Shown here piece by piece: positions 1 through 64,000 of a stretch of DNA of 64,000 nt. How positions within the stretch are numbered: the stretch's first letter is position 1; each line of letters starts with the position of its first letter. A program made the position numbers and the translations under genes. The DNA lies in contig PLSR01000017.1 of the NCBI GenBank assembly GCA_003164215.1, positions 28,656-92,655 on the forward strand. The letters run 5' to 3'. The notes under the pieces are model-generated. The model was given only the letters and a program-made list of their open reading frames with translations, was not told the origin of the DNA and ran no database searches. This stretch comes from Candidatus Kaiserbacteria bacterium (GTDB lineage: Bacteria > Patescibacteriota > Minisyncoccia > Phycocordibacterales > UBA2100).

Positions 1-1
1 T

Positions 2-65
2 GAAGCACAGTTGCAGACCCTTCTTGCTGAGATCACCGCGCTCGGCGCGACGACCACACAAACTC
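2..65 (+). CDS. 3' end of an upstream + strand CDS; frame 2 reads ...EAQLQTLLAEITALGATTTQTQ* with TAA at 63..65
   Basis: Open frame running in from the window edge, ending at a stop codon; no function assignable. Confidence 0.3.
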
Positions 66-418
66 AGTAATCCTTTGGATTGTCAGGGACAATATTATTA
101 TTTGATCTTCGTGACGCGGACCTCGTCAGAGCTGATCCTTGCAAGGCATTTTGTATCCCGATACCCGCTAAAATGCCCTGTTGGTAACTCGCTTCGCAAC
201 CCCCTAATACTAAGCTAGGGTCTTGGACGGTACCCGAGTCGGGGGTATCATGTTCCTTACACATCCCATAACGGCCCGAAAGGGTAACGGCCTAAACCTT
301 CAGCAATGAGGGCATGGTCGCGGAATCGCGTTCAACATAGACAACCCGTCATTCAGGGCGTTGAACGCGTTATATGGGGAAACTCATATAGGGCCTTCGG
401 GCCTCCTGGTGGCGGGCT

Positions 419-1123
419 TTGTGTATTCAAAGTCCATTCTCCAAGGAGGCGATTATAAGCTTTGTAATCGCACACAATGATATGTCCAATGACAATCAGT
501 CCTCCGAGGTTAAGACAAAAAATATCACGTTCGGTTTTGTGATCGCATGGATCTTTGCAGTCATCGTCGGTATTCCCGGCATCATGATGCTGTTTGAATC
601 TGGCAATCAAGTTGCCGGTTTGCTCTTTATCCTCGCGGCACTCGTGGCGTTGCCGCCCTTCAATGCGTTCATTAAGAGCAAGAGCAATATTGGTCTCTCT
701 GGCGGCCTCCGCTTCGCCCTCATCGTCGTGCTTTGCATCGTCGCGGGTGTAGTTGCATCAAAAGGACCCGCATCCTCTTCGGATGTTTCCGTTCCGGCCG
801 CATCTGACGCCGCCGCAGGAACGCAACAGGCCGCACCGCAAGTCCTCCTCAATATCAAAGGTAACGGTACCAAGACGACACAGACCTTTATTACCGCCGG
901 AGCATGGGATCTCTCATATACGTACGACTGTTCCAACTTCGGTGCCCAGCAGGGCAACTTCATAGTGTACGTGTATAACAGCGACGGATCGATGTCACTC
1001 AGCAACACCGGCGTGAACCAACTCGGCAAGAGCGGATCTGACGTTAATCATTACCACACCGGCGGCTCCTTCTATCTCACCATCAACTCCGAGTGCGCGT
1101 GGACGGTGACCGTGACGGGGTAG
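419..1123 (+). CDS. hypothetical membrane protein with two N-terminal TM helices and a C-terminal beta-rich, probably extracellular domain
   Basis: ORF with hydrophobic segments (FGFVIAWIFAVIVGIPGIMMLF; LLFILAALVALPPF) followed by a Ser/Thr/Gly-rich region. True start may be the internal M at about 481. Confidence 0.5.
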   Translation: MCIQSPFSKEAIISFVIAHNDMSNDNQSSEVKTKNITFGFVIAWIFAVIVGIPGIMMLFESGNQVAGLLFILAALVALPPFNAFIKSKSNIGLSGGLRFALIVVLCIVAGVVASKGPASSSDVSVPAASDAAAGTQQAAPQVLLNIKGNGTKTTQTFITAGAWDLSYTYDCSNFGAQQGNFIVYVYNSDGSMSLSNTGVNQLGKSGSDVNHYHTGGSFYLTINSECAWTVTVTG

Positions 1124-1133
1124 GCCCCGTACT

Positions 1134-1868
1134 ATGATCAACGAGGCGATCAACTCGAAGATACTCGCGACTTGGAACAAGCACTTTGGCGCGAATGACG
1201 AAGTGCTTGCCCCGATCTTCTACGATGACTTCAAACAAGGAGGCTTGCTATTCGTCGGCATGAACCCATCGTTCAATCCGAAAGGGATGCGTGCGATCTT
1301 GCGCGGAACGGAGTTCGAGAAGCTTGATTTTGAATCTTTTTCCAAATGGAGCACTGCTATGTCGGATCCCACTCACGTCGATACCTCCATACGCATGGGG
1401 CGGCTCGTCAAAGAAAAATACTCTCCCCTCAAGCGCATGCATGAGATCGCGAAGGAGTGCAACACGCATTTCCAGCACATCGACCTCTTCGTATATCGGC
1501 AGACGAATCAAAACGAATTTCTGCCGCTCATTCGTGATACAAAGCGGGTGCTCAACGAATTTGGACGCGACCAGCTTGAGATATTTCTTGAGGCGCTCAA
1601 GGAGATACGACCTGAAGCCATCGTCGTTTCCAATGCCGGTTCCTGCGGAATCATACGGGAGCATTTCAAAGACAAGTTATTCTTCGACGAGCATCGCGGA
1701 TTCCACTGGCTCACATTGGACACCGAGCGCGTACCGGTTTTCTTTTCCTCCATGCTGAGCGGCCAGCGGGCGCTCGATACCGGATCATACGAGCGCCTCA
1801 AGTGGCACGTAGTACAAGCCGCAGGCAAACGACCGCCCGCGCGATTGAGCGTGAAGATTGAAATCTAA
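1134..1868 (+). CDS. divergent uracil-DNA-glycosylase-superfamily-like protein (Mug/TDG-like motifs)
   Basis: N-terminal LLFVGMNPSFNP resembles Mug motif GINPG. C-terminal PVFFSSMLSG resembles Mug LPNPSGLS. Size about 244 aa. Sits beside the phage terminase genes. Confidence 0.4.
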   Translation: MINEAINSKILATWNKHFGANDEVLAPIFYDDFKQGGLLFVGMNPSFNPKGMRAILRGTEFEKLDFESFSKWSTAMSDPTHVDTSIRMGRLVKEKYSPLKRMHEIAKECNTHFQHIDLFVYRQTNQNEFLPLIRDTKRVLNEFGRDQLEIFLEALKEIRPEAIVVSNAGSCGIIREHFKDKLFFDEHRGFHWLTLDTERVPVFFSSMLSGQRALDTGSYERLKWHVVQAAGKRPPARLSVKIEI

Positions 1869-1885
1869 CGCTTTCCCAAGAGGAA

Positions 1886-3382
1886 TTAATAGAGCGGAAT
1901 ATACCTCGGCACGACGGGCGGCTTTTGCACAACACTCAGTACGAGATTCACGAACGCATCGGACAGATCGTCGTGTTTCTCGACGCCGAAGTGAATCATT
2001 TGATTGAGGAGTGCCTCGACCCTGCTTCTTGGAAAAAGGATTCTACCTTCCTTGATCATATTCGCGGTGAGATAGAGCCTCGTGCGCTTGTCTTTAGAGC
2101 CGGGATGAACAGTCTGTACGTTCTTGAACCCCTCAGCCTTCAGTTGTTGGGGGAGGGCCGCTTGATACCCGCCGATCTCGACGATGAACGTCGGCTTCTT
2201 TGACCCCTCGGTATATTTGCGTTCGAGCGCCTTGCAGAGGTCAATTGTCTCAGGGAAGGTGATTCTACGGTTTACGATGTCGGGCAAGATGTACACTTTC
2301 GTATCCTTGCCGTCGCCGAAAAGCAGTCCGGGCACCATAGCGGTGTAGTCGGCCGTGTCTTGTTGCGATATCGCAGGATCGATGCCGATGCGAACGCTGG
2401 CATGCTTGGTATATCCGAACTCATCGCGCTCACTGCGATCGGGCAACTCATCGTAGTACTTGATCCATTCGCGGCGAATGACCTGTTCGTCGCGCGGCAC
2501 GTTCTCCAGGAGATACTCCTGCCGCCATGCCAAGTCGCTCACGACGCTTTGCCGTAGCTCCTCTATTTTCTCCGGCGTGTCGAATTTCTCCGGCCACAGC
2601 GGCTTGCCGTCTTTGATGAGCGGAAACCAACGATACAGTCCCTTCAATTCACCTTTGTCCATTTTGTCCTTCAACCGCATGACAAGCGAATCCTCGTGGA
2701 GAAAGTTGCCAACCATCATGATACGCGTACCGATGTCGCCGAGCGGCGCAATCTCGCGGGTGAACCAGTCGAAGAGCTTGTTGCGACCCTCGATCGTCTT
2801 GACCGAGTTCACGTCCTCAATATCGTCCAAGATCAAGAGGTCGGGACGGTGCTCGTGGTGCCTAATGCCGCGTATCGACTGGTCGATGGACGCGATAGTG
2901 AGTCTCGCGCCGGTGTTTTGGAAGACGAGCGATGAGATCGCCCATTGATCGTTGCTCGTTTCCTCGCGGAAGGGTCCGAGGTCGCTTCGCAAGAGCGTGT
3001 TTTGCTCCAGCTCATACTTGATGTTGGCCATTTGCTGCCTCGCTTGTGACTGGGTCTGGCAGATGATGAGTACAAACTTGCGCTGTTGCGCTCCCAAGAT
3101 TGCCCATAATGAGTAGGAGAATGTTATCAGCGTCGACTTGCCCGAGCCGCGAAACGCGACGATGCACGAAAGCTTGTTCGACATATCCTCGGTGATGCGG
3201 AATATCTCTTTTTGAAACTCCGCTACCGGATACTTGATGTAGTGCGGAAAGTAGGTGTGGAAGAACAGCACGTGGCTCTCGCGCACGACGAACTGCCGCA
3301 CCGTGCGGTCTTTGGCGAGCGCCTCCTGCAGTTCTTTTTCACTCAGATTCATGATGTTCGGTGAATGCCTTCGCCAACGCAA
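1886..3382 (-). CDS. terL: phage terminase large subunit
   Basis: Walker A AFRGSGKST and Walker B LLILDDIED in the ATPase domain. C-terminal RNaseH-like nuclease region (GIDPAIS...DYTAMV). Probable true start MNLSEKELQ at 3352, overlapping the upstream small-terminase-like gene. Confidence 0.88.
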   Translation of the reverse strand: MRWRRHSPNIMNLSEKELQEALAKDRTVRQFVVRESHVLFFHTYFPHYIKYPVAEFQKEIFRITEDMSNKLSCIVAFRGSGKSTLITFSYSLWAILGAQQRKFVLIICQTQSQARQQMANIKYELEQNTLLRSDLGPFREETSNDQWAISSLVFQNTGARLTIASIDQSIRGIRHHEHRPDLLILDDIEDVNSVKTIEGRNKLFDWFTREIAPLGDIGTRIMMVGNFLHEDSLVMRLKDKMDKGELKGLYRWFPLIKDGKPLWPEKFDTPEKIEELRQSVVSDLAWRQEYLLENVPRDEQVIRREWIKYYDELPDRSERDEFGYTKHASVRIGIDPAISQQDTADYTAMVPGLLFGDGKDTKVYILPDIVNRRITFPETIDLCKALERKYTEGSKKPTFIVEIGGYQAALPQQLKAEGFKNVQTVHPGSKDKRTRLYLTANMIKEGRILFPRSRVEALLNQMIHFGVEKHDDLSDAFVNLVLSVVQKPPVVPRYIPLY

Positions 3383-3734
3383 TGAGCGTAGCGGATTTCT
3401 CGACCTGCTCGGGCGTCATCTCCCGCACAGTCTCGAGTGTACCCTCGATCTCCAGTCGGTTGCGATATTCCGCGCGGTAGGTTTTCAGCCACAGTCTGAT
3501 GGAGCGGTAGTCGCTCATCTTTATCATGTTCATGAGCTGTCCCTCGGCGATGTCCGAGATGAAATCGCGCCCGTCGTACACGGCGGCGTCGACCGCCGCC
3601 GCGAATTTCGGATCCTTTTTCTTCCATTCGTAGAACGCGGTCCTGCCGATGCCCGTCTTAGCACAGGCGACCTCGACGACCGGCGTTTTCTTCAGCTCCT
3701 CGATCACTTTCTTTTTTATCACCGCGCTCTTCAT
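3339..3734 (-). CDS. small-terminase-like / phage HTH DNA-binding protein
   Basis: 131 aa, immediately upstream of and overlapping terL. HTH-like segment AKTGIGRTAFYEWKKK. The position is typical of terS. Confidence 0.5.
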   Translation of the reverse strand: MKSAVIKKKVIEELKKTPVVEVACAKTGIGRTAFYEWKKKDPKFAAAVDAAVYDGRDFISDIAEGQLMNMIKMSDYRSIRLWLKTYRAEYRNRLEIEGTLETVREMTPEQVEKSATLIALAKAFTEHHESE

Positions 3735-5080
3735 ATCTTTTCGGCCTTGAGCCCCGTGAGTTTCTCCAGGCGTTTGAGGATTACGGCGGTGTAAACGTTG
3801 CTCTTCTCCATGAGATAGCAGCGGCGCTTCATCTTGAGCGCGGCAGCTGCCGTAGAACCGCTACCACCGTAGGGCTCAAAAATCACATCGCCGCGCTTGC
3901 TAAGGACTTTGAGGTACGGGATGAGTATTTCCACCGGCTTGGTGCCGAAGATAATGCCTTGGCCCGACGACTTCTCATCAGCCGCGATGTGCTCGATGAA
4001 ATCAGTCGGGCAGTACTTCTTGCCCTTCGCGTACGGCTCCCAGTGCGGCTTACCCGAACTGGCGAAGAGCGCCGTTTCGTACTCTTCTTGAAGCAGTGGC
4101 TCCTCCGGCTCGAGGTTAAGGCCAACGTGGCCCGAGGTACCCACGAGCGCGATGTCGTGCTTGTTAAAAAACTTGTACTTCGCGCTAAAGCCCTGGACTC
4201 TGTTAGGTAGGTGCCAGACTATCGTGTTGCGATATCTCCAGTGCACCTCGAGCGCATTCCATATGGTGCGAAGGTTTTTGGGATGCTCGAAGATGATTAT
4301 CGAGAAGTCCGGCTTTTGAACCTTTGTCACATTGGCCATCCAGAGGTCGCTAAAGTTCTCCGGCAGTGTCTCGGTGCCCAGGTAGACGCGGTTTTTCTTC
4401 GCGCCGAACCCGCGCGTGACGCCGTCTTTCTGCTTCGTTTTGCCTTTGAGATAGTCCAAAATATAGGGAGGGTCGGTTAGGCACATGTCGGCTTTCTCGC
4501 CGTCCATGAGCGCGAGTACATCCGCTTCGACGGTGCTATCGCCGTTCATCACGATGGCGTCGCCCACACGAAAGCGATCACCGTGCTTGATATCGACGTT
4601 CGTAATTTCGAGCTTCGCAAGCTCCTTCGCGAGATCAAACACCTCCGGCTGCTCGTCGATTCCGAAGATGTCATCGAGTTCTTCGGAGCTAAACCCGATG
4701 CCCGCGAGAATGGACTCGTCGAACTCGGCGAGCGCCTTGAGATCGAACTCCGCCACGTTTTTATTCAACCGAATGATGAGCTCGGCCTCGCGCGTGGGAT
4801 CGGAGATGGTGATATACACGACCGGCACGGTTTCGTAGTGAAGTTCCTTCAGCACTTCGGCTCTCAGATTTCCTCCCAAAATTATTTTCTCGCGTCCTGG
4901 CGCGTTATTCACTATGAGGGGGTCGACGATGCCGTATCCCTTTATCGACTCCTTGACCTGCGCGATGACCTCCTTCGACCAGACGCGAGGATTTTTCTCG
5001 GGGTGCCGCAGTGACGCGAGTGGCACGTAATCGATCTTTAATGTGGCTGATACTGGCGCACTATGGATTGTTTTGTCCAT
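3731..5080 (-). CDS. ParB-like N-terminal domain fused to an N6-adenine/N4-cytosine DNA methyltransferase (phage-type)
   Basis: ParB-N region (GIVDPLIVNN...ILGGNLRAEVLKEL). Methyltransferase motif IV DPPY (CLTDPPYILDY) and motif I FEPYGGSGSTA. The listed GTG start at 5122 lies inside a terminator hairpin, so ATG at 5080 (MDKTIH) is preferred. Confidence 0.8.
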   Translation of the reverse strand: MDKTIHSAPVSATLKIDYVPLASLRHPEKNPRVWSKEVIAQVKESIKGYGIVDPLIVNNAPGREKIILGGNLRAEVLKELHYETVPVVYITISDPTREAELIIRLNKNVAEFDLKALAEFDESILAGIGFSSEELDDIFGIDEQPEVFDLAKELAKLEITNVDIKHGDRFRVGDAIVMNGDSTVEADVLALMDGEKADMCLTDPPYILDYLKGKTKQKDGVTRGFGAKKNRVYLGTETLPENFSDLWMANVTKVQKPDFSIIIFEHPKNLRTIWNALEVHWRYRNTIVWHLPNRVQGFSAKYKFFNKHDIALVGTSGHVGLNLEPEEPLLQEEYETALFASSGKPHWEPYAKGKKYCPTDFIEHIAADEKSSGQGIIFGTKPVEILIPYLKVLSKRGDVIFEPYGGSGSTAAAALKMKRRCYLMEKSNVYTAVILKRLEKLTGLKAEKI

Positions 5081-5101
5081 GGTATTAATGGTTACGCAAC
5101 G

Positions 5102-5154
5102 AAAAAACGCCCAGACACGCACCCGACCGTAAGGTCAGATATGTGTCTGGGCGT
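5102..5154 (-). terminator. rho-independent terminator on the minus strand, downstream of the zinc-ribbon gene
   Basis: Perfect 12-bp stem ACGCCCAGACAC/GTGTCTGGGCGT (5107..5118 and 5143..5154). A run of six A on the plus strand (5102..5107) gives a U-tract on the minus strand. Confidence 0.6.
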
Positions 5155-5214
5155 TCCAGACGATGCTCTTCTAATTGTGGCTCACAGAACTACCTGCGCC
5201 TATTATAGCATGCC

Positions 5215-5493
5215 CTAGGAAAGCGCACTATTGTCGGCCACTCCAATGGTCTCCGCGACGTGCGCGACGATATGCTCCGTCCCGCAGTCGGGGCAGGTTA
5301 TGGTCACGGTTGAGGGGTTGCCGCCCGGTTTGACGGTCTGGTAGCGCGGGCGTCCTTGTTTGGGGTGCACCATGAACTCAATGGCGTTCGTCGCCAAGTC
5401 CTTCTTATATATGGTCGTCCCGCAGTCGCATCGACCGGTACGGACGACTCTGCTATCCCCTTGGGGGATGAGCTTTATGACATCATTATCCAT
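5215..5493 (-). CDS. small zinc-ribbon protein
   Basis: 92 aa with CDCG...CPDCG Cys pairs, followed by the terminator. Confidence 0.5.
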   Translation of the reverse strand: MDNDVIKLIPQGDSRVVRTGRCDCGTTIYKKDLATNAIEFMVHPKQGRPRYQTVKPGGNPSTVTITCPDCGTEHIVAHVAETIGVADNSALS

Positions 5494-5826
5494 ACCTGCA
5501 TTTTACCACGCAACGGTTTTTATCGAAAAAGCGAACACGCCGTACTGGGCCTTTTCGTGTTCGGTTTGTTCGGTTTTGAAATTAGACCCCGACACACAAT
5601 CCTCAAAATCATCATTCGCGGAATCGCTCAAAAACCCTTACACTGATTGATGACCATGGGTACTTAACCCATGTCGCCGCTTGAAAATCCCAGTACGGTA
5701 TCGCTCCGCCTATTCCGTCGCAAAAATGATAGGGGAATCTCCCGAATCGCTTGGAACCGACCCATACCGGCCCCCATCAGCCGGACATACTATATAGACG
5801 CCAAAAAACCTTGTGATGCTTGACCG

Positions 5827-6555
5827 GTGGGGTACGGTATCGCCACGGGCAACAAATTCGAACTTCTCTATGCTCGGCGTGATAAAATTGCGCTCATGGA
5901 TGTGAACAAAAAAATACGGTTGGCGAGCGTTTTTGGCATCTGTTTTCTTGTTATCACCGTCATTAAACAACTCCTCACTCCTGGATTGCATCAACTGCAG
6001 CCTGCATCGTATGCGGCGTTCTATGCGTACTTTTTCGCGTTCGCGATCCTCATGATATTTTTTTTCGGAACCTACCTCCTCTCGTTCGGCGGTTATCTGC
6101 TTCTTGCACGTAAATACCGCATTCGTGGACTCACGACCGGGGCACTGATCTTGATGGGAGCGACCGCGATCCTCTGCGTCGCAATTCTGGTGAGCTCGTT
6201 GCAAATGGATCTGCAGGGCGATGCGACGATCGCCAACGACATTGCGGCTTTGGCGCTCGGATTCTATATGATCGACCCGTTCGTCATCGGACTTTTGACG
6301 ATGCGTCTGAAAGGGGATCTCGGCGGTATTGCGTACGGCCCCGTAACTGTCGGTGCCGCTATTGCACTGTACGGGATCTATTCCTACGGTTTACCGATGC
6401 TGGGAAGTCAGCCGATAGCGTTCTTGGGGAATTTCGTTTTCATTCCCATTCCTGAGGCGGCATATGTAATCGCGAGCATTCTTCTTTTTCGCAAAGCAGC
6501 CCGTGGAGAAGAAGGAAGGGGAGTCAACAAGCCCCGTGCTATCCTTAACGTATGA
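5827..6555 (+). CDS. polytopic membrane protein, hypothetical
   Basis: At least six hydrophobic helices. Start may be the internal MDVNKK at about 5899. Confidence 0.5.
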   Translation: MGYGIATGNKFELLYARRDKIALMDVNKKIRLASVFGICFLVITVIKQLLTPGLHQLQPASYAAFYAYFFAFAILMIFFFGTYLLSFGGYLLLARKYRIRGLTTGALILMGATAILCVAILVSSLQMDLQGDATIANDIAALALGFYMIDPFVIGLLTMRLKGDLGGIAYGPVTVGAAIALYGIYSYGLPMLGSQPIAFLGNFVFIPIPEAAYVIASILLFRKAARGEEGRGVNKPRAILNV

Positions 6556-7037
6556 ACAAAGCCGAAGACAAATCATTCGCGGTGCTTCGCATCATCTTTG
6601 GCGTCATCTGGCTCATTGATGCGTCGTTCAAATGGAATCCCACGTTCATCAATAACTTCACGGACTACCTGACGGGGGGAGCCGAGGGTCAGCCCGCGCT
6701 CATTCAAGCGTGGATCAATTTGTGGGTAAAAGGTGTAAGTATTGATCCGCATTTTTTTGCAGTTCTCGTGGCTATCTGCGAGACCGCGCTCGCGCTCAGC
6801 CTTATGTTCGGATTTCTAACTGAAATCGGCATCGCGGGCGGCATTGCGCTTACACTCGTTATTTGGACCACTGCCGAGGGATTTGGTGGACCGTACGTCG
6901 CCGGGTCGACCGATATCGGAGGCGCTATTATTTATGTGATCGTTTTCGTTGCCCTGTGGCTCGGTAGATGTTGGCGTCAGTACAGTCTTGATCCGTACAT
7001 ACGGAAAATGTTGCCATTCTTATACTGGCGTTGGTAA
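6552..7037 (+). CDS. DoxX-like membrane protein
   Basis: 161 aa with four TM segments. LRIIFGVIWLIDASFKW is DoxX-like. 4-nt overlap with the previous gene. Confidence 0.5.
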   Translation: MNKAEDKSFAVLRIIFGVIWLIDASFKWNPTFINNFTDYLTGGAEGQPALIQAWINLWVKGVSIDPHFFAVLVAICETALALSLMFGFLTEIGIAGGIALTLVIWTTAEGFGGPYVAGSTDIGGAIIYVIVFVALWLGRCWRQYSLDPYIRKMLPFLYWRW

Positions 7038-7088
7038 TGACCCCGCTATGGTGTCTGACTCCGAAGCAAGTGGCTATATAATTTCCCC

Positions 7089-7712
7089 ATGCGCTCTGCC
7101 AACCGATCTCGGCTCAGGATGCTGAAGCGCTTCAGCTTCTTTATCTCGATCGTGGTGGTCGCTCTTCTGCTCGCACTGATATTCTTCAGTATTCATGACG
7201 AAGCTTCGGTGCTCACTTACGCACGGAAACAGATCCCGTTACCGACCGCCGAGAACCCTAATTTCCTGATGCAGGTCATGGATTGTTTCCTGCCGACCGC
7301 AGCCGTTTATGGATATGATCTGCGCATCACCGCCGGTTTTCGTTCGTTTGCACAACAGCAACAGATATATGATGAGGGGCGCACAGAGGATGGCAACATC
7401 GTCTCAGAAGCGCCGCCGGGGCACAGCTTGCACAACTATGGGTACGCGGTCGACGTCGTCGATCGGCTGCGGGGGTACGATATCGACTGGGCGCAGTTGA
7501 TACGCATCGGTCAGTATTGCTCGCTCGAATCCGGCGGGCCGGGCGACCTGCCGCATTTTGAATATCGCGGCGGCCTCACGACCGATCAATTCGCCGAAGG
7601 AATGCGGCCGCCGCCCTTGACGTTGCCGTGCGCGGTCATGGCGGAGCGCACGGCCTCGAGTTCGCCGCTTACCATGAGCGATCTCAACGCGTGCGGTGCG
7701 CCGAAGTTTTGA
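7089..7712 (+). CDS. peptidase M15 family (D-Ala-D-Ala carboxypeptidase / VanY-like), membrane anchored
   Basis: N-terminal TM. SxHxxGxAxD-type zinc-ligand motif GHSLHNYGYAVDV. A TATAAT lies immediately upstream (7074..7079). Confidence 0.7.
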   Translation: MRSANRSRLRMLKRFSFFISIVVVALLLALIFFSIHDEASVLTYARKQIPLPTAENPNFLMQVMDCFLPTAAVYGYDLRITAGFRSFAQQQQIYDEGRTEDGNIVSEAPPGHSLHNYGYAVDVVDRLRGYDIDWAQLIRIGQYCSLESGGPGDLPHFEYRGGLTTDQFAEGMRPPPLTLPCAVMAERTASSSPLTMSDLNACGAPKF

Positions 7713-7758
7713 ACTCGACCCAACTTCACCTCTCGATGGAGTGTTATATAATGTAGTC

Positions 7759-8223
7759 ATGCAACCGAGCGAAGCATCCGCGAACCGAACATCAAAGATC
7801 TTCAGATGGGTCCAGATCCTATCCTCGATCGGAGTGCTCCTCGCCCTGTATTTGCTCTGGGAACAGCTCTCTCATTCGCCGTTCAAGCCGTGCGATATCA
7901 ATAGTATCGTGAATTGCGATGCGATCATCTCGGGCGCCGTCTCGAAAACGCTCGGCGTTCCGACGCCGCTCTATGGTCTCATCGGATATATCGTTATTTT
8001 TATCTCGGCGACGTTCCAATGGAAACGCGTGCTCTTAGGGATGGCGACGTTCGGGCTCGCTTTTTGCCTGTGGATCGGATCCATAGAGATCTTCCAACTG
8101 CACGTAGTGTGCCCCGTGTGCATCACCTGCCAGCTCGTCATGATCACGGTGTTCGTGCTCGGGATCCTTCTACAACGAAAGTCCGTGCTTGGAACGGGAG
8201 GGGGTGATACACTTTCTGTATGA
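7759..8223 (+). CDS. vitamin K epoxide reductase (VKOR) family thiol-disulfide oxidoreductase
   Basis: Multi-TM protein with CxxC redox motif (CPVCITC) and loop cysteines (PCDINSIVNCD). ATG at 7759 follows a TATAAT; the longer listed ORF starts at 7696. Confidence 0.7.
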   Translation: MQPSEASANRTSKIFRWVQILSSIGVLLALYLLWEQLSHSPFKPCDINSIVNCDAIISGAVSKTLGVPTPLYGLIGYIVIFISATFQWKRVLLGMATFGLAFCLWIGSIEIFQLHVVCPVCITCQLVMITVFVLGILLQRKSVLGTGGGDTLSV

Positions 8224-8459
8224 ATGGATTTGATCCGACATACGGTCTGGTGGGTTTCGTCCAAACGAATGGGCTGCTCTTCGCGGTCTTGACGTTGTGG
8301 AGTCTCTTCTGGAAAGGGCTCGCGCTCTGGCATTCCGGTCGCCGCGGTCAACCGTGGTGGTTCGTGATATTGCTCATCCTCAACACCGTCGGCATTCTCG
8401 AGATCATCTATCTTTTCGCGATCTGCAAACTGAAGTTCTCGCAACTATTTTCGAAATAA
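8220..8459 (+). CDS. small membrane protein
   Basis: 79 aa with two TM helices; overlaps the VKOR stop. Confidence 0.35.
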   Translation: MNGFDPTYGLVGFVQTNGLLFAVLTLWSLFWKGLALWHSGRRGQPWWFVILLILNTVGILEIIYLFAICKLKFSQLFSK

Positions 8460-8717
8460 TCGGCTCGTGATCTCGACGATCTTTTGGCTTGATGTGTGCC
8501 CCGAGATGATGCGGATATCATTTGCGCGAACTCCGAAGTGTTTCGCTAATATTCGGATGATCGCATCGTTGGCCTTTCCGTCGGTCGGTGTCGCTTTGAC
8601 CGAGACTTTGTACGTTGGAATACCGGCTCTTATTGTATCGGTGTTGCCTGAAAGGGGCTTTATTTCCTCAACTTTTTCAACCTTCGCCTGTGGCTTCGCT
8701 TTGATGATTATTCTCAT
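8445..8717 (-). CDS. DUF167/YggU (UPF0235) family protein
   Basis: GKANDAIIRILAKHFGV...IRIISGHTSSQKIVEI matches the DUF167 signature. Confidence 0.65.
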   Translation of the reverse strand: MRIIIKAKPQAKVEKVEEIKPLSGNTDTIRAGIPTYKVSVKATPTDGKANDAIIRILAKHFGVRANDIRIISGHTSSQKIVEITSRLFRK

Positions 8718-8767
8718 ATGAGTTTTGTCACCATGACCGCGTAGCGTGATAGAATTGTGCTATCGCT

Positions 8768-9160
8768 ATGGAGTCTACCACTGCCAATCAGGTTTCCATC
8801 GAGCCGCTCGTTTGTTCGTACTGCCACCAGCCGGTCCTCTCGACCTACTTTTTTTGTCCGAATTGCGGTAATCGGCTTCATACGGCGCCGCTCTCGACTT
8901 CGATCGAAACGCAAGCGTGGATCTATGCTTTTAGCATAATCTTGCCGATGATGTGTTTTATTTTCGTAACGAAGTGGCCCGGGTGGAAATATTACAAATC
9001 GCGCGATCCGAAGGTAAAGACAGTCGGCGTGAATGCGATCGTGCTCATCGTTCTTTCAACGATCGTTACCCTTTGGGTCGGATATATATGGTCACAAGAG
9101 TTTATACAATCACAGGTCAGTAGCATTAATGCCGACCTTAATGCCGATATGGGGCCATGA
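8768..9160 (+). CDS. zinc-ribbon domain membrane protein
   Basis: CSYCHQ...CPNCGNRL zinc ribbon followed by two TM helices. Confidence 0.5.
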   Translation: MESTTANQVSIEPLVCSYCHQPVLSTYFFCPNCGNRLHTAPLSTSIETQAWIYAFSIILPMMCFIFVTKWPGWKYYKSRDPKVKTVGVNAIVLIVLSTIVTLWVGYIWSQEFIQSQVSSINADLNADMGP

Positions 9161-9256
9161 GAAAGATATCCACCATCAAATGGGGAGACGCTTTTTTGTC
9201 GGTATAATGAACGTCAGAAGGGGAAATTAACCGTGTCGTAACAACAACCTATATCT

Positions 9257-9556
9257 ATGTCGAAAAAAGTTATCATTCTGGTGGTGGTCGTTATCGTCCT
9301 CGCGCTTGGCGGTTGGTGGTACATGAATAACGCTTCCGGAAATACGGGCAACACGGCGGCAACGGCGCCCGCGCCATTGCCGACATCCACACAAACGTCA
9401 CAACCGCCCGCGCCCGGACAACCGACGACCGTCACCATTCCGGCGACCGGTTCGACGGATTCTGATCTGAGTCAGGAAGCCGCGGCAGTCGACACGCAGA
9501 TCAACGGTCTTACCACTGACAACGCAAGCGCGGACACGAGTTTGAACAGCCAATAA
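9257..9556 (+). CDS. small secreted or anchored low-complexity protein
   Basis: N-terminal TM or signal segment, then a Thr/Ala/Pro/Gln-rich tail. Confidence 0.4.
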   Translation: MSKKVIILVVVVIVLALGGWWYMNNASGNTGNTAATAPAPLPTSTQTSQPPAPGQPTTVTIPATGSTDSDLSQEAAAVDTQINGLTTDNASADTSLNSQ

Positions 9557-9569
9557 AACGTAAAACAAT

Positions 9570-10352
9570 ATGTCTACATACAAAATAACAATAACGATCG
9601 CAGGCGCCGCGGCAACGGCGATGATGATATTCGGCGCGGTGCCGGCATTGGCACAGACCGCGGCAACGACTACAAAGACCGAGGCTGCTCTCGCCGCACG
9701 ATTGTCGGCTATCGTAACGAAGGCGGATTCCGATATTTCTGCACGTATTACGGCTTTGAATGATCTCAATACACGTGTGCAGAGCTTGAAGAATGTTTCT
9801 ACTGATGAAAAGACCTCGATCGCGTCGCAGGTGCAGACCAATATCACCGGTCTTACGGCTTTGCAAACGACGATCGACGCCGACACGGTCGTCGCGACCG
9901 CGCGTACTGACGCGGCGACAATATTCACGACATTTCGCATCTATGCGCTCGTCGTACCGCAAGGATGGATACTTGCATCGGCTGATCGGGTCACAACGAT
10001 CACCGGACTTATGACGAGTTTGGCAACCAACATTCAGACACGCATCACGGCGGATCAATCCGCAGGAAAGGATGTCTCGGCGCTTACCGCGGCACTTGCG
10101 GATATGCAGGCGAAGATCACCGATGCAAATACTCAGTCGACATCGGCACAGTCCGGAGTGACGTCGCTCGTACCTGATCAAGGCAATAAGACGACGGCCG
10201 CAAGCAACCATGCGGCACTCGTCGCGGCACGTGGCGACATTAAGACCGCGACCGCTGACATTACTGCGGCGCGCAAAGACGTCACGACGCTCTTGCAAGG
10301 ATTGAGGTCGCTTGATGGGAGTGCATCGGCTTCCCCGACAGCCGCGCAATAA
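9570..10352 (+). CDS. secreted Ala/Thr-rich coiled-coil protein, hypothetical
   Basis: Signal peptide ending ...VPALAQT followed by heptad-like repeats. The opposing Cys/Arg-rich ORFs (9398..10364) are compositional artefacts. Confidence 0.55.
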   Translation: MSTYKITITIAGAAATAMMIFGAVPALAQTAATTTKTEAALAARLSAIVTKADSDISARITALNDLNTRVQSLKNVSTDEKTSIASQVQTNITGLTALQTTIDADTVVATARTDAATIFTTFRIYALVVPQGWILASADRVTTITGLMTSLATNIQTRITADQSAGKDVSALTAALADMQAKITDANTQSTSAQSGVTSLVPDQGNKTTAASNHAALVAARGDIKTATADITAARKDVTTLLQGLRSLDGSASASPTAAQ

Positions 10353-10378
10353 AAACTTGCTCAATAGAAGTAAACGAA

Positions 10379-10407
10379 CGCGGGCGCCCCCTGAAGGGGC
10401 GCCCGCG
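10379..10407 (+). terminator. GC-rich perfect hairpin, possible intrinsic terminator without a U-tract
   Basis: CGCGGGCGCCCC / GGGGCGCCCGCG 12-bp stem with a 5-nt loop (c at 10391 plus tgaa at 10392..10395), 27 nt after the 9570..10352 stop. Confidence 0.4.
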
Positions 10408-10441
10408 TGAGTAATATCGAATCTTCAGGCATAATGAACGT

Positions 10442-10903
10442 ATGATCGGAAAGCCGATACCATATCGTAAGCAGGAAACGAGCGTTTATTGCGGTCCTGC
10501 AATAGTTCAGATGATACTCGCCGCATACGGCAAGGAACTGTCACAGGGGTCTATTGCACGGGAAATGGGTACCGACGAACAGGGGACGCCAGTGGCTCGT
10601 ATTGAAGATTTTCTTGGATCACATGGATTTGAAGTTCAACGCAAGAATGGAGCGGATTGGGACGACATTATCAGCGCCCTCGGTGCGGGATCGATCGTCG
10701 TCGTTGGCTATATTGAACCGTCAGACGAAAAGGCGCACTACTCGATTGCAGTCTCGACTACCGACCATGCGGTGTCCCTGCTCGATCCGTGGTTCGGAGA
10801 AGAACATATTTTGTTGCGTGATGAATTCATAAAAAGGTGGAGGGATGATGCAGACGAGGCCTACGGCGAACGCATGATGATGGCAGTTTCGATGCCACAG
10901 TAA
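10442..10903 (+). CDS. C39-like (papain-fold) cysteine peptidase domain protein
   Basis: Catalytic Cys context SVYCGPAIVQMIL near the N-terminus and a downstream His (HYSIAVS), typical of Peptidase_C39_2. Confidence 0.55.
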   Translation: MIGKPIPYRKQETSVYCGPAIVQMILAAYGKELSQGSIAREMGTDEQGTPVARIEDFLGSHGFEVQRKNGADWDDIISALGAGSIVVVGYIEPSDEKAHYSIAVSTTDHAVSLLDPWFGEEHILLRDEFIKRWRDDADEAYGERMMMAVSMPQ

Positions 10904-10946
10904 TCGCGCGCTTTGAGTTTCGCTCGCGATACGGTACGGTAGGACG

Positions 10947-12404
10947 GTGGCGAAGGAAGAAACGATCATCCGATTCGAAGATGTCTCATTCGAATACGGT
11001 CCCACGAAGCAGATCCTCGATGAGGTGAATTTTTCTATTCGTCGTGGAACGAAGACGACGATCATGGGTCAGAATGGGGCGGGGAAGTCGACGATCTTCG
11101 GGCTCATTACGGGTGCGCATGTGCCGGAAGAGGGAACCATCAATATGAGCAATGGACTCACGATAGCGATCGCACGCCAAGTGATACCGCGCGCGGAGCT
11201 CGATCTCACGGTGCGCGAATTCTTTCAGAAATGTTTCCCCAAGAAGGTCTATGATATCGACCCGCGCATCGACGGCGTGCTCGATATCGTCAACCTCAAG
11301 GGTCACGAAAAGATCTACGAACGCATGGTGAAATCATTTTCCGGCGGTCAGCAGGCGCGTCTTTTGCTCGCATCCGCGCTTATACAAGATCCAGACTTGC
11401 TCCTTTTAGACGAGCCGACTAACAATCTCGACTCCGCTGGTATAAAACACCTCACCGAATATCTCGTCGCGTACGACAAGTCTGTCATGGTCATTTCGCA
11501 CGATGCCGAATTTCTGAATTCATTCAGCGACGGCGTCTTGTACCTCGATGTCAGAACGAAGAAAGTCGAGCAATATGCGGGCAATTACAGCGATGTTTTA
11601 CAGGAGATCACAGCGCGCATTGAGCGCGAGAATATGAAGAATGCGCGGCTCGCGAAGAAGATCCTTGCGAACAAAGAGAAGATAAACTTTTTTGCGCACA
11701 AGGGCGGCAAGATGCGCCTCGTCGCCAAGAAGATGAAGGACGAAGTGGAAGAAATGGAGGAGGACAAAGTCGATGTCCGCAAGGAGGACAAGACGATCAA
11801 ACCCTTCACCATTCCCGCGCAACACATGGTCGGCGAACTATTGCACATCAGTTCATACAAGACGATCAAAGATCATCAGCCCGTGAAGCACAAATGCAAC
11901 GTGTCGTTGAAGCGCGGCAAGCACCTATTGCTGAAGGGTCCCAACGGCATCGGCAAATCGACCTTGCTGGAGGCGATCGCGCACAACAAAGCGGAAGGTA
12001 CGACGATCATGGACGGCATCAAGATCGGGTATTACCGGCAGGATTTTTCGACGCTTAACTTCGACGATACCGTCGGCGAGTCGCTCTTGGCAGTGATGCC
12101 CAAAGCGATCGAACAAACGATGCGTGCGACTGCGGCGGCATTTCTCATCGGCGCCGATGCGATCAATACGAAGATCGGCAGTCTTTCAGAAGGCCAGAAA
12201 GGCCTCGTGGCATTCGCGCGACTTGTGCTCGAAGCACCGGGGCTTCTCATTCTTGATGAACCGACCAACCATATCAACTTCCGCCACCTGCCGGTGATCG
12301 CCAAGGCACTTTCAGAGTATCAGGGGGCGATGGTCTTAGTAAGTCACGTTCCTGAATTCGTGTCTCAAATTCGCATAGATGATGTGTTAGATTTGGAGAG
12401 ATGA
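10947..12404 (+). CDS. ABC-F family ATPase (two ABC domains, no transmembrane domain)
   Basis: GTG start. Two sets of Walker A, signature and Walker B motifs: MGQNGAGKST / LSGGQQARL / LLLLDEPTNNLD, and LKGPNGIGKST / LSEGQKGLV / LILDEPTNHI. Confidence 0.85.
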   Translation: MAKEETIIRFEDVSFEYGPTKQILDEVNFSIRRGTKTTIMGQNGAGKSTIFGLITGAHVPEEGTINMSNGLTIAIARQVIPRAELDLTVREFFQKCFPKKVYDIDPRIDGVLDIVNLKGHEKIYERMVKSFSGGQQARLLLASALIQDPDLLLLDEPTNNLDSAGIKHLTEYLVAYDKSVMVISHDAEFLNSFSDGVLYLDVRTKKVEQYAGNYSDVLQEITARIERENMKNARLAKKILANKEKINFFAHKGGKMRLVAKKMKDEVEEMEEDKVDVRKEDKTIKPFTIPAQHMVGELLHISSYKTIKDHQPVKHKCNVSLKRGKHLLLKGPNGIGKSTLLEAIAHNKAEGTTIMDGIKIGYYRQDFSTLNFDDTVGESLLAVMPKAIEQTMRATAAAFLIGADAINTKIGSLSEGQKGLVAFARLVLEAPGLLILDEPTNHINFRHLPVIAKALSEYQGAMVLVSHVPEFVSQIRIDDVLDLER

Positions 12405-12946
12405 GTGAAGAAATTACATACACACTCAAGCGAAGCATTCGCGCGCGGGCATTGCGCATATCCATATTGAATCGCGACCAAGTGATTGTCACCGCGCCAC
12501 GCACGATGAGCGAGCGTGTCATCGAACGATTCGTCACGTCAAAATCTGACTGGATCATTTCAAAACTCGAATACTTGAAGCGTCTGCCGGACCACCTGTT
12601 CCTCAAGAACAGCAAGAAGGATTTTCAGAAGTATAAAGCGGCGGCGCTCGGCGTAGCCGAGCGCCGCATTGCGTTCTTCAACAAGATTTACGGATTCGAT
12701 TTCAAAAAAATCGTTATCCGAGACCAAAAAACGCGATGGGGAAGTTGCTCCAAGACCGGCACGATCAGCTTCAACTATAAGATAGCGCTTTTGCCGCCGC
12801 ATCTCGCTGACTACATCATCGTGCACGAACTCTGCCATTTCGGCGAGATGAATCATTCCCGGAAATTCTGGGCACTCGTCGGGCGAACGCTACCTGATTT
12901 TAAATTACTTCGTCGAGAGCTGAACGGCAAAGGAATGCGGCAATAG
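12401..12946 (+). CDS. YgjP/DUF45 (M48-like) metal-dependent hydrolase
   Basis: TRWGSCS and HELCH motifs. 4-nt overlap with the ABC-F gene. Confidence 0.8.
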   Translation: MSEEITYTLKRSIRARALRISILNRDQVIVTAPRTMSERVIERFVTSKSDWIISKLEYLKRLPDHLFLKNSKKDFQKYKAAALGVAERRIAFFNKIYGFDFKKIVIRDQKTRWGSCSKTGTISFNYKIALLPPHLADYIIVHELCHFGEMNHSRKFWALVGRTLPDFKLLRRELNGKGMRQ

Positions 12947-12970
12947 CATCGTTTGTGCTAGCATGACGGC

Positions 12971-13933
12971 ATGTTAGTCGACGAAATGACGATACGGCTC
13001 ACCGCAGGTAACGGCGGGAAAGGCCGAGCGGCTTTCAATAAGGTGAAGCTTATGCAGGGCCCCAGCGGCGGCGATGGCGGTCACGGCGGCAATATTTACC
13101 TTGAAGGTGTCGTTGATATCGGTGCCTTGGCAATGTACTCGAATAAGAAAGAGATCAAGGCGCATGACGGAAAGAACGGCGGTGCGCAATTCACCGACGG
13201 CCACCGCGGCGAAGATCTATATCTAAAAGTGCCGATCGGCACGGTGGTCACCAATCTCGATACCGGTTACACCGACGAGATCATTAAGGTCGGTCAGAAG
13301 ATCCTCGTTGCCGGCGGCGGGATCGGCGGACGCGGCAATTACAAATTCCGTTCGTCGACCAATACGACGCCGATGGAATTCGAGCCGGGCAAAAAAGGCG
13401 ACAGTGCTTCATACAAGCTCGAGTTGCGACTCATCGCCGACGTCGGATTCATCGGTCTGCCCAATGCGGGGAAGTCGAGTCTTCTTAATGAACTCACACA
13501 AGCGAGGGCCAAGGTCGCGAACTATCCGTTCACGACGCTCGAACCGAACCTTGGTTCGTATTACGGGACGGTCATCGCCGACATCCCGGGCCTTATCGAA
13601 GGAGCATCCGACGGCAAGGGTCTCGGCGTGAAATTTCTCAAGCACATCGAGCGCACTGACACGTTCTTCCACCTTGTCTCGTGCGAGAGCGATGACGTGG
13701 TGCGTGATTACAAAACGGTTCGCAAAGAATTGGAACAATATGATTCCGCGCTTTCGAAGAAACATGAGGTCGTTTTCCTGACCAAGAGCGACATGGTGAC
13801 CCCGGAGGTGATGAAAGAAAAAGTGAAGGCGCTCAAGAAAATAAAAGTTGTCGCGATCCCGTTCTCGATCCTCGAACCGGAGAGTTTGGAGCTTGTGAAG
13901 AAAGCGTTGAATGCGATTCGGGATAAGAAGTGA
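12971..13933 (+). CDS. obg: GTPase Obg
   Basis: Obg fold with Gly-rich N-terminus (GNGGKG, GGDGGHGG) and G-domain motifs GLPNAGKSSLL and DIPGLIEGAS. Confidence 0.9.
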   Translation: MLVDEMTIRLTAGNGGKGRAAFNKVKLMQGPSGGDGGHGGNIYLEGVVDIGALAMYSNKKEIKAHDGKNGGAQFTDGHRGEDLYLKVPIGTVVTNLDTGYTDEIIKVGQKILVAGGGIGGRGNYKFRSSTNTTPMEFEPGKKGDSASYKLELRLIADVGFIGLPNAGKSSLLNELTQARAKVANYPFTTLEPNLGSYYGTVIADIPGLIEGASDGKGLGVKFLKHIERTDTFFHLVSCESDDVVRDYKTVRKELEQYDSALSKKHEVVFLTKSDMVTPEVMKEKVKALKKIKVVAIPFSILEPESLELVKKALNAIRDKK

Positions 13934-14000
13934 TTTTTTCTACTGAGGATATCGGCATTGCACAGCGGTGCCCATATGATTTAATGTCATTGTTGTTATC

Positions 14001-14312
14001 GTGAGGGAGAGTTTGAACATAGTCACACTTTCTATGGCTTTTGAATCCGGACCTAAGTTTGAAAAACCGTCATGCGAGAATGAGGTTCATGAACTAATTT
14101 CTGACCTTGATACGGAATTCGGCTCTGAAACAGTGGATCAGGCGCTCGACCGCATCTTCAAGCCCAGTGGAGAGATTACCAACTTACCACCCGCATCAGA
14201 TGTTTTCATCAAGCATCTTGAGTTGATAGAAAAGAAGTTCGGGCATGAACATACAATGGATGCGTTAGCTGCGGCTTACGAGAAAAGACAATCTTCGCAC
14301 GAGGCTCAATAA
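14001..14312 (+). CDS. hypothetical protein
   Basis: 103-aa ORF with no recognisable motifs. Confidence 0.3.
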   Translation: MRESLNIVTLSMAFESGPKFEKPSCENEVHELISDLDTEFGSETVDQALDRIFKPSGEITNLPPASDVFIKHLELIEKKFGHEHTMDALAAAYEKRQSSHEAQ

Positions 14313-14372
14313 GGAAAGACTTATCCCGTCGGCAATTCTTCGAAAGTCATTTCCATATCGTATAATCATGCG

Positions 14373-15722
14373 ATGCCTTCCGAACATCGTCGCGAACGTG
14401 GATTGATCGAAGCGATCATTGTTATCGTCGTTATCGCGCTCATCGGCGGGTATTTTTGGTATTCGCACTTCTACACGGCAATTCCCGCAACCGCCCCCGC
14501 CTATAAGACCGCTGCAGAAGCATCCAATGTATACGTCCGTTTCGACATGGAAGCGTACGATCTGATCGTTAAGAATTATTGGCAGATGCCGACCGATGCG
14601 GCCATGTCACAGCTCTTTCAATCATCGCTCGTGAAAGCGCTCTCGCTCATGAATATCGATGATGCATCGACGACGCTCGCGACCGACGATCGCACCGGTA
14701 CCGCCGAATTGCTCGCCAATGCATTCACGTATGCGACGACGACCGACGCGAAAAAGAATCTCGCGGTCGGGATCCTGCAAGTTGCGCTCTATAATCTTCC
14801 ACCCAACGGTCGCGATGAACTTCTTTCTCAGACCCAGCAGGTCGCGCTTCAACAGGAAGTGAACAACGTCAATCCATCGACGAATCTGTATGACAATCTG
14901 GGCGTGCCGACCGGCGCCTCGGTTTCCGCGGTCAACGCGGCATATACAAAAGAAGCGGCTGCGCTCGCCGCATCTACGTCACCCGTCGCAAAGGCACAAC
15001 TTGCGCAGGTCACGTACGCGCATCAGGTGCTCTCCGATACGCAGACCAAAGCCCGCTACGATACGTCGCAAGTCGAGCCGACAATTTTCAGTACGATCAT
15101 GGGTTCGACGCTCTACATTAATATCAGCAAGATGTCGCCGACGACGCTTTCTGAATTCCAGGACGCGCTCGATAATGCCTCGTCGACACCCGGACTCACG
15201 AGCATGATCATCGATCTGCGCGGCAACATCGGCGGCTCGCTTGATGACGCCGCGAGCTTCCTCGGATATTTCCTAGGGGCCAACCAATATGCGTTCGACC
15301 TCTATGCACAGAACACCTACAACGTCATTCGCACGACGAGCGATAAGAATCCACTGCTCGCGCGGTATCGCGAGGTTGCGGTCCTCACCGATGACATGAC
15401 GCAATCGACCGCTGAAGTCCTCACGGCGTCCCTGAAGCGCTATCACATCGCATATTCGGTCGGTGCGACCACGCGCGGATGGGGGACCGTCGAGAACACG
15501 TTCCCGCTAGAGACTTCGACCGATGCGAGCACAACGTATGCGTTGCTTCTGGTCCATGCGATCACCCTTCGCGATGATCAACAGCCGATCCAAGGCCGCG
15601 GCGTTGACCCCGATGTTGCTATTTCCGATTCGAATTGGAAAAGCGAACTTTCGAATTACTTCACGTCGCCGAGCATCATCGCCGCACTTGAAAAAGAAGC
15701 CGATCAGCCGCCGATCCAATAA
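14373..15722 (+). CDS. membrane-anchored S41 (C-terminal processing) peptidase carrying a degenerate J-like domain
   Basis: N-terminal TM. S41 signatures IIDLRGNIGGS and VAVLTDDMTQSTAEVL...LKR. Mid-protein YDNLGVPTGASVSAVNAAYTKEAAALAASTSP...YAHQVLSDTQTKARYD aligns to a DnaJ J-domain but has STSP where HPD belongs. Confidence 0.7.
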   Translation: MPSEHRRERGLIEAIIVIVVIALIGGYFWYSHFYTAIPATAPAYKTAAEASNVYVRFDMEAYDLIVKNYWQMPTDAAMSQLFQSSLVKALSLMNIDDASTTLATDDRTGTAELLANAFTYATTTDAKKNLAVGILQVALYNLPPNGRDELLSQTQQVALQQEVNNVNPSTNLYDNLGVPTGASVSAVNAAYTKEAAALAASTSPVAKAQLAQVTYAHQVLSDTQTKARYDTSQVEPTIFSTIMGSTLYINISKMSPTTLSEFQDALDNASSTPGLTSMIIDLRGNIGGSLDDAASFLGYFLGANQYAFDLYAQNTYNVIRTTSDKNPLLARYREVAVLTDDMTQSTAEVLTASLKRYHIAYSVGATTRGWGTVENTFPLETSTDASTTYALLLVHAITLRDDQQPIQGRGVDPDVAISDSNWKSELSNYFTSPSIIAALEKEADQPPIQ

Positions 15723-15733
15723 AACGAGCAAAA

Positions 15734-15789
15734 CTACAAAGCTCTGAGCTTTGTAGTTATCCCCAGAAGTCACCAAGCTCTGAGCTTGG
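15734..15789. repeat. intergenic double-hairpin palindromic repeat, copy 1
   Basis: ctacaaagctctgagctttgtag (15734..15756) plus ccaagctctgagcttgg (15773..15789); same family as 17690, 20169 and 41049. Confidence 0.7.
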
Positions 15790-15906
15790 CGCAATTTTGC
15801 TCAGCCCTTGCGTTCGGAGGCTTTTTGATGCATAAATAAATCATTACTACCTAAACCGAAGCAAAAACACGGTTTTAAGCCATTTAATCAATCATTATCC
15901 AAGCGT

Positions 15907-17679
15907 ATGAAAACATCTATAAAGGCAATTTCGCTCGTCGTTCTCTTTTCGGCGGCCATGGTAACGACTGCTTCGGCGCTCGTGAATTACCCCCAGAGCT
16001 GGTATTCAGGTTCGTGCGTGAATCTTTCCCGCGATCTTTCCCGCAGTATGCGCGGCTCTGACGTCTTGAGTTTACAGACGTTCCTCGTCAGTCAGAATTT
16101 TCCGGGCGGTGGCGCATGGATGGAGACGGGTCTCTACGGCGCGGCAACGCAAGCGGCAGTGAGTGATTTCCAACAGGAGCAGAGCTTGCCGACGACGGGC
16201 ATTGCAGATTATACGACACGTAATGCGATCGAGCGCCTCACCTGCGGCGGAGTTGTAGCGTATACGACACCGACGGCAACGACCTACCCGACCACCATTC
16301 CGTGGAACGGATATAGCTCGAATTACCCCTATGGCTACGGCAACCTCGTGAGTCTCAACCTCACCGCGCTCTCTCAGAACACCGGTGCGGTCGGCACGCA
16401 GGTGACGATCTATGGCACCGGCTTCGATCAGACGAATAACACGGTCAACTTCGGTTCGGTCGCCCTGACCAACGTCCCGAGCAACGGTACTTCGATCAGC
16501 TTTATAGTTCCGGCGTACACGATCTCCGGCAACGTGAACATCACCGTTTCGGATTCCCTCGGCACGAGCAACGCGCTCGTCTTCGCCGTCAGCTCGTATG
16601 GGTACGGTTGCGGAACCAATTACTTCTACTCCCCGTACAGCTCAAATAGCGGTTCGTGCGGTTGCGGGAGCACTTATTCGAGCACGCTATACGGCACCAC
16701 CTATCCGTACGGTTACAACACGTCCGGCAATTGCGGAACGACACTTCCGTCGAGCAATCTTACCGCGCCGACCATCGTGTATCTGAACCCGATCTCCGGC
16801 GGCACCGGCACATCGGTCACTGTGCTCGGTTCCGGCTTCACGTCGACCAACAATGCGGTGCACTTCGGTACGGGGGTCATCGGCAATCTCATATCGTCGG
16901 ACGGCCAATCGGTCTCGTTCACCGTACCGACGCAGCTCGTCGGCTTCGGCAGTCAGAACACCGGGCTCGGCGTCTACAATGTATACGTCACCAACGGCGA
17001 CGGTTACTCGACCAGTATCGTGCCCTTTACGGTGACGTCGCTCGGCACCGGCGGCAGCATCGTCTCGGTCAACGGCATCAGCGGTCCGACCTCGATCGCG
17101 CTCGGCACCGTGGGCACGTGGACCGTCACCTTGAACAATCCGAGCAATAGCCTGGTCACGGTCTCGGCCAACTGGGGCGACAGCTCGACATACCCGTACA
17201 ACAACAATCTTTCCGCGCCGCAAACGACGACCGCGCAGGGGATCACGACGCTCTCATTCACACACGTCTATACCGTGAACGGCACCTATACGATCACCAT
17301 AACCGCGACGAACGGCAACGGCACGCCGTCCACTTCTACGATGACGGTCGTGGTCGGTGGTTCGGGTATCTACAACGGTAATGTGCCCGTGATCTCGTAC
17401 CTCGCACCGAATGCCGGCTATGTCGGCACGCAGGTGACGCTCTACGGATCGAATCTCTCAGGTGTGAATACGATCCTCTTCGGAAACGGCGCGATACAGA
17501 ATGTGTATTCTCAGAATGGTGCGAGCTTGACCTTCGCAGTTCCGTCGTACGTCACGGCGTATTGCGCCTCCGGCGTCGCGTGCCCGCAATATGCGCAACA
17601 GATAACGCCCGGTACGTATAACGTCTCGGTCATCGGTACGAACGGCACCAGCAACGCCATTTCGTTCAACGTTCAATAA
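15907..17679 (+). CDS. secreted surface protein with an N-terminal peptidoglycan-binding domain and multiple IPT/TIG-like plus PKD-like Ig-fold repeats
   Basis: Signal peptide. PG_binding_1-like region (GSDVLSLQTFL...GLYGAATQAAVSDFQ). Five repeated units built on G(A/T)xGTQVT(I/L)YG(T/S)GF. PKD-like WGD...THVYTVNGTYTITITATN. Confidence 0.7.
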   Translation: MKTSIKAISLVVLFSAAMVTTASALVNYPQSWYSGSCVNLSRDLSRSMRGSDVLSLQTFLVSQNFPGGGAWMETGLYGAATQAAVSDFQQEQSLPTTGIADYTTRNAIERLTCGGVVAYTTPTATTYPTTIPWNGYSSNYPYGYGNLVSLNLTALSQNTGAVGTQVTIYGTGFDQTNNTVNFGSVALTNVPSNGTSISFIVPAYTISGNVNITVSDSLGTSNALVFAVSSYGYGCGTNYFYSPYSSNSGSCGCGSTYSSTLYGTTYPYGYNTSGNCGTTLPSSNLTAPTIVYLNPISGGTGTSVTVLGSGFTSTNNAVHFGTGVIGNLISSDGQSVSFTVPTQLVGFGSQNTGLGVYNVYVTNGDGYSTSIVPFTVTSLGTGGSIVSVNGISGPTSIALGTVGTWTVTLNNPSNSLVTVSANWGDSSTYPYNNNLSAPQTTTAQGITTLSFTHVYTVNGTYTITITATNGNGTPSTSTMTVVVGGSGIYNGNVPVISYLAPNAGYVGTQVTLYGSNLSGVNTILFGNGAIQNVYSQNGASLTFAVPSYVTAYCASGVACPQYAQQITPGTYNVSVIGTNGTSNAISFNVQ

Positions 17680-17689
17680 CGGCAATGTC

Positions 17690-17750
17690 TGCAAAGCTCA
17701 GAGCTTTGTAGTAATCCACAGAAACCACCAAGCGCTGAGCTTGGTGGTTT
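17690..17750. repeat. intergenic double-hairpin palindromic repeat, copy 2
   Basis: gcaaagctcagagctttgtag plus ccaccaagcgctgagcttggtgg. Confidence 0.7.
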
Positions 17751-18437
17751 GTGGCTATGGCGGCCAAAGCGATACATAATGAGCACATGTGGTTCGTGCG
17801 CGCATACTATCGTTTTGTGATCATCGCGATACTACTCGTCGCGATCGTTGCGGTATGCGCGCCGATCGAAATGCGATTTGCAATGCGGCCCTTCACCTAT
17901 ACATCCATAGCGGATGTTCCGACGGCCGAGGTGGCGATCGTCCCCGGTGCGTCAGTCTTGAATGGTAAGCCATCGCCGGTCCTCTCGGCGCGCGCCGATA
18001 CGGCGATCGAGCTTTTTGAATCGGGCAAAGTATCGAAGATATTGGTCACCGGCGACAACGGGCAACTGAATTACGACGAAGTAACACCGGTCCGCCGCTA
18101 TCTTACGGAGGCAGGTATCCCTGCGGATGATATTTTTCTCGATCACGCCGGCTTCGATACGTACAGCAGCATGTATCGCGCGATCGCCGTGTTCCATGCC
18201 GAGTCGGCGATCATCGTCACACAAGATTTTCATTTGCCGCGAGCTTTATACATCGCACGCCATCTCGGCATGACCGCGTACGGTGTCGTTGCCGAAGGAG
18301 GCGGGTCGCCGCTCGATTATCTGCGCGAGGTACCGGCTTCCGATAAAGCGCTCTTCGATCTTCTTGCACATCGCATTCCGGAGTTCCTCGGCGCACCCTT
18401 TCCGTTGACTGGCAGCGGCACTTCCACGTGGTACTAG
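17751..18437 (+). CDS. DUF218 / SanA-YdcF family protein
   Basis: N-terminal TM. IVPGASV...SKILVTGDNG...DHAGFDTYSSM is the DUF218 signature. Confidence 0.65.
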   Translation: MAMAAKAIHNEHMWFVRAYYRFVIIAILLVAIVAVCAPIEMRFAMRPFTYTSIADVPTAEVAIVPGASVLNGKPSPVLSARADTAIELFESGKVSKILVTGDNGQLNYDEVTPVRRYLTEAGIPADDIFLDHAGFDTYSSMYRAIAVFHAESAIIVTQDFHLPRALYIARHLGMTAYGVVAEGGGSPLDYLREVPASDKALFDLLAHRIPEFLGAPFPLTGSGTSTWY

Positions 18438-18597
18438 GAGAAAACACAAAACCGGCGCATTTCTTCGTTGTCCTTCAAAAAATATCACTCATCATATGAA
18501 ATATATGTCTCGCGATATTTTTCTTGTACGCCTCGAACTGCCTCCGGTTTTGTGTCTTCTCATTGCCCAAACGCGCGAATTGTAGTACAAATCAGCG

Positions 18598-18891
18598 ATG
18601 CAAGTCTCGATCCCGCACAAATATTCGCAAGTGGAGGCCGTCACGCGCGTTAAGAAGGTCTTGAATGAATCGCGCTCTAAGCTAGCCAGCCATCTCACGG
18701 ATGTCGAAGAGAAATGGGAGGGAAATATGCTCCATTTCGCGTTCACCGCGCAGAAGCAGCACATCTCCGGCACGCTCGATGTGAAGGACAAGGTGTTCGA
18801 TCTCTACGCGAAACTACCGCTCACATTGCGCCTTTTTGAAGGCCGCATCGAGGCGATGATCCAAGAGCAGGCGGGGCAAATGCTCGGGTAA
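18598..18891 (+). CDS. putative polyhydroxyalkanoic-acid-system family protein (TIGR02610-like)
   Basis: 97 aa. The pattern MxVxIPHxYS...KWEGNMLHF...ISGTLDV...LPLTLRLFEGRIEAMIQEQ is recalled as matching TIGR02610. Confidence 0.45.
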   Translation: MQVSIPHKYSQVEAVTRVKKVLNESRSKLASHLTDVEEKWEGNMLHFAFTAQKQHISGTLDVKDKVFDLYAKLPLTLRLFEGRIEAMIQEQAGQMLG

Positions 18892-18954
18892 CATTCCGCT
18901 CATGAAGGCCGTATGAACGGCTTTTCTTTTTATTTACATCATATGTAGTAGGAT

Positions 18955-20166
18955 GTGTTCATGAGAAAGAATTACACCCACGTCATACTCGCAGCACTCA
19001 TTCTTTTCGTCGCACCATTCTCCGCTTCCGCCGCGACGACGTTCGAGGTATCGGGATGGATGCCGTACTGGCGCGCTGCGACGAGCACGAACGATGTGTT
19101 ACCGCACTTGAGCGAGCTCACGGAGATCAACCCGTTCGTGTACTCAATGAGCACGATCGGCACGATCATCGACAACGGCCCGATGACATCGGCAGCATGG
19201 ACCGCTATCGTCGCGGCGGCGAAAGCACAAAAAGTCCGTGTCGTGCCGACCATTATGTGGAGCAATGGAACGGCGATCTACAATGTTTTGAGCAACGCGA
19301 AAACTCGTCAGGCATTGGAAACGAATATCGCAAAGCTTGTAAAGACCAACGGTTACGACGGCATCGACATTGACTTTGAGAACAAGACCGCCGCAACGAA
19401 AGATTATTTCTCACTGTTCCTCAAAGGTCTCTATTCGCGGATGGGCAACAAGTTCGTGACCTGCGACATCGAGGCGCGTACGCCGGTCTCCGCCGAATAC
19501 TACGGCACGGATGTCCCCTCAGGCGCCGGAGAATACGCAAACGACTACGTACAGATCAATAAATACTGCGATCGCGTGCATCTCATGACATACGATCAGC
19601 AGACCGTTGATCAACAGCTGGCCGCCGTTGCCGCTTCTTCGTCCGAGCTCTATGCGCCGGTCGCAGATCCAGCATGGGTGGAGGCAGTCGTTGATCTTGC
19701 AAAACAATCCATCAATCCCAAAAAGATCATTGTCGGCATTCCGACCTATGGATACGAGTATCAAGTGACCGCATATGCGAACAGCCAGTATGTCTATGAC
19801 ATTCTCTGGACCTTCGATCCCGGCTATGCCAAACAGATCGAGATGCAATACGGTGTCACGCCCGTGCGCAATGCCGCCGGAGAAATGACGCTGACCTATG
19901 TGCCGTCTTCATCGCCGGCCGCACCGAGCCCCGCTCTCTCGATCGGTTCGATGGATGGGCTCACTGCAGCGGCCGCCGCGAGCTTGTATGCGACGACCTA
20001 TAATTCACATCTTACGTTCAACCTGCTCGACTGGAGCGATGCACAATCGGTCACCGACAAGGTCGCGCTAGCCAAAGCGCTCGGTGTGCGCGGTGTCGCG
20101 CTCTTCGAATTCGACGGCGGTGAAGATCCCGCGATCTGGAACGCGCTTCAAGGCGTCAAAACCTAG
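18955..20166 (+). CDS. secreted glycoside hydrolase family 18 (chitinase / YaaH-like)
   Basis: Signal peptide. GH18 catalytic motif DGIDIDFE (YDGIDIDFENK). Confidence 0.8.
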   Translation: MFMRKNYTHVILAALILFVAPFSASAATTFEVSGWMPYWRAATSTNDVLPHLSELTEINPFVYSMSTIGTIIDNGPMTSAAWTAIVAAAKAQKVRVVPTIMWSNGTAIYNVLSNAKTRQALETNIAKLVKTNGYDGIDIDFENKTAATKDYFSLFLKGLYSRMGNKFVTCDIEARTPVSAEYYGTDVPSGAGEYANDYVQINKYCDRVHLMTYDQQTVDQQLAAVAASSSELYAPVADPAWVEAVVDLAKQSINPKKIIVGIPTYGYEYQVTAYANSQYVYDILWTFDPGYAKQIEMQYGVTPVRNAAGEMTLTYVPSSSPAAPSPALSIGSMDGLTAAAAASLYATTYNSHLTFNLLDWSDAQSVTDKVALAKALGVRGVALFEFDGGEDPAIWNALQGVKT

Positions 20167-20168
20167 GA

Positions 20169-20224
20169 CCTACAAAGCTCAGAGCTTTGTAGTTATCCAC
20201 AGAAGTTACCAAGCTCTGAGCTTG
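20169..20224. repeat. intergenic double-hairpin palindromic repeat, copy 3
   Basis: ctacaaagctcagagctttgtag plus ccaagctctgagcttgg, starting 3 nt after the GH18 stop. Confidence 0.7.
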
Positions 20225-20234
20225 GGGCCGGGGG

Positions 20235-21137
20235 TTGTTTTTTTCTGACATCGTGTACAATGGGGGAACTATGTCTGAAGACGCAATGAATAGGCACACA
20301 CATTCACATTCGCATCAGGATGCCCCGTCGCCACAGCCGTCAGTTGTGACGGCAGCGACCGAGCCGGAGCAGGTCGCGACACCTGTCGCGGCGCCCACAA
20401 AACGCGACTGGAGCAATTTGTACACACCTATCGCAATCGTCGTTGCCGGTATTTTCGTCGCAGGCGGCCTTATGGTCGGACTTTCACATGGTGGAACCGG
20501 GGCCACGGCGGGTACAGCACCTGCCGGCGCACAGGCCGCCGCACCGTCCGTCAACATCAAGGATGTGAAGACCGACGGTGAGTCGTATATCGGCAACGCC
20601 AATGCGCCGGTCGTCATGGCGTTCTGGTCCGACTATCAGTGCCCGTATTGCCGAGCGTTCGAAGTCGGGGGCATTCCGCAGATCACGACACCTGCTGCGT
20701 TTCCTGACATCGTAAAAAATTACGTAGATACCGGAAAGCTCAAAGTCGTTTTCAAAGACTACCAGTTCCTCGGACAGAATTCGATAGACGATGGCGAGTA
20801 TGCTCGCGCGATTTGGACATTATACCCGCAGCAATATTTTGCATGGCGCGAGGCAATGTACAACCAGCAGCCCGAAGAGAACAGTCTAAGCGAGGCGGCG
20901 AACAAGTCACATGTCGAGAAAGTCACGTCGTCGATAACTGGTATCAACTTACAAGCGGTTGAGGCGAATATTGCGAAGAATAAGGCGACCTATGACGCCG
21001 CGATGCAGGCAGACGAGGCAGAAGGCGCGAGCTTCGGTATCCAGGGCACGCCGGGATTCATCATAGGAACGACTTTGATCGCGGGAGCAGAGCCGCTTGC
21101 CACCTTCACGGCCGCGATCGACGCTCAACTTAAGTAA
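20235..21137 (+). CDS. DsbA-like thioredoxin-fold thiol-disulfide oxidoreductase, membrane anchored
   Basis: TM helix then WSDYQCPYCRAF (CPYC active site). True start is probably MSEDAMNRH at 20271. Confidence 0.7.
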   Translation: MFFSDIVYNGGTMSEDAMNRHTHSHSHQDAPSPQPSVVTAATEPEQVATPVAAPTKRDWSNLYTPIAIVVAGIFVAGGLMVGLSHGGTGATAGTAPAGAQAAAPSVNIKDVKTDGESYIGNANAPVVMAFWSDYQCPYCRAFEVGGIPQITTPAAFPDIVKNYVDTGKLKVVFKDYQFLGQNSIDDGEYARAIWTLYPQQYFAWREAMYNQQPEENSLSEAANKSHVEKVTSSITGINLQAVEANIAKNKATYDAAMQADEAEGASFGIQGTPGFIIGTTLIAGAEPLATFTAAIDAQLK

Positions 21138-21229
21138 TTGGTGCATATTTGACGTCGAGATTAAAATAGTGCACAATGGGTCTACGGATGCCTCGAAGGG
21201 GCATTTTCTTTTGAAGCGAAACAATAATT

Positions 21230-23020
21230 ATGGAAATACGAAATATCGCAATAATCGCACACGTTGACCACGGCAAGACGACGCTGACCGATGCACTGAT
21301 GAAGCAGACCGGTGTCGCCGAGGAGGGCGTCTCGATGGACAGCAACACGCTCGAAAAAGAGCGCGGGATCACTATTTACGCCAAGAATGCAGCCGTTTTC
21401 TATAAGGACACCAAGATCAACATTGTCGACACGCCTGGCCACGCTGATTTCGGAAGCGAAGTGGAGCGCGTGCTTCGCTCGATCGACTCGGTTTTGCTCG
21501 TCGTCGATGCACAGGAAGGCCCGATGCCACAGACGCGTTTTGTCTTGAAGAAGTCCTTGGAGCTCGGTCTCAAGCCGATCGTCATCATCAACAAGATAGA
21601 CAAGCCCGCCGCTGATCCTGCACGCTGTGAAGAGCAAGTACTCGAACTTTTTCTTGAGCTCGGCGCTTCCAATGAACAGTCTGATTTTCCAGTCGTCTAT
21701 TCGATCGGGCGACAGGGGATCGCGAGGCTCAAGCTTACGGATGAGTCGACCGATCTCACACCGCTTCTTGATACGATCCTCAAACATGTTCCGCCGGCGT
21801 CTACCGCCGAAGCAGCGGCGAAGCCGTTGCGCGCGCAACCCTTTAATCTCGGCTATGACAATTTCCTCGGACGACTCGCGATCGCGCGCGTCTACGAGGG
21901 AACGCTCAAGACCGGCTCACAAGTCTTCATAAAACATCCATCGTCTCCGACGAGCTCCGGGAAGATCGTCAAAATGTTCACCTTCAGAGGATTGCAAAAG
22001 ATCGAGGCAACCGAAGTTTCCGCGGGCGATATCGTCATGATCGCCGGCCTTCCCGATATTTACATCGGAGAGACGATCACCGATGACCCGGCGACCGAGC
22101 CCTTGGCCGCAATCTCGATCGACGAACCCACCATCACCTTGAATTTCCTCGTCAATAATTCGCCATTCGCGGGGCGGGAAGGTAAATTTGTCACGTCACG
22201 TCAGATCCGTGACCGTCTCGAACGTGAGCTTGAGGTCAACGTCGGTCTCAAAGTAGATTTCGAGAGCGAGGGTGATACCGGATATCGAGTTTCCGGCCGC
22301 GGCGAATTGCACATCGCGATCTTGCTCGAGAACATGCGCCGCGAAGGTTACGAAATGCAGGTCTCACAGCCACAGGTCATTTTCCACGAAGTGGACGGCG
22401 AGAAGCTCGAACCGTTCGAGGAAGTCATCATCGACACACCACAGACCTACCAGGGCGCGATCATCGAGCGCTTGGGCACACGAAAGTTCGTCATGAAGGA
22501 TCTTAAGATCCACGAGAACCAAGTCCGTCTTACCTTCGAAGGACCGACACGCGGACTTCTCGGCTACCGCAACCAATTCGTTCTCGATACGAAAGGCGAG
22601 GGAATCATGTCGTCGCGCGTCGTCGGATTCAAACCGTATGCAGGCGAGATCAAGCGCAAGCAAGTCGGCTCGATGATCTCGATGACCTCCGGCAAGGCGC
22701 TCGGCTTCGCGTTGTGGAATCTTCAGGAGCGCGGCGTTATCTATATCTCTCCGGCAGTTGAGGTATACGAAGGCATGGTCATCGGCAACACCAGCAAGGG
22801 CGAGGAAATGGAGGTCAATCCGACCAAGGGCAAACAACTCACCAACATGCGCGCATCCGGCAGTGACGAAGCGATCAACCTCATCCCGCCGTACACCCTC
22901 ACCATCGAGCGCGGACTCGAAGTTATGGCCGAAGACGAATATCTCGAGATCACTCCGATATCCGTCCGTTTACGCAAAATGTATTTAACCGATCTTGATC
23001 GAGTACGTGCGAGGCGATAA
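21230..23020 (+). CDS. typA: translational GTPase TypA/BipA
   Basis: N-terminal G-domain [18 protein letters not shown] and NKIDK, with EF-G-like domains and the BipA-type C-terminus. Confidence 0.92.
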
Positions 23021-23039
23021 AGGGGACTTTTTGGTGCTA

Positions 23040-23067
23040 TTGACTATTGTCAATAAAGTAGTATAAT
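23040..23067 (+). promoter_or_regulatory. sigma70-like promoter: TTGACT, 16-nt spacer, TATAAT
   Basis: TTGACT at 23040..23045 and TATAAT at 23062..23067, upstream of the 23123 ORF. Confidence 0.5.
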
Positions 23068-23122
23068 TACCCCAGTACAGTAGCACCATGCTGCTGTCAA
23101 AGATCAGACGGAGGCCACGAAG

Positions 23123-23329
23123 ATGTTGAAACATTTGCAGCCGGTCGGACTCGATGCCTATATGTGCGAGTCAGGATGCTCGCATATTTACAAGGCGGTC
23201 GATGCAACGCGGCGGAACTTCACGTGTCCGGAATGCGGTCACAATCTCGTCGGCAAGTCAGACTCGTCCCTCCTTGCCGCGAGCAAGCCCTTGATCGCTG
23301 ATATGCAGCGTCAACTTGCCGGCATGTAG
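23123..23329 (+). CDS. small zinc-ribbon protein
   Basis: 68 aa with CESGCSH...CPECGH. Confidence 0.45.
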   Translation: MLKHLQPVGLDAYMCESGCSHIYKAVDATRRNFTCPECGHNLVGKSDSSLLAASKPLIADMQRQLAGM

Positions 23330-23409
23330 TGTGAACATCTTCACGCACAAAAAAGGAAAGGCGACCCGTTGGGCCGCCTTTTGCTTTGTCATCATAATCA
23401 CATTGACGA

Positions 23410-23916
23410 ATGCTCAAATCCGTCCTACAATTATATCTGGCACCTTGCGGTTGCGGAAAGGTGCGTTGGCGGGAGGCCATTGTGGATCCAAAAAAGCGAA
23501 AAGCGTATATCGACTGGCTCATCGCAGAGATGCGAGCGAGGGCAAAGCTGGCGCAGCGCGAAGCGTTCGAACTCGAGGAATACATGCGGCATCAGTCGAG
23601 TGGTAGGATACCGGGTACATCGGCGATCAAGGATCTCGTGTGCTTCTTTGGGCAAGCGTTCGGAATGGTGAGCGACTCTCCTGAATTCTTTGGGGGGGAG
23701 GCTCTTCAGCTCGAACACTGGGCATTGATCCTTGGCTGCTTTTTCGGGAGCGTCCCTGACCTCGACGATACGAACATTCATCATCACGTTCGGGGTTTGT
23801 ATGACCTCTTGAGGAGGCCATTCGAGATCACCGCGCGGCGCCCCGGTGATTATGCAGAGATGGTTCGCGCATGTGCTGCGCTGCAGTGCGAAACGTTGGA
23901 TCAAATGGCGGCATAA
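23410..23916 (+). CDS. hypothetical protein
   Basis: 168-aa helical-looking ORF. Several overlapping ORFs on both strands make the locus ambiguous. Confidence 0.3.
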   Translation: MLKSVLQLYLAPCGCGKVRWREAIVDPKKRKAYIDWLIAEMRARAKLAQREAFELEEYMRHQSSGRIPGTSAIKDLVCFFGQAFGMVSDSPEFFGGEALQLEHWALILGCFFGSVPDLDDTNIHHHVRGLYDLLRRPFEITARRPGDYAEMVRACAALQCETLDQMAA

Positions 23917-24354
23917 GAACCGCAACAGAAACAGGAAATGGAGGAAGCAATCAAGCGTCGGGGACCCCGGCGCTTTCGTTTATAAAATTTTGCTATTGAC
24001 TTATTTACGTTGCATAATATGATTTCGCTTAGGTGCACTCGCGGCGGAGTGTGTCACTGTCTTCGGACGGGAGGAAGCGATGCGACTTTTCAATAAAAGA
24101 CGGTCGGCGAAGACGGGGACGGCAATGTTGTTCGACGAGGTGGAAGATCGGCATGAGGCTGATATCTCTCGGCGACAATGGTTCGTGCTCGTATGGGGAG
24201 GTGGTGCGATCGGGGCCGTCATTGTCCTCGTCCCCGTGATCTTGGCGCTGAAGAAATTGATTTCCGGATGAACGATCGAATATGGGCGCGACGGAGAATT
24301 CTCTCCGCCGCGCCCTGAACGTTTGTATGACGAGCGATTTGATATAATGCCTCA

Positions 24355-24750
24355 ATGACTGAAAAACCGATGCCCGAGAATGAAGAAGAGTGGCAGAAAA
24401 TGCTCACACCCGAGCAATATAAGATCTTGCGCGAGAAGGGGACGGAGGCGCCTTTTACTGGTGAATATGTGCACGAAAAAGCCGACGGCACCTACGCATG
24501 CGTTGCGTGCGGCAATCCGCTTTTCTCATCGGATGCGAAGTTCGATTCCGGAACCGGTTGGCCGTCCTTTGACCAGGCCCTGCCGGGCGCGGTTGAGACC
24601 ACTACCGACAATTCGCAAGGCATGTCGCGCACCGAAATAACCTGTGCACGATGCGGCTCGCATTTGGGGCATATATTCGACGACGGCCCGACCGCAACCG
24701 GAAAACGCTACTGTATCAATTCCGTCTGTCTCGACCTGGAAGAGAAATAA
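24355..24750 (+). CDS. msrB: peptide-methionine (R)-S-oxide reductase MsrB
   Basis: Two CxxC zinc sites (CVACGN, CARCGS), GHLGHIFDDGP and RYCINS. Confidence 0.9.
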   Translation: MTEKPMPENEEEWQKMLTPEQYKILREKGTEAPFTGEYVHEKADGTYACVACGNPLFSSDAKFDSGTGWPSFDQALPGAVETTTDNSQGMSRTEITCARCGSHLGHIFDDGPTATGKRYCINSVCLDLEEK

Positions 24751-24772
24751 TAATGTGTAGTATACTGAATCC

Positions 24773-25054
24773 ATGAGCCAATTCCTGGAAATGGACATAT
24801 TTTTCTTGGTGACGACCATCGTCGTCATTGCGATCGGTGTCTTTCTCGTACTCATTCTCATGCGGATCTGGCGGATTCTCGGTCACGTCGAGAATATATC
24901 GAAGGATGTATCGGAGGAGAGCGCACTTCTGCGCGACGACATCGGTGACCTGCGTGAGAAGATTCGCGTCGAAGGTTTCAAGGTTTTCACCCTCGGAGCA
25001 TTTCTCAACAAAGCGTTCAAGCGATTTACCGGCCGATCCGGCAAGCGTCAGTGA
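24773..25054 (+). CDS. DUF948/YtxG-like membrane protein
   Basis: N-terminal TM plus a coiled-coil region; paired with the YtxH-like gene downstream. Confidence 0.45.
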   Translation: MSQFLEMDIFFLVTTIVVIAIGVFLVLILMRIWRILGHVENISKDVSEESALLRDDIGDLREKIRVEGFKVFTLGAFLNKAFKRFTGRSGKRQ

Positions 25055-25105
25055 TCTGGCGAACGAGACGCATGAGCGATTATTTGAATAGCTAATACCA
25101 ATCAT

Positions 25106-25516
25106 ATGGCAAATGGAAAGAATGGGGCAGGGGCATTGAAGGTGGTCGCGGCACTCGCGGGGGCGGCTGCAGCAGGATATTATTTTTACGGGAGCAAGGA
25201 GGCAAAGACACATCGCAAGATCGCGGCGAAGTGGGCGGGTAATATGAAATCAGATGTGCTCAAACAGGCAAAGAAAGTGAAGGATCTCGATCGTAAAACG
25301 CTTGAAGGCATCGTCGTCAACGCGCAAAAGACATATGCCGGCTTGAAGAATATGGATCGCAGAGAAGTCGAGCGCGCCGGGCGCGAGCTCAAGAGTAATT
25401 GGCAGGAGGTGATGAAAGAACTCGGTAAGGGTGCAGCATCGACCAAGAAAACTGCGGCCAAAGCGGTTAAGAAGAGCGTCAAGACGGTCAAGAAAGTTAC
25501 AAAAAAGATCGCATAG
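25106..25516 (+). CDS. YtxH-like protein
   Basis: MANGKNGAGALKVVAALAGAAAAGYYF...KE N-terminus and a Lys-rich helical tail resemble YtxH. Confidence 0.5.
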   Translation: MANGKNGAGALKVVAALAGAAAAGYYFYGSKEAKTHRKIAAKWAGNMKSDVLKQAKKVKDLDRKTLEGIVVNAQKTYAGLKNMDRREVERAGRELKSNWQEVMKELGKGAASTKKTAAKAVKKSVKTVKKVTKKIA

Positions 25517-25527
25517 CTGAATGTCGC

Positions 25528-26514
25528 ATGATCGAGGAAGCGATCATCGAGCGGGCGCAAAAAGCGATCGATGAACGCGTGTTCCCGGGATGCGTTGTCG
25601 GTGCGGTGTATGCGGATGGCGGGCGCATTATAATTCCACTTGGGTCACTAACCTATGAACGCGTTGCCTCCGAAGTGCGCGCCGCGACCGTGTATGATCT
25701 CGCATCTGTTACGAAATCCATACCTGTCGCATCGCTCGCGCTTGCGTTCACTGCGGAAGGGAAGCTCGCGCTCGCCGATCCTGTGGTCAACCATTTGCCA
25801 GAACTTCAGAACGACTTTGGCACCACGATCGAAGATCTCCTGCGATATCGCGTGCATGGCGTCCAGCTTTCGACCTTGCGTCGTATGACATCTGACGAAA
25901 TTCGAAACTATGTTTTCGAGCGCGGATTCGACGCGCCGCCCGGAGATTCGAACTATACGAATCTTCCCGCATTCGTTCTCGGGATGATCATTGAACGGGT
26001 CGGTGGTGCGTCGCTTGAAACACTTGGTCGATCATATTTCTTCGATCGATTCGATATGCCTGCGACAACATTCTTCCCGGATGCTGCAGATTGCGCTCCG
26101 ACGGAGGTCGACGAACGCGGTGAAGTACGCGGATCGCCGCATGATGAGAGCGCGTATCAATTCGCGATCGCACACGCATGCGCGGGACATGCAGGACTTT
26201 TTTCTACCGTTCCCGACCTCTTGAATTTTCTCGAAGCGCTGCTACGCGCAGACGATGGATTTACGAAATCCATCATGGACGCTGCGGAGGCAGGGCTCGG
26301 TTGGCAAATCGAGGGGGATTTTTTAGGTCATTACGCAGACGTTCGTGCGTTCGGCAAAACAGGATTCACCGGCACCAGTGTCTGTATCGATCCAACCAAA
26401 GGTATCGCGTTCGTCATACTTTCCAATTGTACGTATCCCAAGCGACCGGCGGATAATGCGGCAATAAATTCGTTTCGATCGGACATTGCCGACATCATTC
26501 TCGGATCTATTTAA
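25528..26514 (+). CDS. beta-lactamase-family serine hydrolase (class C / PBP4*-like)
   Basis: SxxK motif in LASVTKSIPVASL and the Transpeptidase/beta-lactamase fold (YTNLPAFVLG, HAGLFST, KTGFTGTS). Confidence 0.8.
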   Translation: MIEEAIIERAQKAIDERVFPGCVVGAVYADGGRIIIPLGSLTYERVASEVRAATVYDLASVTKSIPVASLALAFTAEGKLALADPVVNHLPELQNDFGTTIEDLLRYRVHGVQLSTLRRMTSDEIRNYVFERGFDAPPGDSNYTNLPAFVLGMIIERVGGASLETLGRSYFFDRFDMPATTFFPDAADCAPTEVDERGEVRGSPHDESAYQFAIAHACAGHAGLFSTVPDLLNFLEALLRADDGFTKSIMDAAEAGLGWQIEGDFLGHYADVRAFGKTGFTGTSVCIDPTKGIAFVILSNCTYPKRPADNAAINSFRSDIADIILGSI

Positions 26515-28276
26515 CCGTCACGCTTTTGGCGATGTTGCGCGGCTTGTCCACGTTGTGATCAAGTTCGACCGCCATGTAGTAGGCAAGTAATTGCAAGGGG
26601 ATGATGTTGAGGATCGCGCTCGTCTCCTTGGTATCGGGGACTGCCAGAAATTCATCGAAGTTCTCGTCCGTCTGTGGGGCGATGCCGAAAACTGACGCGC
26701 CTCGGGCGCGAACTTCGTGTATCGCGTTCAATACGCTCGCGCGCACTTCGTCGTTGCTGACCGCCGTGATTACCGAGACCCCCGGCGCCATCAACGTTAT
26801 CGCATAATGTTTGAGGTCTCCCGCAGGGATCGCGTGAGCATGTACGTACGAACCCTCGATGATCTTCACCATACCTTCGCGGATGATCTGCAGGTTCTGA
26901 CCTTTACCCAAGAGATAGAGATGTTCTTTGTGCGCTAGACGTGACGCATGGCCCCTCACTTTGGCAATGAATTTGTCATCCGCGAGCAGTTTCTCGGTCT
27001 CGGTCGCCAGCTTTTTGAGATTTCGTTTTCCCTCGGCCAATTTTCCCTCGACTGCCTTCGCGACGAGGTACCCCCACGCGATCTGCGACACGAAGATCTT
27101 CGTCGACATGACACAGATCTCGGGGCCGGCATTCGCCATGAACTTATGATCCGACAGACGCGTCATCATACTGCCCGGCATATTCACGAAGCTCGCGATG
27201 GTAGCCCTGCGAGCATGTACCAGTTCGAGTACTTCGAGCACATCGGCTGTTTCGCCGCTCTGCGACGGCGCGATGAGAACGTCGCCCTTACTGATCAATG
27301 ATTTGTATTCAAACGCTTCGGCTCCGATGAGCTCCTTTGCGTCGATATGTCCATAAAGCCGAAGATAAAATGCCATTTGCGCTGCTGCGGCACCGGCAGT
27401 ACCCGAACCGATCGTATAGACGCGCCGCGCCCGTTTGATCGCTCGCGCGAGCGCGAGATACGTAGCATCCGATTCTTTGATGACCTGCCGAATGACGAAC
27501 GGCGCCTCGTAGATCTCTTTGAGCATGTAGTGATCATAGGCACCTTTTGAAACCACCACATCTTTGAGGAGGTTTTTTTCATAGACCTGCTTGATCTTCT
27601 TACCGGTCGCAATGCTCGACAGCGTAATCGCTCTTTCACGCACGGCAACCATCTCTCCGTTGTCCAACACGAGGATGGACTTCACGTGGGGGGCGCATGA
27701 GAATACGTCAGACGAAAGATAGATTTCCGATGAGGTCCCCAAGCCGAGAACGAGCGGGGAACCATTGCGTGCAGCGATGATCTCGCCACTTTTCGCGAGC
27801 ACAATGATCGTATTGCGTCCTTCGAGATCTTTGAACGACAATCGTACGGCTTCAGAAAGTGTTTTTGCTTTGCGCATGCGCCGCTCGATAAGTCGCACGA
27901 TGACCTCGGTATCTGTTTCCGAAATGAACTTGAACCCGTCTTTTTGAAGTGACGACTTAAGCGCGGGGGCGTTCTCGACGATACCGTTGTGGGCGAGCGC
28001 GAATGACCTGTCGCTCGAATAATGCGGATGCGCGTTCACATCTGTAACTTTGCCGTGCGTCGCCCAACGCGTATGACCGATACCGATGTGACTTCGTGGC
28101 AAACTCCCGGCGTCATAGCCCACGAGCCCGATATGTTTATCAACGCTGATAGATCCATTGCTCACGACGGCGATGCCCCAGCTGTCATATCCGCGGTACT
28201 CGAGTCGCTGTAAACCTTCTAACACTGCTTCGCGCGCATCACGCGCTGCTCCGGCATACCCAAAAATTCCACACAT
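26507..28276 (-). CDS. glmS: glutamine--fructose-6-phosphate aminotransferase
   Basis: N-terminal MCGIFGY (Ntn Cys), two SIS domains and a C-terminal ...VTVK. Confidence 0.93.
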   Translation of the reverse strand: MCGIFGYAGAARDAREAVLEGLQRLEYRGYDSWGIAVVSNGSISVDKHIGLVGYDAGSLPRSHIGIGHTRWATHGKVTDVNAHPHYSSDRSFALAHNGIVENAPALKSSLQKDGFKFISETDTEVIVRLIERRMRKAKTLSEAVRLSFKDLEGRNTIIVLAKSGEIIAARNGSPLVLGLGTSSEIYLSSDVFSCAPHVKSILVLDNGEMVAVRERAITLSSIATGKKIKQVYEKNLLKDVVVSKGAYDHYMLKEIYEAPFVIRQVIKESDATYLALARAIKRARRVYTIGSGTAGAAAAQMAFYLRLYGHIDAKELIGAEAFEYKSLISKGDVLIAPSQSGETADVLEVLELVHARRATIASFVNMPGSMMTRLSDHKFMANAGPEICVMSTKIFVSQIAWGYLVAKAVEGKLAEGKRNLKKLATETEKLLADDKFIAKVRGHASRLAHKEHLYLLGKGQNLQIIREGMVKIIEGSYVHAHAIPAGDLKHYAITLMAPGVSVITAVSNDEVRASVLNAIHEVRARGASVFGIAPQTDENFDEFLAVPDTKETSAILNIIPLQLLAYYMAVELDHNVDKPRNIAKSVTVK

Positions 28277-28617
28277 AGGTGTAAATGGAAGCGCTCCTCA
28301 TCGTCCCTTTGTTTTCGACGTCGCCGTCGGGTTTTTGGGAAGATGTAACGGCCTGGAGTACCGAAGGGTGCCCGCAGATACTACGAAGACGATTGCCTTC
28401 ATGTCCGATCGTCAGTCAAAGTGACTGACCCCTTTCCTCGTATCCCCACGTTCTACGTGGGGCCACACGCTCTCGTTCTTTTTCGCTTCGAAATTATTGC
28501 TTCTAATGCAGGCCGTTCATTCATAACGGCCTTCTTCAACAATAGCGCATATCAAAAAAAACAAAAGCCACCGCACCAAGACAGTACGGTGGCATTCATT
28601 CGTCGTATTCGGGCGAT

Positions 28618-29670
28618 CTAGATCTTCACGATCTCTTCCCATGAGCGACCGGCGACACCGAAGTGGCCGTACGCCGCTGTCTCACGGAATATCGGACGCG
28701 TAAGCCCGAGACGTTCGATGATCGCGCGCGGACGGAAGTCGAAATTCTTGATCACAATGTCGGTGAGGTTATTACCGCTATCGTCGAAGGCTTCGATCAT
28801 GACCGGCTCGATGCGACCGATCGCATACGCGACCGAGACGAGTGCCTTCTTCGCGTGGCCATTCGCCACGAGGTTCTTCGCGGCGAATCGGCACATATAG
28901 GCGGCCGAACGATCGACTTTCGTCGAATCTTTGCCGGAGAAGGCGCCCCCGCCGTGCGGCATAAGCCCCCCATACGTGTCGACCATGATCTTGCGACCGG
29001 TCAAGCCAGCATCGGCCGTGAATCCGCCAAGCACGAATTTGCCCGTCGGATTGACGAGGATCTCGATCTCATCGACCGAGCCAAGAATTGGGGTGAAAAG
29101 ATGTTCAATGAGTCCGGCGCGGATATCTTCCTGCGACACCTCTTCGGCATGCTGTGTCGAGGTGAGTGCGGTAATGACTTTTTTGCCGTCGATCGTGACT
29201 TGGGTCTTACCATCGGGACGAAGCCAGGTGAGTGTCTTGTCGCGACGTAATTTTTCAAGCCGACGAGCGAGCGCGTGCGAGAGCACGACGCCAAGCGGCA
29301 AGAATTCCGGCGTCTCATCCGTGGCGAATCCATACATGATGCCCTGATCGCCGGCGCCGCCGGTGTCCACTCCCTGCGCGATGTCGGGAGATTGCGCCTG
29401 GATCGTGTTAAGGACTTTTAGTTCATCGGCATAACCGATCTCCTTGTAGACCTGCCGCGCGATCGCTTCCGCGTCAATCTTGGCTGCGGTCTTTACTTCA
29501 CCGCCGAGCATAAGAGTGCCGTGGCTGCCGAATGATTCGACCGCGACGCGGCTCTTCGGATCTTGGGTGAGACATGCGTCGAGGATCGCATCGGAGATCT
29601 GATCGCACACTTTGTCGGGGTGACCTGAAGTCACGCTTTCTGTCGTATACCGCTCTAATGAATGGAACAT
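28618..29670 (-). CDS. metK: S-adenosylmethionine synthetase
   Basis: ESVTSGHPDKVCDQISD plus the GGGAFSGKD and DRSAAY motifs. ATG at 29670 (MFHSLERYTTESV) is preferred, because the listed 29703 TTG start lies inside the riboswitch terminator hairpin. Confidence 0.92.
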   Translation of the reverse strand: MFHSLERYTTESVTSGHPDKVCDQISDAILDACLTQDPKSRVAVESFGSHGTLMLGGEVKTAAKIDAEAIARQVYKEIGYADELKVLNTIQAQSPDIAQGVDTGGAGDQGIMYGFATDETPEFLPLGVVLSHALARRLEKLRRDKTLTWLRPDGKTQVTIDGKKVITALTSTQHAEEVSQEDIRAGLIEHLFTPILGSVDEIEILVNPTGKFVLGGFTADAGLTGRKIMVDTYGGLMPHGGGAFSGKDSTKVDRSAAYMCRFAAKNLVANGHAKKALVSVAYAIGRIEPVMIEAFDDSGNNLTDIVIKNFDFRPRAIIERLGLTRPIFRETAAYGHFGVAGRSWEEIVKI

Positions 29671-29714
29671 AATTTTTTGCCTTATAACGAATAATCTCCC
29701 CAAAAGGGAGACTT

Positions 29715-29890
29715 AAACTAATAATATCTTCCCAGTGTGGGTTACCGATTTGTCCGCGCGCAACGCGGTTACAAATAGCAATCCCTTGTGGACTGGAATT
29801 GGCACTTTATTCCTCGATGTACTCGGAACAAGTTGCCGGCGGTTCGACGAGCCAGGACTCTCACCGCACTCTTGATACGATATGGGGCGT
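29715..29890 (-). promoter_or_regulatory. SAM-I (S-box) riboswitch in the metK leader
   Basis: Minus-strand leader reads ...cgtATCAAGAGtGcGGtGAGAGtccTGGCtCGtcGAAcCgcCGGCAACttg...aaaGTGCCAATTCCag..., matching the S-box core (AUCAAGAG..GG.GAG.G...GGC.CG..GAA.C..GGCAAC ... GGUGCCAAUUCC). A terminator hairpin tctccc-tttt-gggaga (29695..29711) and a U-rich tract sit immediately before the metK ATG. Confidence 0.6.
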
Positions 29891-29952
29891 GTGTGTGCAT
29901 CCTAGCAGACGCCGCGGGCGATGTCAGATGTACGCGTGTGGATAACTGTGCT

Positions 29953-31026
29953 TCAGTGCGAGACCTTCTTCGCACCCAAGAGATCGGCGACGATCTCCGC
30001 AAGTTTGGCCGGGTCGTGTCGGACAAGCGAACTTTCGCGGCTTGGCGTACCAATTTTATTGTTCGTATAAAAATGCTTCACGTGCAAATTCGCGCCGATG
30101 AGCGTACGGCCTTTCGGAAGATCGTCCCATGATGTCGGCGTGTCATTGACGCGCGCGTATCGTTTCAAAAGCTCCTCGCTCGGTTTCTTGTTGTTGTAGA
30201 TCACAATATCGACTGGGGAACCAAGATACTTCTCGATCGTCGTCGTGTAATCGGCGACGCTAAAATTGCGGGTGTGCTCGACTTTCGTCATCAAACTGCA
30301 AACGAATATCTTCTTCGCCTTGCTCTTCTTAATCGCTTCGGGGATGCCGCGAACGAGGAGGTTGGGGACGAGGCTCGCGTAAAGGTTTCCCGGACCGATG
30401 ATGATGACGTCGGCTTCATGGATCGCCTTGAGTGCTTTCGGATTCGCGCGTCCGGCAGGTTCGAGCCAGAGGCGTTTCAAGGAACCATTGAGCTTGGTCA
30501 TCTGGATCTTCTCTTCGCCGCGGATCGTGCGCGTGCCGACCTGTGCCATGAGATGCACCTCATCCAAGGTCGCCGGGACGACGCGGCCGTCGAGGCGTAA
30601 GATCTCGCTCGCTTTCTCGACGGCATCGTCGAATGAGCCGGTCACTTTTTCCAACGCAGACAAGAGCAGGTTGCCGAAATTCAATCCCTTCAATCCGCCG
30701 TTCTCAAAGCGATAGCTCATGAGGTCGCGCATCAGTTTGTCTGATCGAGAGAGCGCGACCAGACATTGGCGCACGTCGCCCGGCGGCAGGACGCCGAGCT
30801 CGTCGCGCAGGACGCCGGAGGAGCCGCCGTTATCCGACATGGCAACAATCGCCGTGAGATTAAAGGGATATTTCTTGAGGCCGGTCAGGATCGTGAACGT
30901 GCCGGTCCCGCCGCCCAAAACGACCACGTTTTTCTTCTGTTTTTTCTGCATAGCACAATCCGGGGAATAGTAGCAGAAATCGAGCTTTTTCGCCATTGAC
31001 AGCCCACTTTGCTCGAATGAACGCAT
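29953..31026 (-). CDS. YvcK/CofD-family protein (UPF0052, gluconeogenesis-factor-like)
   Basis: VVVLGGGTGTFTILTGLKKY...AIVAMSDNGGSSGVLRDE is the family signature. Confidence 0.85.
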   Translation of the reverse strand: MRSFEQSGLSMAKKLDFCYYSPDCAMQKKQKKNVVVLGGGTGTFTILTGLKKYPFNLTAIVAMSDNGGSSGVLRDELGVLPPGDVRQCLVALSRSDKLMRDLMSYRFENGGLKGLNFGNLLLSALEKVTGSFDDAVEKASEILRLDGRVVPATLDEVHLMAQVGTRTIRGEEKIQMTKLNGSLKRLWLEPAGRANPKALKAIHEADVIIIGPGNLYASLVPNLLVRGIPEAIKKSKAKKIFVCSLMTKVEHTRNFSVADYTTTIEKYLGSPVDIVIYNNKKPSEELLKRYARVNDTPTSWDDLPKGRTLIGANLHVKHFYTNNKIGTPSRESSLVRHDPAKLAEIVADLLGAKKVSH

Positions 31027-31567
31027 GACGTACTATGGTCGTATCGGCGGGTACGCATTATATATGACTTCGAAAACCATCAAATTTCTCATCGGCCTCA
31101 TCATCCTTCTTTTTCTCGTCATTTGCGCGATGACCGCATATCTCGTGTTCACCCCAGGTCGTCAAAAGACATCATCGAACGTTCCGATGAGCACCACAAC
31201 GCCTTCGATGACAGCGACTCCGGTCGCATCGTCGACGGAACCGCTTTCAGCGAGCGTCACCGTCTCAGCGCCGGTACCCAACTCGACGGTCGGGAAGACT
31301 TTTGCCGTCACGGGCATCGCGCCGAACGGGTGGTACTTCGAAGCGGTCTTTCCGATACAAGTTCGTGATCCAAATGACAACCTGATCGCGACAGGACAAG
31401 GACATGCGCAAAACGACTGGACTGTCGCGGGGCCTGTCGCATTCACTTCCTCGATCACACTTATCGGAGATTATTCCGGTCCTGCCGATCTCATCCTCTT
31501 GCGCGATAATCCATCGGGATTGCCCGAAAATGATGATGAAGTGACTATGCCGATCGTAATCAAATAA
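31025..31567 (+). CDS. secreted protein with a C-terminal Ig-like (Gmad2-like) domain
   Basis: TM or signal segment, a Ser/Thr/Pro linker, then a beta-rich domain (TFAVTGIAPNGWYFEAVFPIQVRD...). Confidence 0.5.
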   Translation: MTYYGRIGGYALYMTSKTIKFLIGLIILLFLVICAMTAYLVFTPGRQKTSSNVPMSTTTPSMTATPVASSTEPLSASVTVSAPVPNSTVGKTFAVTGIAPNGWYFEAVFPIQVRDPNDNLIATGQGHAQNDWTVAGPVAFTSSITLIGDYSGPADLILLRDNPSGLPENDDEVTMPIVIK

Positions 31568-31568
31568 T

Positions 31569-32237
31569 ATGCAGGATCTGAAGGAAAAAGAACGACGCCT
31601 GCGCGCAAAAAAGATCGTCGCGTATCTCAAGCGCGCATATCCCGTGCCGAAGAGCGAGTTGACGTACAAGACGCCGTTCCAATTCGTCGTTGCGGTCATG
31701 ATGTCGGCGCAATGCACCGATAAGGTCGTTAATCGCGTGACGGATACGCTCTTCAATATATATAAGACACCCCTCGACTTTGCTGGGGCTAAACCGCAGG
31801 ACTTCGAACGAGAAATATCGTCGGTGACATTCTTCAGAAATAAAGCGAAGGCGATACGGGCGGCCGCCAAAATCGTCGTAGACGATTTTGGCGGCCGCGT
31901 CCCCAAGACTATTGCCGAGCTCACGACGCTCCCCGGAGTTGCCTATAAGACCGCCAACGTCGTCTTGGGCGAGCTTTACGATATTTGGGAAGGCATTCCG
32001 ACCGACACGCACGTGAAGCGATTCGCGTATCGGTTCGATCTTTCCGATAACTCGGACCTAACGAAAATATCAAAGGATCTCGAACGCCTTATCGCGAAAA
32101 AGGATTGGAAATATGTGAACAACGGACTCGTTCTTTACGGCCGCTATATTTGTCCGGCGCGTCCGCATGACTGTTCGACACATCCGCTTACAAAGTTGTG
32201 GCCACCGAGCGCGAGCCGGTGGCCACAATCTGCCTGA
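31569..32237 (+). CDS. nth: endonuclease III (HhH-GPD DNA glycosylase/AP lyase)
   Basis: HhH-GPD motif LTTLPGVAYKTANVVLG and the catalytic Lys/Asp context. The C-terminus has only CPARPHDC (Cx6C) instead of a full Cx6Cx2Cx5C cluster. Confidence 0.8.
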   Translation: MQDLKEKERRLRAKKIVAYLKRAYPVPKSELTYKTPFQFVVAVMMSAQCTDKVVNRVTDTLFNIYKTPLDFAGAKPQDFEREISSVTFFRNKAKAIRAAAKIVVDDFGGRVPKTIAELTTLPGVAYKTANVVLGELYDIWEGIPTDTHVKRFAYRFDLSDNSDLTKISKDLERLIAKKDWKYVNNGLVLYGRYICPARPHDCSTHPLTKLWPPSASRWPQSA

Positions 32238-32541
32238 ACATTATTTTTGTTTGGCGGCGATCCCGTCCCAATCGCGCGGATCGTGCGCCGGTGTGAATGC
32301 TGCGTCGTTCGGAACATACGGAGGATCGGGTGACCTTTTGGGGAGCCACTCGACCGAGAAAACGGCGCACCGCGCGCAGACGACGCGGCCGTCCGTAAGC
32401 GAAATTGTCGCATTCGATGTGCTGCAATCGGGTGCGATATGTGATTGGCACTCTGTCATTCATTGCCTCCCTGTCGCTTATTTCCAGTCTCGAATATACC
32501 TCTTTTGCTGACATTCGCAAAGGCGGGTTTTGCGGTAGTAT

Positions 32542-33237
32542 GTGGGCATGACAGCAAAACGTCGTGTGGCGGTATTCGATGTCGACGGAACGATATTCCG
32601 ATCATCGTTGCTCGTTCAAGTCGTCGATCAATTGATCCGCGATGGCGTATTCCCGGAAGATGCGCAGGCGACCTACGCGCGGCAGCTCGAGCGGTGGCAG
32701 AATCGCGAAGGGGACTACGAGACGTATATCGACGCCGTCGTCAAAGCATTTACCCAGCACATCGTCGGCGCGCATTATAGTGCCCTCGCGGACGCATCGA
32801 AGCGTGTCGTCGCCGCACAGTGGAAACGCACCTACGTCTATCCGCGCACCCTCATCAAGCAGCTCAAAGATCGCGGTTACTACTTGCTCGCGATCTCGCA
32901 TTCTCCAAAGACCATTCTTGATATGTTCTGCCCGCGACTCGGCTTCGATAAGGTCTACGGACTTTTGTACGAGATCGACGGTGATGAAAAATTCACCGGG
33001 AAGATCATAGAGGAACAGGCGCTCGACAAGGCGTACCTCATTCGTCGCGCGGTAGACAAGGAATCCTTGATGCTCACCAACTCGATCGGTGTCGGTGACA
33101 CAGAGAGCGACATAAAGTTCCTCGAGATCGTCGCGAAGCCGATCTGTTTCAATCCCAACGCCGCGCTCTATGCCCATGCGAAAAAAGAGAAGTGGAAAGT
33201 CGTCGTCGAGCGGAAGGATGTTATTTATCAATTATGA
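32542..33237 (+). CDS. HAD-IB family hydrolase (phosphoserine-phosphatase-like)
   Basis: Motif I VAVFDVDGTI and motif IV GVGDTESD. Confidence 0.8.
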   Translation: MGMTAKRRVAVFDVDGTIFRSSLLVQVVDQLIRDGVFPEDAQATYARQLERWQNREGDYETYIDAVVKAFTQHIVGAHYSALADASKRVVAAQWKRTYVYPRTLIKQLKDRGYYLLAISHSPKTILDMFCPRLGFDKVYGLLYEIDGDEKFTGKIIEEQALDKAYLIRRAVDKESLMLTNSIGVGDTESDIKFLEIVAKPICFNPNAALYAHAKKEKWKVVVERKDVIYQL

Positions 33238-34223
33238 GCCGCACGTTACTGAGGCGCTCGGCATATTCTCCCGCCGAACGCCACCTTCGGCTGACGGGTC
33301 CTGGACGAGCTACGAAGGACTCCGCACCAGGCTCTGCAACGGCAGGCGAGGTTCGTCGGAGAGAACATGCCGAGCGCCCCACCCCACCTTCGGTGCGATC
33401 ATTTCAAAACGAAGTTTGGAACTATTGGAAAAAGAACGGGCGGCACGATCTCCCGTGGCGCAAGACCAAAGACCCGTACAAGATCCTTGTTTCAGAGGTG
33501 ATGCTGCAGCAGACGCAGGTGTCTCGGGTGATCGAGAAATACAAGGAATTTCTGCACGCATTTCCGAATGTAGAAACATTGGCGACGTCAAAGCTTAGCG
33601 ATGTGCTGAAAGTCTGGAGCGGAATGGGGTACAACCGGCGCGGAAAATATCTGCGCGATGCGGCGACCACGATCGTTAAGAAGTACGATGGCAAAGTTCC
33701 ACGCGACGTGGCCTCGCTCCGCGCACTTCCCGGTGTCGGTCCGTACACTGCTTCAGCGGTGTTGATCTTCGCGTTCAATATCCCTGACACGATGATCGAG
33801 ACGAATGTCCGTTCCGCGTATATCCAACATTTTTTTAATGCCCCTGCTGCTCTAAGGTTAAACCTTAGAGCACGGATCGCCGACAAAGAACTACTGCCGT
33901 TCATCGAGGCGGCCGCCGAGGGGCAGGATCCGCGGACGTGGCATTGGGCGCTGATGGATTATGGAAGCTATCTCAAGAAACGGCACAAGAACCCATCGCG
34001 TGCGAGCGCACATTACGTGAGGCAATCGAAATTCGAAGGTTCCTTGCGGCAAGTTCGTGGCGCGATTTTGCGCACACTTCACCTGGGGTCGAGAACCGAC
34101 CGCGCGCTAAGCTCCGAGCTTGGCATACAAAGCTCAGAGCTCGGTAAATTTGAAGCGGCACTTGCCGGGCTTGCGCGGGATGGGATGATCGTGAAGCGGA
34201 AGGGGAGGTGGGGAATGTGTTAG
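33234..34223 (+). CDS. MutY-like HhH-GPD DNA glycosylase lacking a 4Fe-4S cluster
   Basis: WNYWKKNGRHDLPWRKTKDPYKILVSEVMLQQTQV...LPGVGPYTASAV matches the MutY/adenine-glycosylase N-terminal domain. ATG at 33234 overlaps the HAD stop (ATGA). Arg-rich 60-aa N-terminal leader, no Cys cluster. The 3' end of the gene contains a partial copy of the intergenic repeat. Confidence 0.7.
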   Translation: MSRTLLRRSAYSPAERHLRLTGPGRATKDSAPGSATAGEVRRREHAERPTPPSVRSFQNEVWNYWKKNGRHDLPWRKTKDPYKILVSEVMLQQTQVSRVIEKYKEFLHAFPNVETLATSKLSDVLKVWSGMGYNRRGKYLRDAATTIVKKYDGKVPRDVASLRALPGVGPYTASAVLIFAFNIPDTMIETNVRSAYIQHFFNAPAALRLNLRARIADKELLPFIEAAAEGQDPRTWHWALMDYGSYLKKRHKNPSRASAHYVRQSKFEGSLRQVRGAILRTLHLGSRTDRALSSELGIQSSELGKFEAALAGLARDGMIVKRKGRWGMC

Positions 34224-34247
34224 GAAGATGACATAAAGACGTCCCCA

Positions 34248-34769
34248 TTGTTTTCTTTTGTTGGAATGGTAGGGTGCGCTACGGGTCGCGTCCAATCGGA
34301 GGCTCCAATGGACACATTCGACGACATTATACCGGAGTACCAGTCGAGCATCATAAAGCGATATCAGTGGTGGACACTCCTGCTTAATCAGGATCAGCGT
34401 TATCTCGGTCGCGCCGTTCTGTGGCTGAAACGTGAAGGAGAGATGCAGCGTCTTTCAGATCTTACTTTGAGCGAATTCAGAGAAATGAGGACAGCGCTTC
34501 GCGAATATGACCGGGCTATTCGCCAAGAATGGTGTGCGGATCATATGAATGACGCCTGGCTCGGGAATTTTTTTCACGAACACGGCGGACATGGCCATAT
34601 GCACCTCATCCCGCGTTATAAGAATGAACGCATCTTCGCTGGGGTGACGTTCATCGATGGTCGGTGGGGAAAGAACTACACTCCGTATGAACCGTATAAG
34701 CCGGAGGAAGGTGTGTTCCTCACGATCCGAGATGAGTTGCGTAAGCGGATTCGAGGGAGTGTGAGGTGA
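34248..34769 (+). CDS. HIT-superfamily-like protein
   Basis: Histidine-triad-like HGGHGHMHLIPR. Confidence 0.55.
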   Translation: MFSFVGMVGCATGRVQSEAPMDTFDDIIPEYQSSIIKRYQWWTLLLNQDQRYLGRAVLWLKREGEMQRLSDLTLSEFREMRTALREYDRAIRQEWCADHMNDAWLGNFFHEHGGHGHMHLIPRYKNERIFAGVTFIDGRWGKNYTPYEPYKPEEGVFLTIRDELRKRIRGSVR

Positions 34770-34782
34770 CAGAACAACGAAA

Positions 34783-34815
34783 GCGGGCGCCAAAGGCGCC
34801 CGCGTTTCTTTTTTC
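34783..34815 (+). terminator. rho-independent terminator
   Basis: GCGGGCGCC-aaa-GGCGCCCGC 9-bp GC stem followed by TTTCTTTTTTC. Confidence 0.7.
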
Positions 34816-34828
34816 AGAGAAGTGAAAT

Positions 34829-36847
34829 TTAGATCGAAACGATCACCGGGATCACGATCGGTCGCTTCATGGTGCTTTGCAGAAGGAATCGTGAGACAGC
34901 GTCGGCGAGATCTTCACGGGCGATATCGAGATCGGCGCCGCGCGGGTTGCGCAGTGACGTCTCGACGCTCTTTCGAATGATGAGGCGCGTCTGATCCATG
35001 AGGTCCTTGTTGTCGCGCAGATAGACGAAGCCGCGGGAGATGATGTCCGGGGACTTGTGGAGTTTGCCCGTGCGGCGGTCGACGGTCGCGACGACGACGC
35101 AGAATCCTTCCTGACCCAAGGCCTTGCGGTCGCGCATGAGGACCTCGGAGATCTCTGAGATCGTGTGTCCTTCGACGACGCGCAATTCCGCCGGCGCCTT
35201 GAATGGTTGCTTCACGATCTTTTCGCCATTAATGATCTCGATGATGGAGCTGTTATCGGGAACGATGATGTTCTCTTTCTTTACCCCCATCTCTTCGCCG
35301 AGATCAGCGTGGACGCGCAACATGTAGTGGTAGCCGTGGACCGGCACGAAGAACTTCGGCTTGATCTGTCGGTGGATCCACTTTGCTTCTTCAGCATTGC
35401 CGTGACCGGAGGCATGAACGTCGGAGGTGTGATAGGTGATGATCTTCGCCCCTTGACGCGAGAGATTGTCCTTGAGCTTCTGCACGGCGCGTTCGTTGCC
35501 CGGAATGACGGACGACGAGAGCACAATCGTATCGGTCGGTTCGATGTGGATGTACTTATGGGTCTTGTTGCCGATGCGCGCCAATGATGCGAATTCGTCG
35601 CCCTGCGCCCCTGTCGCGAGGATGATGAGATCTTCTTTTTTGTACTGCGCCATGTTCTCGACGGCGACAACGGTATCATCCTTGTATTTGAGGATGCCGA
35701 GCTCGCGTGCGATCTCGAGGTTGGTGCGCATCGAGCGTCCGTCGATGACGACTTTCTTGCCGTATTTCTCGGCGAACATCATCACGCGGATAAGACGTTC
35801 GAGGTGCGAAGCGAACATCGCGATGATGAGACGGCTGTGGGAATTCTTCACGAGCTCTTCGAGCGTACGATAGACGTTCGATTCGGGGATCGACCAACCC
35901 GGTTGCCAGACATTGGTCGAGTCCATCAAGAGCACAAGAACCTTGCGATCTTTGAACATGCCGAACTCGCGTTTCTCTTCGTCCGACGCCTCGCCGTTCT
36001 CGTGGTTGAGCTTAATGTCGCCGGTGAATACGACGTCGCCCCATGGCGTTTCGATGACGATGCCCATGGAATCCGGCACGGTGTGCGAGACGCCGAAGAA
36101 TCGGATCGAGGTGTTGCCGAGCTTGATGACCTCGTCCTTCTCGACTTCGCGAAGATTGATCGCGGGCAGGTGCGGGAATTCCTCTTGGCGCTTTTTGATC
36201 ATCATGCCGGTGAGACGACGCGTGTAGATCGTCGGATTGCCGATGCGATCAATGATATAGGGAATGCCGCCGATGTGATCGAGGTGGCCGTGCGAAACAA
36301 GGAGCCCGCGGATCTTGTCGCGGCGCTCTTCGAGGTAGCCGGTGTTGGGTAAAATATAATCAACGCCCGGCGTGTCATCTTCGGAGAAGGCGAATCCGCA
36401 GTCGAGGATGAAGATGTCGTTGCCGAATTCGACCGCGGTCATGTTGCGGCCGATCTCTTCGACACCGCCCAAGGGAATAATGCGCACGACGCCTTCGGCG
36501 GGCGGCGGGATCTTGGCAGCTGTTGATATGCGACCGAGATCGGTCGGCGTCGCGTGCGTCGGTCTGCCGCCACGCGGCTTCATCGGGCGCGCGGGTCGCT
36601 GTGAGAGCGGTCGTCCACGCCGGAAGGGTTTTGCTCCGGAACCGGAGTGAGGTCCTTGCGGGCCGGCTGAATTACTTGGTCCGCGGTTCGGTCCGCCGGG
36701 TCTTTGGAATGGTCGTTGGTTTTGTGGGCGACGTTGTTGCGGTCGTCCACCGGGAATCGGAGAGCTAGAGCCCCCCGGGGTGTGTGGTGTGTCCATACTA
36801 ATTGCTCTAATGATTCGGATCGAACGATCCGTGTCTGTTAATACCAT
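34829..36847 (-). CDS. rnj: ribonuclease J
   Basis: Metallo-beta-lactamase motif HGHLDHIGG, the beta-CASP and C-terminal domains, plus an unusual ~110-aa Pro/Gly/Arg-rich disordered N-terminal extension. Confidence 0.9.
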   Translation of the reverse strand: MVLTDTDRSIRIIRAISMDTPHTPGGSSSPIPGGRPQQRRPQNQRPFQRPGGPNRGPSNSAGPQGPHSGSGAKPFRRGRPLSQRPARPMKPRGGRPTHATPTDLGRISTAAKIPPPAEGVVRIIPLGGVEEIGRNMTAVEFGNDIFILDCGFAFSEDDTPGVDYILPNTGYLEERRDKIRGLLVSHGHLDHIGGIPYIIDRIGNPTIYTRRLTGMMIKKRQEEFPHLPAINLREVEKDEVIKLGNTSIRFFGVSHTVPDSMGIVIETPWGDVVFTGDIKLNHENGEASDEEKREFGMFKDRKVLVLLMDSTNVWQPGWSIPESNVYRTLEELVKNSHSRLIIAMFASHLERLIRVMMFAEKYGKKVVIDGRSMRTNLEIARELGILKYKDDTVVAVENMAQYKKEDLIILATGAQGDEFASLARIGNKTHKYIHIEPTDTIVLSSSVIPGNERAVQKLKDNLSRQGAKIITYHTSDVHASGHGNAEEAKWIHRQIKPKFFVPVHGYHYMLRVHADLGEEMGVKKENIIVPDNSSIIEIINGEKIVKQPFKAPAELRVVEGHTISEISEVLMRDRKALGQEGFCVVVATVDRRTGKLHKSPDIISRGFVYLRDNKDLMDQTRLIIRKSVETSLRNPRGADLDIAREDLADAVSRFLLQSTMKRPIVIPVIVSI

Positions 36848-36874
36848 CTAATAAATAGCTATAAGGTTGATCGG

Positions 36875-38728
36875 CTACCGTGATGTGCCGCCGGCAAAGA
36901 TCCCCCACACGCTCTGTGTTTGTGTATACCAATCGTCGATGCCGGAAAAACGATCAGCGGGTGTTGTCAGGGCTCCCAAAGTGATGCCCTTGATTGACGG
37001 AGGAACTATATACAAAAAGTCGGGTGCGTACAAGAAGACTGCAGGCTGATCCTTTTCGACATCGGCGGCGAATTGCGTATAGAGCGCATTACGAGCCGTA
37101 ACATCAGTCGTTGCGCGCGCTTGAGAAAGCAGCGTATCCGTCGTCTCGTTCGCATACATGGCGAGGTTCAACCCCGGGTCATTGCGTTGGGACGAGTGCC
37201 AGAACGCATAGAGGTCGAGCTGGGGTCCGACGACTTCGCCGAAGAGAACGGCGTCGTAATTACGCGGGCGTATGACGGACGTATTGAGCTCGGAGATCGG
37301 ATACACCTGCACCGACGCATGGATCCCTGCAGCGCTCCAAAAATTCGCGACGGCATTCGCGGTCGCGACGAGTTCGGGCTCGTCAGCGGTGGCAAGCGTG
37401 AATGACAATTTTTCTTTTCCTTTCTCCCACATAGTGTCGGTGGTGCTGAAACTCCATCCGCCCTTTTGCAAAAGTGTTCGTGCGGCATTCGCGTACGATG
37501 ATTCATCCGGTGTCGACGAGGAACTCGCCGCCGTGTTCTTCAGCGAGAGGAACGGGAGGGGAACGGCCGGTGCGACATCGCCCAAGATGCCTGGCGGGAT
37601 CGGTCCGTCGAGCTTCACGCCATATCCGCCCAAGACCGACGAGATGATCGCTTGTTTGTCGACGGCAGCATTAAGGGCAGCACGTACGCTTGAATCGGCC
37701 AAGACCACGTTGTGGCCCTGATTGAAGAAAACGCCGAAAACACGCGGCAGCGGCGACTTCACAATGTCAGCGTCGGTGCGTGAGAGGATCGGGAGATCGC
37801 TCGGAGAGATCCCCGCCATGCTGTCGATCTCGCCATCGTTGAACGCCTTCTCCATCGTTGCGTCATCGGGGTAGAAGTGGAACGTGAGCTTGTTCAGATA
37901 GGGAACTCCGCGCGTATAGTCGCCGAATGGCACGAGGTCGTAGCGTGTTGCAGAGCCAGTCGAATCAGTGCTGACCGAAGCAACTTTGAACGGACCGCTA
38001 CCGATCGGACGTGTATTCAGCGGGTCGAACGGGAACTCCTCGTCTGAAACATTTTGCCATAAGTGTTTCGGTAAGATGCCGAGCGTGGTGTTGTCAATGA
38101 ACGGAGCATAGGCATGCGGCAAGGTGAAGACGACGGTGTGCGGATCCGGACTTGCGACGGTAACGCCGGTCCAGTTCGCCGCTTGCGGACTCTTGAGATT
38201 GGGATCTTGTGTTGCGGCGACCGTGAAGAGCACGTCGGCGGCGGTGACCGGTGTGCCATCCTGGAACTTCGCATTCGGTCGGATGGTGAACGTGTAGATC
38301 GTTCCATCGGTAGAGACCGTATACCCCAGCGCGAGATCAGGGACGAACGAACCATCGGGCAGTTGGCGCATAAGGCCGGAATAGACGAGCGCCGTAAGAT
38401 CTTCGTCAGGTTGAGAGACCGTAAGGATCGGGTTGATGAAGCGGGCCGGTCCGACCTCACCCTCAGAGAGAGATCCGCCGCGCGCAGGAATATCGACTGA
38501 TACAGCTCGATCGATGTAGGTGACCATGAGAAGCACGCTCCCGGCGAGTAGCGCGGCAAGCATATACAAAAAGAGACGTTCCGCCGGCGAGAACCGACCG
38601 AGGAGATCCTCGAGTACCGAAAGACGCCCGACTCTGCGGGTCTTGGTGAGCGTCGTCAGGAGATCTTCGTGGCGGTCGTTCGTCTGGTCTATGTGATCTG
38701 ATTGGTCGGGGTCCGAATAGGAATCCAT
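36875..38728 (-). CDS. ABC-transporter-type substrate-binding protein (family 5, peptide/nickel type) with an N-terminal membrane anchor
   Basis: SBP_bac_5-like regions (LTALVYSGLMR, GSGPFK..., W..G.K). No permease or ATPase genes are adjacent. Confidence 0.65.
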   Translation of the reverse strand: MDSYSDPDQSDHIDQTNDRHEDLLTTLTKTRRVGRLSVLEDLLGRFSPAERLFLYMLAALLAGSVLLMVTYIDRAVSVDIPARGGSLSEGEVGPARFINPILTVSQPDEDLTALVYSGLMRQLPDGSFVPDLALGYTVSTDGTIYTFTIRPNAKFQDGTPVTAADVLFTVAATQDPNLKSPQAANWTGVTVASPDPHTVVFTLPHAYAPFIDNTTLGILPKHLWQNVSDEEFPFDPLNTRPIGSGPFKVASVSTDSTGSATRYDLVPFGDYTRGVPYLNKLTFHFYPDDATMEKAFNDGEIDSMAGISPSDLPILSRTDADIVKSPLPRVFGVFFNQGHNVVLADSSVRAALNAAVDKQAIISSVLGGYGVKLDGPIPPGILGDVAPAVPLPFLSLKNTAASSSSTPDESSYANAARTLLQKGGWSFSTTDTMWEKGKEKLSFTLATADEPELVATANAVANFWSAAGIHASVQVYPISELNTSVIRPRNYDAVLFGEVVGPQLDLYAFWHSSQRNDPGLNLAMYANETTDTLLSQARATTDVTARNALYTQFAADVEKDQPAVFLYAPDFLYIVPPSIKGITLGALTTPADRFSGIDDWYTQTQSVWGIFAGGTSR

Positions 38729-38781
38729 ACCGCAGGTTGGCCGGCTTCGTGCATTCGTGTATCGAACGACGAAAGGCGGGC

Positions 38782-39033
38782 TTAACTTATAAGAAGACTT
38801 ACCAATGCTGAAATCGCAAACAGTATACCAAGGATTATGGTCGCGTAGAAGAGTGTTTTCTCTAATCCGCGGCGGGTGTGGAAACCCGAGCTGAAATTAT
38901 CGGCACCGAATGCACCGCCCAGCGATGCCCCCGTCCTCTGCATTATGACAGATACAATGATGAGTGCGGAAAGAATTATCTGCACGTAGGGGAGAACGTG
39001 AGCGATCGTGGCCATGTAGAGCCACTGTAGCAC
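38782..39033 (-). CDS. secG: preprotein translocase subunit SecG
   Basis: 83 aa with two TM helices and the central Gly-rich GASLGGAFGADNFSSG. Confidence 0.75.
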   Translation of the reverse strand: MLQWLYMATIAHVLPYVQIILSALIIVSVIMQRTGASLGGAFGADNFSSGFHTRRGLEKTLFYATIILGILFAISALVSLLIS

Positions 39034-39065
39034 ATAACGACCCCGTTCGCAACTTCGTACATGCT

Positions 39066-40229
39066 ATGATTCCTGCTATGAGTTTTGAATTCCCGGGGCG
39101 CATGGAACGAACGCGAGACGAACCAGAGATCGAACGTGCGAAGCGCGTCGCGGCCTGGTATGGACATTTTCAACACATGATCCAGATCGCAGCGCTGGCC
39201 GCTGCGGTCCAAGCACCGGGGATCGCACATGCGGGAGAGATCGATCAGGCGAATATGGCCCAACATACCGATACTGCACCGTTGTTGCATGAGGCGCCAT
39301 CGACAGGCAAATATCAACTCGCGTCCGGTCAGTGGATTCATATCCCAATGGAAGCGGACGGATTCAATAGAGTGACCGTACTTACATCCCCCGATGGAGG
39401 GCCTGTCGTGCGGGCGGTCATCGTCTTTCAACAAAATCATCTTAATGGCCCCGAGAAGTTGCGCGGGCTATCGAACGAACAGAAGTTAGCGGAGCTTGGT
39501 GCGGTCGAACACAGCCATGAGACTGTCTCTGCGGCGCTTAAAAAGCTGGTGAAGGAGGGAAGTATTACGAGTGTGTGCGCAGAGGGAGTTATCGACAGTC
39601 CCGATGGCAATGGTGCCCATGGCGTCAATGAAATGATCGCAGACTTCTCTGATCCGGAGTCATTCAATACCGTCACTGCCCTTATGGCTGCGCCCTACCT
39701 ACCTTCGCTTCAAGGGGCGGCCACACGGTATAACACGATCATTGATCGGAAAGGTGGGCCCGACGCCGCCGGTATCACAGAGATCAGGACGAAGCTCGAT
39801 CCTATATTCAAAGATATGGGCGAACGATACCCGAAAATTCTCAGTTCAGCTGGTGAGCTAGCCGGGCAGGGTGAGATCGATCTCTGTGCGGGGGTAGATC
39901 AAAAGACCCATGATCGAGCTCACGCGTCGGACGTCCAAAAGATACTGGAGCGGCCACAGGAGCAGCGGACGGCAGCCGAGAAAGAACTGGTGAGGAAGGT
40001 GGCATTTCATGATTGGGAAAAATCGGCCCTCGAGCTCGCGCTCAAACAAAAGGGGCCCGCGGTAGGGATCGAGATCGGGGGAGGGCACGACTTCTATGAA
40101 GTAACAGCGGAGTGGAATAAAGAGCATCCATATGAGCAGATCGTAACGGTCGTAGCGAGTGCCTTTCAATTCGTCCCTCTGAAAAAAGATGGCGGCAAAC
40201 TTTTGACCACTGAAGAACTGACTGAATAG
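39066..40229 (+). CDS. hypothetical protein
   Basis: Long ORF. The listed start at 38964 is antisense to secG, so ATG at 39066 (MIPAMSFEF) is preferred. No recognisable domain. Confidence 0.45.
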   Translation: MIPAMSFEFPGRMERTRDEPEIERAKRVAAWYGHFQHMIQIAALAAAVQAPGIAHAGEIDQANMAQHTDTAPLLHEAPSTGKYQLASGQWIHIPMEADGFNRVTVLTSPDGGPVVRAVIVFQQNHLNGPEKLRGLSNEQKLAELGAVEHSHETVSAALKKLVKEGSITSVCAEGVIDSPDGNGAHGVNEMIADFSDPESFNTVTALMAAPYLPSLQGAATRYNTIIDRKGGPDAAGITEIRTKLDPIFKDMGERYPKILSSAGELAGQGEIDLCAGVDQKTHDRAHASDVQKILERPQEQRTAAEKELVRKVAFHDWEKSALELALKQKGPAVGIEIGGGHDFYEVTAEWNKEHPYEQIVTVVASAFQFVPLKKDGGKLLTTEELTE

Positions 40230-40334
40230 ATCTCGTTTTGCGGAACGTTCAAGGGCGGGCCTTGGATGCAACTCACGAAATATATAAAATGTTCAGCCGC
40301 GGGAGCCTCTGGCTCCCGCGGCGTTTCTCCTCGT

Positions 40335-40571
40335 TCAACGTCGGCGTCTCAATTTCCATACGAGACTGGTGACGGCCGTTGCGATGGCTATCCAGCCGAC
40401 GATAAGGACCTTTTGCGAATCGAGCCCATACGATTCAGATACCCGCGTCAGAAAAGTACCCGCTATTGCGGAAACAAGGGAGATAAAGAATACGAGGATC
40501 GCGGCGCGCATGGCTTGGAACTCCTCAAAGAACTGATTCCATATTGATACACTATATTTACAGTGTGTCAA
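40335..40571 (-). CDS. small membrane protein
   Basis: 78 aa with two TM helices and an RRRR tail. Confidence 0.35.
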   Translation of the reverse strand: MTHCKYSVSIWNQFFEEFQAMRAAILVFFISLVSAIAGTFLTRVSESYGLDSQKVLIVGWIAIATAVTSLVWKLRRRR

Positions 40572-40600
40572 GTTGAGTCTTACCGCCCAATCCTCTATAG
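40572..40600 (+). promoter_or_regulatory. sigma70-like promoter for groES-groEL: TTGAGT, 17-nt spacer, TATAGT
   Basis: TTGAGT at 40572..40577 and TATAGT at 40595..40600. No CIRCE inverted repeat was seen. Confidence 0.45.
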
Positions 40601-40663
40601 TGACCCCATCGCCACTCTGGTGGCATTCCAGTTATTAGTTTTTTAAAAGATACGAGCATCGTT

Positions 40664-41032
40664 ATGAAAAAGAAATCAAAAGTTTCTAAGAAGTCGAGCG
40701 CGCGAAAAGTGAGCCGCCCGTCACAGCCGAAGAGTTCTTTTAAAGTCCACCCATTGGCTGATCGTATCGTCGTGAAGCCCGAGGAGGCAATGGATGAACG
40801 ATCACCGTCCGGCATCATTATTCCTGACACCGCCCGCAAAGAGAAGCCGGAACGCGGTGTCGTCGTTGCGGTCGGCGAGGGTAAGCGCAACGAGCGTGGT
40901 GATGTATTGCCGATCCACGTTAAGGTTGGCGACACGGTCATGTTCTCCAAATATGGATTCGATGAGGTGAAGATCGATGATGTGGAGTATTACATTGTTT
41001 CGGAGACGAATATTCTGGCAATTATAAAGTAG
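40664..41032 (+). CDS. groES: co-chaperonin GroES with a Lys/Ser-rich N-terminal extension
   Basis: HPLADRIVVKP...GIIIPDTA...VVAVGEG...GDTVMFSKYG. Confidence 0.9.
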   Translation: MKKKSKVSKKSSARKVSRPSQPKSSFKVHPLADRIVVKPEEAMDERSPSGIIIPDTARKEKPERGVVVAVGEGKRNERGDVLPIHVKVGDTVMFSKYGFDEVKIDDVEYYIVSETNILAIIK

Positions 41033-41048
41033 TAGAAGATTAAACGAA

Positions 41049-41090
41049 CCAAGGTCAGAGCTTGGGATCCCTAAAGCTCTGAGCTTGGTG
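41049..41090. repeat. intergenic double-hairpin palindromic repeat, copy 4 (between groES and groEL, hairpins in swapped order)
   Basis: ccaaggtcagagcttgg plus ctaaagctctgagcttgg. Confidence 0.65.
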
Positions 41091-41101
41091 CAACACCTAA
41101 T

Positions 41102-42748
41102 ATGGCAAAACAAGTGATTTTTGATGCAGAAGTACGATCGGCCCTGAAGCGCGGCGTCGATATCGTCGCCAAGGCGGTCTCGGTCACCATCGGTCCGCGT
41201 GGCCGCAATGTCGCCCTCGACAAGTCGTGGGGAAGTCCGACCATCACCAACGACGGCGTTTCGATCGCGAAGGAAATAACGCTCGCCGACAAGTTCGAGA
41301 ACATGGGTGCTTCGATTGTGAAGGAGGTAGCGACCAAGACCAACGACAAGGCCGGCGACGGTACGACGACCGCCGTCATCCTCGCGCAGGCGATCATTCA
41401 CGAAGGTCTCAAGCGAACCGCCTTGGGCGCCAACAGTATGATGGTTCGCCGCGGTATCGAAGCCGCCGCCAAAGACACCGTCGAAGAATTGAAAAAGATG
41501 GCGAAGCCGGTCAAAGGTACGAGCGACATCAAGCAGGTCGCGACGATCGCGGCGGAGAGCGAGGAGCTCGGCGCCACGATCGCCGACATCGTTGAGAAAG
41601 TCGGTAAGGATGGCGTCGTCACCGTGGAGGAATCGCAATCGTTCGGCATCGAATCGGAATTCGTCGAAGGGATGGAATTCGACAAGGGTTATGTATCTGC
41701 CTACATGATCACCAATAGTGAACGCATGGAGGCCGAAGCGAAGGATGTCCCGATCCTCATCACCGACAAGAAGATCTCGACGGTCAAAGATATTCTGCCG
41801 CTTCTCGAAAAAGTCGCGCAGACCGGCAAGAAGGATCTCGTCATCATCGCTGATGATGTCGATAGCGAAGCGCTTGCCACGTTCGTCGTCAACAAATTGC
41901 GTGGCATCTTCAACGTGCTCGCGATCAAAGCGCCGGGCTACGGTGATCGCAAGAAGGAAATTCTCGCGGACATCGCGATCCTGGTCGGCGGCCAGGTGAT
42001 CTCCGAAGATCTCGGTCTCAAGCTCGAGAATACGGAGCTTGCGCAACTCGGACGTGCCGCACGCATCGTCGCGACGAAGGATTCGACCGTGATCGTCGGC
42101 GGTAAGGGGAAGAAAGATGATATCGGCAAACGCGCGGCATCTCTGCGGTCACAGCTCGAGAATACGACGTCGAAGTTCGACAAGGAAAAGCTTAACGAGC
42201 GCATCGCGAAACTTCTCGGCGGCGTCGCTGTCATCAAAGTCGGTGCTGCGACGGAGACCGAAATGAAATATCTCAAGGACAAGATCGAGGACGCGGTCAA
42301 TGCGACCAAAGCTGCGATCGCCGAAGGCATCGTGCCGGGCGGCGGAGCTGCGCTCGCGAAAGTCGCTCACAAACTCGCAAAAAAAGTCACCGTCGACGCA
42401 CACGATGAATTCTCTGTCGGCTATCGTGTACTTATATCCGCTCTCAGCGCGCCGCTCTTGCAGATCGCGCTGAATGCCGGTCGCGAAGACGGACAGGTGA
42501 TCTTGCGTGATATCACCGCAAAGGGCGGGGCGTTCGGTTATGACGCCTCTAAAGACACTGTCGAGCCGACGATCGTGGATATGTTCGAAGCGGGGATCAT
42601 CGATCCGGTGAAGGTCACGCGCTCGTGCATCGAGAACGCCGCGTCAGCCGCCGCAGTATTGCTCACAACCGAAGCAGCCGTCGCTGATATTCCTGAAGAA
42701 AAGAAAGCCCAGAATGGAGGTATGCCGGGGATGGGGGACATGGATTAA
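41102..42748 (+). CDS. groEL: chaperonin GroEL
   Basis: [26 protein letters not shown]...GPRGRNV...DGTTTA... with a C-terminal [10 protein letters not shown] tail. Confidence 0.95.
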
Positions 42749-42810
42749 AGTGGCGCTGCGTGAGACGATGCCCTTGAGGAACTTTAAAGTTCGAGGTAGT
42801 TTCAGCCACC

Positions 42811-42841
42811 ATCACCACTACTGTATGTCGTGGTGATTTTG
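42811..42841 (+). terminator. rho-independent terminator after groEL
   Basis: ATCACCAC / GTGGTGAT 8-bp stem followed by TTTT. Confidence 0.55.
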
Positions 42842-42849
42842 GTATGCGC

Positions 42850-43000
42850 TGCGCGAGGTTCCTCAAGGACACCCGTCCTACTCCGCTTATTTGGAGTTCT
42901 GTGGCGAGGTTCCGTAACCTATGGGTTTGTTCCGCCTAGTGGGTTTTGAGAGGGGAAGCGAGGTTCTCCAAAGGCGCAGGTTCCCTTCGCTTAGGCGACA
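42850..43000 (+). repeat. degenerate direct repeats of about 50 nt in the leader of the giant gene
   Basis: Core GCGAGGTTCC recurs: gcgcgaggttcctcaagg (42853), gcgaggttccgtaacc (42903), gcgaggttctccaaagg (42957), gcaggttcccttcgc (42977). Confidence 0.5.
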
Positions 43001-43060
43001 CGAGATATCCCAAAAGACCGCACTACTTCGCCTTGTAGCGTTCATTCCTCTGGTATCATT

Positions 43061-46000
43061 ATGCGTATCATGAACCGCAGACGTGGCGTTGCTTTCGGCT
43101 GTTGGGCATTAAGCACACTCATTTTCGTTGTCGGCTGTTTTCCAATTTTGGTTGAAGCACAATCCACGGATGTTGGCAGCTTATTGCCATCATGGCTGAT
43201 GGGGACTCCTCCCGCATCCACCGATACTGCCGATCTGCAATGTAGTAGTGATGGAGTCTACACCTGTGACTATCCAAAAATTGAGAATAATCAGCAGTGC
43301 CTTCGCGGCAAAACCTGCGCCGAGGTAAAAGACGGGTGTGTCATTTCCGGCGTGTGCGATAGGCCGAATCACTGCAACGACACGAGTGCCTGTGGCAAGG
43401 CGCCGGAGAAACCTACGGTACCGGTAATGCCGTCGCCTTCGAACTCCGGTATAACGGATACGCCGCAACAAAGTTCGGTCGGTTATCCCCAAAATCAGTC
43501 TTCAGACGTAACGCCGACGCCCGCACAGTCTGCAAGTGTCCCGACGTATGGATCATTAGATACGACGCAGTCCCAGACACAATCGCAACAATCATCGTTC
43601 AATCTATCTACCGACGGAAGTAACTATTCCGCGCCGACGGGGCAGGGTGTAAGTCCACTCACTGATGGCACACTCCAGGACGTATCGACAGTGCCGATAC
43701 CAGTCGATAGCAGAGTACCGCCCCTTTCAGGAGCGCAAGACACTGGAGGATCATCAGAAGGATCGAACGGTGTGTCAACTTTCCCGGTTGAAAATGGCCC
43801 GACGCCACAGCAGGCGGCACCTGCCTCGAGTTGCGGCTTCATCTGCTCCGCTGAGAATACCGTTTCATCGGCTTACAGTGCTGCTGCGAGTTGGATCTCG
43901 AACGAGATCTCTCCACCAGCGCCGACTGTTCCAAGCGATGCTTCGCTCAATAGCGCTCAGGCCCAGATCGATACTCCTCAATACTACGATCCGAACGCTG
44001 CAACCACCCCTGACGGCACACCTGCGATCACCGATGCGACCAAACAGGAGATGGTTCCGCTCATGCAAAACCAAGCAGACAGCATGACGAATGAGATGGT
44101 GCAGAACAATGCGCAGATACTAGCGCTGCAGGATCCGAACAATGGTATGGATCCGAATAGCGCGCAGAATGCAATCCAGGATCTCAATCAGCGGAACGCT
44201 TATTTGCAGGACCAACTCGATAAGGTGAATTCCGGCATCACCGCGCTCAATACGGGCGGACAGCTTTCGCCTGACGTACAACAGCTTGCGCAGACAGTGC
44301 AGGACGGCCAAGGTGCGCGCTCGGCGGTGCTTGACGCCGCTTCCGGCGGTCTTGCACAGGCGAGTGCATCCAATTTCGAAGCCGCAAAGCTCGCGATAAC
44401 TGATCCGAGTCTTTCGAATATTGCGTCCGCCGGAATGCACGCTTTCGAAAGCGGAGCTGACTACCTCGGTTCAGGAGTTGCGAGCCTTGTGAACACAACG
44501 TGTCAGGGAGTCGGCGTTTGCGGCCAATCGCCTGCTGAAGCAGTGGCCGCCTGGGCTGACCCGACTGCATCAAAAGTGAACACGATCGTGGCGGGAACAC
44601 AGCTGGCGGTCATGGCCGCACCATTTGCTGGCGAAGCAGTCGATGCGATCAGAGCTGCCGGAGCTGTCGACACCGGAGTAACCGCCTTTGTTTCGGACTC
44701 CGCAGTTGCGCGCACAATTGCTGATAGTGCAGGAGGTTGGACCGCATCTCTCGAAGCGCCAACGTTCGAAGCGGCCCAGACTACGGGGGGAGTGTACTCT
44801 ATTTCAGATTCTGCAGGTACCTTTGCGAATACAATTACTGACATACCGTCGGCGGCCGAACCACTTCCTGTGGGGGCATCTGCGGCACCGGCAGACGTCG
44901 CCCCAGCAGCAGCTCCCGTCGAAGAATTGTCAGCTGCCCAATTTTCAGATCAGATTGATCCGGCAATTACAGCTGAACTTGAACAAGCTAACGGTGCGGG
45001 TTCAGCACAGACGACGCAACCGGCACCGGAAGCCGCCCCGTCCGATGCGGCGGCTCCTACAGAAGCGGCGACACAAACCGCCCCTCCCATATCACCAACG
45101 TTTTCAGATGCGATGGATTACGTCTCGGCTCAAGCGCAGGCGCTCAAAGAAACCGTCACGGGCGGGATCAGCTCGATCGAGTCCGATATTAGCGACTACG
45201 TCAATTCACAGTTCGGAAATACAGAACCATCTGCGCTTACAGAGACGCCACTGCTCGCTCCCGTTTCAGAGGGGACCTCAAACGCGATGCAAAACGTCAT
45301 TGATCAAGCGGGGCAGCTCAAACTTTCTGCGACTATTCCTGCAGACGTGCCGGCAGGATCTGTGGCGCCCGAAGGAGCCGCACCTGCAGCTACGGAAGCA
45401 CCAGCACCAGCTGCACCCGAAGTATCGGCTCCTGCCGCCGACACTGAATCGTCGGCTGTACCCGCTGCTCCTGCCGCACAATCTACTCAAACCGTTTCAG
45501 ATGCGATCGCGACCGCCTACAATAATGTTCAGAACGACATAATCAACTTCAGCCAAGATATTGGCCAAAAATTGCAAGCATTCCAGTCCACGCTTTCCGA
45601 CGCATTCGGTTCGTCACCGGTTGAAACTGCACCTGGGGCGACAGTGCCATCAGCAGTAGAACCCGCTCCGGCCGCAGGTACCTCACCATCGACACCGGCT
45701 TTGGGTGACCTTTCAGGCGTCAGTGCGGGATCGAACATATCGCTGGAGACTGCGAACGATAATTATTTGATGAGTAGGGTAGTGGCGGGAGGGGTGGTCG
45801 GAGGCGCAGTCACGTTCGCGGCCATTGATTGGAGTTCCGTTTCTGTGCCTGCAACGTCGCCGGTACAGCCGGGTGATGTCGTCACCGAGATAGATCTTCA
45901 ACCACAAACTGAACCAACGCCCGCACCTACTCCTGCGGCAACCCCAGCCCCTGCTCCGACTCCTTCTCCAACTGTTATCGCAGTAGAGTCTGGGCCTGCT

Positions 46001-48991
46001 GCACCGGTGACACCAGTCGTAGCATCTGCGCTCCCAGCTCCATTGCCAACGCCTACTCCCGTCCCGACACCTTCGACCCTTGCCAATCCCGAAATGGTCG
46101 CATTCCTGAATAGTGATAGTCAGTACACTCCTCCGATCGAACCCATTACATCTGGCGAGAAGAATGTCATGACGGCATACCAAGCACCAATTGAGAACCC
46201 TGCATCTCCAGGTGCCGCACCATCGACGTCATACCCAAGTCCCCAAATGGTCTCATTCCTGACGAGCGAGAGTCAGTACACCCCTCCGATCGAACCCATT
46301 ACAGCAGGCGAGAAGAATGGCATGACGGCGTATCAGAATCCCATTGAGAGTGCTCCTGCCGCACCAAGTGGAGCGTCATCGGACCAAACTCAGGCCAAGA
46401 TCAACGCACCCGAGTACTATGGACCGCCGTATGTCCAACCTTCCGCGCCACCTACGCCCACACCAACCGCTATTGCATCGGCGGTTCCTCCGGAAGCGGA
46501 CATGTCGAACGGTTCCGCTCCAACTCCAACCTCCGCGTCGGCGGCATCTTCTCCAGCCCCAACACCCACACCGAGTGCTGCCGCTCCCGCAAGTACTCCT
46601 CCTGCGTCGACAGAAGGATCTACTCCAGCACCGACTCCTACACCTACTCAGACATCCGCCCCAACAGCTGCGCGGGCACCGGCGCCCACGGCGGGCACAA
46701 CGCCGACGCCAATACCGACGGCAACACCCGCATCTACACCTTCACCTGCGGCGACACCTGCTCCTGCAAAAACTCCTGTACCCAATCCGACACCCGCTCC
46801 AAAACCGGCTCCGACAAAATTTGCCCAGGCAATCCCGAACGAATCCGGGAAACCGTTTCAGACCGCCAGTGGTCAGGCGCTCGCCGACGCCACTGGTGTA
46901 GCCTGTGCGGCGATCGGCTGCGATGCGGCGCTCGTGCAAAAAGCACTCGCCGGTGTTTGTTCGACCGAGTCCGGCTGCAACGCACAAGTGCTGCATGTCG
47001 GTAACGGGTATCAGGGATTGTTCCAGGCCGATTCTGTCTCCACAGGGGCCGCGATGACCGCATTGAAGCAGATAGCACAATCACCGAAGCTCTCGACCGC
47101 TCAAAAGGCCCAGATCACGTCGGTCATCAATACGGCACAAGCCCAAATAAATGCGAAACAGGATCCAAATAAAGACTCTGTGCTTGGGGCGTGGATCGGC
47201 GTCGGCTATCAAACGGCCGCTGGTTCATTATCGAAGATCGGTACGGTCACCAACGACCCGGGACTTGCCGCGGCATACGGTATGCTCGCGCAGATCGCGC
47301 CCGATACGTTCTACAATTTCAGCCCTAATAAGCGGATAAGCACGATCAGCGTACTGCATTTACAAGGTAATAATTACTGGATCCCGTTCGGCGCTACGGC
47401 GGCGGATGCGGCACGAGTAATACTCGCAACGGTCGGACAAAAGATCACTACCGGCATAAACTGGAGCGGACAATTTTCTCCGAGCGTGTCATCGGCACCG
47501 AACCCGGCCGCTGCGCCTCCCGCTCCCGCCGCGACACCGCCCGTCACCCGATCTCTTTCAACTCCTCCCCCCGCGCCGACCAAAGTTGCTTCTGGCCCTG
47601 CTCCGGCCGCTTCTGCGCCCCCGAGTTCCGGTCCGTACACAAAAGATAACGTTACGATTGTCGGCGACAGCATCGGGCAGGGGACGTCAGGCTGTTCATC
47701 GGCGGTCGGCACGGCATGTGCCGGGACCACCTTCAAGGGAAATGCGGTGAGCGGTGCGGCGATGGGAGCAATGCTGAAGCAGATCAATGCGTTACCGAAT
47801 GGATCGAAGATCGCGGTCATTGCGGGAACGAATAATTACGGCGAAACGCCCGCTCAGATAGGGCAGGACGTTAAAGCACTGATCGATGCCGCTAACGCAA
47901 AAAATATTCAGATCGTCGCGTGGGCGGGGGCATCGTTAGATCCGAAAAATCCGACACTTGATGTGCAGTTCGCGGCTGCCGATACTGAGGTCAAGAACGC
48001 GCTGCCATCGAATATCCCCTTCGTCGATCTACGTTCGTCAAGTCTTGATCCCTATCGAGATGGCTATCATTACACTGCCGCAGGATATAAAGCGATCGGC
48101 GACATGATCATCGCTCAAGCGAATACCCCTGCATCTGACTCAGGTGTTGCGGTCGCATCGAGTGTTCGGCCAGCCGCTCCCGCTCCCACTCCGGCGGTGT
48201 CCGCTCCCGATGCGTCGTCCGCCCTTCAAGTACCACCACCGGCCGCAACACCGTCAAGCGCCATCGCGGAGGCCTCTTCGGCGTCGACTGCCGACTTTGC
48301 CGCAACAGAACGAGATGTTGCGAGCGCCAAGATACAACTTGGACAAACAAAACAGACGATAACCGCCGACAAATCCCAGCTCGCATCGCTCCAGACGCAG
48401 GAGGCTGCTACCGTGAAGAAAATAGCTGCGTATCAAAACACTGCGCAAGCAACAACCGATCTCTCGTCTGCAAAAGCGGGACTCGATGTATTGAACACTT
48501 TGGGAAGAAGCAAAACGGAGCCGACTGCTGCCGAACTGCCAATAATGACGAGGGCGGCGGCCGCGACCGTTCAGCTCGCGAAAGAGATCGGGGATCCCGC
48601 GCTTTCCGGTCAAATCAATGAGTATGTTACCGCTCTCGCGAACTTAAAAGCGGAACCGTCCTCCTTTACCAAGCTCACTGATCTTTGGGCTGCAGAATCG
48701 AAGGGGGCGGCGCTTGTCACGGCAATATCAACGGCCTTGGACAACACGAGTAAAAATCTTGCAGCGAGCGGGAGCCTCGCGAGTTTACAGACCACATCGG
48801 CGAAACTCGCGACGAACATCGCCAACCTCAATACGACGATCGCTTCGCTGCAGCAAACGGAAGTACAGCAGGTCGCAGAGGTCACGAATATGACCAATCT
48901 GTTGCATCAAAAAGAAGAACTTGCCGCCAGCGCTCCAACGTTGCCACACATATGGAAACCGCCGACAACTCCGTCTGCCACGACCCCGTAA
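43061..48991 (+). CDS. giant (1976-aa) secreted multidomain protein: Cys-rich N-terminal module, long Pro/Ala/Thr/Ser-rich region, lysozyme-like (SLT/VirB1-type) transglycosylase domain, SGNH/GDSL hydrolase domain, C-terminal coiled coil
   Basis: Signal peptide. Ten Cys at about aa 60-110. Internal ~40-aa duplication (PEMVAFLNSDSQYTPPIEPIT(S/A)GEKN...). CSTESGCNAQVLHVGNGYQGLFQ matches the ES...GLxQ transglycosylase core (nt ~46850-47450). SGNH blocks GDSIGQG, GAAMG, GTNN and DGYHY (nt ~47640-48110). Heptad-rich tail. All antisense ORFs inside are compositional artefacts. Confidence 0.85.
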   Translation: MRIMNRRRGVAFGCWALSTLIFVVGCFPILVEAQSTDVGSLLPSWLMGTPPASTDTADLQCSSDGVYTCDYPKIENNQQCLRGKTCAEVKDGCVISGVCDRPNHCNDTSACGKAPEKPTVPVMPSPSNSGITDTPQQSSVGYPQNQSSDVTPTPAQSASVPTYGSLDTTQSQTQSQQSSFNLSTDGSNYSAPTGQGVSPLTDGTLQDVSTVPIPVDSRVPPLSGAQDTGGSSEGSNGVSTFPVENGPTPQQAAPASSCGFICSAENTVSSAYSAAASWISNEISPPAPTVPSDASLNSAQAQIDTPQYYDPNAATTPDGTPAITDATKQEMVPLMQNQADSMTNEMVQNNAQILALQDPNNGMDPNSAQNAIQDLNQRNAYLQDQLDKVNSGITALNTGGQLSPDVQQLAQTVQDGQGARSAVLDAASGGLAQASASNFEAAKLAITDPSLSNIASAGMHAFESGADYLGSGVASLVNTTCQGVGVCGQSPAEAVAAWADPTASKVNTIVAGTQLAVMAAPFAGEAVDAIRAAGAVDTGVTAFVSDSAVARTIADSAGGWTASLEAPTFEAAQTTGGVYSISDSAGTFANTITDIPSAAEPLPVGASAAPADVAPAAAPVEELSAAQFSDQIDPAITAELEQANGAGSAQTTQPAPEAAPSDAAAPTEAATQTAPPISPTFSDAMDYVSAQAQALKETVTGGISSIESDISDYVNSQFGNTEPSALTETPLLAPVSEGTSNAMQNVIDQAGQLKLSATIPADVPAGSVAPEGAAPAATEAPAPAAPEVSAPAADTESSAVPAAPAAQSTQTVSDAIATAYNNVQNDIINFSQDIGQKLQAFQSTLSDAFGSSPVETAPGATVPSAVEPAPAAGTSPSTPALGDLSGVSAGSNISLETANDNYLMSRVVAGGVVGGAVTFAAIDWSSVSVPATSPVQPGDVVTEIDLQPQTEPTPAPTPAATPAPAPTPSPTVIAVESGPAAPVTPVVASALPAPLPTPTPVPTPSTLANPEMVAFLNSDSQYTPPIEPITSGEKNVMTAYQAPIENPASPGAAPSTSYPSPQMVSFLTSESQYTPPIEPITAGEKNGMTAYQNPIESAPAAPSGASSDQTQAKINAPEYYGPPYVQPSAPPTPTPTAIASAVPPEADMSNGSAPTPTSASAASSPAPTPTPSAAAPASTPPASTEGSTPAPTPTPTQTSAPTAARAPAPTAGTTPTPIPTATPASTPSPAATPAPAKTPVPNPTPAPKPAPTKFAQAIPNESGKPFQTASGQALADATGVACAAIGCDAALVQKALAGVCSTESGCNAQVLHVGNGYQGLFQADSVSTGAAMTALKQIAQSPKLSTAQKAQITSVINTAQAQINAKQDPNKDSVLGAWIGVGYQTAAGSLSKIGTVTNDPGLAAAYGMLAQIAPDTFYNFSPNKRISTISVLHLQGNNYWIPFGATAADAARVILATVGQKITTGINWSGQFSPSVSSAPNPAAAPPAPAATPPVTRSLSTPPPAPTKVASGPAPAASAPPSSGPYTKDNVTIVGDSIGQGTSGCSSAVGTACAGTTFKGNAVSGAAMGAMLKQINALPNGSKIAVIAGTNNYGETPAQIGQDVKALIDAANAKNIQIVAWAGASLDPKNPTLDVQFAAADTEVKNALPSNIPFVDLRSSSLDPYRDGYHYTAAGYKAIGDMIIAQANTPASDSGVAVASSVRPAAPAPTPAVSAPDASSALQVPPPAATPSSAIAEASSASTADFAATERDVASAKIQLGQTKQTITADKSQLASLQTQEAATVKKIAAYQNTAQATTDLSSAKAGLDVLNTLGRSKTEPTAAELPIMTRAAAATVQLAKEIGDPALSGQINEYVTALANLKAEPSSFTKLTDLWAAESKGAALVTAISTALDNTSKNLAASGSLASLQTTSAKLATNIANLNTTIASLQQTEVQQVAEVTNMTNLLHQKEELAASAPTLPHIWKPPTTPSATTP

Positions 48992-49048
48992 GTGTCTCCA
49001 ACGCCTCCTAAGATCGCGCCCATAGCTAGCGGACAATGAAGCGAATGG

Positions 49049-49054
49049 TATAAT
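49049..49054 (+). promoter_or_regulatory. extended -10 element (TGgTATAAT) for lemA
   Basis: aTGgTATAAT lies 8 nt upstream of the LemA ATG. Confidence 0.35.
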
Positions 49055-49062
49055 TTCGGCAT

Positions 49063-49623
49063 ATGATCATTCTCTATATTGTTGTCGCGGTCGTTTTGAT
49101 TATTCTCGTTTGGCTTATGGGTTCGTATAACGGTTTCGTCACGCTTACCAATCGAGTCAAAGAAGCGCTCTCGGACATCGATGTGCAATCGAAACGCCGC
49201 TTCGATCTCATCCCGAATCTCGTCGAGACGGTCAAGGGCTACGCCGCGCATGAATCAGGTACCTTGGAGAAGGTGACCGAAATGCGCACCGCCGCGATGA
49301 GCGCGACGACGCCGGCCGGCAAAGCGCAAGCCGACGATTTGCTGAGCGGCGCCCTCAAATCGCTCTTCGCTGTTTCCGAAAATTACCCCAACCTCAAGGC
49401 GAACGAGAACTTCCTCGAGTTGCAGCGTCAGCTTGAAGACACCGAAAATAAAATGCAGGCCGCGCGCCGTTTCTACAACAGCGTCGTCGTGGATCTCAAC
49501 ACGCGATTGCAATCATTCCCTGGCAACATCGTCGGCAGTACGTTTGGCTTCAAGGCAGGTGATTTCTTCGCGCTCAGTGATGCTGATGCCGCAGCCAAAG
49601 AGCCGGTGAAAGTGCAGTTCTAG
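49063..49623 (+). CDS. lemA: LemA family protein
   Basis: N-terminal TM, then YNGFVTLTNRVKEALSDIDVQSKRRFDLIPNLV...NYPNLKANENF..., typical of LemA. Confidence 0.85.
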   Translation: MIILYIVVAVVLIILVWLMGSYNGFVTLTNRVKEALSDIDVQSKRRFDLIPNLVETVKGYAAHESGTLEKVTEMRTAAMSATTPAGKAQADDLLSGALKSLFAVSENYPNLKANENFLELQRQLEDTENKMQAARRFYNSVVVDLNTRLQSFPGNIVGSTFGFKAGDFFALSDADAAAKEPVKVQF

Positions 49624-49637
49624 ACGACCACGCGAAA

Positions 49638-49683
49638 GCGAAGGCGTCGGAGCGATCCGCCGCCTTCGCCCTTTTCTTTTTTG
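49638..49683 (+). terminator. rho-independent terminator after lemA
   Basis: GCGAAGGCG / CGCCTTCGC 9-bp stem followed by CCTTTTCTTTTTT. Confidence 0.55.
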
Positions 49684-49709
49684 CCGTTCGAGAGTAATCT
49701 TTCTAAGAC

Positions 49710-50603
49710 ATGGTAAGTCTCTATACTCAGCAGTCCAAGAACGTTCTGCGCACATGGCTTCTCATGGGCGTTTTTCTTACGTTCGTGATCGGTGTCGGTT
49801 TTCTCGCGGCGCAATATTTCGGCAATTCGTCCATCCTTTATGTCGCCGTCGCTTTTGCGCTTGTCGTCAACATCTGGTCGTACTGGTTCTCCGCCTCGAT
49901 CGCAATTCGCAGTGTCGGCGCGGTACCGGCCGACCCCGATGAATATAAAGAATTGCATCGCGTCGTTGAAAATCTTGCGATCACCGCCGGGCTCCCGAAG
50001 CCTGCGGTCTATATCATCAACGACCCCGCGCCGAATGCCTTTGCAACGGGTCGAGACAAGAACCACGCCGTCATCGCCGTGACCACGGGTCTCTTGGGTA
50101 TGATGGATGACAACGAGCTCCAAGGCGTGATCGCGCACGAGCTCTCGCACGTCGGCAATAGAGACATTCTTGTCATGACCGTCGCGGTCGTTCTCGTCGG
50201 ATTCATTTCAATACTCGCGAATCTTTTTCTGCGCATTAGTTTCTTCGGCGGTGGCAATCGCGACAGGAACGCCGGGCCCTTGATCGCGATCGCGACGATC
50301 CTCGCGATGATCTTGGCTCCCATCGCGGCACAGCTCATCCAACTCGCGATCTCACGCAAACGCGAATTCCTCGCCGATGCCTCGGGAGCCCTCCTCACGC
50401 GCTATCCGGAAGGACTCGAATCGGCCTTGCGTAAGCTCGGCAGCTATCAAGCGCCGATGATGAACGCGTCGACCACGACCGCGCACATGTTCATCACCAA
50501 CCCATTCGGTGCGCATCCGGCAGGGCAGTGGGTACAGAAATTATTCTCGACGCATCCGCCGATCGAAGATCGTATAGAAGCCCTGGAAGGCCTGAAGGTG
50601 TGA
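49710..50603 (+). CDS. htpX: zinc metalloprotease HtpX (M48)
   Basis: TM helices flanking HELSHVGNRD (HExxH). Partnered with the LemA gene. Confidence 0.9.
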   Translation: MVSLYTQQSKNVLRTWLLMGVFLTFVIGVGFLAAQYFGNSSILYVAVAFALVVNIWSYWFSASIAIRSVGAVPADPDEYKELHRVVENLAITAGLPKPAVYIINDPAPNAFATGRDKNHAVIAVTTGLLGMMDDNELQGVIAHELSHVGNRDILVMTVAVVLVGFISILANLFLRISFFGGGNRDRNAGPLIAIATILAMILAPIAAQLIQLAISRKREFLADASGALLTRYPEGLESALRKLGSYQAPMMNASTTTAHMFITNPFGAHPAGQWVQKLFSTHPPIEDRIEALEGLKV

Positions 50604-50609
50604 TCGTAT

Positions 50610-51113
50610 ATGCCGTTCTTTCGTGGCGGGAAATTCCATCGGACCGACATCTGGCGCGAAGGGAAGTGGCTCGACCTCTGGAGTGTCGTGCACCTGCTCT
50701 CCGGCGTATCGCTCGGTCTTGGTTTTTCTTTTTTCAAATTTGGTGCGCTGAGCTCGGTCGTCATCGTCTTTCTCCTTCTCATTGCGTATGAAATGTGGGA
50801 GGCGATGGTGCAGATCGAAGAGACGCCGCAAAATAGATTCATGGACGTGGTCGTCGGTATGGTGAGCTTCCTGCCGACATTCTTCTTCATCACTCCCGCG
50901 CTCGCAAAAACGGATGTCATCATCTCGTTCGTTCTTATCCTTTTGTGGAATATCACCTTGGCTGCGATCGGCTGGTATGAATCGCGAAAGGCGACCGATC
51001 TCGAGCGCAAACTCCGCGCTGACCTCGAAAAGCGCCGCGCGCGCTTCATCGCCAATAGGGAGCGTCGTCGTCTCAATAAAGAAAAGCGGATGCGTGACAG
51101 CGAAACATCCTAA
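50610..51113 (+). CDS. membrane protein, hypothetical
   Basis: Four TM helices and a basic C-terminal tail. Confidence 0.45.
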   Translation: MPFFRGGKFHRTDIWREGKWLDLWSVVHLLSGVSLGLGFSFFKFGALSSVVIVFLLLIAYEMWEAMVQIEETPQNRFMDVVVGMVSFLPTFFFITPALAKTDVIISFVLILLWNITLAAIGWYESRKATDLERKLRADLEKRRARFIANRERRRLNKEKRMRDSETS

Positions 51114-51146
51114 GGGTAAGATTATCGCCAGCAAGGAGGTAGCGCC

Positions 51147-51401
51147 ATGGGCGAGATATACAGCTGGGAAAAGCACTTGCTCCGTGTACTGGATCATCCC
51201 AGCCCGGAGCTTGAACGGAGCGGTTGGGGCGGACGTATGACGGGATTCAATTCGCCTTCGCACTCGGCAACCGTACTCCCGTTCGTCCGCGAGCCGACAG
51301 ACGCAGCGACGAAGACCGCCCCGCCAGCGTCCACCGACACCTCGCGTACACTGGTGTTGACAGCTGCTGACTACGCGGCGCACAATGACTGGAAGATGTA
51401 A
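51147..51401 (+). CDS. hypothetical small protein
   Basis: 84-aa ORF with no motifs. Confidence 0.25.
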   Translation: MGEIYSWEKHLLRVLDHPSPELERSGWGGRMTGFNSPSHSATVLPFVREPTDAATKTAPPASTDTSRTLVLTAADYAAHNDWKM

Positions 51402-51454
51402 AGAATTTGGCGGCCCTGTACGGCCGCCAAAACTTTTAGATGAGTAGGTATGCG

Positions 51455-52246
51455 TCAGTGAATAAGGGTAATGCAGCCACCTCCGGGAGAAATGAAAGTA
51501 CAACCTATTTGTCCTTGAGAACTTCCATCCCCGGAATTTGTAGATGGCCCACTATTTGAGTTGCCTCCACCACTTCCATCGCCGGAAGACGTTGCTGCTG
51601 GAGGGGCATTGTCCGACGCGGGTGCGCTCGGATCCGATGAGTCCGGTACGGTTAAGGACAACAGTGTGGAATTTTGCTCGTTACCAGCTCCGACAGATGT
51701 CTCCACAAGCTGTACCTGATACGCTCCCGGTTGCGTGTATGTGTGACTCACGGGGGCAAGTTGATCGCACACGTTCCCGTTCGCTGAGGGAGTCTCACAT
51801 TGTAAAGCAACTTGCGTGCCATCCCCCAAATTCAACACGTAACCCTGTTGCTGCTGTGCAAATGCACCGGAGAATGTGAACTGCCAAGAACCCGAAGCGT
51901 CTGGTGTAGCCGTTATCTGACCATTTTGGTTTCGCACCGTGACAGATTGGGACGACGGAGAAGGTAGGTACTGAGTGGAAGCCGAAGTTCTGTTCGATGG
52001 CTCATCAACTCCAGCGGCAGGTTGTATCGGCACGATCTCGTCCGGCACTATCGTCGGCATGAGGTCGACTTCGGCTGGTTGTTGCGGAGTATCTGTGGTT
52101 TGCGGGGCCTGCTCATCCGTCGTAGTCGTAGAAGGAGTCGTCGGCTGTGGTGAACTTCGCGTCGAAAACCAAAAAACCGCACCGGCAATTAGTATGATCA
52201 AAAGTACGATCACCCAAACAACCGCCGCTCCTCTTTGATAGTTCAT
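51455..52246 (-). CDS. membrane-anchored secreted Pro/Thr/Gln-rich protein
   Basis: N-terminal TM (AAVVWVIVLLIILIAGAVFWF), a PT-rich linker and a beta-rich C-terminal domain. Confidence 0.5.
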   Translation of the reverse strand: MNYQRGAAVVWVIVLLIILIAGAVFWFSTRSSPQPTTPSTTTTDEQAPQTTDTPQQPAEVDLMPTIVPDEIVPIQPAAGVDEPSNRTSASTQYLPSPSSQSVTVRNQNGQITATPDASGSWQFTFSGAFAQQQQGYVLNLGDGTQVALQCETPSANGNVCDQLAPVSHTYTQPGAYQVQLVETSVGAGNEQNSTLLSLTVPDSSDPSAPASDNAPPAATSSGDGSGGGNSNSGPSTNSGDGSSQGQIGCTFISPGGGCITLIH

Positions 52247-52460
52247 AGAGATGATCGAACTCTATTATATTCGGACAGTAAGTAAACTCGGTTATCAACT
52301 ACGAGCATCGGCCGCAAAACACCGTGCTCAGTTATAAAGTAAAAAGATGTATTCGACATTACAATATGAAATTATCGGAAATATCGGACGCGTCCCCATT
52401 TTCCCATTTTCTCTGGTTGGAATTCCAAAAGAGTGATAGTGTTCATCCGGTTTCTGAACC

Positions 52461-53204
52461 TTGGAGGATCCAATGAAGCCGAAGACAGGCATCATCTACG
52501 CGTGCGATACGAGCGATCGAGAGCTCGGCGTCCATCTGATTGGCCAAGTCGCCCCTTACATCGACGTGGTCAAGGTAGGACTGGAGGCCATGACCCTTGA
52601 AGACGAGAACGGCGTCACGCTCGCTTCCAGTTTCCGCGCTCGCGCAAAACGGGCGAGCCTCGGATGCTTCTGGGACATCAAGATGCTCGACGTCAAAAAT
52701 ACGATGGCTGCGAGCGCGAAGAATATCGCGGCGTCTGGTGTTGACATGTTCACACTGCATGCGAACGCAAGCGACAGCGCGTTGTCGGCGGTCGCACTGG
52801 CTGCCGAAGAGAGCAATGTGCTTGCGCTCGCCGTGACCGTGTTGACCGACCTCGACGACGACATGTGCCGATCTCGCTTCGGTACGACAGCGAGAAAGGC
52901 CGTGCTCCAATTCGCTCGAATCGCATACGGCTGCGGCATTCGTGGATTCGTTTGTTCGGCACAAGAAGCCGCACTGCTTCGTTCAGATCTGCCTGACAGC
53001 GATAAGATCATTCTGGTCACCCCGGCGATCCGACCGTCTTGGTCGGTTGGCACCGACGAACAGAAGCGGGTCACAACGCCAACCGATGCCGCTCGCGCAA
53101 GCGCCGACTACATCGTCGTCGGCAGACCCATCAGCAACCCTCCGCTGTCTATGGGGCATGCGCAAGCCGCGCGAATGATCAGGGAAGAACTCGACGCGGC
53201 CTGA
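52461..53204 (+). CDS. pyrF: orotidine 5'-phosphate decarboxylase
   Basis: DxKxxDI motif (FWDIKMLDVKNT), the substrate-binding Asp/Lys network and a C-terminal VVGRPI. Confidence 0.75.
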   Translation: MEDPMKPKTGIIYACDTSDRELGVHLIGQVAPYIDVVKVGLEAMTLEDENGVTLASSFRARAKRASLGCFWDIKMLDVKNTMAASAKNIAASGVDMFTLHANASDSALSAVALAAEESNVLALAVTVLTDLDDDMCRSRFGTTARKAVLQFARIAYGCGIRGFVCSAQEAALLRSDLPDSDKIILVTPAIRPSWSVGTDEQKRVTTPTDAARASADYIVVGRPISNPPLSMGHAQAARMIREELDAA

Positions 53205-53217
53205 ACGCGTTGATCAC

Positions 53218-53256
53218 GAGTCGCCCGACCTTCGGTCGGGCGACTCATACTTTTAT
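53218..53256 (+). terminator. rho-independent terminator after pyrF
   Basis: Perfect 13-bp stem GAGTCGCCCGACC-ttc-GGTCGGGCGACTC followed by atacttttata. Confidence 0.6.
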
Positions 53257-53334
53257 ACGGCAAGAACATAGCGTATACTGCGCCCGTTAGGAATAAGGAG
53301 GGTTCGCATAGTGATTTAGTGAAATAATAGTATA

Positions 53335-54330
53335 ATGTTCGTAATGTACCGAGCACATTTCATACGTGGAGGTCAAACGATGTTCTTTGAGAATATACTC
53401 AAAACATCAGGGTTCTCGATGGAGACACTCGCACAGTTATGTAACGTAAGCGTGCGTACCATACGGGACTGGAAGCGAGAAAAGTATCGAGCGGAATATG
53501 ATGCAGTTATTTTTTTAAGTAAAAAATTTCATACTAAAACAGGTACGATCAAAAAAGTTGATATACGTGAGCATCTTCTCTCGGTAGCTTCCTCGGGTGG
53601 GATGGCTCGCTATGAACGATATGGCCCCGTGAGTAGCCAGGAAGATAGAAAAAGAGGCGGCAGAATATCTCAGTCACTGCGTCGTTCTAGCCCGCAGAAG
53701 TATCGTCTACTCGGTTGTAACGTTCGAAAAGATTTCAAAAACCCGAAGTATTCGGAGAAATTTGCCGAAGTTATCGGAATCTTATTGGGTGACGGGGCAC
53801 TCAATGATTATCAGGTGCGCGTCACACTTAGTAAAACGGTGGACAGAGAGTATGCGCACTTTGTCCGCGTACTTATGCGAGATGTATTTGGTGAGAATCC
53901 GTCATGGCGGGAGCGTCATAATGTTATCGAGATCACGCTATCAGGTGCCGCGCTCGTTGAAGTGCTAGAGAATCGGGGATTGAGACGCGGCAACAAAGTG
54001 CGTCATCAAGTGGATATACCAAAGTGGATCTTTACAAATAAGAAGTACCAGCGGGCGTGTCTACGAGGGTTGTTTGATACTGACGGCGGCATCTATCGAC
54101 ATAAGAAAGAAAAACGCACCTACGTCGGGTGGTCTTTCTCGAACCATTCCCGCCCTATCATTAAGGGAGTGATGGATATATTATACGCACACGGCATTGC
54201 AAATTCTCTGCAAAATGAGACAAAAGTGTACATATACTCGTTTGCCGATATAATGAGGTATATGGAGGTTGTGGGTTCACATAATCCGAAAAACATGCAG
54301 AGAATAGTCGGTGCTAGATCAAAGTTTTGA
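53335..54330 (+). CDS. free-standing double-motif LAGLIDADG homing-endonuclease-like protein with an N-terminal HTH
   Basis: Two LAGLIDADG motifs, IGILLGDGAL and LRGLFDTDGGI, about 100 aa apart. N-terminal HTH-like METLAQLCNVSVRTIRDWK. Ends 8 nt before tRNA-Ser. Confidence 0.65.
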   Translation: MFVMYRAHFIRGGQTMFFENILKTSGFSMETLAQLCNVSVRTIRDWKREKYRAEYDAVIFLSKKFHTKTGTIKKVDIREHLLSVASSGGMARYERYGPVSSQEDRKRGGRISQSLRRSSPQKYRLLGCNVRKDFKNPKYSEKFAEVIGILLGDGALNDYQVRVTLSKTVDREYAHFVRVLMRDVFGENPSWRERHNVIEITLSGAALVEVLENRGLRRGNKVRHQVDIPKWIFTNKKYQRACLRGLFDTDGGIYRHKKEKRTYVGWSFSNHSRPIIKGVMDILYAHGIANSLQNETKVYIYSFADIMRYMEVVGSHNPKNMQRIVGARSKF

Positions 54331-54337
54331 ATGCAGA

Positions 54338-54422
54338 GGAGAGATGCCTGAGTGGTCTAAAGGACACGCTTGGAAAGCGTGCGTGGGGCAACCCACCGAG
54401 GGTTCGAATCCCTCTCTCTCCG
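54338..54422 (+). tRNA. tRNA-Ser (anticodon GGA), class II with a long variable arm; CCA is not encoded
   Basis: GGAGAGA acceptor stem pairs with TCTCTCC. Anticodon stem-loop cACGC-TTGGAAA-GCGTg. T-arm GAGGG-TTCGAAT-CCCTC. Discriminator G. Confidence 0.88.
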
Positions 54423-54498
54423 CCCGTAGTAGTTTTTATCGGTGCTATGCTGAGCCCCTCGGCTGTTGTGTACACCATGAAGTAGTCATAGAATCCAG

Positions 54499-55536
54499 TT
54501 GATGGCATCTAGAAAGAAATCCAAGAGGAAATATCTAATATATCTCGATAAGGGTATTCAGGCGCTTCTCTCTGCCATAGACAGGATCAATAGTGTCCAC
54601 GACCCCTACCGGGTCGAGCAATCCTTGATCCTAGCCACTAATGCGTGGGAGCTGTTGGCCAAAAGTATTCTTTTAAGGGACAAGGTGAATATCCAGTATG
54701 CTGATGGTCGCACAATATCTGCCGAAGATGCTCTGACAAAATTGGTCTCCAGCGGATACCTTACCGAGAATCAATCGCAACATATTCAACAGATCATTTC
54801 TTTGCGAAATGCTGCTGTCCACTCGGTGTTGCCACATACGCCCGATGAAATTCTCTTTCATCTTCAATTTTATTCGGTGAAATTCTTTAAAGATCTGGTC
54901 TCCAAAGAATTCCCACCCTACGCGAAAAAGTGTAATGGTAATTTTATTTCGATAAGTTTCGACACGTTTACCACATATGCCGATAAGGTACAAAAGTTAG
55001 TAGCACGAGCAAGAAAACGAGGAACTCCCGAACAAGAACTCATGTGGTTGCTAGAGCGAGGTATTAGATTCAAGGGAGGACAATACATGTCGCAGACAAA
55101 ATTTGAAGACGAACTAAAAAAACTTGGACCAAGACGACGTCTCTATCATCATCTGAAGGTTTCTGATTTTATCAAAGATGCTCACATGGTAGTGGTTGTG
55201 CCAGTCCAAGCTCCGAAGGGCTACACCGCAGATATAAACCTTAGAAAAGGTCAAAATAAGGCTGGATCAGCACTGCCCGTTATGATTAAGAAAACGGATA
55301 TCGAAGAAGACTATCCTTATCTAACATCAGAACTCGGAAGACAAATTGGGAAGGGTACGAACTTTGTGGCTCATTCATTGCAAAAAATGAACGCGAAAGG
55401 AAATCCAACCTATCATCAGGCGGTCAGGTCCTCCAAGTCTGGAATGATTAATAGGTATTCACAAAAGGCATTGGATCTACTGAAGGATGCACTGAGCAAG
55501 GATCCAACTTATACACCCTTTCGGAAGAAGATTTGA
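54499..55536 (+). CDS. HEPN-like N-terminal domain protein with an uncharacterised C-terminal domain; candidate defence effector
   Basis: The N-terminal ~130 aa are helical with an Rx4H motif (LRNAAVHS) at the end of the last helix, as in HEPN. Located between tRNA-Ser and the serine recombinase. Confidence 0.5.
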   Translation: MMASRKKSKRKYLIYLDKGIQALLSAIDRINSVHDPYRVEQSLILATNAWELLAKSILLRDKVNIQYADGRTISAEDALTKLVSSGYLTENQSQHIQQIISLRNAAVHSVLPHTPDEILFHLQFYSVKFFKDLVSKEFPPYAKKCNGNFISISFDTFTTYADKVQKLVARARKRGTPEQELMWLLERGIRFKGGQYMSQTKFEDELKKLGPRRRLYHHLKVSDFIKDAHMVVVVPVQAPKGYTADINLRKGQNKAGSALPVMIKKTDIEEDYPYLTSELGRQIGKGTNFVAHSLQKMNAKGNPTYHQAVRSSKSGMINRYSQKALDLLKDALSKDPTYTPFRKKI

Positions 55537-55623
55537 GAGCGGATCGTCGGTGGTGACTCCATTGGTGACATATCGCACCGGTAGGTGGTGGCGAACCTTT
55601 TTACCAAGGAGTACCATCGAAGC

Positions 55624-56658
55624 ATGCCTCCCTGCATATACTGCAAAACAGAAAACTTTGAAAAATTCAAAGGGGTCGAGCACGTCATCCCACAAGCTTT
55701 TGGTAAGTTCGGAGCCAAGACACCGACGCTTAAATGCGTATGCGACGACTGCAACACCTTCTTTATGAAGGAACTTGATCAAGTTCTGGCACGAGAGACC
55801 CTAGAAGGGGTCACCCGCTATAAGAAAGGAATCTACTCGCGCGAGGCACGTCCGCAAACAAAATTGAAGTTCTCCCTTGCAGAATCTCCGGAAATCGGAG
55901 ACTTTCACGGTGCCATGATAGCTGTTGACGGTACAACTGGGAAATTGATGTCGCCTCCGGCTCAATACAAGATTTTGAACAAGTTGACCGGCAAATACGA
56001 AATCTATCTGGAACACCAGCTCAAGGATTTAAAAGTCACCGATGAAGTGTACGGCAAGCCAGGCGAGCGCGAGATCGGTATCATCGCGCCCTCCAGTGAG
56101 GCGCTCGATACGTTCATAAAAAAACTGAACGAGACTGGAATACCCTACAAGGAAAAGGAACGTTATCAGCCGCCATTCGTGAAGGCAATGGAGAGAATGC
56201 CTGACGATGGCGTTTCAACTCTAGAGGTTACAGTCGACGGCAAGATCGACGATCCGGTAAAGCGCGCGGTTGTAAAAATCCTTTTTAACTTCGCTACCTA
56301 CAACCTCGGTCCCGCTGAAACGTTGAAAAATGAATGGGATGCGGCGCGGAGTTTTATTCGGTTTACCGGAAAGACACTTATGGGGCGCGTCTCACAGAAG
56401 CCGTTTTGGGACGGGCAAGAGACCGAAACGATGCGCTTCTTGGACGACAGTTACAACTTGCGTATTGAGAATCAAAATGGGAATGTCGTCGGTGTTCTCC
56501 AGTTCTACAACCTGTTCACATATGAGTTTATCTTGGTCGAGGGGTATCAGATTCCACCGGAGCATGAAATAGCATATCGCTTCACTCCTGGAAAAGAGCC
56601 GATCATTGGGCGGAAAATGACTAAGTTGGAATATCTAAAGATGCAGCTGCCGGAATAA
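55624..56658 (+). CDS. HNH-endonuclease-domain protein with a ~270-aa uncharacterised C-terminal domain
   Basis: CIYCKTEN...EHVIPQAFG...CVCDDCN gives an HNH core (CxxC ... H ... CxxC). ATG at 55624 is preceded by AAGGAG. Confidence 0.6.
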   Translation: MPPCIYCKTENFEKFKGVEHVIPQAFGKFGAKTPTLKCVCDDCNTFFMKELDQVLARETLEGVTRYKKGIYSREARPQTKLKFSLAESPEIGDFHGAMIAVDGTTGKLMSPPAQYKILNKLTGKYEIYLEHQLKDLKVTDEVYGKPGEREIGIIAPSSEALDTFIKKLNETGIPYKEKERYQPPFVKAMERMPDDGVSTLEVTVDGKIDDPVKRAVVKILFNFATYNLGPAETLKNEWDAARSFIRFTGKTLMGRVSQKPFWDGQETETMRFLDDSYNLRIENQNGNVVGVLQFYNLFTYEFILVEGYQIPPEHEIAYRFTPGKEPIIGRKMTKLEYLKMQLPE

Positions 56659-57990
56659 TTACTCGATCGTCACAGCGCCATTGTTGACTTTGAAGTTCGA
56701 CTTAAAGCACCCCATCAGCTCGCGCTTCTCCTCGTTGGTGCCCTCCTTGAGGATGTACTTTGCATACGTCCTGATATTGATCTCCTCATGCTTTGCATCG
56801 GGATCTGAGAGACCAAGTACGGTGCGCTGGAATTTATTGTGCCGTTTCAATTCGTCCTCGAATTTCATCTGCACGTTGATCTGGTTGATATCGATCTGAT
56901 CGATAATCTTGAGCAGTTGCTCTACGAGTTCCTCCTCACGCAGATACGTATTGCCTTTGCACTGTTTGTCACGCGTACGTCCGCATCCGTAGTAGACGTA
57001 ACGAGCGGTCGTGCCATCCTTGCGCTGCTTGTACTTTTCCTCAGCGCTGATGCACGATCCGCACTTGCCGCACGTCATGAGTTTCGTGAAGGCAAACTCG
57101 TGCGATTCCCGCTGTATGTTGTCTCGCTTGAGCTGTGCCTGCACCTTTTCGAATAATTCCTTGGGCACCAATGGTTCGTGCTTGCCCTGATACCAGTTGC
57201 CGCTATTTCGCGGATACTCAAATATGCCGTGGTAGAAGGGATTGGAGAGAATGCGGTACATATTGCCGAGCGAGAGCGGTTTCTTACCTTGTGTCTGAAA
57301 GATTAGTTCGAATCGGAGCCAGTGATACAATCGCGGCCCTGACCATTTTTCATACCCGACTTTCTCGAACATCTTCCGTATCACCGGCCCGCGATCCGGA
57401 TCGATGATGACCTCGCACTTCCGGTCCATTCGCCGTTCGTTGAGATATCCGGTCAACGTGCTTCCGGGCCGCAGTCCCATCTCGCAGCGCGTTCTAAGTC
57501 CTCGCTTTACGTTTACGCCGCGATTGTCGTTCTCGAGTTTTGCCTGACTCCCCAGAATCATCAGGAGGAACTTCTCGTTCGGGTTATTACGGAACGACTG
57601 GCTATACGTACGGATCTCCATGAGTACTCCCGCGTCCATGAGATCGATGACTTTCCCGAGGTCGCCAGCGTTGCGTGAGATGCGATCCGGTGCCCATGTC
57701 AGTATCGCGTTGAACTTTCCCGTTTTCATTTCATCGACGATCTCGTTGAAGACGGGACGCTGCCCTGCTTCTTTGGCTGAGTGGCTCTCGCGCTTCATCG
57801 CGACGATCTCGAGCCCTTCGCGCTCCGCGAGTTGGAGCATCTCCTTGATCTGGGAATCGATGGAGAGCACCTGCCGCTCCTCGCTCTCGGTGCTCTTGCG
57901 AGCGTAGAGGCAAAACTTGAGCGGCACGATCTTCAATTCCGGTCTCCCGATCTGCCCTCCGGGGAATGGTCTCTCGATGACGTTGTCCAT
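56659..57990 (-). CDS. large serine recombinase (integrase)
   Basis: Catalytic domain YARKSTESEERQVLSIDSQ (Ser nucleophile), recombinase domain and a C-terminal zinc ribbon (CGKCGSCISAE...YYGCG). Confidence 0.85.
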   Translation of the reverse strand: MDNVIERPFPGGQIGRPELKIVPLKFCLYARKSTESEERQVLSIDSQIKEMLQLAEREGLEIVAMKRESHSAKEAGQRPVFNEIVDEMKTGKFNAILTWAPDRISRNAGDLGKVIDLMDAGVLMEIRTYSQSFRNNPNEKFLLMILGSQAKLENDNRGVNVKRGLRTRCEMGLRPGSTLTGYLNERRMDRKCEVIIDPDRGPVIRKMFEKVGYEKWSGPRLYHWLRFELIFQTQGKKPLSLGNMYRILSNPFYHGIFEYPRNSGNWYQGKHEPLVPKELFEKVQAQLKRDNIQRESHEFAFTKLMTCGKCGSCISAEEKYKQRKDGTTARYVYYGCGRTRDKQCKGNTYLREEELVEQLLKIIDQIDINQINVQMKFEDELKRHNKFQRTVLGLSDPDAKHEEINIRTYAKYILKEGTNEEKRELMGCFKSNFKVNNGAVTIE

Positions 57991-58073
57991 ATGCTTGTGG
58001 TATTTAGCTGCTACATCACAAGCAATGCCGCAACCCTCGCCACAAGTCTATTGAATACAAGGAGGTAACTATT

Positions 58074-59546
58074 TCACCATTCAGCCTCGAAAAGGCGAGC
58101 AAATTCGGTCTGGTAGTGCGTCTCGGTTTCTCCGGTACTCGACTCTATATCACTGAGTGAAATCTCTACCGTATCCGTCATGTCGAGTATGAACGTATGA
58201 TTCTCACGTAGCGCGTCTATGTTGTTCTCCACCGCGATCCGGACCTGACTATTGAGCAGTCTGACGCTGTTTTCGAGATCATCGATATATGTATTGATGC
58301 GTCGCCCCACGTCTACTTCATAGATACGCGATAGCCGCGTGAACATGTCTCGGAATGCGAGGAGCGCCGCGTATTCTCGCAAGAAGCTCTGTCGGTGCAG
58401 GAAGACGAGAAACGCTCCGGTCGGACGCAGTGCATCGATCTGCGCCTTGAACTCGTTCACGAACGGAAGATCGCTCGGGCAGTAATAGATGCTCTCGCCG
58501 GTGAGTGTCCGTACAATCTCCGACATTCCCCATATTGAATGAGGTCTGTCTTCAAGCGTAAGGTGGCCTGCTGTGATGAGTTTTTGCATCGCTTCAGTCG
58601 CGTCATTCTTTGCTCGCATCCATGCACTGAAAACTTCCTTGTGAGGATGTTTCGTTGTTGCATCGTTGCAAGTGTTCTTATGCGAACTCATACAGAGGGG
58701 TTCGTATTCATCTACAAAAAGCCCCTCATCAAGCCATCGCAGCACCGTGCGGCGAAGTACTGCCCGTATATCTTCGTGGCGGGTCTTGGTGGATGTGTGG
58801 AATTCTTGTATCAGCGCGTCATCATCGACAGCAGAAATCCCTGCGTACTGCGCCCATTTTTCCAGTATCGCCATGTGCGGCATGCTTGCGAAGTACCCTT
58901 GAAAGTACCATTGGTGACTTTCGAGACCCGCTTTTTCAAACGCGTCAGCATACCTGTTGTGCAGATCGTCGACGATTGCCGTCACAAGTTTCTGCTTCGC
59001 TTCGGTACTCAGTGATGCAGAATTGTCGAATGCGTTCGCGAGCAATTCCTCTTGCGTCAGGTATTCAGTCTCGGTTTCCGCATCGGGATACAGTGCAAGG
59101 ATATCTTGTCGTTCTGATTCGCTGAGATTTTGGAACGCCATCGTATAGACCGTACGGTCATATGGAAGACCGCTCTGTTGCAGCAGGTACTCAAGCGCCT
59201 CATTCTCGTCAATATGGAGTATCTTTTCTTTCGAGCCAGTGCGGATATGGGCGAGGTATCCCATGATTGCGAGTGACCGATACAGCGAAATCTCAGCATT
59301 GAGATACGTCGTCTGCGCGTCGAGTCGCGCGTGTAGCGCCGTATTCCAGCCACTGTTGTACTTGTTGTATTCCTGCGCTTCGTAATTATTGGCAGGTCTC
59401 CATCCTTCGCTGATCGCGTGCTTGTCTGCGGGCGTGAGGATGTCAGCGCCGCCAGTATCTTTCGCGCAATCGTTTTGCACTAAGAGCAGAATGCGCTGCT
59501 TCGGGCGCAAGGCGTTGGTACTCAGTAATTTGGTGAGGTCTTTCAT
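58074..59546 (-). CDS. hypothetical protein of the mobile element, with no P-loop
   Basis: ATG at 59546 (MKDLTKLL) sits 4 nt after the upstream gene's stop. Occupies the position that terL has in the paralogous left-end module but lacks Walker motifs. Confidence 0.5.
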   Translation of the reverse strand: MKDLTKLLSTNALRPKQRILLLVQNDCAKDTGGADILTPADKHAISEGWRPANNYEAQEYNKYNSGWNTALHARLDAQTTYLNAEISLYRSLAIMGYLAHIRTGSKEKILHIDENEALEYLLQQSGLPYDRTVYTMAFQNLSESERQDILALYPDAETETEYLTQEELLANAFDNSASLSTEAKQKLVTAIVDDLHNRYADAFEKAGLESHQWYFQGYFASMPHMAILEKWAQYAGISAVDDDALIQEFHTSTKTRHEDIRAVLRRTVLRWLDEGLFVDEYEPLCMSSHKNTCNDATTKHPHKEVFSAWMRAKNDATEAMQKLITAGHLTLEDRPHSIWGMSEIVRTLTGESIYYCPSDLPFVNEFKAQIDALRPTGAFLVFLHRQSFLREYAALLAFRDMFTRLSRIYEVDVGRRINTYIDDLENSVRLLNSQVRIAVENNIDALRENHTFILDMTDTVEISLSDIESSTGETETHYQTEFARLFEAEW

Positions 59547-59550
59547 AATG

Positions 59551-59760
59551 TTATCGTTTCTTGAGCGTCTGCTCGAGAAGCTCGATGCGTGCCTTGAGTT
59601 CAGCCGTCTCAATGCTTTTTACCAATGCGGTCGCCACGCGGGAAAGAGCAAGCGCTTGCCGCAGGGTAATCTTTCGATTCTTGAGGTCGTGCATGGCCTG
59701 TGAAAGCAGTATTGTCACTTCCGCGGGAGTCAGTGATTTTGTGAGTAATTCGTGTTCCAT
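59551..59760 (-). CDS. small coiled-coil protein
   Basis: 69 aa, tightly packed between neighbouring genes. Confidence 0.4.
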   Translation of the reverse strand: MEHELLTKSLTPAEVTILLSQAMHDLKNRKITLRQALALSRVATALVKSIETAELKARIELLEQTLKKR

Positions 59761-59772
59761 ATTGATGTGCGG

Positions 59773-60156
59773 TTATATGCCTTCTCCGTACTCAAGCCAC
59801 AGCCGTACATCGCTTGAGTGCGGATTTTTAACAATCTTTTTGAGTAATGATCCGAATACGAGCGGGGTCATCGAACGCATCCATGCGCGTGTATCATCAA
59901 GCAGTCCGTCGCGGTCGATCCTCACGTTCCATTCAGTGAGCGTGCTTTCATCAACGCTGTATCGCTCTGCAAATGCCTTTTGCGATTTGATCTCAAGCAG
60001 GTCTTGCATGCTCTCATCAAACCCCATCTTTTCGAGCGACTGGCGCGGCATGTCGCGGTAGCTTGGCGGCAGCGCTCTCCATTTGAGATACGTCTCGAAT
60101 TCACGTGCCTTGTACGCGCCACGTCCTCTGTTTGGTGGTGGTACGGCATCGCTCAT
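59773..60156 (-). CDS. small-terminase-like / phage HTH protein
   Basis: KSQKAFAERYSVDESTLTEW resembles the terminase small-subunit HTH. ATGA overlap with the methyltransferase gene. Confidence 0.4.
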   Translation of the reverse strand: MSDAVPPPNRGRGAYKAREFETYLKWRALPPSYRDMPRQSLEKMGFDESMQDLLEIKSQKAFAERYSVDESTLTEWNVRIDRDGLLDDTRAWMRSMTPLVFGSLLKKIVKNPHSSDVRLWLEYGEGI

Positions 60157-60902
60157 AGTTTTCGCGCGACAAGTCCGGTGAGCTTCTCCATACGCGCTAT
60201 TGCAATTCCCGCGTACGCAGGATCAATTTCTATACCGATACACCTTCGACCGAGGTGCTCGCAGGCGACGGTGGTACTCCCGCTGCCTAAGAAGGGGTCA
60301 TACACGTAGTCTCCGAGGCGCGTCGAGTTTGGTATTAATTTGCGCAGGAGTCCTATGGGTTTCTGTGTCGGATGAAGTTTCGATGCAGCTGGTTTTGGGT
60401 GGAAGAGTATGCTTTTTGCTTTGCTGCGTTCCATCTTGTGCTTACCGCACCAGCCGTATGCGATGAGCTCGTGCATGGGCAAATAGTCCTTCCTGCCGAG
60501 GACGACCGTATTCTTGATCCATATGAGGCCTTGAGAGTAATAGAATCCGGCGTCCTTCATGCCTTGGCGCAGCGCGGGGTACATAAGATCGCTGTTGAAG
60601 ATGTAGCAGGCATTGTACGGCTCTAGGTGCGGCTTTACCGCCTCGAGCCACGCTCCCGTGAAGCGAGCGTATTCCTCGTCGGATTGCAGCTGATCGCCGA
60701 TGATCGCTTTGTCCGTATTCACGCCCAGCTTGTTGAAATCTCGCTTGCCCTCGACGTAGGAGACGGCGTACGGGGGATCAACGAGAATGCATCTGATCTT
60801 TTTGTCTCCAATGACCTTACTCACGAATGTCGCATCGAGCGAATCGCCGCACGCGATGATGTGCTCACCGACGGAGAAGATATCTCCTTGCTCGACGCTC
60901 AT
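60153..60902 (-). CDS. N6-adenine/N4-cytosine DNA methyltransferase (orphan, phage-type)
   Basis: Motif IV DPPY (ILVDPPYAVSY) and motif I FLGSGSTTVA. The C-terminus RMEKLTGLVARKL is near-identical to the left-end methyltransferase tail. Start ATG at 60902 overlaps the upstream stop (ATGA). Confidence 0.8.
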   Translation of the reverse strand: MSVEQGDIFSVGEHIIACGDSLDATFVSKVIGDKKIRCILVDPPYAVSYVEGKRDFNKLGVNTDKAIIGDQLQSDEEYARFTGAWLEAVKPHLEPYNACYIFNSDLMYPALRQGMKDAGFYYSQGLIWIKNTVVLGRKDYLPMHELIAYGWCGKHKMERSKAKSILFHPKPAASKLHPTQKPIGLLRKLIPNSTRLGDYVYDPFLGSGSTTVACEHLGRRCIGIEIDPAYAGIAIARMEKLTGLVARKL

Positions 60903-62188
60903 ATGAGTGTCGCGCGTTGGTTGGTAAAGGACTCCCACCGGTCGATGCAGACGGTGGCGAAGATCGGATCGATCTCGACACCCCGCCACTTGCGATTGAG
61001 CTGTTCGCATGCGATGAGATCGCTTCCACTACCGGCAAAGCCGCTGAGCACGATGTGTCCCGGAGCACTGCAACGCTTCAGTGGCTTCTCGTTGAGCGCG
61101 ACCGGCTTTTGAGTCGGGTGCTGATATGATTGCGCGTTATCCCTACGTGCCAGCCAGAGATTGAATATGTCGAGGATTTCCTCGTGCACCTGATTACCTG
61201 ATCCGATCTCTTTGTTCAGAAGCTCGTTGGTATTGCGCAGTTCGCTATTGAGATACGGCTTACCGAGAATGCCGTACACGCACGGCTCGTATGCCTTGTT
61301 GAACGCGACCTGCGGAGTCATGTTGAAGTTGTTCTTGATCCACAGGCAGACGCGTTTGTTGTCGATGCCATTTTCTCGATACAGCGATTGCAGGAGCCAT
61401 ATGTACTTCTCATCGCACCAGTAGAACAGGTGCGCGTTCGGCTTTGCGACAGCAAGTGCGGCTTTCATGCTTGCATCGAGAAACACGCCGAATGCGGCAT
61501 CTTTTTTGGAATCTTTGGCGCTCGTATAGGTTCCTTCGTATTTGCCACCCGTACTGATCCCTTTTGAGTAATCGAGTCCGATGTTGTAGGGGCTGTCACA
61601 GTACACGACATCCGCCAGATCCGTATCCATCAGTTTCTTGACCTGTTCGGCATCGGTCGAATCGCCGACGAGAAGACGGTGTTTGCCGAGCTGCCACAGT
61701 TCACCCGGTTTTACCCGAGCAACCTTTGTCTCCTTGAGCGCCTTTTCGACGTCGAAATCGTCCTCGATTACGTCAACATCATCGAAGATCGTTTGCAGTT
61801 CCTCATCCCCGAAACCGACGTCGAGAAGTAGATCCATATCCATCGCTTTGAGTAATTCCTCATCCCAGCTGCCCGTATTTTGATTACTGCGCAGCAGATA
61901 TTCCTCGCGCTCAGTTTCGCTGAGGGCTCGATTGGGCACGCGCACGTCGATCTCTTCCTCGCCGCGTCCGGCAAGCTGCATCGCTTTCAATCGTTGATGC
62001 CCAGCCAATATCGTGTTATCAGTATCCACTACAGGTATCTCGACGAGATTGAACCGCGCGATGCTTTCTTGCAGATTCCGCATCTGCGATTCACTCATCT
62101 TGCGCGGGTTCTTCGGGTGACCGATGAGCTGGCTAATGATGCGCTTTTCCGTTTTCCATGTGAGATTCGTTTTTGTTACTTTTTTCAT
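60899..62188 (-). CDS. ParB-like N-terminal domain fused to a DNA methyltransferase (paralog of 3731..5080)
   Basis: ParB-N (ILAGHQRLKAM). Methyltransferase motifs DSPY (VVYCDSPYNIGLDY) and FAGSGSDLIA. Confidence 0.8.
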   Translation of the reverse strand: MKKVTKTNLTWKTEKRIISQLIGHPKNPRKMSESQMRNLQESIARFNLVEIPVVDTDNTILAGHQRLKAMQLAGRGEEEIDVRVPNRALSETEREEYLLRSNQNTGSWDEELLKAMDMDLLLDVGFGDEELQTIFDDVDVIEDDFDVEKALKETKVARVKPGELWQLGKHRLLVGDSTDAEQVKKLMDTDLADVVYCDSPYNIGLDYSKGISTGGKYEGTYTSAKDSKKDAAFGVFLDASMKAALAVAKPNAHLFYWCDEKYIWLLQSLYRENGIDNKRVCLWIKNNFNMTPQVAFNKAYEPCVYGILGKPYLNSELRNTNELLNKEIGSGNQVHEEILDIFNLWLARRDNAQSYQHPTQKPVALNEKPLKRCSAPGHIVLSGFAGSGSDLIACEQLNRKWRGVEIDPIFATVCIDRWESFTNQRATLI

Positions 62189-62381
62189 GCATTGGTCATT
62201 ACGATTCTAATGACCTGTGCTTTGAGGGGGTGGTGACAGCAAAAAAAACCGCCAACGCCCGAGCAAAGCTCAGGCTGTTGACGGTCCTTTCTCTCGACCA
62301 TCGTGGATACCGCGCAGGTATCTATATGTTTATATTATATAAGACAGGGAGAAACCCCGCAAGGGTCGGATCTATGGAATA

Positions 62382-63914
62382 TCAAGGTAACCAGCCCCAA
62401 TCGACCTGTCGCTCAAGGTCCTCGTCACACTTCGGACATTTTGCGCGAATCGTAAGGCTGCCGTACGTAAGCTCTATGATAAAAGGAGCCTTGTTTAGCA
62501 TTCGTCCACTGAGGGTATTGCTATGAACGAACTTGCATATGACCGCATGGCAGTGGGGGCATTTCCATTCAGCGTCCTTCGTATTATCCGGAAGTTCTTT
62601 TTTCTCCCTGACGCACTCATCGCAGATTGTAGGCTGTGATTCGAAACCGTGGCGATTCGAGTCTGTATGCAACTGGATCGGCCGTTTGCGGCAGATCTTA
62701 CAAAACGCGAGTCGTGTTGACGAGACAGCTCCCCAGAATTCGCGCTCTTTTTCCTGACATGCACGCGCGTGAGCGGTAAGCCGCTTCGACTCCTTTTGAA
62801 ACAGTTTCATTCTCTCTTGCTGAGACACAACGGGGTGTTGCGCCCAAAAGGTGTGATTGAAATGCTTTGGCATATCCCATGCCGCAGTGGTGATGTTACG
62901 CAGTTGTGTGCCGACAGTATGGTACACCGTCGACAATGCACGTTGGATCTCATTGATGCGATAGTCGATGACGTCTTCGATTGTCTCCCATTCTTCCGCA
63001 TCTTGGCGTTGCAAACGCCATTGGTCAAAACGTGTCTTTGAGATATCGTCGAGTTGATCGCGCTGTACGCCGTGGTTTTCGCGAATACGGTAGCTGCCGC
63101 CGTAACTGCGGTCGCCGTATCGCTTTTTGAAGTCGTCTAAGTCGGTCACGACCTTGGTGAGGGATGCACGGATTTGTGCAGTATCGTATTTACCGTTACC
63201 TCGAATGCGACTCCATGCTTTAAAGCCGTCAATGCTATGTCGCATCGCCTGAACATCCGTGCCGTGCAAATATTCTGTCCGTGGAGTGAGATATCCGCCT
63301 CCGAGCTCTCCCGCTGCGAGTTCGAGGAGGGGCTTGGATTCTTCGCCTGTCACTCGTTCCCAGACGTCAGTAATCAGGTCGTAGATTTTATAGAGCTTTT
63401 GCGCGACTCGCGCGTCGCCCTTGAGGAAACTCTTCTTTGAATTCGGGTGCCGGTTGATGTAGTAATACCAAAGCTCGAGCGGATCAATAATGGCCGCGGC
63501 CTGAGCGACATGTGTCCTCAAGAAAGTGAGCTTCTTCGCATCAAGCCGGTACTGCTTTAATTCTTCGGGAAGCGAGACGACCGCCGACAGGTCATGATTG
63601 AATGTCGCAACGCTCTCAAACATGTCACTTTCATCAATCGGCATTTTGTACTTGTCTTTCAGTGGCGTTGTGTGGATGAAGCGGAGAAGGGCATCGAAAG
63701 TCGCTGTGAGTAGATACGGATTGAACAGAACATCATCACTCTTTTTACGTGCCGGATCATTAGCATCTCTTACAAGGAATGCCATTCCCGAACCCCATGC
63801 AATGTATCGAGGCCTTTCCTCAATCGGTTTGTCTGGATACGACTCGACACTTCCGGGATCCCACAATCGGCCATTTAGAACGATATTTTTACGCAGCTGA
63901 GTGACTATGAGCAA
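62382..63914 (-). CDS. hypothetical phage-like protein with a C-terminal multi-zinc-ribbon region
   Basis: 510 aa. C-terminus CDECV...CPHCH...CPKCDED. The ORF may extend beyond 63914 toward the window edge. Confidence 0.45.
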   Translation of the reverse strand: MLIVTQLRKNIVLNGRLWDPGSVESYPDKPIEERPRYIAWGSGMAFLVRDANDPARKKSDDVLFNPYLLTATFDALLRFIHTTPLKDKYKMPIDESDMFESVATFNHDLSAVVSLPEELKQYRLDAKKLTFLRTHVAQAAAIIDPLELWYYYINRHPNSKKSFLKGDARVAQKLYKIYDLITDVWERVTGEESKPLLELAAGELGGGYLTPRTEYLHGTDVQAMRHSIDGFKAWSRIRGNGKYDTAQIRASLTKVVTDLDDFKKRYGDRSYGGSYRIRENHGVQRDQLDDISKTRFDQWRLQRQDAEEWETIEDVIDYRINEIQRALSTVYHTVGTQLRNITTAAWDMPKHFNHTFWAQHPVVSQQERMKLFQKESKRLTAHARACQEKEREFWGAVSSTRLAFCKICRKRPIQLHTDSNRHGFESQPTICDECVREKKELPDNTKDAEWKCPHCHAVICKFVHSNTLSGRMLNKAPFIIELTYGSLTIRAKCPKCDEDLERQVDWGWLP

Positions 63915-64000
63915 TTGAAGCGGGCTGTAGTAATCGACGATCCCATTTTGAACACTCCCGTCTAGCTGCCGTACAGGGCCCTCTGCTGAATACAGCGGAG

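Follow-up and report, generated by a model that had tools for sequence, protein, structure and literature searches.

The left-end operon and its surroundings

Near the left end of the 64,000-nucleotide stretch of Candidatus Kaiserbacteria DNA analysed here (the window), a minus-strand operon carries terminase genes with no head or portal genes behind them. Is it what remains of a prophage, one end of a complete prophage, a cassette kept by the cell for its own use, or an element that depends on phages to be packaged? We hold with moderate confidence that this left module is a copy of a compact (~5–10 kb), Patescibacteria-specific family of satellite-like packaging elements without capsid genes. 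The module and its upstream neighbours are:

1886..3352, minus: terL, large terminase subunit with ATPase and RNaseH-like nuclease domains, 488 aa, start codon ATG at 3352
3339..3734, minus: terS-like HTH protein, 131 aa, matching phrog_4044 at 3.7e-7
3731..5080, minus: ParB-N::beta-class N6/N4 DNA methyltransferase (MTase), 449 aa, start codon ATG at 5080
5100..5157, minus: conserved, terminator-like 25-bp hairpin with a U-tract, 20–75 nt upstream of the MTase start codon
5215..5493, minus: four-cysteine (Zn-ribbon-like) protein, 92 aa, upstream of the hairpin as a separate transcription unit

The terL product scores above the curated Pfam cut-offs for both the ATPase domain (Terminase_6N, 25.7 bits, cut-off 22) and the nuclease domain (Terminase_6C, 31.7 bits, cut-off 22.6), and it matches TIGR01630 (48.5, cut-off 41.65) and phrog_38 (6.6e-78, residues 21–489). 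In an alignment of 25 homologues, Walker A (G69/K72/S73), Walker B with the catalytic glutamate (D176/D177/E179) and the acidic nuclease positions (D325, D421 and H460-D461-D462) form invariant columns, and the window copy keeps all of these residues. The MTase joins a ParB_N domain (31.4 bits, cut-off 26.3) to an N6_N4_Mtase domain (63.5 bits, cut-off 26.7) and matches phrog_498 at 7.8e-64; its translation has TDPPY (DPPY motif) ahead of EPYGGSGST (FxGxG AdoMet motif), the order of the beta class. All 66 members of the terS-like family match terS PHROGs (best E 1.4e-13), and the family profile found no significant solved relative among PDB sequences. This protein may have another DNA-binding role, for example as a recombination directionality factor or regulator, because element variants exist that have no terL and retain the terS-like gene. 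The MTase and terS-like genes overlap in ATGA at 3731–3734 and the terS-like gene and terL by 14 nt at 3339–3352, and a MTase–terS-like–terL operon is therefore plausible. The earlier note had described a bona fide terL, an overlapping small-terminase-like gene and a ParB-N::methyltransferase fusion in one minus-strand operon, and these results bear out its gene identities.

More than 100 CPR proteins are 55–62% identical to this terL, some of them encoded on contigs of up to 860 kb, and orthologues of the MTase (57–78% identical) lie upstream of terS/terL in loci that we call type 1. The best match among GenBank phages is ~25% identical to terL, so there is no close cultured relative. PADLOC returned generic MTase models only and nothing for TerL or TerS.

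The left module is internal to the source contig, which is 93 kb long, and has cellular genes to its left and right; this does not support the possibility that the two window ends are one element on a circular contig. Within the window, the 8–10 kb upstream are cellular (VKOR, VanY, DoxX, ABC transporter and Obg), as are the upstream flanks of two related loci, L001 and L002. Searches with tblastn found no portal, protease or capsid homologues in the window, the source contig flanks or the related loci; the absence of head and portal genes after terL, noted before for the window, thus extends to the source contig. That no portal or procapsid is encoded alongside leaves the assignment of terL to the terminase fold untouched, but makes the locus unusual. 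Neither the 8.5 kb downstream of the window copy nor the 10 kb upstream contains a recombinase, and the copy has no repressor gene and no att-like repeats around it, the sole flanking repeat being the hairpin. As a candidate satellite, the window copy has terS-like and terL genes and no head genes, recombinase or repressor.

A simple terminator scanner missed the long hairpin at 5100..5157, which was detected by folding (MFE -56 kcal/mol, z -5.4). Its basal stem, GGAACGCCCAGACA/TGTCTGGGCGTT, is common to six other loci, 12 of its 25 pairs show compensatory changes, and hairpins of this type are enriched before the MTase in comparison with a control region inside terL. Antitermination may act at this site. 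The 92-aa protein upstream carries CxC...CxxC and has a single Pfam match, below threshold; homologues of its gene occupy the same position in three loci (L045, L062 and L070), all with the conserved hairpin. The cysteines of the proposed Zn-ribbon gene are thus seen, but the strong terminator-like hairpin parts it from the operon with which it had been grouped.

Related loci in Patescibacteria

At least 120 loci, from assemblies of Patescibacteria (CPR) and from IMG/VR uncultured viral contigs, share the order MTase–terS-like–terL, and none of these cassette loci contains a portal, protease or capsid gene. Portal matches in L079 and L128 were 72–74-aa stretches of the C-terminal domain and were rejected as portal genes. 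The cassette is possibly present in several hundred species-level genomes. IMG/VR loci with terL at least 41% identical have the same architecture, and no relative at or above that identity has head genes; these loci may have entered IMG/VR simply because terL serves as a viral hallmark gene.

Of 82 loci, 80 have the terS-like gene immediately ahead of terL and 78 have an MTase upstream; the family recombinase occurs in 52, often starting ~100–250 nt past terL, and a divergent LexA-like S24 (LexA/CI-like) repressor is found upstream in 23. ORF clustering of the same loci gave no further conserved genes and no family of structural-protein size. A large serine recombinase is present in 26 of the 36 loci with full flanks (~72%) and missing from 10 (28%). 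In seven loci, and in the right module of the window, the recombinase has a tRNA-Ser beside it. The cassettes often adjoin type I R-M, TIR-like and other defence-type genes. Among 41 complete short contigs we found no excised, circular or terminally redundant forms and no terminal direct or inverted repeats, and no replication gene was recognised in the family.

The composition of the element is modular. MTase types are shuffled over the terL tree, five contigs carry two divergent cassette copies each, and in L201 and L204 a non-orthologous terL (phrog_2) occupies the same slot. The terL-less variants show that the element can do without terL, and some members (L187, L188 and L205) gave partial terL matches.

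The nearest terL genes with a head module, in IMG/VR loci L125–L164, are 35–40% identical to element terL and form a separate clade. They are followed by portal, protease and HK97 capsid protein genes and in many loci preceded by a ParB-MTase, and these loci have no terS-like gene, recombinase or LOOT RNA (see below). Element terL has a dN/dS of 0.02–0.06 with synonymous sites saturated, recombinase-less lineages included; the values were measured on relatives (the window copy has no close but distinct ones), and they equal those of head-bearing phage terL. These substitution patterns indicate strong purifying selection on terL. The terL sub-clade holding the window copy is mostly recombinase-less.

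LOOT-led cargo and the right-end module

Three features on the plus strand face the left operon, the first of them outside the stretch that the earlier note had covered:

289..404, plus: LOOT RNA (Rfam RF03000), heading the convergent cargo operon
482..1123, plus: small membrane protein with an OB-fold ('tRNA_anti-like') domain, first cargo gene after LOOT
1134..1868, plus: protein with a predicted UDG-superfamily fold, second cargo gene, convergent with terL

The LOOT RNA scores 64.8 bits, above the gathering score of 46.4, and covers model positions 1–121 of 121. With a purpose-built covariance model (R1), LOOT was found in 41 of ~99 related element loci and in four IMG/VR loci, and it was absent from all head-bearing phage loci; in ~40% of loci it stands ahead of a convergent cargo gene. 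The commonest gene after LOOT (13 of 36) belongs to the OB-fold membrane family (family 6 of the ORF clustering), which is found in 16 related loci, usually in convergent orientation to terL, and a representative of which matches Pfam PF12869 at 3e-25. The start of the window member, 482, is that of the source contig call; the mechanical ORF begins at 419.

The second cargo gene ends 17 nt from terL, stop codon to stop codon. It has ~300 CPR homologues and matches nothing in Pfam, PHROG, NCBIfam or PADLOC. Its AlphaFold (AF2) model has a pLDDT of 90.6, and the top 45 Foldseek matches of the model in PDB were all UDG family 4, UdgX or TDG, with SMUG1 next; the best match of the predicted structure was a family-4 UDG (E 3e-5, probability 1.00), with TM 0.45–0.60. 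On this modelling evidence, the protein has the UDG alpha/beta fold. It carries a GMNPS motif with N44 and P45 invariant, although its identity to solved UDGs is 6–16% and no Pfam UDG model matches. We take this motif to resemble the GINPG/GMNPG motif of UDG families 2 and 3. The suggestion of a UDG-superfamily gene is thereby upheld at the level of the predicted fold, with no family match by sequence. Its inclusion in a phage-like module is not: the gene is missing from all 163 related loci; one further element variant carries it as optional cargo, and elsewhere its context is purely cellular.

At its right end, the window contains a second module:

56659..62188, minus: right-end element of the same family by sequence, six genes
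60899..62188, minus: ParB-MTase
60153..60902, minus: second MTase
59773..60156, minus: 127-aa gene
59551..59760, minus: 69-aa gene
58074..59549, minus: 490-aa helical protein
56659..57990, minus: large serine recombinase

The right-end MTases are 48–56% and the recombinase 45–65% identical to genes flanking terS/terL elsewhere in the family, and the recombinase is immediately followed by the tRNA-Ser, likewise in the seven other loci. By these sequence identities, the MTases and recombinase place the right-end module in the element family, and related mobile DNA is present at both window ends, as had been proposed.

The closer correspondence that the earlier note had drawn between the two modules fared less well. 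Similarity between the left MTase and each of the two at the right end spans the entire domain (E 4e-22 and 2e-20), but identity is only 25–26%, and the modules share no similarity at the DNA level (best E 0.18). With the MTase domain alone in common, the modules are not paralogous in the sense of recent duplicates. Gene order agrees by position only, and the right side has an extra MTase and the 69-aa ORF. The terS-like and large genes are not equivalent on the two sides. The right-end 127-aa protein was rejected as terS (BLASTP E 0.13; hhalign probability 0.4% with the terS-family profile), and the 490-aa protein as terL, being all-helical with no terminase fold (BLASTP E 0.19 against the left large protein). 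A faintly similar HTH...RLWL pattern is seen in the 127-aa and terS-like proteins, for which homology was rejected.

Competing explanations and known systems

The satellite reading suggests the following course. The core, consisting of MTase(s), TerS-like protein and TerL, would have been captured once from the late-operon front of an HK97-type phage, with all head genes lost thereafter. Typical additions are a large serine recombinase just after terL, often a LexA/CI-like repressor, and a LOOT-led cargo slot, usually for a small membrane protein. A helper phage would build the procapsids; the element's TerS would mark its own DNA, giving packaging specificity, and its TerL would dock on the helper portal and fill helper heads with element DNA, probably along with flanking host DNA. 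The ParB-N::MTase may methylate the packaged DNA, which would then survive restriction in the next cell, where the recombinase would integrate the element. We identified no helper phage for the source genome; the terL identity of head-bearing relatives is that given above. Since the window copy has no recombinase, it may be immobile, be moved in trans or be retained for another benefit: the right-end family member encodes a matching recombinase that could act in trans, and the terminase could interfere with phage packaging or transduce its neighbourhood. More tentatively still, we propose a phylum-wide group of undescribed capsid-less satellites with a complete terminase, ParB-N::MTase, serine recombinase and LOOT-led surface-protein cargo, of which recombinase-less copies would be kept for hijacking or blocking the packaging of CPR phages.

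The earlier note had left the choice between remnants and satellites open. In a single genome, the leftovers of a prophage that lost its head, tail and lysis genes and has no present function would look just like a terL without head genes, and both the missing recombinase and repressor of the window copy and the partial terL matches in three relatives are in keeping with such decay. Decay, however, does not predict an identical head-less architecture shared by at least 120 loci of different CPR classes, intact and overlapping ORFs with every invariant catalytic residue kept, the low dN/dS of terL, or relatives at least 41% identical of which none has head genes; we consider a remnant very improbable and favour the satellite. 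Hardly credible at all is the end of a complete 30–40 kb prophage, with int/attP between terL and portal and the head genes at the far end. The recombinase directly after terL in many loci is what such an attP position would produce, but the 8–10 kb upstream are cellular in the window, L001 and L002, no conserved family of structural-protein size emerged from the 82 loci, and the tblastn searches with portal, protease and capsid queries were negative. We reject this reading because the flanks are cellular.

A domesticated cassette, in which MTase–TerS–TerL serves the CPR cell and the link to recombinases is ancestral baggage, is a more serious alternative, if in our view still an unlikely one. 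It could work against phages, by competing for their procapsids or DNA or by sabotaging them; or it could be an R-M-like pair in which the MTase protects self DNA and the TerL ATPase-nuclease cuts foreign DNA, or the packaging half of a gene-transfer system. The recombinase-less 28% of full-flank loci are under equally strong purifying selection, the sub-clade with the window copy is dominated by such loci, defence-type genes are frequent neighbours, and the left copy sits among cellular genes without flanking repeats. The conserved recombinase-less loci (10 of 36, and the window copy) in fact fit a host-retained function equally well as a satellite. Against domestication stand the lack of any PADLOC model for TerL or TerS, the patchy and often multi-copy distribution, and the LexA-like repressors and recombinases, which are hallmarks of mobile elements; the replacement of terL by a non-orthologous one, or its loss, is easier to square with varied helper portals than with a fixed role in the cell.

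Very little is known of the phages and mobile elements of CPR/Patescibacteria. If correct, the satellite reading would add a new architecture, TerL without capsid together with a serine recombinase, place the orphan LOOT RNA family in a genomic setting with a role open to testing, and provide a handle for finding helper phages and routes of DNA exchange in uncultured epibionts. The more tentative proposal, of recombinase-less copies kept for hijacking or blocking phage packaging, would amount to a system for both defence and gene transfer in organisms with few known defences. As a caution, terL matches in CPR MAGs and IMG/VR do not count as evidence of prophages or viruses.

A search of the full-text literature found no description of the element or of the LOOT context, and no described satellite for Patescibacteria. 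Gene transfer agents retain their head and tail genes, in some cases at separate loci, and are single-copy and vertically inherited. The element resembles them in having a terminase in a cellular chromosome under purifying selection with no autonomous phage replication; it differs in that no head or tail genes are linked to the cassette and in its patchy, multi-copy occurrence. With the front of the HK97-type late operon, (ParB-)MTase–terS–terL–portal–protease–capsid, it shares the terL superfamily (35–40% identity) and matches of the window genes to phrog_498, phrog_38 and terS PHROGs. The element clade, however, is separate, has nothing past terL, and possesses its own terS-like family, recombinase and LOOT.

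PICIs carry terS, and cfPICIs carry terS and terL, as packaging-specificity genes of their own. Unlike the element family, with its TerS and TerL alone, terL-bearing cfPICIs also have capsid, portal and connector genes. The family further differs from PICIs in its large serine recombinase in place of a tyrosine integrase, the ParB-N::MTase heading the operon, the lack of a recognised pri-rep/ori module, and its host phylum, Patescibacteria. It is like PICIs and cfPICIs (compare the SatelliteFinder paper, PMC10085698) in being a small integrative element that carries an integrase or recombinase along with a repressor and packaging-specificity genes, in missing most or all virion genes, and in carrying cargo or defence genes. 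The PLEs of Vibrio cholerae (PMC6002521 and PMC9638900) differ in having no terminase genes and no sequence relationship to the element family, and in a helper dependence that experiments have demonstrated, where that of the family is proposed. They are nevertheless similar as satellites with a large serine recombinase and no capsid genes of their own that interfere with the helper phage.

Terminase cassettes without head genes in CPR chromosomes

The window is chromosomal DNA of Patescibacteria (CPR): it carries genes for DUF5652, TypA, GlmS and RNase J, and the homologues of its proteins are CPR proteins. In the 93,225-bp source contig (ENA k141_434040), cellular genes surround the left module, which is internal, and the right module reaches the contig start; the two ends of the window are thus not one circular element, as the earlier note had thought conceivable. 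We found no repeats flanking the left module. The largest ORF of the window, of 1,976 aa, lies between the modules (43061..48991, plus strand).

Protein-coding genes of the left module
5215..5493, minus: four-cysteine protein, 92 aa, with CxC...CxxC in its sequence
3731..5080, minus: ParB_N and N6_N4_Mtase fusion (ParB-MTase), 449 aa; Pfam 31.4 and 63.5 bits, phrog_498 at 7.8e-64
3339..3734, minus: HTH protein (terS-like), 131 aa; matches terS PHROGs
1886..3352, minus: terminase large subunit (terL), 488 aa; Terminase_6N and Terminase_6C above cut-offs, phrog_38 at 6.6e-78
1134..1868, plus: UDG-like protein, 244 aa, convergent with terL; AlphaFold model

The gene calls made earlier from the sequence proved correct. 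The MTase, terS-like and terL ORFs overlap, by an ATGA at 3731-3734 and by 14 nt at 3339-3352, and the window terL retains all residues invariant across 25 homologues.

Among 8,000 candidates scored, over 2,000 database relatives of the window terL reached E ≤ 1e-10. Identity is 53-62% for the best 120, which come from CPR lineages and whose contigs measure up to 860 kb. When one genome per species was scanned, 439 loci encoded a relative, and of these we examined the best 80. We counted neighbouring genes by tblastn of the window proteins against related loci (n = 82). The terS-like gene was directly upstream of terL in 80 loci and the ParB-MTase upstream in 78; the latter stands by itself or has a second, short MTase behind it, just as the right module of the window does. 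In 52 of the 82 there was a large serine recombinase with 45-65% identity to that of the window's right end, and it often starts 100-250 nt past terL on the same strand. All-against-all ORF clustering of the related loci gave no further widely conserved family and none of portal or capsid size; the accessories that recur are a LexA-like repressor of the S24 type, placed divergently (23 loci), a protein of 130 aa (18 loci) and, convergent with terL, a membrane protein with an OB-fold (16 loci, among them 482..1123 of the window).

The IMG/VR contigs separate by terL identity. Those with a terL at least 41% identical all have the terS-like gene and MTase, and usually the recombinase too, whereas those at 35-40% are without this pattern and continue from terL to a portal (phrog_2662), a prohead protease (phrog_80) and an HK97 capsid (phrog_10). 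Portal, protease and capsid queries against the element loci and the window gave no matches beyond two short ones to C-terminal domains. In a neighbour-joining tree, terL genes of the elements group in a clade of their own, apart from the head-bearing phages; terL of cultured phages is only ~25% identical. The terL dN/dS is 0.02-0.06 for pairs of related elements (85-97% amino acid identity, synonymous sites saturated), equal to that of head-bearing phage terL, and it is also low in lineages without a recombinase inside 10 kb; the terS-like and MTase genes show a similar pattern. The terminase without head genes had been taken for a remnant. We find instead that, across a CPR-wide element family, the lack of head genes is the state that is conserved and under selection.

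The LexA-like repressor is followed by fam46, fam41 and fam75 at some loci (L063, L064, L066, L015) and by fam22, fam23 and fam31 at others (L072, L021, L009, L030). Proteins encoded downstream of the family's repressors include a DUF2188-like small protein, multi-pass membrane proteins and TIR-like proteins, the last called by eye only from an N-terminus resembling KVFISF.YE.D. These genes resemble abortive-infection cargo.

A structured RNA, cargo genes and a hairpin

Predicted RNA structures of the left module
289..404, plus: LOOT RNA (Rfam RF03000, typed 'sRNA'); 64.8 bits against a gathering score of 46.4
5100..5157, minus: hairpin of 25 bp with a U-tract, between the four-cysteine gene and the MTase; -56 kcal/mol, z -5.4

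LOOT and the CPR terminase/recombinase elements are closely tied to each other. Trained on nine instances, a covariance model identified the RNA at 41 of about 99 element loci and at no locus of the head-bearing phages. The LOOT loci are L001, L002, L005, L008, L011, L014, L016, L022, L027-L032, L034, L036, L037, L041, L043; L048, L049, L055, L057, L062, L065-L071, L075, L076, L086, L087, L093, L097, L098; and L104, L109, L123, L128, L165. Usually it is found 0.55-2.7 kb past terL, encoded on the other strand, and a gene for a small membrane protein that converges on terL generally lies 40-90 nt downstream of it; LOOT adjoins the recombinase gene in three different configurations.

In the window, LOOT heads the OB-fold membrane gene and the UDG-like gene, and because it leads them we consider both to be element cargo rather than phage genes. 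Consistent with this, LOOT is followed by a UDG-like gene of 71% identity in a terL-less variant (ParB-MTase, terS-like, 78 aa; with a recombinase), and a 72%-identical one is found elsewhere amid ordinary cellular genes. The window's UDG-like protein had no family match; its AlphaFold model (pLDDT 90.6) has structural matches to the UDG superfamily only. It contains a GMNPS motif, whose Asn-Pro is invariant in the family. The family, for which Pfam has no model, takes in ~300 'hypothetical proteins' of Patescibacteria and could be a UDG family not yet classified.

The hairpin has no Rfam match. It lies immediately upstream of the ParB-MTase start, and its basal stem GGAACGCCCAGACA...TGTCTGGGCGTTTTT (the invariant part also given as GGAACGCCCAGACA/TGTCTGGGCGTT) is shared with six other loci (L002 8178, L004 8139, L045 1678, L062 8236, L070 8212, L122 2445) whose proteins are only ~55-60% identical. 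Compensatory changes are seen in 12 of the 25 pairs. Within the 350 nt that precede the MTase, 21% of 104 loci have a terminator-like hairpin (-20 kcal/mol or stronger); in a control region inside terL the figure is zero. In lambdoid phages, whose late operons are controlled by antitermination, a terminator heads the terminase operon, the same layout as that of the hairpin before the MTase operon here. The hairpin may be a terminator/antitermination site or a protein-binding site. Homologues of the four-cysteine protein co-occur with it in L045, L062 and L070, and one may speculate that this upstream protein acts on the hairpin.

The chimeric module at the right end

The earlier note regarded the two modules as paralogous in gene order and methyltransferase. 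Across the whole catalytic domain, the left MTase can be aligned with each of the two MTases of the right end (E 4e-22 and 2e-20), but at 25-26% identity only; DNA similarity between the modules is nil. The supposed equivalence of the terS-like and the large genes fell away, as we found no similarity between the left and right proteins of either kind. Related invaders do occupy both ends, given that the right module carries MTases and a recombinase of the family. We conclude that it is a chimeric family member, with genes of a small-replicon family in the terminase slot.

The large right-end protein (58074..59549, minus strand; 490 aa from ATG) has a confident, almost all-helical predicted model, which gave no terminase-like or other significant structural match and no PDB match for its fold. 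Its homologues reside on small replicons (L210 and L211, both whole contigs, and L212). Two 9,172-bp contigs from different samples are mutual circular permutations with a 141-bp terminal overlap in each, giving a circular replicon of ~9.03 kb for the family. This encodes MerR, HTH_17, a DnaG-type primase, a DnaB-like helicase, a PC4-like protein, a small resolvase and a GIY-YIG protein, and may represent an undescribed small plasmid or virus family.

A tRNA-Ser (54338..54424) lies just past the right-end recombinase, and the stretch between them, of low GC (45%), holds two genes that are probably defence cargo of the element:
54499..55536: DUF3644 protein; PADLOC candidate defence family PDC-S19, E 1.9e-22
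55585..56658: HNH_5 protein

Seven other loci likewise have a tRNA-Ser just past the recombinase. Directly before the window's tRNA-Ser is a free-standing LAGLIDADG_3 homing-endonuclease-type gene (53335..54330, plus strand; Pfam, source contig annotation). Upstream of the right-end ParB-MTase, an ORF at 62382..63914 (minus strand) crosses the window end and measures 600 aa in the source contig; its cysteine-rich C-terminus has a weak zf-4CXXC_R1 match, and no other family was matched.

Mobility and life style of the elements

Of 36 genome loci flanked by 8 kb or more to either side, 26 have the recombinase and 10 lack it, and the terL sub-clade of the window copy includes many members without it (neighbour-joining tree). 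Five contigs contain two divergent cassettes in the same orientation, 11-20 kb apart (L010/L073, L094/L097, L095/L105, L111/L115, L022/L066), which suggests tandem or repeated integration. MTase types are scattered over the terL tree. A scan seeded on the terS-like family revealed elements with a non-orthologous terL (phrog_2, 8e-39) in the same slot, as well as elements lacking terL. No circular or terminally redundant form turned up among 41 complete short contigs.

The most economical mechanism would be a satellite-like life style, to which we give roughly even chances. The element would supply its own DNA recognition through the TerS-like protein and its own motor-nuclease, TerL, methylate DNA with its own MTase, borrow procapsids from a helper phage and integrate by the serine recombinase. 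The exchange of terL for another type in the same slot fits a need to match different helper portals. Copies that lack the recombinase and are nevertheless under selection, including that of the window, fit equally well a domesticated or defensive role retained by the host, such as interference with phage packaging; overall, we hold this to be unlikely, if well short of negligible. Readings of the elements as remnants or as full prophages are, even jointly, very improbable.

A literature search that was not exhaustive turned up no account of this element or of any satellite in Patescibacteria, and none of the genomic surroundings of LOOT. Set against known satellites, the combination appears new: a full terminase and no capsid genes, together with a ParB-N::MTase and a large serine recombinase and, as leader, a structured RNA.

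Follow-up and report, generated by a model that had tools for sequence, protein, structure and literature searches.

Between the genes of the DNA stretch analysed here, 64 kb from a Kaiserbacteria-like bacterium (Paceibacteria, CPR) and in the following called the window, short double-hairpin repeats recur, one of them in the groES-groEL spacer. Which class of element do they represent, and how are copies at separate loci made and kept alike? The repeats are genuine and fall into the known bacterial class of REPs. With a probability of about 85 %, they are a GTAG-tagged REP family with REPIN-like long-hairpin forms whose copies are generated and homogenised in trans by a cognate RAYT.

The repeat family in the window

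The core palindrome AAGCTC-N-GAGCTT (13 nt) occurred ten times in the window (search for AAGCTCNGAGCTT with at most one mismatch) versus 0.13 matches expected by chance, and none of 100 shuffles reached this number. The core palindromes were invariably paired (15739/15775, 17694/17730, 20175/20211, 34109/34130 and 41051/41074), and an nhmmer profile search of the 64 kb returned the same five sites and no others (Table 1). The repeat sequences announced in the original prediction were present at their positions. Three sites are type A units of about 56-66 nt with an identity of 85-93 % over a 59-nt alignment, arranged in the order small hairpin, GTAG, longer hairpin; hairpin 2 of the units at 15734 and 20170 lacks its outer right arm. 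The type B element of about 40 nt in the groES-groEL spacer consists of two core palindromes 23 nt apart that form a single long REPIN-like hairpin centred on GGGATCC. One perfect and one second hairpin had been proposed for every site, a description that needs amendment at two of them: the second hairpin at 17730 has an imperfect core (AAGCGCTGAGCTT) but a longer stem, and the groES-groEL site is built differently. The density was five sites in 64 kb for the window alone and about 12 sites in 85 kb for the window together with locus L039; GTAG-type REPs often exceed 100 copies genome-wide.

Table 1 Repeat copies and their parts in the 64-kb window
Feature	Position	Strand	Sequence or context	Folding energy and profile match
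Type A REP unit	15734..15789	+		-26.6 kcal/mol, z -3.6; nhmmer E 7e-23
Hairpin 1 of the 15734 unit	15734-15756	+	CTACAAAGCTC-T-GAGCTTTGTAG; GTAG tag inside, 15753-15756	
Hairpin 2 core of the 15734 unit	15773-15789	+	linker TTATCCCCAGAAGTCA, then core CCAAGCTCTGAGCTTGG	
Type A REP unit	17689..17754	+		-38.1 kcal/mol, z -6.1; nhmmer E 2e-21
Hairpin 1 of the 17689 unit	17689-17711	+	GTAG at 17708-17711	
Hairpin 2 of the 17689 unit, longer form	17716-17754	+	CCACAGAAACCACCAAGCGC-T-GAGCTTGGTGGTTTGTGG	
Type A REP unit	20170..20225	+		nhmmer E 3e-23
Hairpin 1 of the 20170 unit	20170-20192	+	GTAG at 20189-20192	
Hairpin 2 core of the 20170 unit	20209-20225	+		
REP-derived in-frame segment	34107..34147	+	MutY-like A/G-specific adenine glycosylase gene, 33234-34223	
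Type B element, groES-groEL spacer	41049..41088	+	CCAAGGTCAGAGCTTGGG-ATC-CCTAAAGCTCTGAGCTTGG	-27.3 kcal/mol, z -6.1

Gene map and Pfam bore out the earlier statement that the genes next to the intergenic copies are co-directional on the plus strand. The type A units begin 12 nt past the stop codon of an S41-peptidase gene (14373-15722), 10 nt past that of a gene for a PG-binding protein (15907-17679) and 4 nt past that of a GH18 gene (18955-20166), which is followed by a DsbA-like gene. The type B element starts 17 nt past the groES stop and ends 13 nt ahead of the groEL start; its predicted location in this spacer was confirmed by Pfam for both genes (groES 40664-41032, groEL 41102-42748).

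The fifth copy is intragenic. A partial copy had been predicted in the MutY-like gene and is indeed present, but it has to be described as an in-frame derivative, in which two core palindromes 21 nt apart code for SSELGIQSSELG. This segment sits in a hypervariable linker ahead of the conserved C-terminal motif of the glycosylase, and of the homologues only the two closest share it. In a sister genome, the same glycosylase gene contains a complete type A repeat, again in frame, at a different place.

Architecture of the repeat unit

The full unit starts with a short hairpin, TACAAAGCTC-N-GAGCTTTGTA, followed by the tetranucleotide GTAG, and ends with a long imperfect hairpin, TTATCCACAGAAGTTACCAAGCTC-N-GAGCTTGGTAACTTCTGTGGATAA. 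Truncation or rearrangement of this unit is seen in many copies, among them the type B double palindrome. An alignment of 19 repeat copies from two lineages (A4) presented G19, T20 and G22 as invariant and A21 as at least 90 % conserved, directly 5' of the long hairpin. The GTA of this tag doubles as the 3' end of the hairpin 1 stem, hence GTAG is not simply unpaired. Across the copies, pairing was maintained to 95 % in hairpin 1 and to 90 % in the inner stem of hairpin 2; overall, 75.8 % of the pairs were kept versus at most 44 % with the partners slid. Ten stem pairs were altered on both sides. Such compensatory changes between lineages are what a folded single strand would be expected to show. 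Folding into one long hairpin, composed of two inverted halves, was observed for the full-length copies L016r, L036 and L047 (9911-9963) and for the type B copies; within the window this form is restricted to 17716-17754 and 41049-41088.

A transposase gene flanked by the repeats

In the MAG C24_bin-1043 (locus L016), an ORF for a Y1/HUH transposase of 240 aa (P0001) lies between two type A copies in inverted orientation. This protein and its relatives P0002 and P0005 matched the Pfam family Y1_Tnp (PF01797) with 44.6, 42.6 and 43.2 bits, respectively (cutoff 23). The best NCBIfam match was REP_Tyr_transpos, the "REP-associated tyrosine transposase" (P0002 42.7 bits, P0005 47.6 bits), and with these 42.7-47.6 bits the transposases do not reach the cutoff of 80 bits of the NCBIfam equivalog NF047646. 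Their scores against the IS200 models of NCBIfam, 17-23 bits or nothing, were far under those for the RAYT model. The 43 homologues compared share a near-invariant HUH motif (H93-F94-H95), and two near-invariant tyrosines follow 50-60 residues later, Y146 and, within a YVHLNP motif, Y153; either may be the catalytic residue. A Foldseek search with an AF2 model (pLDDT 88.5) revealed as top match 4ER8_A (E 4.9e-6, with a modest TM-score of 0.42/0.59), the E. coli TnpAREP in complex with a REP hairpin, and ranked TnpA of IS608 and ISDra2 behind it (E 2e-4 to 1e-3). Sequence searches of the PDB with the transposase returned nothing or one marginal match in the HUH region. The transposases represent a divergent clade.

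Within the 64-kb window, a RAYT gene was not found. The sample from which the window derives (ERZ27254231) contains, on a contig of 70 kb, a homologue 80 % identical to the MAG protein, P0002, which is also present in ERZ27248668, the sample holding the identical GroEL. The contig has a GC content of 53 % and carries seven repeat sites in 20.7 kb (L039). Two long-form copies flank the P0002 gene (L039 to L044), and the downstream copy provides its stop codon. These RAYT-flanking copies of the window lineage are direct repeats and carry an additional insert of some 80 nt. A chimeric contig (L045) joins window positions 20046-20223, at 100 % identity, through the repeat to the region upstream of the RAYT gene. 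The sister genome GCA_035541295.1 has a RAYT with 66 % identity to P0001 and 64 % to P0002 at the same syntenic position, flanked by copies of its own repeat (L047, 9911-9983 and 10689-10763), and a RAYT-like gene flanked by the repeat family was in total observed in three lineages. L039, L040, L047 and L048 have the gene order in common: a beta-lactamase-like gene, a TPR-like gene, RAYT and an LCAT-like gene are followed by rplJ-rplL, and no tnpB is adjacent to the RAYT gene. RAYT is a chromosomal gene between housekeeping genes at a conserved position in diverged genomes, in keeping with vertical inheritance, and not part of an insertion sequence (IS). On the basis of the shared samples, the GC content, the shared repeats, the chimeric contig and the synteny in the binned sister MAG, the window's own genome probably encodes this RAYT. 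The original prediction of REP-like mobile palindromes finds its support in copies that are dispersed, tagged with GTAG, located just past stop codons and, in related contigs, placed around a RAYT-type Y1/HUH transposase.

Copies in other genomes and their turnover

The prediction had made its case dependent on further copies or conservation, and copies were obtained from the same organism, from other MAGs and from metagenomes. The MAG C24_bin-1043, a different organism, contains the repeat with 91-98 % identity, and the DNA on either side of it is unlike that of the window. JGI metagenomes presented seven more independent copies; L035, also from a JGI metagenome, is the same site as 15734..15789. 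The window type B element is 91 % identical to the type B copy of L005 and 86 % to that of L025. In the sister genome GCA_035541295.1, the repeat family has the same architecture with the core changed to AGATC-N-GATCT; relative to the window lineage two stem base pairs were swapped in a compensatory manner, orthologous sites included. The orthologous copies in the groES-groEL spacer and downstream of rplL each carry the consensus of their own lineage. Copies are gained and lost between the genomes: the window has a copy (20170) at the GH18-to-DsbA junction where the sister genome (L049) has none, the situation is reversed at the junction after SelR, and the groES-groEL spacer of L055 is an empty one of 23 nt.

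Alternative origins of the repeats

The hairpins may primarily be RNA elements of the host, selected site by site as 3'-end stabilisers, RNase sites or terminators without a tail, with an uncoupling of groES and groEL as one effect and an incidental link to the transposase. The intergenic window copies start 4-17 nt past a stop codon between co-directional genes, their predicted RNA hairpins are stable (-26 to -38 kcal/mol, z -3.6 to -6.1), and such roles have been ascribed to REPs in published work. The sister lineage has retained an orthologous groES-groEL copy (L049 and L050, with the core of that lineage), and different hairpins occupy this spacer in other relatives. However, repeat copies were found in both orientations relative to the neighbouring genes and in frame in a coding gene, and the family flanks RAYT in three lineages. 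The recurrence of near-identical sequences at unrelated loci and across organisms is not explained by independent selection at each site. A terminator scan of positions 14000-22000 left the three type A copies of this region unflagged, consistent with the earlier view that they are not simple terminators, and Rfam searches matched no family. A T-run is nearby only at the 20170 copy, with GGCCGGGGGTTG in between. As an explanation for the origin of the family, RNA-level selection is improbable; as a secondary function, a role of these stable hairpins in transcribed positions is plausible.

Small size, a palindromic structure, dispersal and variable presence or absence would also fit MITEs, deletion derivatives of a DDE insertion sequence that are moved via terminal inverted repeats and create target-site duplications (TSDs). 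The original prediction had considered this possibility, but a check for such duplications ended in no TSD signal, because flank matches of at least 4 nt were present in two of six copies versus 26 % at random positions. A DDE transposase was not found beside any copy, the flanked gene codes for a Y1/HUH enzyme, and the ragged repeat ends with truncations at internal points are a pattern typical of REPs. We consider a MITE origin very improbable. Least probable are operators of a dimeric DNA-binding regulator, e.g., a CIRCE-like heat-shock operator at groESL, as which the paired, perfect 6-N-6 palindromes with one pair inside the chaperonin operon could be read: the sites lie downstream of genes and not at promoters, the conserved unit reaches far past the palindrome (GTAG, linker, long stem), one copy lies in frame within a coding sequence, the lineages differ by compensatory changes, and the CIRCE/HrcA operator TTAGCACTC-N9-GAGTGCTAA had no match in the window even with three mismatches.

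Comparison with known REP systems

Reference systems for a GTAG REP family with its RAYT are the E. coli REP/BIME with YafM (4ER8) and the REPs of Pseudomonas and Stenotrophomonas (Nunvar 2010, PMC2817692; Di Nocera 2013, PMC3733652; Quentin 2018, PMC6006769). GTAG REPs have been described with a 5' GT[AG]G foot, at less than 20 bp from the 3' end of the upstream ORF, with TAG serving as stop codon, with in-frame copies in DNA-repair genes, and in REPtrons (PMC3733652, PMC6006769). The family described here shares the short imperfect palindromes, the conserved GTAG at the hairpin foot, the dispersal and the position of most copies just downstream of ORFs, with co-directional genes on both sides; some of its copies supply a stop codon, and a DNA-repair gene contains in-frame copies. 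It differs in the CPR host and in the composite unit, in which an additional small hairpin upstream of the long one ends in GTAG, and its RAYT has about 230-240 aa versus 165 aa of the 4ER8 chain. As in REPtrons, the repeat-flanked Y1/HUH transposase gene is located at a conserved position, and the repeat variant differs from one related lineage to the next; the direct long-form copies around the RAYT gene of the window lineage are unlike the inverted pairs typical of REPtrons.

Full-length and type B copies resemble REPINs (Bertels and Rainey 2011, PMC3116915) as two inverted halves forming one hairpin, but many copies are singlets or truncated. According to REPORTH analyses, REPINs that occupy conserved positions come to match the RAYT resident in the genome (bioRxiv 10.1101/2024.10.14.618302). 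Orthologous copies with the consensus of each lineage represent the same phenomenon, although the divergence here, with proteins of 60-92 % identity, is far deeper than in those within-species comparisons. With TnpA of the IS200/IS605 group (IS608, ISDra2) the transposase shares the Y1/HUH fold according to its model, and a recognition of single-stranded DNA hairpins would be expected. In contrast to IS200/IS605 elements, its gene lies outside any mobile IS, syntenic among housekeeping genes and without an adjacent tnpB.

Proposed mechanism and meaning

We propose that the cognate RAYT, a Y1/HUH single-strand DNA endonuclease/transposase, would be encoded elsewhere in the genome and itself be flanked by repeats as a 'REPtron'. 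The hairpins may fold while the DNA is single-stranded, e.g., at replication forks. RAYT would recognise the hairpin together with GTAG, cleave and rejoin the strand, and REPs would in this way be copied or replaced. Copies may persist where they are tolerated: directly past a stop codon, between the genes of an operon, or in frame where the protein forms a variable loop. As a likely secondary effect, transcribed hairpins may change the stability or processing of mRNA 3' ends, those of groES-groEL included. The system class itself is well known. A search of the literature retrieved no paper reporting REP/RAYT in the CPR group; new is the presence of a REP/RAYT system in an uncultured Kaiserbacteria-like CPR bacterium with a tiny genome.

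Repeat units in the window

The 13-nt core palindrome AAGCTC-N-GAGCTT, with at most one mismatch, was found ten times in the window against 0.13 matches expected from shuffled sequences, and none of 100 shuffles reached ten. The palindromes always stand in pairs (15739/15775, 17694/17730, 20175/20211, 34109/34130 and 41051/41074). The pairs at 15739, 17694 and 20175 form one 59-nt family with 85-93% identity, and a profile from 13 copies recovered only the five known sites in the 64-kb window. The sequences of all five sites, four between genes and one within a gene, match the description in the original prediction, and the copy in the groES-groEL spacer lies, as had been stated, between co-directional plus-strand genes. 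According to Pfam, the flanking genes, all on the plus strand, encode an S41 peptidase, a PG-binding protein, DUF218, GH18, a DsbA-like protein, BipA, an HhH-GPD glycosylase, GroES and GroEL. Intergenic copies start 4-17 nt past the stop codon of the upstream gene. Proteins of the window were also found on contigs of up to 218 kb.

Repeat units of the window and their structure
Feature	Position	Location	Structure
Type A unit	15734-15789	intergenic	short hairpin, GTAG, longer hairpin
Type A unit	17689-17754	intergenic	short hairpin, GTAG, longer hairpin
Type A unit	20170-20225	intergenic	short hairpin, GTAG, longer hairpin
REP-derived segment	34107-34147	MutY-like gene	type-B-like derivative
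Type B unit	41049-41088	groES-groEL spacer	two core palindromes 23 nt apart, one long hairpin centred on GGGATCC

Hairpin 1 of type A, (C)TACAAAGCTC-N-GAGCTTTGTA(G), terminates in GTAG and is followed by the linker TTATCCNCAGAANNNA and a second hairpin around CCAAGCTC-N-GAGCTTGG. Outside the window, copies of full length revealed the linker as the left arm of a long hairpin with the right arm TAACTTCTGTGGATAA. Among the type A copies of the window only the one at 17689 retains part of this arm; those at 15734 and 20170 end directly after GAGCTTGG. Single-strand folds of the intergenic copies were predicted at -26 to -38 kcal/mol (z -3.6 to -6.1).

Several other explanations for such hairpins fit worse than a REP family. 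MITEs, the alternative mobile element of the original prediction, were not borne out, as a search for target-site duplications gave none beyond chance. As to intrinsic terminators, a terminator scan of 14000-22000 flagged none of the three type A copies there, in agreement with the earlier statement that the repeats are not simple terminators. Operator sites of the CIRCE type are disfavoured by the absence of CIRCE from the window. A known RNA family is no better a candidate: no Rfam family was found at the sites, the sole match being a spurious sub-threshold mir-345 (26 bits, cutoff 65 bits). A phage origin is not favoured either, since the repeat was found on no viral contig.

Two structured elements of the window stand apart from the repeats. 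A terminator-like or leader hairpin (GGATGCCTCGAAGGGGCATTTTCTTTTGAA) is present upstream of bipA at 21186-21206 and has a near-exact match around 2480-2510 of L049, the syntenic contig of a sister genome, the rest of the spacer being less conserved. At 289-404 (+) a LOOT RNA (RF03000) was matched with 64.8 bits (gathering score 46.4 bits).

Copies in other genomes and metagenomes

The original prediction had proposed a search for further copies and a comparison with related genomes, and these revealed copies in a metagenome-assembled genome (MAG) and in metagenomes. When 185,579 species genomes were scanned for the two-palindrome pattern, MAG C24_bin-1043 (CAINVT01) was the only one with the family. 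Its three type A copies are 91-98% and its two type B copies 86-91% identical to those of the window, and the DNA around these loci had no match to the window beyond the repeats. A metagenome scan with the linker pattern yielded seven new independent type A copies besides the window's own 15734 locus; the matches L028, L033 and L037 were rejected as chance matches to the linker pattern.

Other two-palindrome matches were judged unrelated, as they had no linker or GTAG unit: a common conserved locus in Paludibacter MAGs and a Bacteroidetes MAG, single sites in Paenibacillaceae and Dialister, and tandem arrays with a period of 21 or 42 nt in MAGs of Verrucomicrobiales, Myxococcota, Accumulibacter, Bacteroidales, Anaerolineales and Pirellulales. 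The 13-nt palindrome AAGCTCNGAGCTT is repeated in tandem arrays of the contigs L003, L004, L006, L008, L011, L013-L015, L017-L020, L022 and L024. The 21- and 42-nt arrays of other phyla are probably coding heptad repeats, unrelated to the REP family. On a Kaiserbacteria-like contig (L053) a different palindromic family, CGAAGCAATCCAGAAT...CTGGATTGCTTCG, has three copies in 16 kb (7280-7311, 9785-9852 and 12765-12832); related lineages may have REP-like families of their own.

The RAYT-like transposase and its flanking repeats

In MAG C24_bin-1043 (contig L016) an inverted type A pair encloses an ORF of 240 amino acids with the motifs YHVYNRG, MPNHFHLV, LFQGRY and YVHLNP. It matched Pfam Y1_Tnp with 44.6 bits (cutoff 23). 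The best NCBIfam family was the REP-associated tyrosine transposase (RAYT) with 42.8 bits, below the equivalog cutoff of 80 bits, and IS200 reached 22.7 bits; the RAYT score below the cutoff marks a divergent RAYT clade. The homologues of the window lineage (P0002) and of the sister genome (P0005) gave the same family results. Relatives at E<=1e-10 numbered 1,420; where named, they belong to Paceibacterota, Parcubacteria, Patescibacteria and Adlerbacteria. The HUH motif (H93-F94-H95) is near-invariant among 43 homologues. A sequence search of the PDB (phmmer) gave no match and a profile search a marginal one to ISDra2, confined to the HUH region (E 0.07). The AF2 model (pLDDT 88.5, pTM 0.86) had as top PDB match 4ER8, a complex of E. 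coli TnpAREP with a REP hairpin (E 4.9e-6), followed by the IS608 and ISDra2 TnpA.

P0002 is 80% identical to the RAYT of the MAG and is encoded on a 70-kb contig (L039, 52.7% GC) of ERZ27254231, the window's own sample; it also occurs in sample ERZ27248668, together with a GroEL identical to the window's. L039 carries ten core palindromes at seven sites in 20.7 kb. Among these are a type A copy in reverse orientation, others that are truncated or degenerate, and a long-form pair flanking the RAYT gene. In the long form a type A unit is extended by an insert of about 80 nt; the flanking pair are direct repeats, 88% identical over the insert region (blastn, 79 nt). The insert (9839-9921 and 10732-10810, with a partial match at 1301-1337 of contig L038) has its own hairpin CGAAATGAAAA...TTTTCATTTCG, is placed between GTAGTTATCAC and TTATCCACAGAA, and is bounded by TTATC/TTGTC...TTATC. 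Only the two copies flanking the RAYT gene have it. It may be an element nested in the repeat, or a region that regulates the RAYT.

The 3' end of the gene differs between lineages. In the MAG the stop codon is the TAG of GTAG; in the window lineage the downstream long-form copy overlaps the gene and the TGA in the loop of hairpin 1 is the stop codon; on L047, a contig with the same neighbourhood, the gene ends about 15 nt ahead of a repeat remnant. A general rule of TAG as stop was thus rejected.

Positions 1-178 of the 1,067-bp contig L045 (JGI Ga0334836_080258) are 100% identical to window 20046-20223, which includes the 3' end of GH18, and the contig then passes via the repeat into the RAYT upstream region. 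It was rejected as a polymorphic 81-nt insert. L045 is a chimeric assembly join caused by the REP, and it ties the GH18 and RAYT loci to one population.

Sister genome and covariation

The RAYT of GCA_035541295.1 (Candidatus Paceibacterota) is 66% identical to that of the MAG and 64% to P0002. Its neighbourhood is that of P0002: beta-lactamase-like, TPR-like, RAYT and LCAT-like genes, then rplJ-rplL. A second contig, L049, is syntenic with the window, and in both comparisons proteins are 60-92% identical. AAGCTC-N-GAGCTT was absent from this genome; its repeat family has identical architecture, but the core reads TACAGAGATC-N-GATCTCTGTA-G-TTATCCCCAGAATTTACATAGATC-N-GATCTATGTAAATTCTGGGGATAA. 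At least eight sites within 20 kb hold this repeat, and the RAYT gene is flanked by it.

When 19 copies, drawn from both lineages, were aligned in register, hairpin 1 was paired at 95%, the inner stem of hairpin 2 at 90%, and the outer stem at only 58% because many copies are truncated. Both sides had changed at ten pairs; overall pairing was 75.8% compared with at most 44% when partners were slid. The GTAG columns were invariant or nearly so. The compensatory changes are lineage-level events, hence few independent ones.

Gain, loss and persistence of copies

The GH18-to-DsbA spacer has a type A copy in the window and none in L049, the downstream ACATCGTGTACAATG being conserved in both; after SelR the repeat is present in L049 and the window has an empty spacer of 22 nt. 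The MutY gene of L049 holds a full type A copy (10528-10600), antisense and in frame (25 amino acids), in one variable loop, and the window's MutY-like gene has its REP derivative in the C-terminal linker. Other homologues (P0125-P0128, alignment A3) contain the in-frame peptides SVDNYKDLTFV, KSPQGLTSV (twice), SYPQKLP and VDNYRDLTSV. These insertions of several Paceibacteria differ, lie in two variable loops and read like translated palindromic repeats of their own lineage (confirmed on the DNA level for L049 only). From the sequences, the mutY-like gene looks like a recurrent landing site.

Two positions are filled in both lineages between conserved flanks. In the groES-groEL spacer window and L049 differ at six places inside the two palindromes, all of them lineage-diagnostic positions; downstream of rplL, hairpin 1 differs by two diagnostic compensatory pairs only. 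These copies may have been fixed before the split of two well-diverged lineages. At each site the copy has the master sequence now current in its lineage, and exactly those compensatory pairs that are diagnostic have changed. Among more distant relatives, L055 has an empty groES-groEL spacer of 23 nt, and in L052, L053 and L054 the spacer is occupied by unrelated hairpins, which were not shown to be dispersed in the 10-16 kb searched for each and are not called REPs.

By every other protein they share, L049 is closest to the window, with GroEL as outlier: GroEL (window 41102-42748, L049 15711-17369) is 78% identical, GroES 90% and other neighbours 85-92%, and GroEL of more distant relatives is 83-87% identical to the window's. 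One possibility is that groEL was recombined or replaced with a breakpoint at the repeat-bearing spacer. Between groEL and LemA the window has an ORF of 1,976 amino acids (43061-48991, +) with no Pfam match on record and an internal 110-nt direct repeat (46087-46196/46240-46349, 85% identity); it is absent from this position in L049, and a closer relative has a product of >4,000 amino acids there. A glmS ribozyme (RF00234, 52.6 bits) at 28289-28482 (-) lies directly upstream of glmS (26507-28276, -). The GlmS proteins of window and sister genome are only 34% identical and encoded on opposite strands (L049 5677-7497), which suggests a gene replacement at a syntenic position.

Interpretation

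The repeats and the transposase most likely form a GTAG-type REP/RAYT system. Every defining feature that could be checked was found, except a protein score above the NCBIfam equivalog cutoff, and the REP-like nature proposed in the original prediction is upheld to that extent. Published GTAG REPs lie <20 bp after ORFs, provide TAG as stop codon, have in-frame copies in repair genes and form REPtrons, RAYT genes flanked by their REPs (PMC3733652; PMC6006769). The repeat family described here is alike in detail in all four respects. Unusual compared with known systems are the composite hairpin-GTAG-hairpin unit, the longer RAYT, the long-form copies that flank it as direct repeats, and, at deep divergence, the agreement of orthologous copies with the consensus of their own lineage.

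The last feature suggests that the RAYT of this CPR lineage may do more than spread REPs, namely rewrite, through copy correction, copies where they already stand. By analogy to E. coli REPs, an effect of the transcribed hairpins on the RNA level is plausible, notably between groES and groEL. As a further possibility, the groES-groEL copy could be kept as a co-opted intercistronic hairpin setting the GroES:GroEL expression ratio, the genome having very few regulators. In-place overwriting and this co-option together form a tentative reading, to which we assign a probability of roughly 0.3.

Most work on REP/RAYT systems concerns Proteobacteria, and CPR bacteria are known for genomes that are very small and streamlined and contain few mobile elements. 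The kind of system is well known; in the library searched, no paper was found that links REP, RAYT or REPIN to CPR or Patescibacteria, and the host group appears new. For CPR MAGs the repeats are a warning in annotation and binning: they cause assembly joins (L045), supply stop codons and enter genes in frame (mutY). A Kaiserbacteria-like CPR bacterium is now shown to have REPs at high density and a RAYT of conserved synteny. They support a view of RAYT-REP pairs as long-term, vertically inherited residents rather than transient parasites, and present an independent case, at much deeper divergence, of a pattern reported recently, in which REPs that keep their positions come to match the RAYT resident in the genome.

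Follow-up and report, generated by a model that had tools for sequence, protein, structure and literature searches.

The giant gene described here, found in a 64,000-nucleotide stretch of DNA (the window), encodes a 1976-residue modular protein in which a predicted lysozyme-like domain, named domain X, is directly followed by an SGNH domain closest to the O-acetyltransferase PatB. The chances are about even that the giant protein is exported and, stabilised by disulfides, acts as two wall enzymes, one removing O-acetyl groups and the other cutting glycan strands. Since it belongs to a fast-evolving family of giants encoded beside the chaperonin genes, it is a good candidate for a wall-cutting tool, possibly for another cell's wall, and the host cell wall rather than the cell's own wall is a plausible target. 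GroEL of the window is 78–81% identical to GroEL of Patescibacteria MAGs, which agrees with the CPR-type organism assumed in the earlier note. The source, judged by sequence, is a CPR (Patescibacteria) bacterium of Kaiserbacteria/Paceibacteria type, and it probably depends on a host.

In the proposed mechanism, the Sec pathway would export the disulfide-stabilised giant, whose cargo would be two adjacent peptidoglycan-directed enzyme domains. Domain X would cleave glycan strands, as a lytic transglycosylase or a muramidase, through Glu1303 at a helix end; a C1300–C1306 disulfide would hold Glu1303, and the Y-x-G-x-x-Q motif would be the equivalent of SLT motif II. The PatB-like SGNH domain, with a full Ser1537/His1670/Asp1667 triad and Asn1591, would strip 6-O-acetyl groups from MurNAc, de-O-acetylation being the most likely direction of the reaction because there is no membrane acetyl donor outside the cell. 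O-acetylation blocks both lytic transglycosylases and lysozymes, and cleavage needs prior de-O-acetylation (PMC6174289; bioRxiv 10.1101/2021.09.23.461501), so that the fused pair could open an O-acetylated wall closed to either domain alone. LtgA associates with Ape1, and each stimulates the other (PMC7083599); it has also been suggested that lytic transglycosylases on the patescibacterial surface compromise the envelopes of hosts (PMC11665869). The linker of ~650 residues would supply reach for the putatively surface-displayed pair, and the head, the middle module and the helical tail presumably act in retention or assembly.

Architecture of the giant protein

Searches of Pfam, NCBIfam and the PDB with the whole protein gave nothing or low-complexity matches only and so were uninformative; the domain matches (Table 1) were obtained by segment-wise searches. 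The signal peptide proposed earlier has a basic n-region (RRR), a hydrophobic stretch and a VEA/QS site; in the relatives, an ordinary Sec signal peptide precedes an ADxxC motif. A PROSITE-style lipobox match at Cys26 (...FVVGC26) is probably coincidental: none of 13 relatives has Cys at this position, and their cleavage sites there are of the AxA type. With no conserved lipobox in the relatives, anchoring as a lipoprotein was discarded. Neither an LPXTG motif, nor a C-terminal transmembrane segment, nor a conserved lipobox was found in the giant protein as a cell-surface anchor.

Table 1. Features of the giant gene and its surroundings, in window positions.
Feature	Positions	Strand	Basis or detail
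Giant gene, secreted modular protein, 1976 aa	43061..48991	+	Single ORF; range includes stop codon
Signal peptide, aa 1-33 (MRIMNRRRG..., hydrophobic stretch, VEA/QS)	43061..43159	+	Top Kyte-Doolittle segment 2.14, aa 13-31
Cys-rich head, aa ~57-112, family-defining N-terminal module	43229..43396	+	8 Cys: 61, 69, 80, 86, 93, 99, 105, 111
Conserved middle module, aa 320-605	44018..44875	+	Conserved with P0004 and the 788-aa ORF of L003
Lineage-specific Pro/Ala/Thr/Ser-rich spacer, aa ~606-1255	44876..46825	+	Composition per 100 aa
Tandem duplication, ~50 aa (aa ~1003-1053 and 1053-1105), within spacer	46067..46375	+	Local alignment score 172 (BLOSUM62)
Domain X, aa ~1256-1475, sequence-novel, predicted lysozyme fold (SLT/GH23-like)	46826..47485	+	Putative catalytic Glu1303, codon 46967-46969
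SGNH (GDSL_2) domain, aa ~1530-1690, PatB/DUF459-like clade	47648..48130	+	PF13472, Pfam
SGNH residue Ser1537	47669-47671	+
SGNH residue Asn1591	47831-47833	+
SGNH residue Asp1667	48059-48061	+
SGNH residue His1670	48068-48070	+
C-terminal helical tail, aa ~1735-1976, ending ...WKPPTTPSATTP	48263..48988	+	Heptad-like amphipathic stretches 1745-1800, 1870-1955
groES-groEL, conserved upstream frame of the locus	40664..42748	+	Pfam Cpn10; GroEL translation
lemA, conserved downstream frame of the locus	49063..49623	+	Pfam LemA
VKOR, disulfide-forming machinery (context, separate from giant gene)	7696..8223	+	PF07884, E 1.5e-23
DsbA-like thioredoxin (context)	20235..21137	+	PF13462 6.4e-25; PF01323 1.4e-8

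The head had been described as a 10-Cys module and contains eight cysteines instead, Cys14 and Cys26 lying inside the signal peptide. Its pattern, ADxxC...KxC...GxC...C, is kept across 14 giant proteins, and an HMM of the head also picks giant ORFs outside its training set (L017, L042, L025, the second ORF of L009 and the second gene of L089). No relatives of the head, the middle module or the tail were found in Pfam, PDB sequences or PHROGs. The middle module consists of Q/N-rich amphipathic helices, with a 3.5-residue periodicity at residues 361–470, followed by a Gly/Ala-rich part with a Cys481/Cys487 pair. Of the ~1200-residue spacer proposed earlier, only residues ~606–1255 have the character of a spacer and are alignable to no orthologue, whereas residues ~52–602 have a conserved counterpart in P0004, the positional orthologue (identity 30% over 611 residues), and the middle module stands out as a unit of its own. 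The spacer contains a Gly-rich hydrophobic segment (residues 904–922; Kyte-Doolittle 1.57) as well as the internal duplication already seen in the earlier note, whose two copies are ~70% identical. The tail, described earlier as a coiled coil of ~250 residues, has a significant hydrophobic periodicity of 3.5 residues (z up to 6.7) in two stretches with a Pro/Gly-containing linker between them. The tail gives weak matches to coiled-coil Pfam families and is shared with P0005 (46% identity), P0013 and P0022; the end motif W[KQ]P[PL]TT occurs in three proteins.

The expectation that the disulfides are formed outside the cytoplasm is strengthened by paired, covarying cysteines and by the VKOR and the DsbA-like protein, both of which are indeed encoded in the window. 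Together with the signal peptide, they support an extracytoplasmic location of the giant protein.

Domain X and its predicted lysozyme-like fold

Domain X is a genuine, conserved domain. The AF2 model has high confidence (pLDDT 92.6, pTM 0.89), and in this model domain X is a lysozyme-like alpha-helical fold; phage enzymes are its best structural matches, the Foldseek E-values being weak (0.08 against the PDB). The ES...GLFQ motif noticed earlier is present as TES...YQGLFQ at residues 1302–1322. Glu1303, Tyr1317, Gly1319 and Gln1322 are invariant in all 14 domain X sequences, which are 26–59% identical, and Ser1304 is found in 13 of them. Glu1303 lies at the end of helix 34–49 of the model, and YQGLFQ with its invariant Y, G and Q is consistent with SLT motif II (G-L-M-Q). 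In the best local hhalign alignment, ES falls on the catalytic ES, and YQGLFQ on the GLMQ, of E. coli Slt70, MltE, MltC, MltD and MltF, with a probability of only 2.4%, which is not significant alone; in global mode the alignment of domain X was meaningless. SLT motif III (AYNxG) is not kept in domain X of the giant protein, which has LHLQGNNYW where P0006 and P0008–P0011 have a motif III-like AYN(K/Q/R)QGW. Domain X is also predicted to contain two disulfides, C1282–C1287 and C1300–C1306.

The assignment of this region to the SLT family by sequence fails. PF01464 (gathering score 21.3 bits) does not match residues 1252–1474 or domain X of a relative even at E <= 10, NCBIfam gives no match to domain X, and a profile of the domain X family finds no lysozyme-like chain among PDB sequences. 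By sequence, therefore, domain X does not belong to SLT/VirB1; only its structure makes it recognisable, which suggests a previously unrecognised lysozyme-type domain family missed by current sequence models. Its relatives come from an exhaustive search of representative sequences (1.84 billion clusters). Another homologue search gave zero matches for domain X, missing even the query itself, and for the SLT-like segment of P0004; a scan of genome contigs with a narrower domain X alignment found nothing, and neither a scan of viral contigs nor tblastn against phage genomes found sequence relatives. In the relatives, domain X co-occurs with Amidase_2 (P0008, P0009, P0010), a weak CHAP match (P0010) and PG_binding_1 (P0018, P0022).

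Gene neighbourhood and evolution of the family

The giant gene is preceded by genes for SBP_bac_5, SecG, GroES and GroEL and followed by those for LemA and HtpX; the 312-nt intergenic region upstream of it showed no structured RNA and neither a promoter nor a terminator of note. The same groES-groEL arrangement is found at six loci (L002, L003, L089, L090, L092 and L011), positional orthologues of the giant gene follow groEL at five (L002, L003, L011, L089 and L092), and in L002 and L011, too, the giant gene is followed by LemA. The giants form a lineage-specific, fast-evolving family defined by an 8-Cys head and a fixed position, groES-groEL-giant gene-lemA. GroEL, GroES and LemA are mostly 72–83% identical between loci, whereas the modules of the giant protein are 23–59% identical and its spacer and tail are not alignable. 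The relatives have swapped cargo, among a borderline SLT, Amidase_2 and peptidoglycan-binding domains; the slot before the SGNH domain in P0004 holds a borderline canonical SLT (PF01464, E 4.7e-4, 20.2 bits against 21.3). In L089, the giant gene is duplicated in tandem. Modules resembling 3D/MltA (syntenic giants of L006 and L009) and RlpA (L004), which had been read by eye, received no support from Pfam and were discarded. No T4SS gene such as virB4 lies beside the giant gene at any of seven loci, so that the earlier label VirB1-type is unsupported. A prophage origin was rejected as well: the terminase and recombinase islands of the window are far off, and the giant gene lies within a conserved frame of core genes. 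Ordinary wall-maintenance genes, for VanY, a PG_binding_1 protein, a beta-lactamase-fold protein and an S41 peptidase, are also present in the window. In the literature searched, no prior description of the giant family was found.

These data are compatible with either the wall of a host or the cell's own wall as the substrate. It is possible, though not the favoured reading, that the giant protein is an autolysin, both domains acting on the cell's own peptidoglycan during growth, in daughter-cell separation or in making room for pili and secretion machines, and its giant size reflecting a structural role in the envelope or a surface layer. Lytic transglycosylases are the classical space-making autolysins, and Neisseria Ape1 and LtgA work on their own wall (PMC6174289, PMC7083599); the conserved chromosomal position among groESL, lemA and htpX and the wall-maintenance genes of the window point the same way. 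However, housekeeping autolysins are usually small and conserved, and evolution far faster than that of the neighbours, cargo swaps in close relatives and tandem duplication are seen more typically where a protein faces another organism. The rarity of the family, with ~15 clusters in 1.84 billion, is also odd for an essential wall function. A further tentative reading is that the groEL-adjacent Cys-head giants may be a hypervariable host-interaction locus of Kaiserbacteria-type CPR, in which a conserved secreted scaffold, made up of the head, the middle module and long linkers, would display interchangeable wall-breaching cargo. It is conceivable, too, that this cargo, comprising domain X, canonical SLT, amidase, CHAP, PatB-like SGNH and peptidoglycan-binding domains, diversifies with the wall chemistry of the host.

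The SGNH domain and the direction of its reaction

Membership of the SGNH fold family, claimed in the earlier note, is upheld by PF13472 (Lipase_GDSL_2; 35.4 bits, the cut-off being 32.9; E 2e-8; profile positions 2–178 of 178) and by the blocks GDS (1535–1537), GTNN (1589–1592) and DGYH (1667–1670). The G, D and S of block I, the G and N of block III and the H of block V are invariant across 21 SGNH relatives. The Asp of the triad is absent from the three closest relatives, P0002–P0004, the SGNH domain of P0004 scoring 41.6 bits to PF13472. The domain also contains a Cys1545/Cys1553 pair. A single-sequence AF2 model of residues 1252–1725 was uninformative (pLDDT 46.6). The 120 best database relatives of the SGNH domain carry PF04311 (DUF459) together with PF13472, whereas the domain of the giant protein itself has no PF04311 match in Pfam. 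None of these 120 relatives has a lysozyme-like domain, which bears out the view that the domain combination is not a described family.

The esterase activity that had been assigned to this domain is less secure than its fold. The best PDB match of the SGNH family profile is N. gonorrhoeae PatB (7trr/7tjb, E 9e-13), followed by C. jejuni PatB (8tlb, 3e-5); two chains named acetyltransferase, 6wn9/6vjp, match at 2e-5, and the Ape1 structures 4k3u/4k7j reach only E 0.017, over part of the domain. Because the closest match is an O-acetyltransferase rather than a characterised esterase, the term esterase can only be tentative. The domain might thus be a PatB/OatA-like O-acetyltransferase acting on peptidoglycan or another glycan, for example to shield the producer's wall from the adjacent lysozyme-like domain or to alter a surface polymer. 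The ranking of PatB over Ape1, DUF459 in the relatives and the exchange of the Gly in block II for Ser or Asn in several family members, a feature tied to transferases (PMC12148441), are in favour of such an enzyme. Transfer is nevertheless unlikely. PatB requires its MBOAT partner PatA to carry acetyl-Tyr at the C-terminus (PMC12148441), and no MBOAT/AT3 acetyl donor is found among the annotated ORFs of the window. The domain lies ~1500 residues after the N-terminus of the secreted protein, an unfavourable position for receiving acetyl groups from a membrane donor. The block II Gly, variable across the family, is present in the giant protein (VSGAA) and its closest relatives, and acetylated MurNAc would inhibit the neighbouring glycan-cleaving domain (PMC6174289).

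A lipase or phospholipase that would attack the target membrane once the lysozyme-like domain has opened the wall is quite improbable. The GDSL/SGNH superfamily includes lipases and lysophospholipases, weaker PDB matches include enzymes of the lysophospholipase L1/TesA type, and it has been suggested that phospholipases of Patescibacteria damage the host (PMC11665869), but the best matches are carbohydrate O-acetyl enzymes, and the minimal domain of ~165 residues has no obvious lid or hydrophobic insertion.

Integrity of the reading frame

The 1976-residue ORF reported earlier is uninterrupted and takes up 9.3% of the window, and because four independent metagenome contigs carry the identical protein, a frameshift artefact is unlikely. 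Although one related contig, L003, has the orthologue split into ORFs of 788 and 1305 residues and low-complexity DNA also gives rise to long alternative-frame ORFs, it is highly improbable that several genes were joined by a frameshift or that low-complexity sequence is open by chance, because the conserved modules on either side of the spacer share one frame and full-length orthologues of 1383–2301 residues are single ORFs (P0004, P0009, P0012, L011).

Implications

The ways in which CPR/Patescibacteria attach to their hosts and draw resources from them are largely obscure, most of all for uncultivated Paceibacteria. Domain X appears to define a lysozyme-fold family invisible to current sequence models, and it is missing from surveys of CPR wall hydrolases because these models miss it. 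The fusion of domain X to a PatB-like SGNH domain mirrors the non-covalent LtgA–Ape1 partnership and would permit attack on O-acetylated, lysozyme-resistant walls. The conserved slot after groESL houses giant, fast-evolving, cargo-swapping secreted proteins and could be a marker locus for host specificity in metagenomes; all three results offer concrete biochemical candidates. If the host-interaction reading is true, the giant protein would be the physical tool that these uncultivated episymbionts use on the O-acetylated peptidoglycan of a host, opening it for attachment or feeding, and domain X would represent a new family of lytic transglycosylases whose catalytic Glu is clamped by a disulfide. 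Even if the giant protein is an ordinary autolysin, the domain X family would fill a gap in CPR cell-wall biology.

Comparison with known systems

Omnitrophota Archaeovorins, too, are secreted and very large, occasionally contain SLT-type domains and have a proposed role in binding and degrading prey walls (bioRxiv 10.1101/2023.11.21.568195), but they belong to another phylum, are far larger (tens of thousands of residues), have different domain sets and show no detected sequence relationship to the giant protein. If the giants do serve host interaction, their diversification would resemble that of phage tail lysins and polymorphic effectors. TraG of pIP501 and PrgK of pCF10, two-domain VirB1-like hydrolases of monoderm type IV secretion systems, and the VirB1 homologues of Patescibacteria, in which such proteins have been surveyed (PMC12102498), similarly are secreted and combine a lytic-transglycosylase-like domain with a second wall-active domain. 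These VirB1-like hydrolases have a recognisable SLT domain, accompanied by CHAP, M23 or LysM, and show linkage to virB4, whereas the giant protein is without an HMM-level SLT, has SGNH as the partner and has no nearby T4SS gene at the examined loci. Compared with SLT family 1 (PF01464, GH23; phage phiKZ gp144, Slt70, MltE, MltC, MltF), to which it has no detectable sequence-profile similarity, domain X is larger (~220 residues), has additional helices separating motif II from motif III, has two predicted family-specific disulfides, one of them bracketing the putative catalytic Glu, and is confined to giant CPR proteins.

PatB of N. gonorrhoeae and C. jejuni (7TJB, 7TRR, 8TLB) and DUF459 proteins have SGNH blocks I, III and V in common with the giant protein. 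PatB is a free periplasmic enzyme working with the MBOAT protein PatA (PMC12148441), its donor, whereas here the domain is embedded in a secreted protein of 1976 residues beside a putative glycan-cleaving domain, with no donor protein within the window. The Neisseria Ape1–LtgA system has a similar logic, in which an SGNH enzyme acting on MurNAc 6-O-acetyl groups works with a lytic transglycosylase. Ape1 has a CBM35 insertion (bioRxiv 10.1101/2021.09.23.461501) that the ~165-residue SGNH domain of the giant protein lacks, and whereas Ape1 and LtgA are separate proteins acting on their own wall, the pair described here is covalently fused.

A secreted protein with a cysteine-rich head and a lineage-specific spacer

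The most hydrophobic segment of the 1976-aa giant protein is its N-terminus, where MRIMNRRRG is followed by a hydrophobic stretch and then by VEA|QS, and at this position its relatives carry Sec signal peptides of the ordinary kind, in agreement with the signal peptide proposed in an earlier note made from the sequence alone. A PROSITE-type lipobox pattern matches Cys26, and this match was treated as coincidental because none of the relatives has a Cys there. Neither a wall-sorting signal nor a C-terminal membrane anchor was seen in the giant protein. The N-terminal head of the mature protein contains 8 cysteines (aa 61-111) rather than the 10 counted earlier, and five close Cys pairs follow (258/262, 481/487, 1282/1287, 1300/1306 and 1545/1553). 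The VKOR and DsbA-like proteins said to be encoded in the same window were both found (Table).

The region aa 52-602 is conserved in the database relative P0004 (30% identity over 611 aa) and includes a distinct module, aa 320-605, which is also present in the N-terminal ORF of the related locus L003 and is without relatives in PDB, Pfam and PHROGs. The following region, aa ~606-1255, is Pro/Ala/Thr/Ser-rich and lineage-specific, and the internal duplication noticed there is real, consisting of ~50-aa tandem copies (aa ~1003-1053 and 1053-1105) with ~70% identity. In mid-spacer, a Gly-rich hydrophobic segment at aa 904-922, MSRVVAGGVVGGAVTFAAI, is a borderline transmembrane helix (Kyte-Doolittle 1.57), and P0004 has a similar segment, VAGGAGIAGGLAGGVTAY, at the equivalent place. 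Were this a true transmembrane helix, the enzyme domains would lie in the cytoplasm, in conflict with their disulfides. A short motif, S..QAQ(I/K)(D/N)xP(Q/E)YY(D/G)P, occurs twice, ~800 residues apart, and a new section of the protein begins at each copy. Within the C-terminal ~240 aa, heptad-like periodicity is significant in two stretches (aa ~1745-1800 and ~1870-1955; z up to 6.7), and this tail is common to P0005, P0013 and, weakly, P0022. No hydrophobic segment follows its terminal W[KQ]P[PL]TT motif, so this is no sortase or PEP-CTERM signal of the classical kind; a recognition tag is one possibility.

Domain X, a predicted lysozyme-fold domain

An exhaustive phmmer search with aa 1252-1976 against 1.84 billion cluster representatives found only 37 proteins, about 15 of which share a ~220-aa domain at aa ~1256-1475, here called domain X, with 26-59% identity. 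This region has no Pfam match even at E <= 10, no NCBIfam match and no match of note in PHROGs, and neither phmmer nor a profile search with domain X matched any lysozyme-like PDB chain. The SLT/VirB1 family assignment of the earlier note, for which such sequence matches had been named as the test, is therefore not upheld. In an alignment of 14 domain X sequences, E1303, Y1317, G1319 and Q1322, which make up an ES...YxGxxQ motif, are invariant, as are P1369, Q1411, A1413, P1414, G1444 and G1465. The C1282/C1287 pair is present in all 13 sequences covering that region, and C1300/C1306, which bracket the putative catalytic Glu, are kept as a pair in 10 sequences and lost as a pair in the other 4, suggesting that these cysteines form disulfides. 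When five authentic E. coli SLT domains were aligned with the SLT-like segment of P0004 and compared with domain X by hhalign, the sole local alignment brought ES and YQGLFQ into register with the catalytic ES and GLMQ at a probability of only 2.4%, a register consistent with an SLT-like domain X but not proof of it.

AlphaFold2 with the 14-sequence alignment gave a confident all-alpha model (pLDDT 92.6, pTM 0.89), which places E1303 at a helix C-terminus and YQGLFQ in a small hairpin. Structure comparison of this model has shown that the first 17 matches are all lysozyme-fold enzymes, including Slt, MltE, fungal muramidases, Slt70, Cj0843c, phi29 gp13, MltC, MltF, the phi6 P5 lysin and lysozyme-like chitinases. 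Foldseek placed the same families first, though weakly, both among PDB entries (best E 0.08) and among viral models, where they were jumbo-phage lytic transglycosylases and endolysins (best E 1e-3). As judged from the predicted structure, domain X is a new sequence family in the lysozyme-like superfamily, nearest to the SLT/GH23 enzymes but outside Pfam SLT.

The SGNH domain

A Pfam scan of the whole giant protein gives no match because bias correction hides its domains. When scanned as a segment, aa ~1520-1690 match Lipase_GDSL_2 (PF13472) end to end with 35.4 bits (cut-off, 32.9 bits; E 2e-8). Catalytic blocks I (G1535-D-S1537), III (G1589-T-N1591-N) and V (D1667-G-Y-H1670) are all present, and an alignment of 21 relatives shows no variation at their G, D, S, G, N and H; the triad Asp is absent from the three closest relatives. 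A profile of this alignment run against all PDB sequences matched N. gonorrhoeae PatB best (7trr/7tjb, E 9e-13), followed by "Acetyltransferase" chains 6wn9/6vjp (2e-5), which we take to be OatA C-terminal domains, and C. jejuni PatB (8tlb, 3e-5). Structures of the O-acetyl-peptidoglycan esterase Ape1 appeared only at E 0.017. The entries 7TJB, 7TRR and 8TLB have been identified as structures of the peptidoglycan O-acetyltransferase PatB (PMC12148441), and 4K7J is NmApe (PMC6174289). The 120 database proteins that match the profile best are small, consist of a single domain and carry PF04311 (DUF459), nearly always together with PF13472; those with source names come from Alphaproteobacteria, and none of the 120 has a lysozyme-like domain. 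The PatB-first ranking and the PF04311 relatives place the domain in the branch of SGNH enzymes handling the 6-O-acetyl group of MurNAc, and sequence does not tell adding from removing. The earlier label of SGNH esterase thus holds for SGNH, whereas "esterase" went beyond the evidence. Overall, the interpretation in the earlier note is upheld in part, its biochemical guesses and CPR setting having been good ones.

A conserved locus with exchangeable cargo

The GroEL encoded just upstream of the giant gene shares 78-81% identity with its counterparts in Patescibacteria MAGs that carry the labels Candidatus Kaiserbacteria, Paceibacterota or Parcubacteria group, and ~55% with GroELs from other phyla, in keeping with the CPR context assumed earlier. 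The conserved gene order is SBP_bac_5, (SecG), groES, groEL, giant gene, lemA, htpX. P0004 lies between groEL and lemA, P0009 and P0012 both follow groESL, and a Kaiserbacteria MAG (L011) encodes a 2301-aa protein with domain X (E 7e-19, HMMER filters switched off), followed by lemA. P0007 has a different neighbour, OMP decarboxylase, a gene also near the giant gene of the window. P0002 also follows groESL, with a 788-aa ORF in front of it that represents the N-terminal half of an orthologue split in two. In this locus (L003, 3273-9724), the 788-aa ORF, with signal peptide, Cys head and middle module, and the 1305-aa ORF, with both domain X and SGNH plus an additional C-terminal region, are ~170 nt apart; the arrangement may reflect a genuine split, a pseudogene or a sequencing error. 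Six related MAGs (L004, L006, L009, L017, L042 and L025) have large ORFs near groEL with a signal peptide and a Cys-rich head (ADxxC...KxC...GxC...C), without the catalytic domains of the giant protein. At L089 (14462-22381; GCA_043780835.1, contig JAYWCB010000015.1), a second Cys-head giant gene, encoding 5318 aa (head HMM E 2.8e-11), comes directly after the gene for the 2126-aa domain X protein P0009, indicating that the family can duplicate in tandem and grow much larger. None of these giant-gene loci is flanked by type IV secretion or pilus genes.

From locus to locus, identity is mostly 72-83% for GroES, GroEL and LemA; the giant protein shows 23-30% identity in the head and middle part, 33-59% in domain X and 56-58% in SGNH, and its spacer and tail are not alignable. 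Amidase_2 lies downstream of domain X in P0008, P0009 and P0010; P0010 also has a weak CHAP match, and P0018 and P0022 have PG_binding_1. In P0004, a borderline canonical SLT domain (PF01464, E 4.7e-4, 20.2 bits; cut-off, 21.3 bits) stands exactly at the domain X position and directly precedes an SGNH domain 56-58% identical to that of the giant protein. This swap independently supports the function assigned to domain X. Among the sequences examined, only P0001-P0003 fuse domain X to a PatB-like SGNH domain, P0004 being the SLT variant.

Other features of the window

The LOOT RNA, an sRNA-type motif of unknown function, lies just upstream of ORF 419..1123, and the glmS ribozyme sits, as expected, directly upstream of glmS, in this case in a CPR genome. 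The terminase region at the window start is probably a prophage or mobile-element remnant. The S41-J ORF joins a secreted-type protease to a cytoplasmic co-chaperone domain, an unusual combination. Further envelope-related genes cluster at 7089-26514.

Table. Features of the window and of the giant gene
Feature	Position	Strand	Details
LOOT RNA (Rfam RF03000)	289-404	+	full-length match, 64.8 bits; gathering score 46.4
Terminase_6C terminase large-subunit-like ORF beside ParB-N6/N4 DNA methylase fusion	1886-5122	-	
VanY D-Ala-D-Ala carboxypeptidase	7089..7712		overlaps VKOR
VKOR	7696..8223		
S41 (tail-specific) peptidase + DnaJ (J) domain	14373-15722	+	one 449-aa ORF
PG_binding_1 protein	15907..17679		590 aa
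GH18 protein	18955..20166		adjoins DsbA-like gene
DsbA-like thioredoxin	20235..21137		
Beta-lactamase-fold protein	25528..26514		
glmS	26507..28276	-	
glmS ribozyme (RF00234)	28289-28482	-	52.6 bits
Giant gene	43061..48991	+	one uninterrupted ORF, 1976 aa, 9.3% of window
Short motif, first copy	43946-43999		aa 296-313
Hydrophobic spacer segment	45770-45826		aa 904-922
Short motif, second copy	46379-46432		aa 1107-1124
W[KQ]P[PL]TT end motif	48944-48988		C-terminal 15 aa; also in P0005, P0013
Mobile or defence-type island	53335-62188		
LAGLIDADG ORF abutting tRNA-Ser(GGA)	tRNA 54338-54424		in island
DUF3644, HNH endonuclease, two N6/N4 DNA methylases			in island, after LAGLIDADG ORF
Serine recombinase	56659..57990	-	in island

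Proposed activity and relation to known systems

MurNAc 6-O-acetylation blocks lysozymes and precludes lytic transglycosylases, and removal of the acetyl group by SGNH esterases such as Ape1 lets cleavage proceed (PMC6174289; bioRxiv 10.1101/2021.09.23.461501). In the reading that we favour, and to which we give about an even chance, the giant protein is secreted and disulfide-stabilised, and a long flexible linker would carry at its end an enzyme pair in which the SGNH domain would remove O-acetyl from MurNAc so that the adjacent lysozyme-fold domain X could then cut the glycan strand. Three points suggest that the target may be the wall of a host: the lifestyle of CPR bacteria, the rapid evolution and exchange of cargo within a conserved frame, and the tandem paralogue at L089. 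In the same direction, lytic transglycosylases on patescibacterial surfaces have been proposed to compromise host envelopes (PMC11665869). That the protein is instead a self-directed autolysin or envelope component seems unlikely. It is quite improbable that the SGNH domain is an O-acetyltransferase: PatB takes acetyl from an acetylated Tyr at the C-terminus of its membrane partner PatA (PMC12148441), and no MBOAT or AT3 protein is encoded in the 64-kb window, and a domain lying 1500 residues along a secreted protein is ill placed to accept acetyl from the membrane. A lipase attacking the target membrane is very improbable. An assembly or annotation artefact is hardly credible, since four metagenome contigs, independent of one another and up to the 0.2-1 Mb class in length, each encode an exactly identical product, which makes a frameshift or chimeric assembly unlikely and bears out the single giant ORF of the earlier note.

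If the SGNH domain de-O-acetylates MurNAc, the giant protein would in effect be a covalent version of the Neisseria partnership in which the lytic transglycosylase LtgA binds Ape1 and each enzyme stimulates the other (PMC7083599). A lysozyme-fold domain joined to a second wall-active domain is a familiar theme, as in VirB1-like TraG and PrgK (PMC12102498). The kinds of activity are already known; new are the domain X family, with a predicted lysozyme fold yet missed by every sequence model tried, its fusion to a PatB-like SGNH domain, the Cys-head giant-protein family with a fixed slot after groESL, and the exchange of cargo between orthologues. The same pairing of a lysozyme-fold domain with a second wall-active domain is found in phage lysins.
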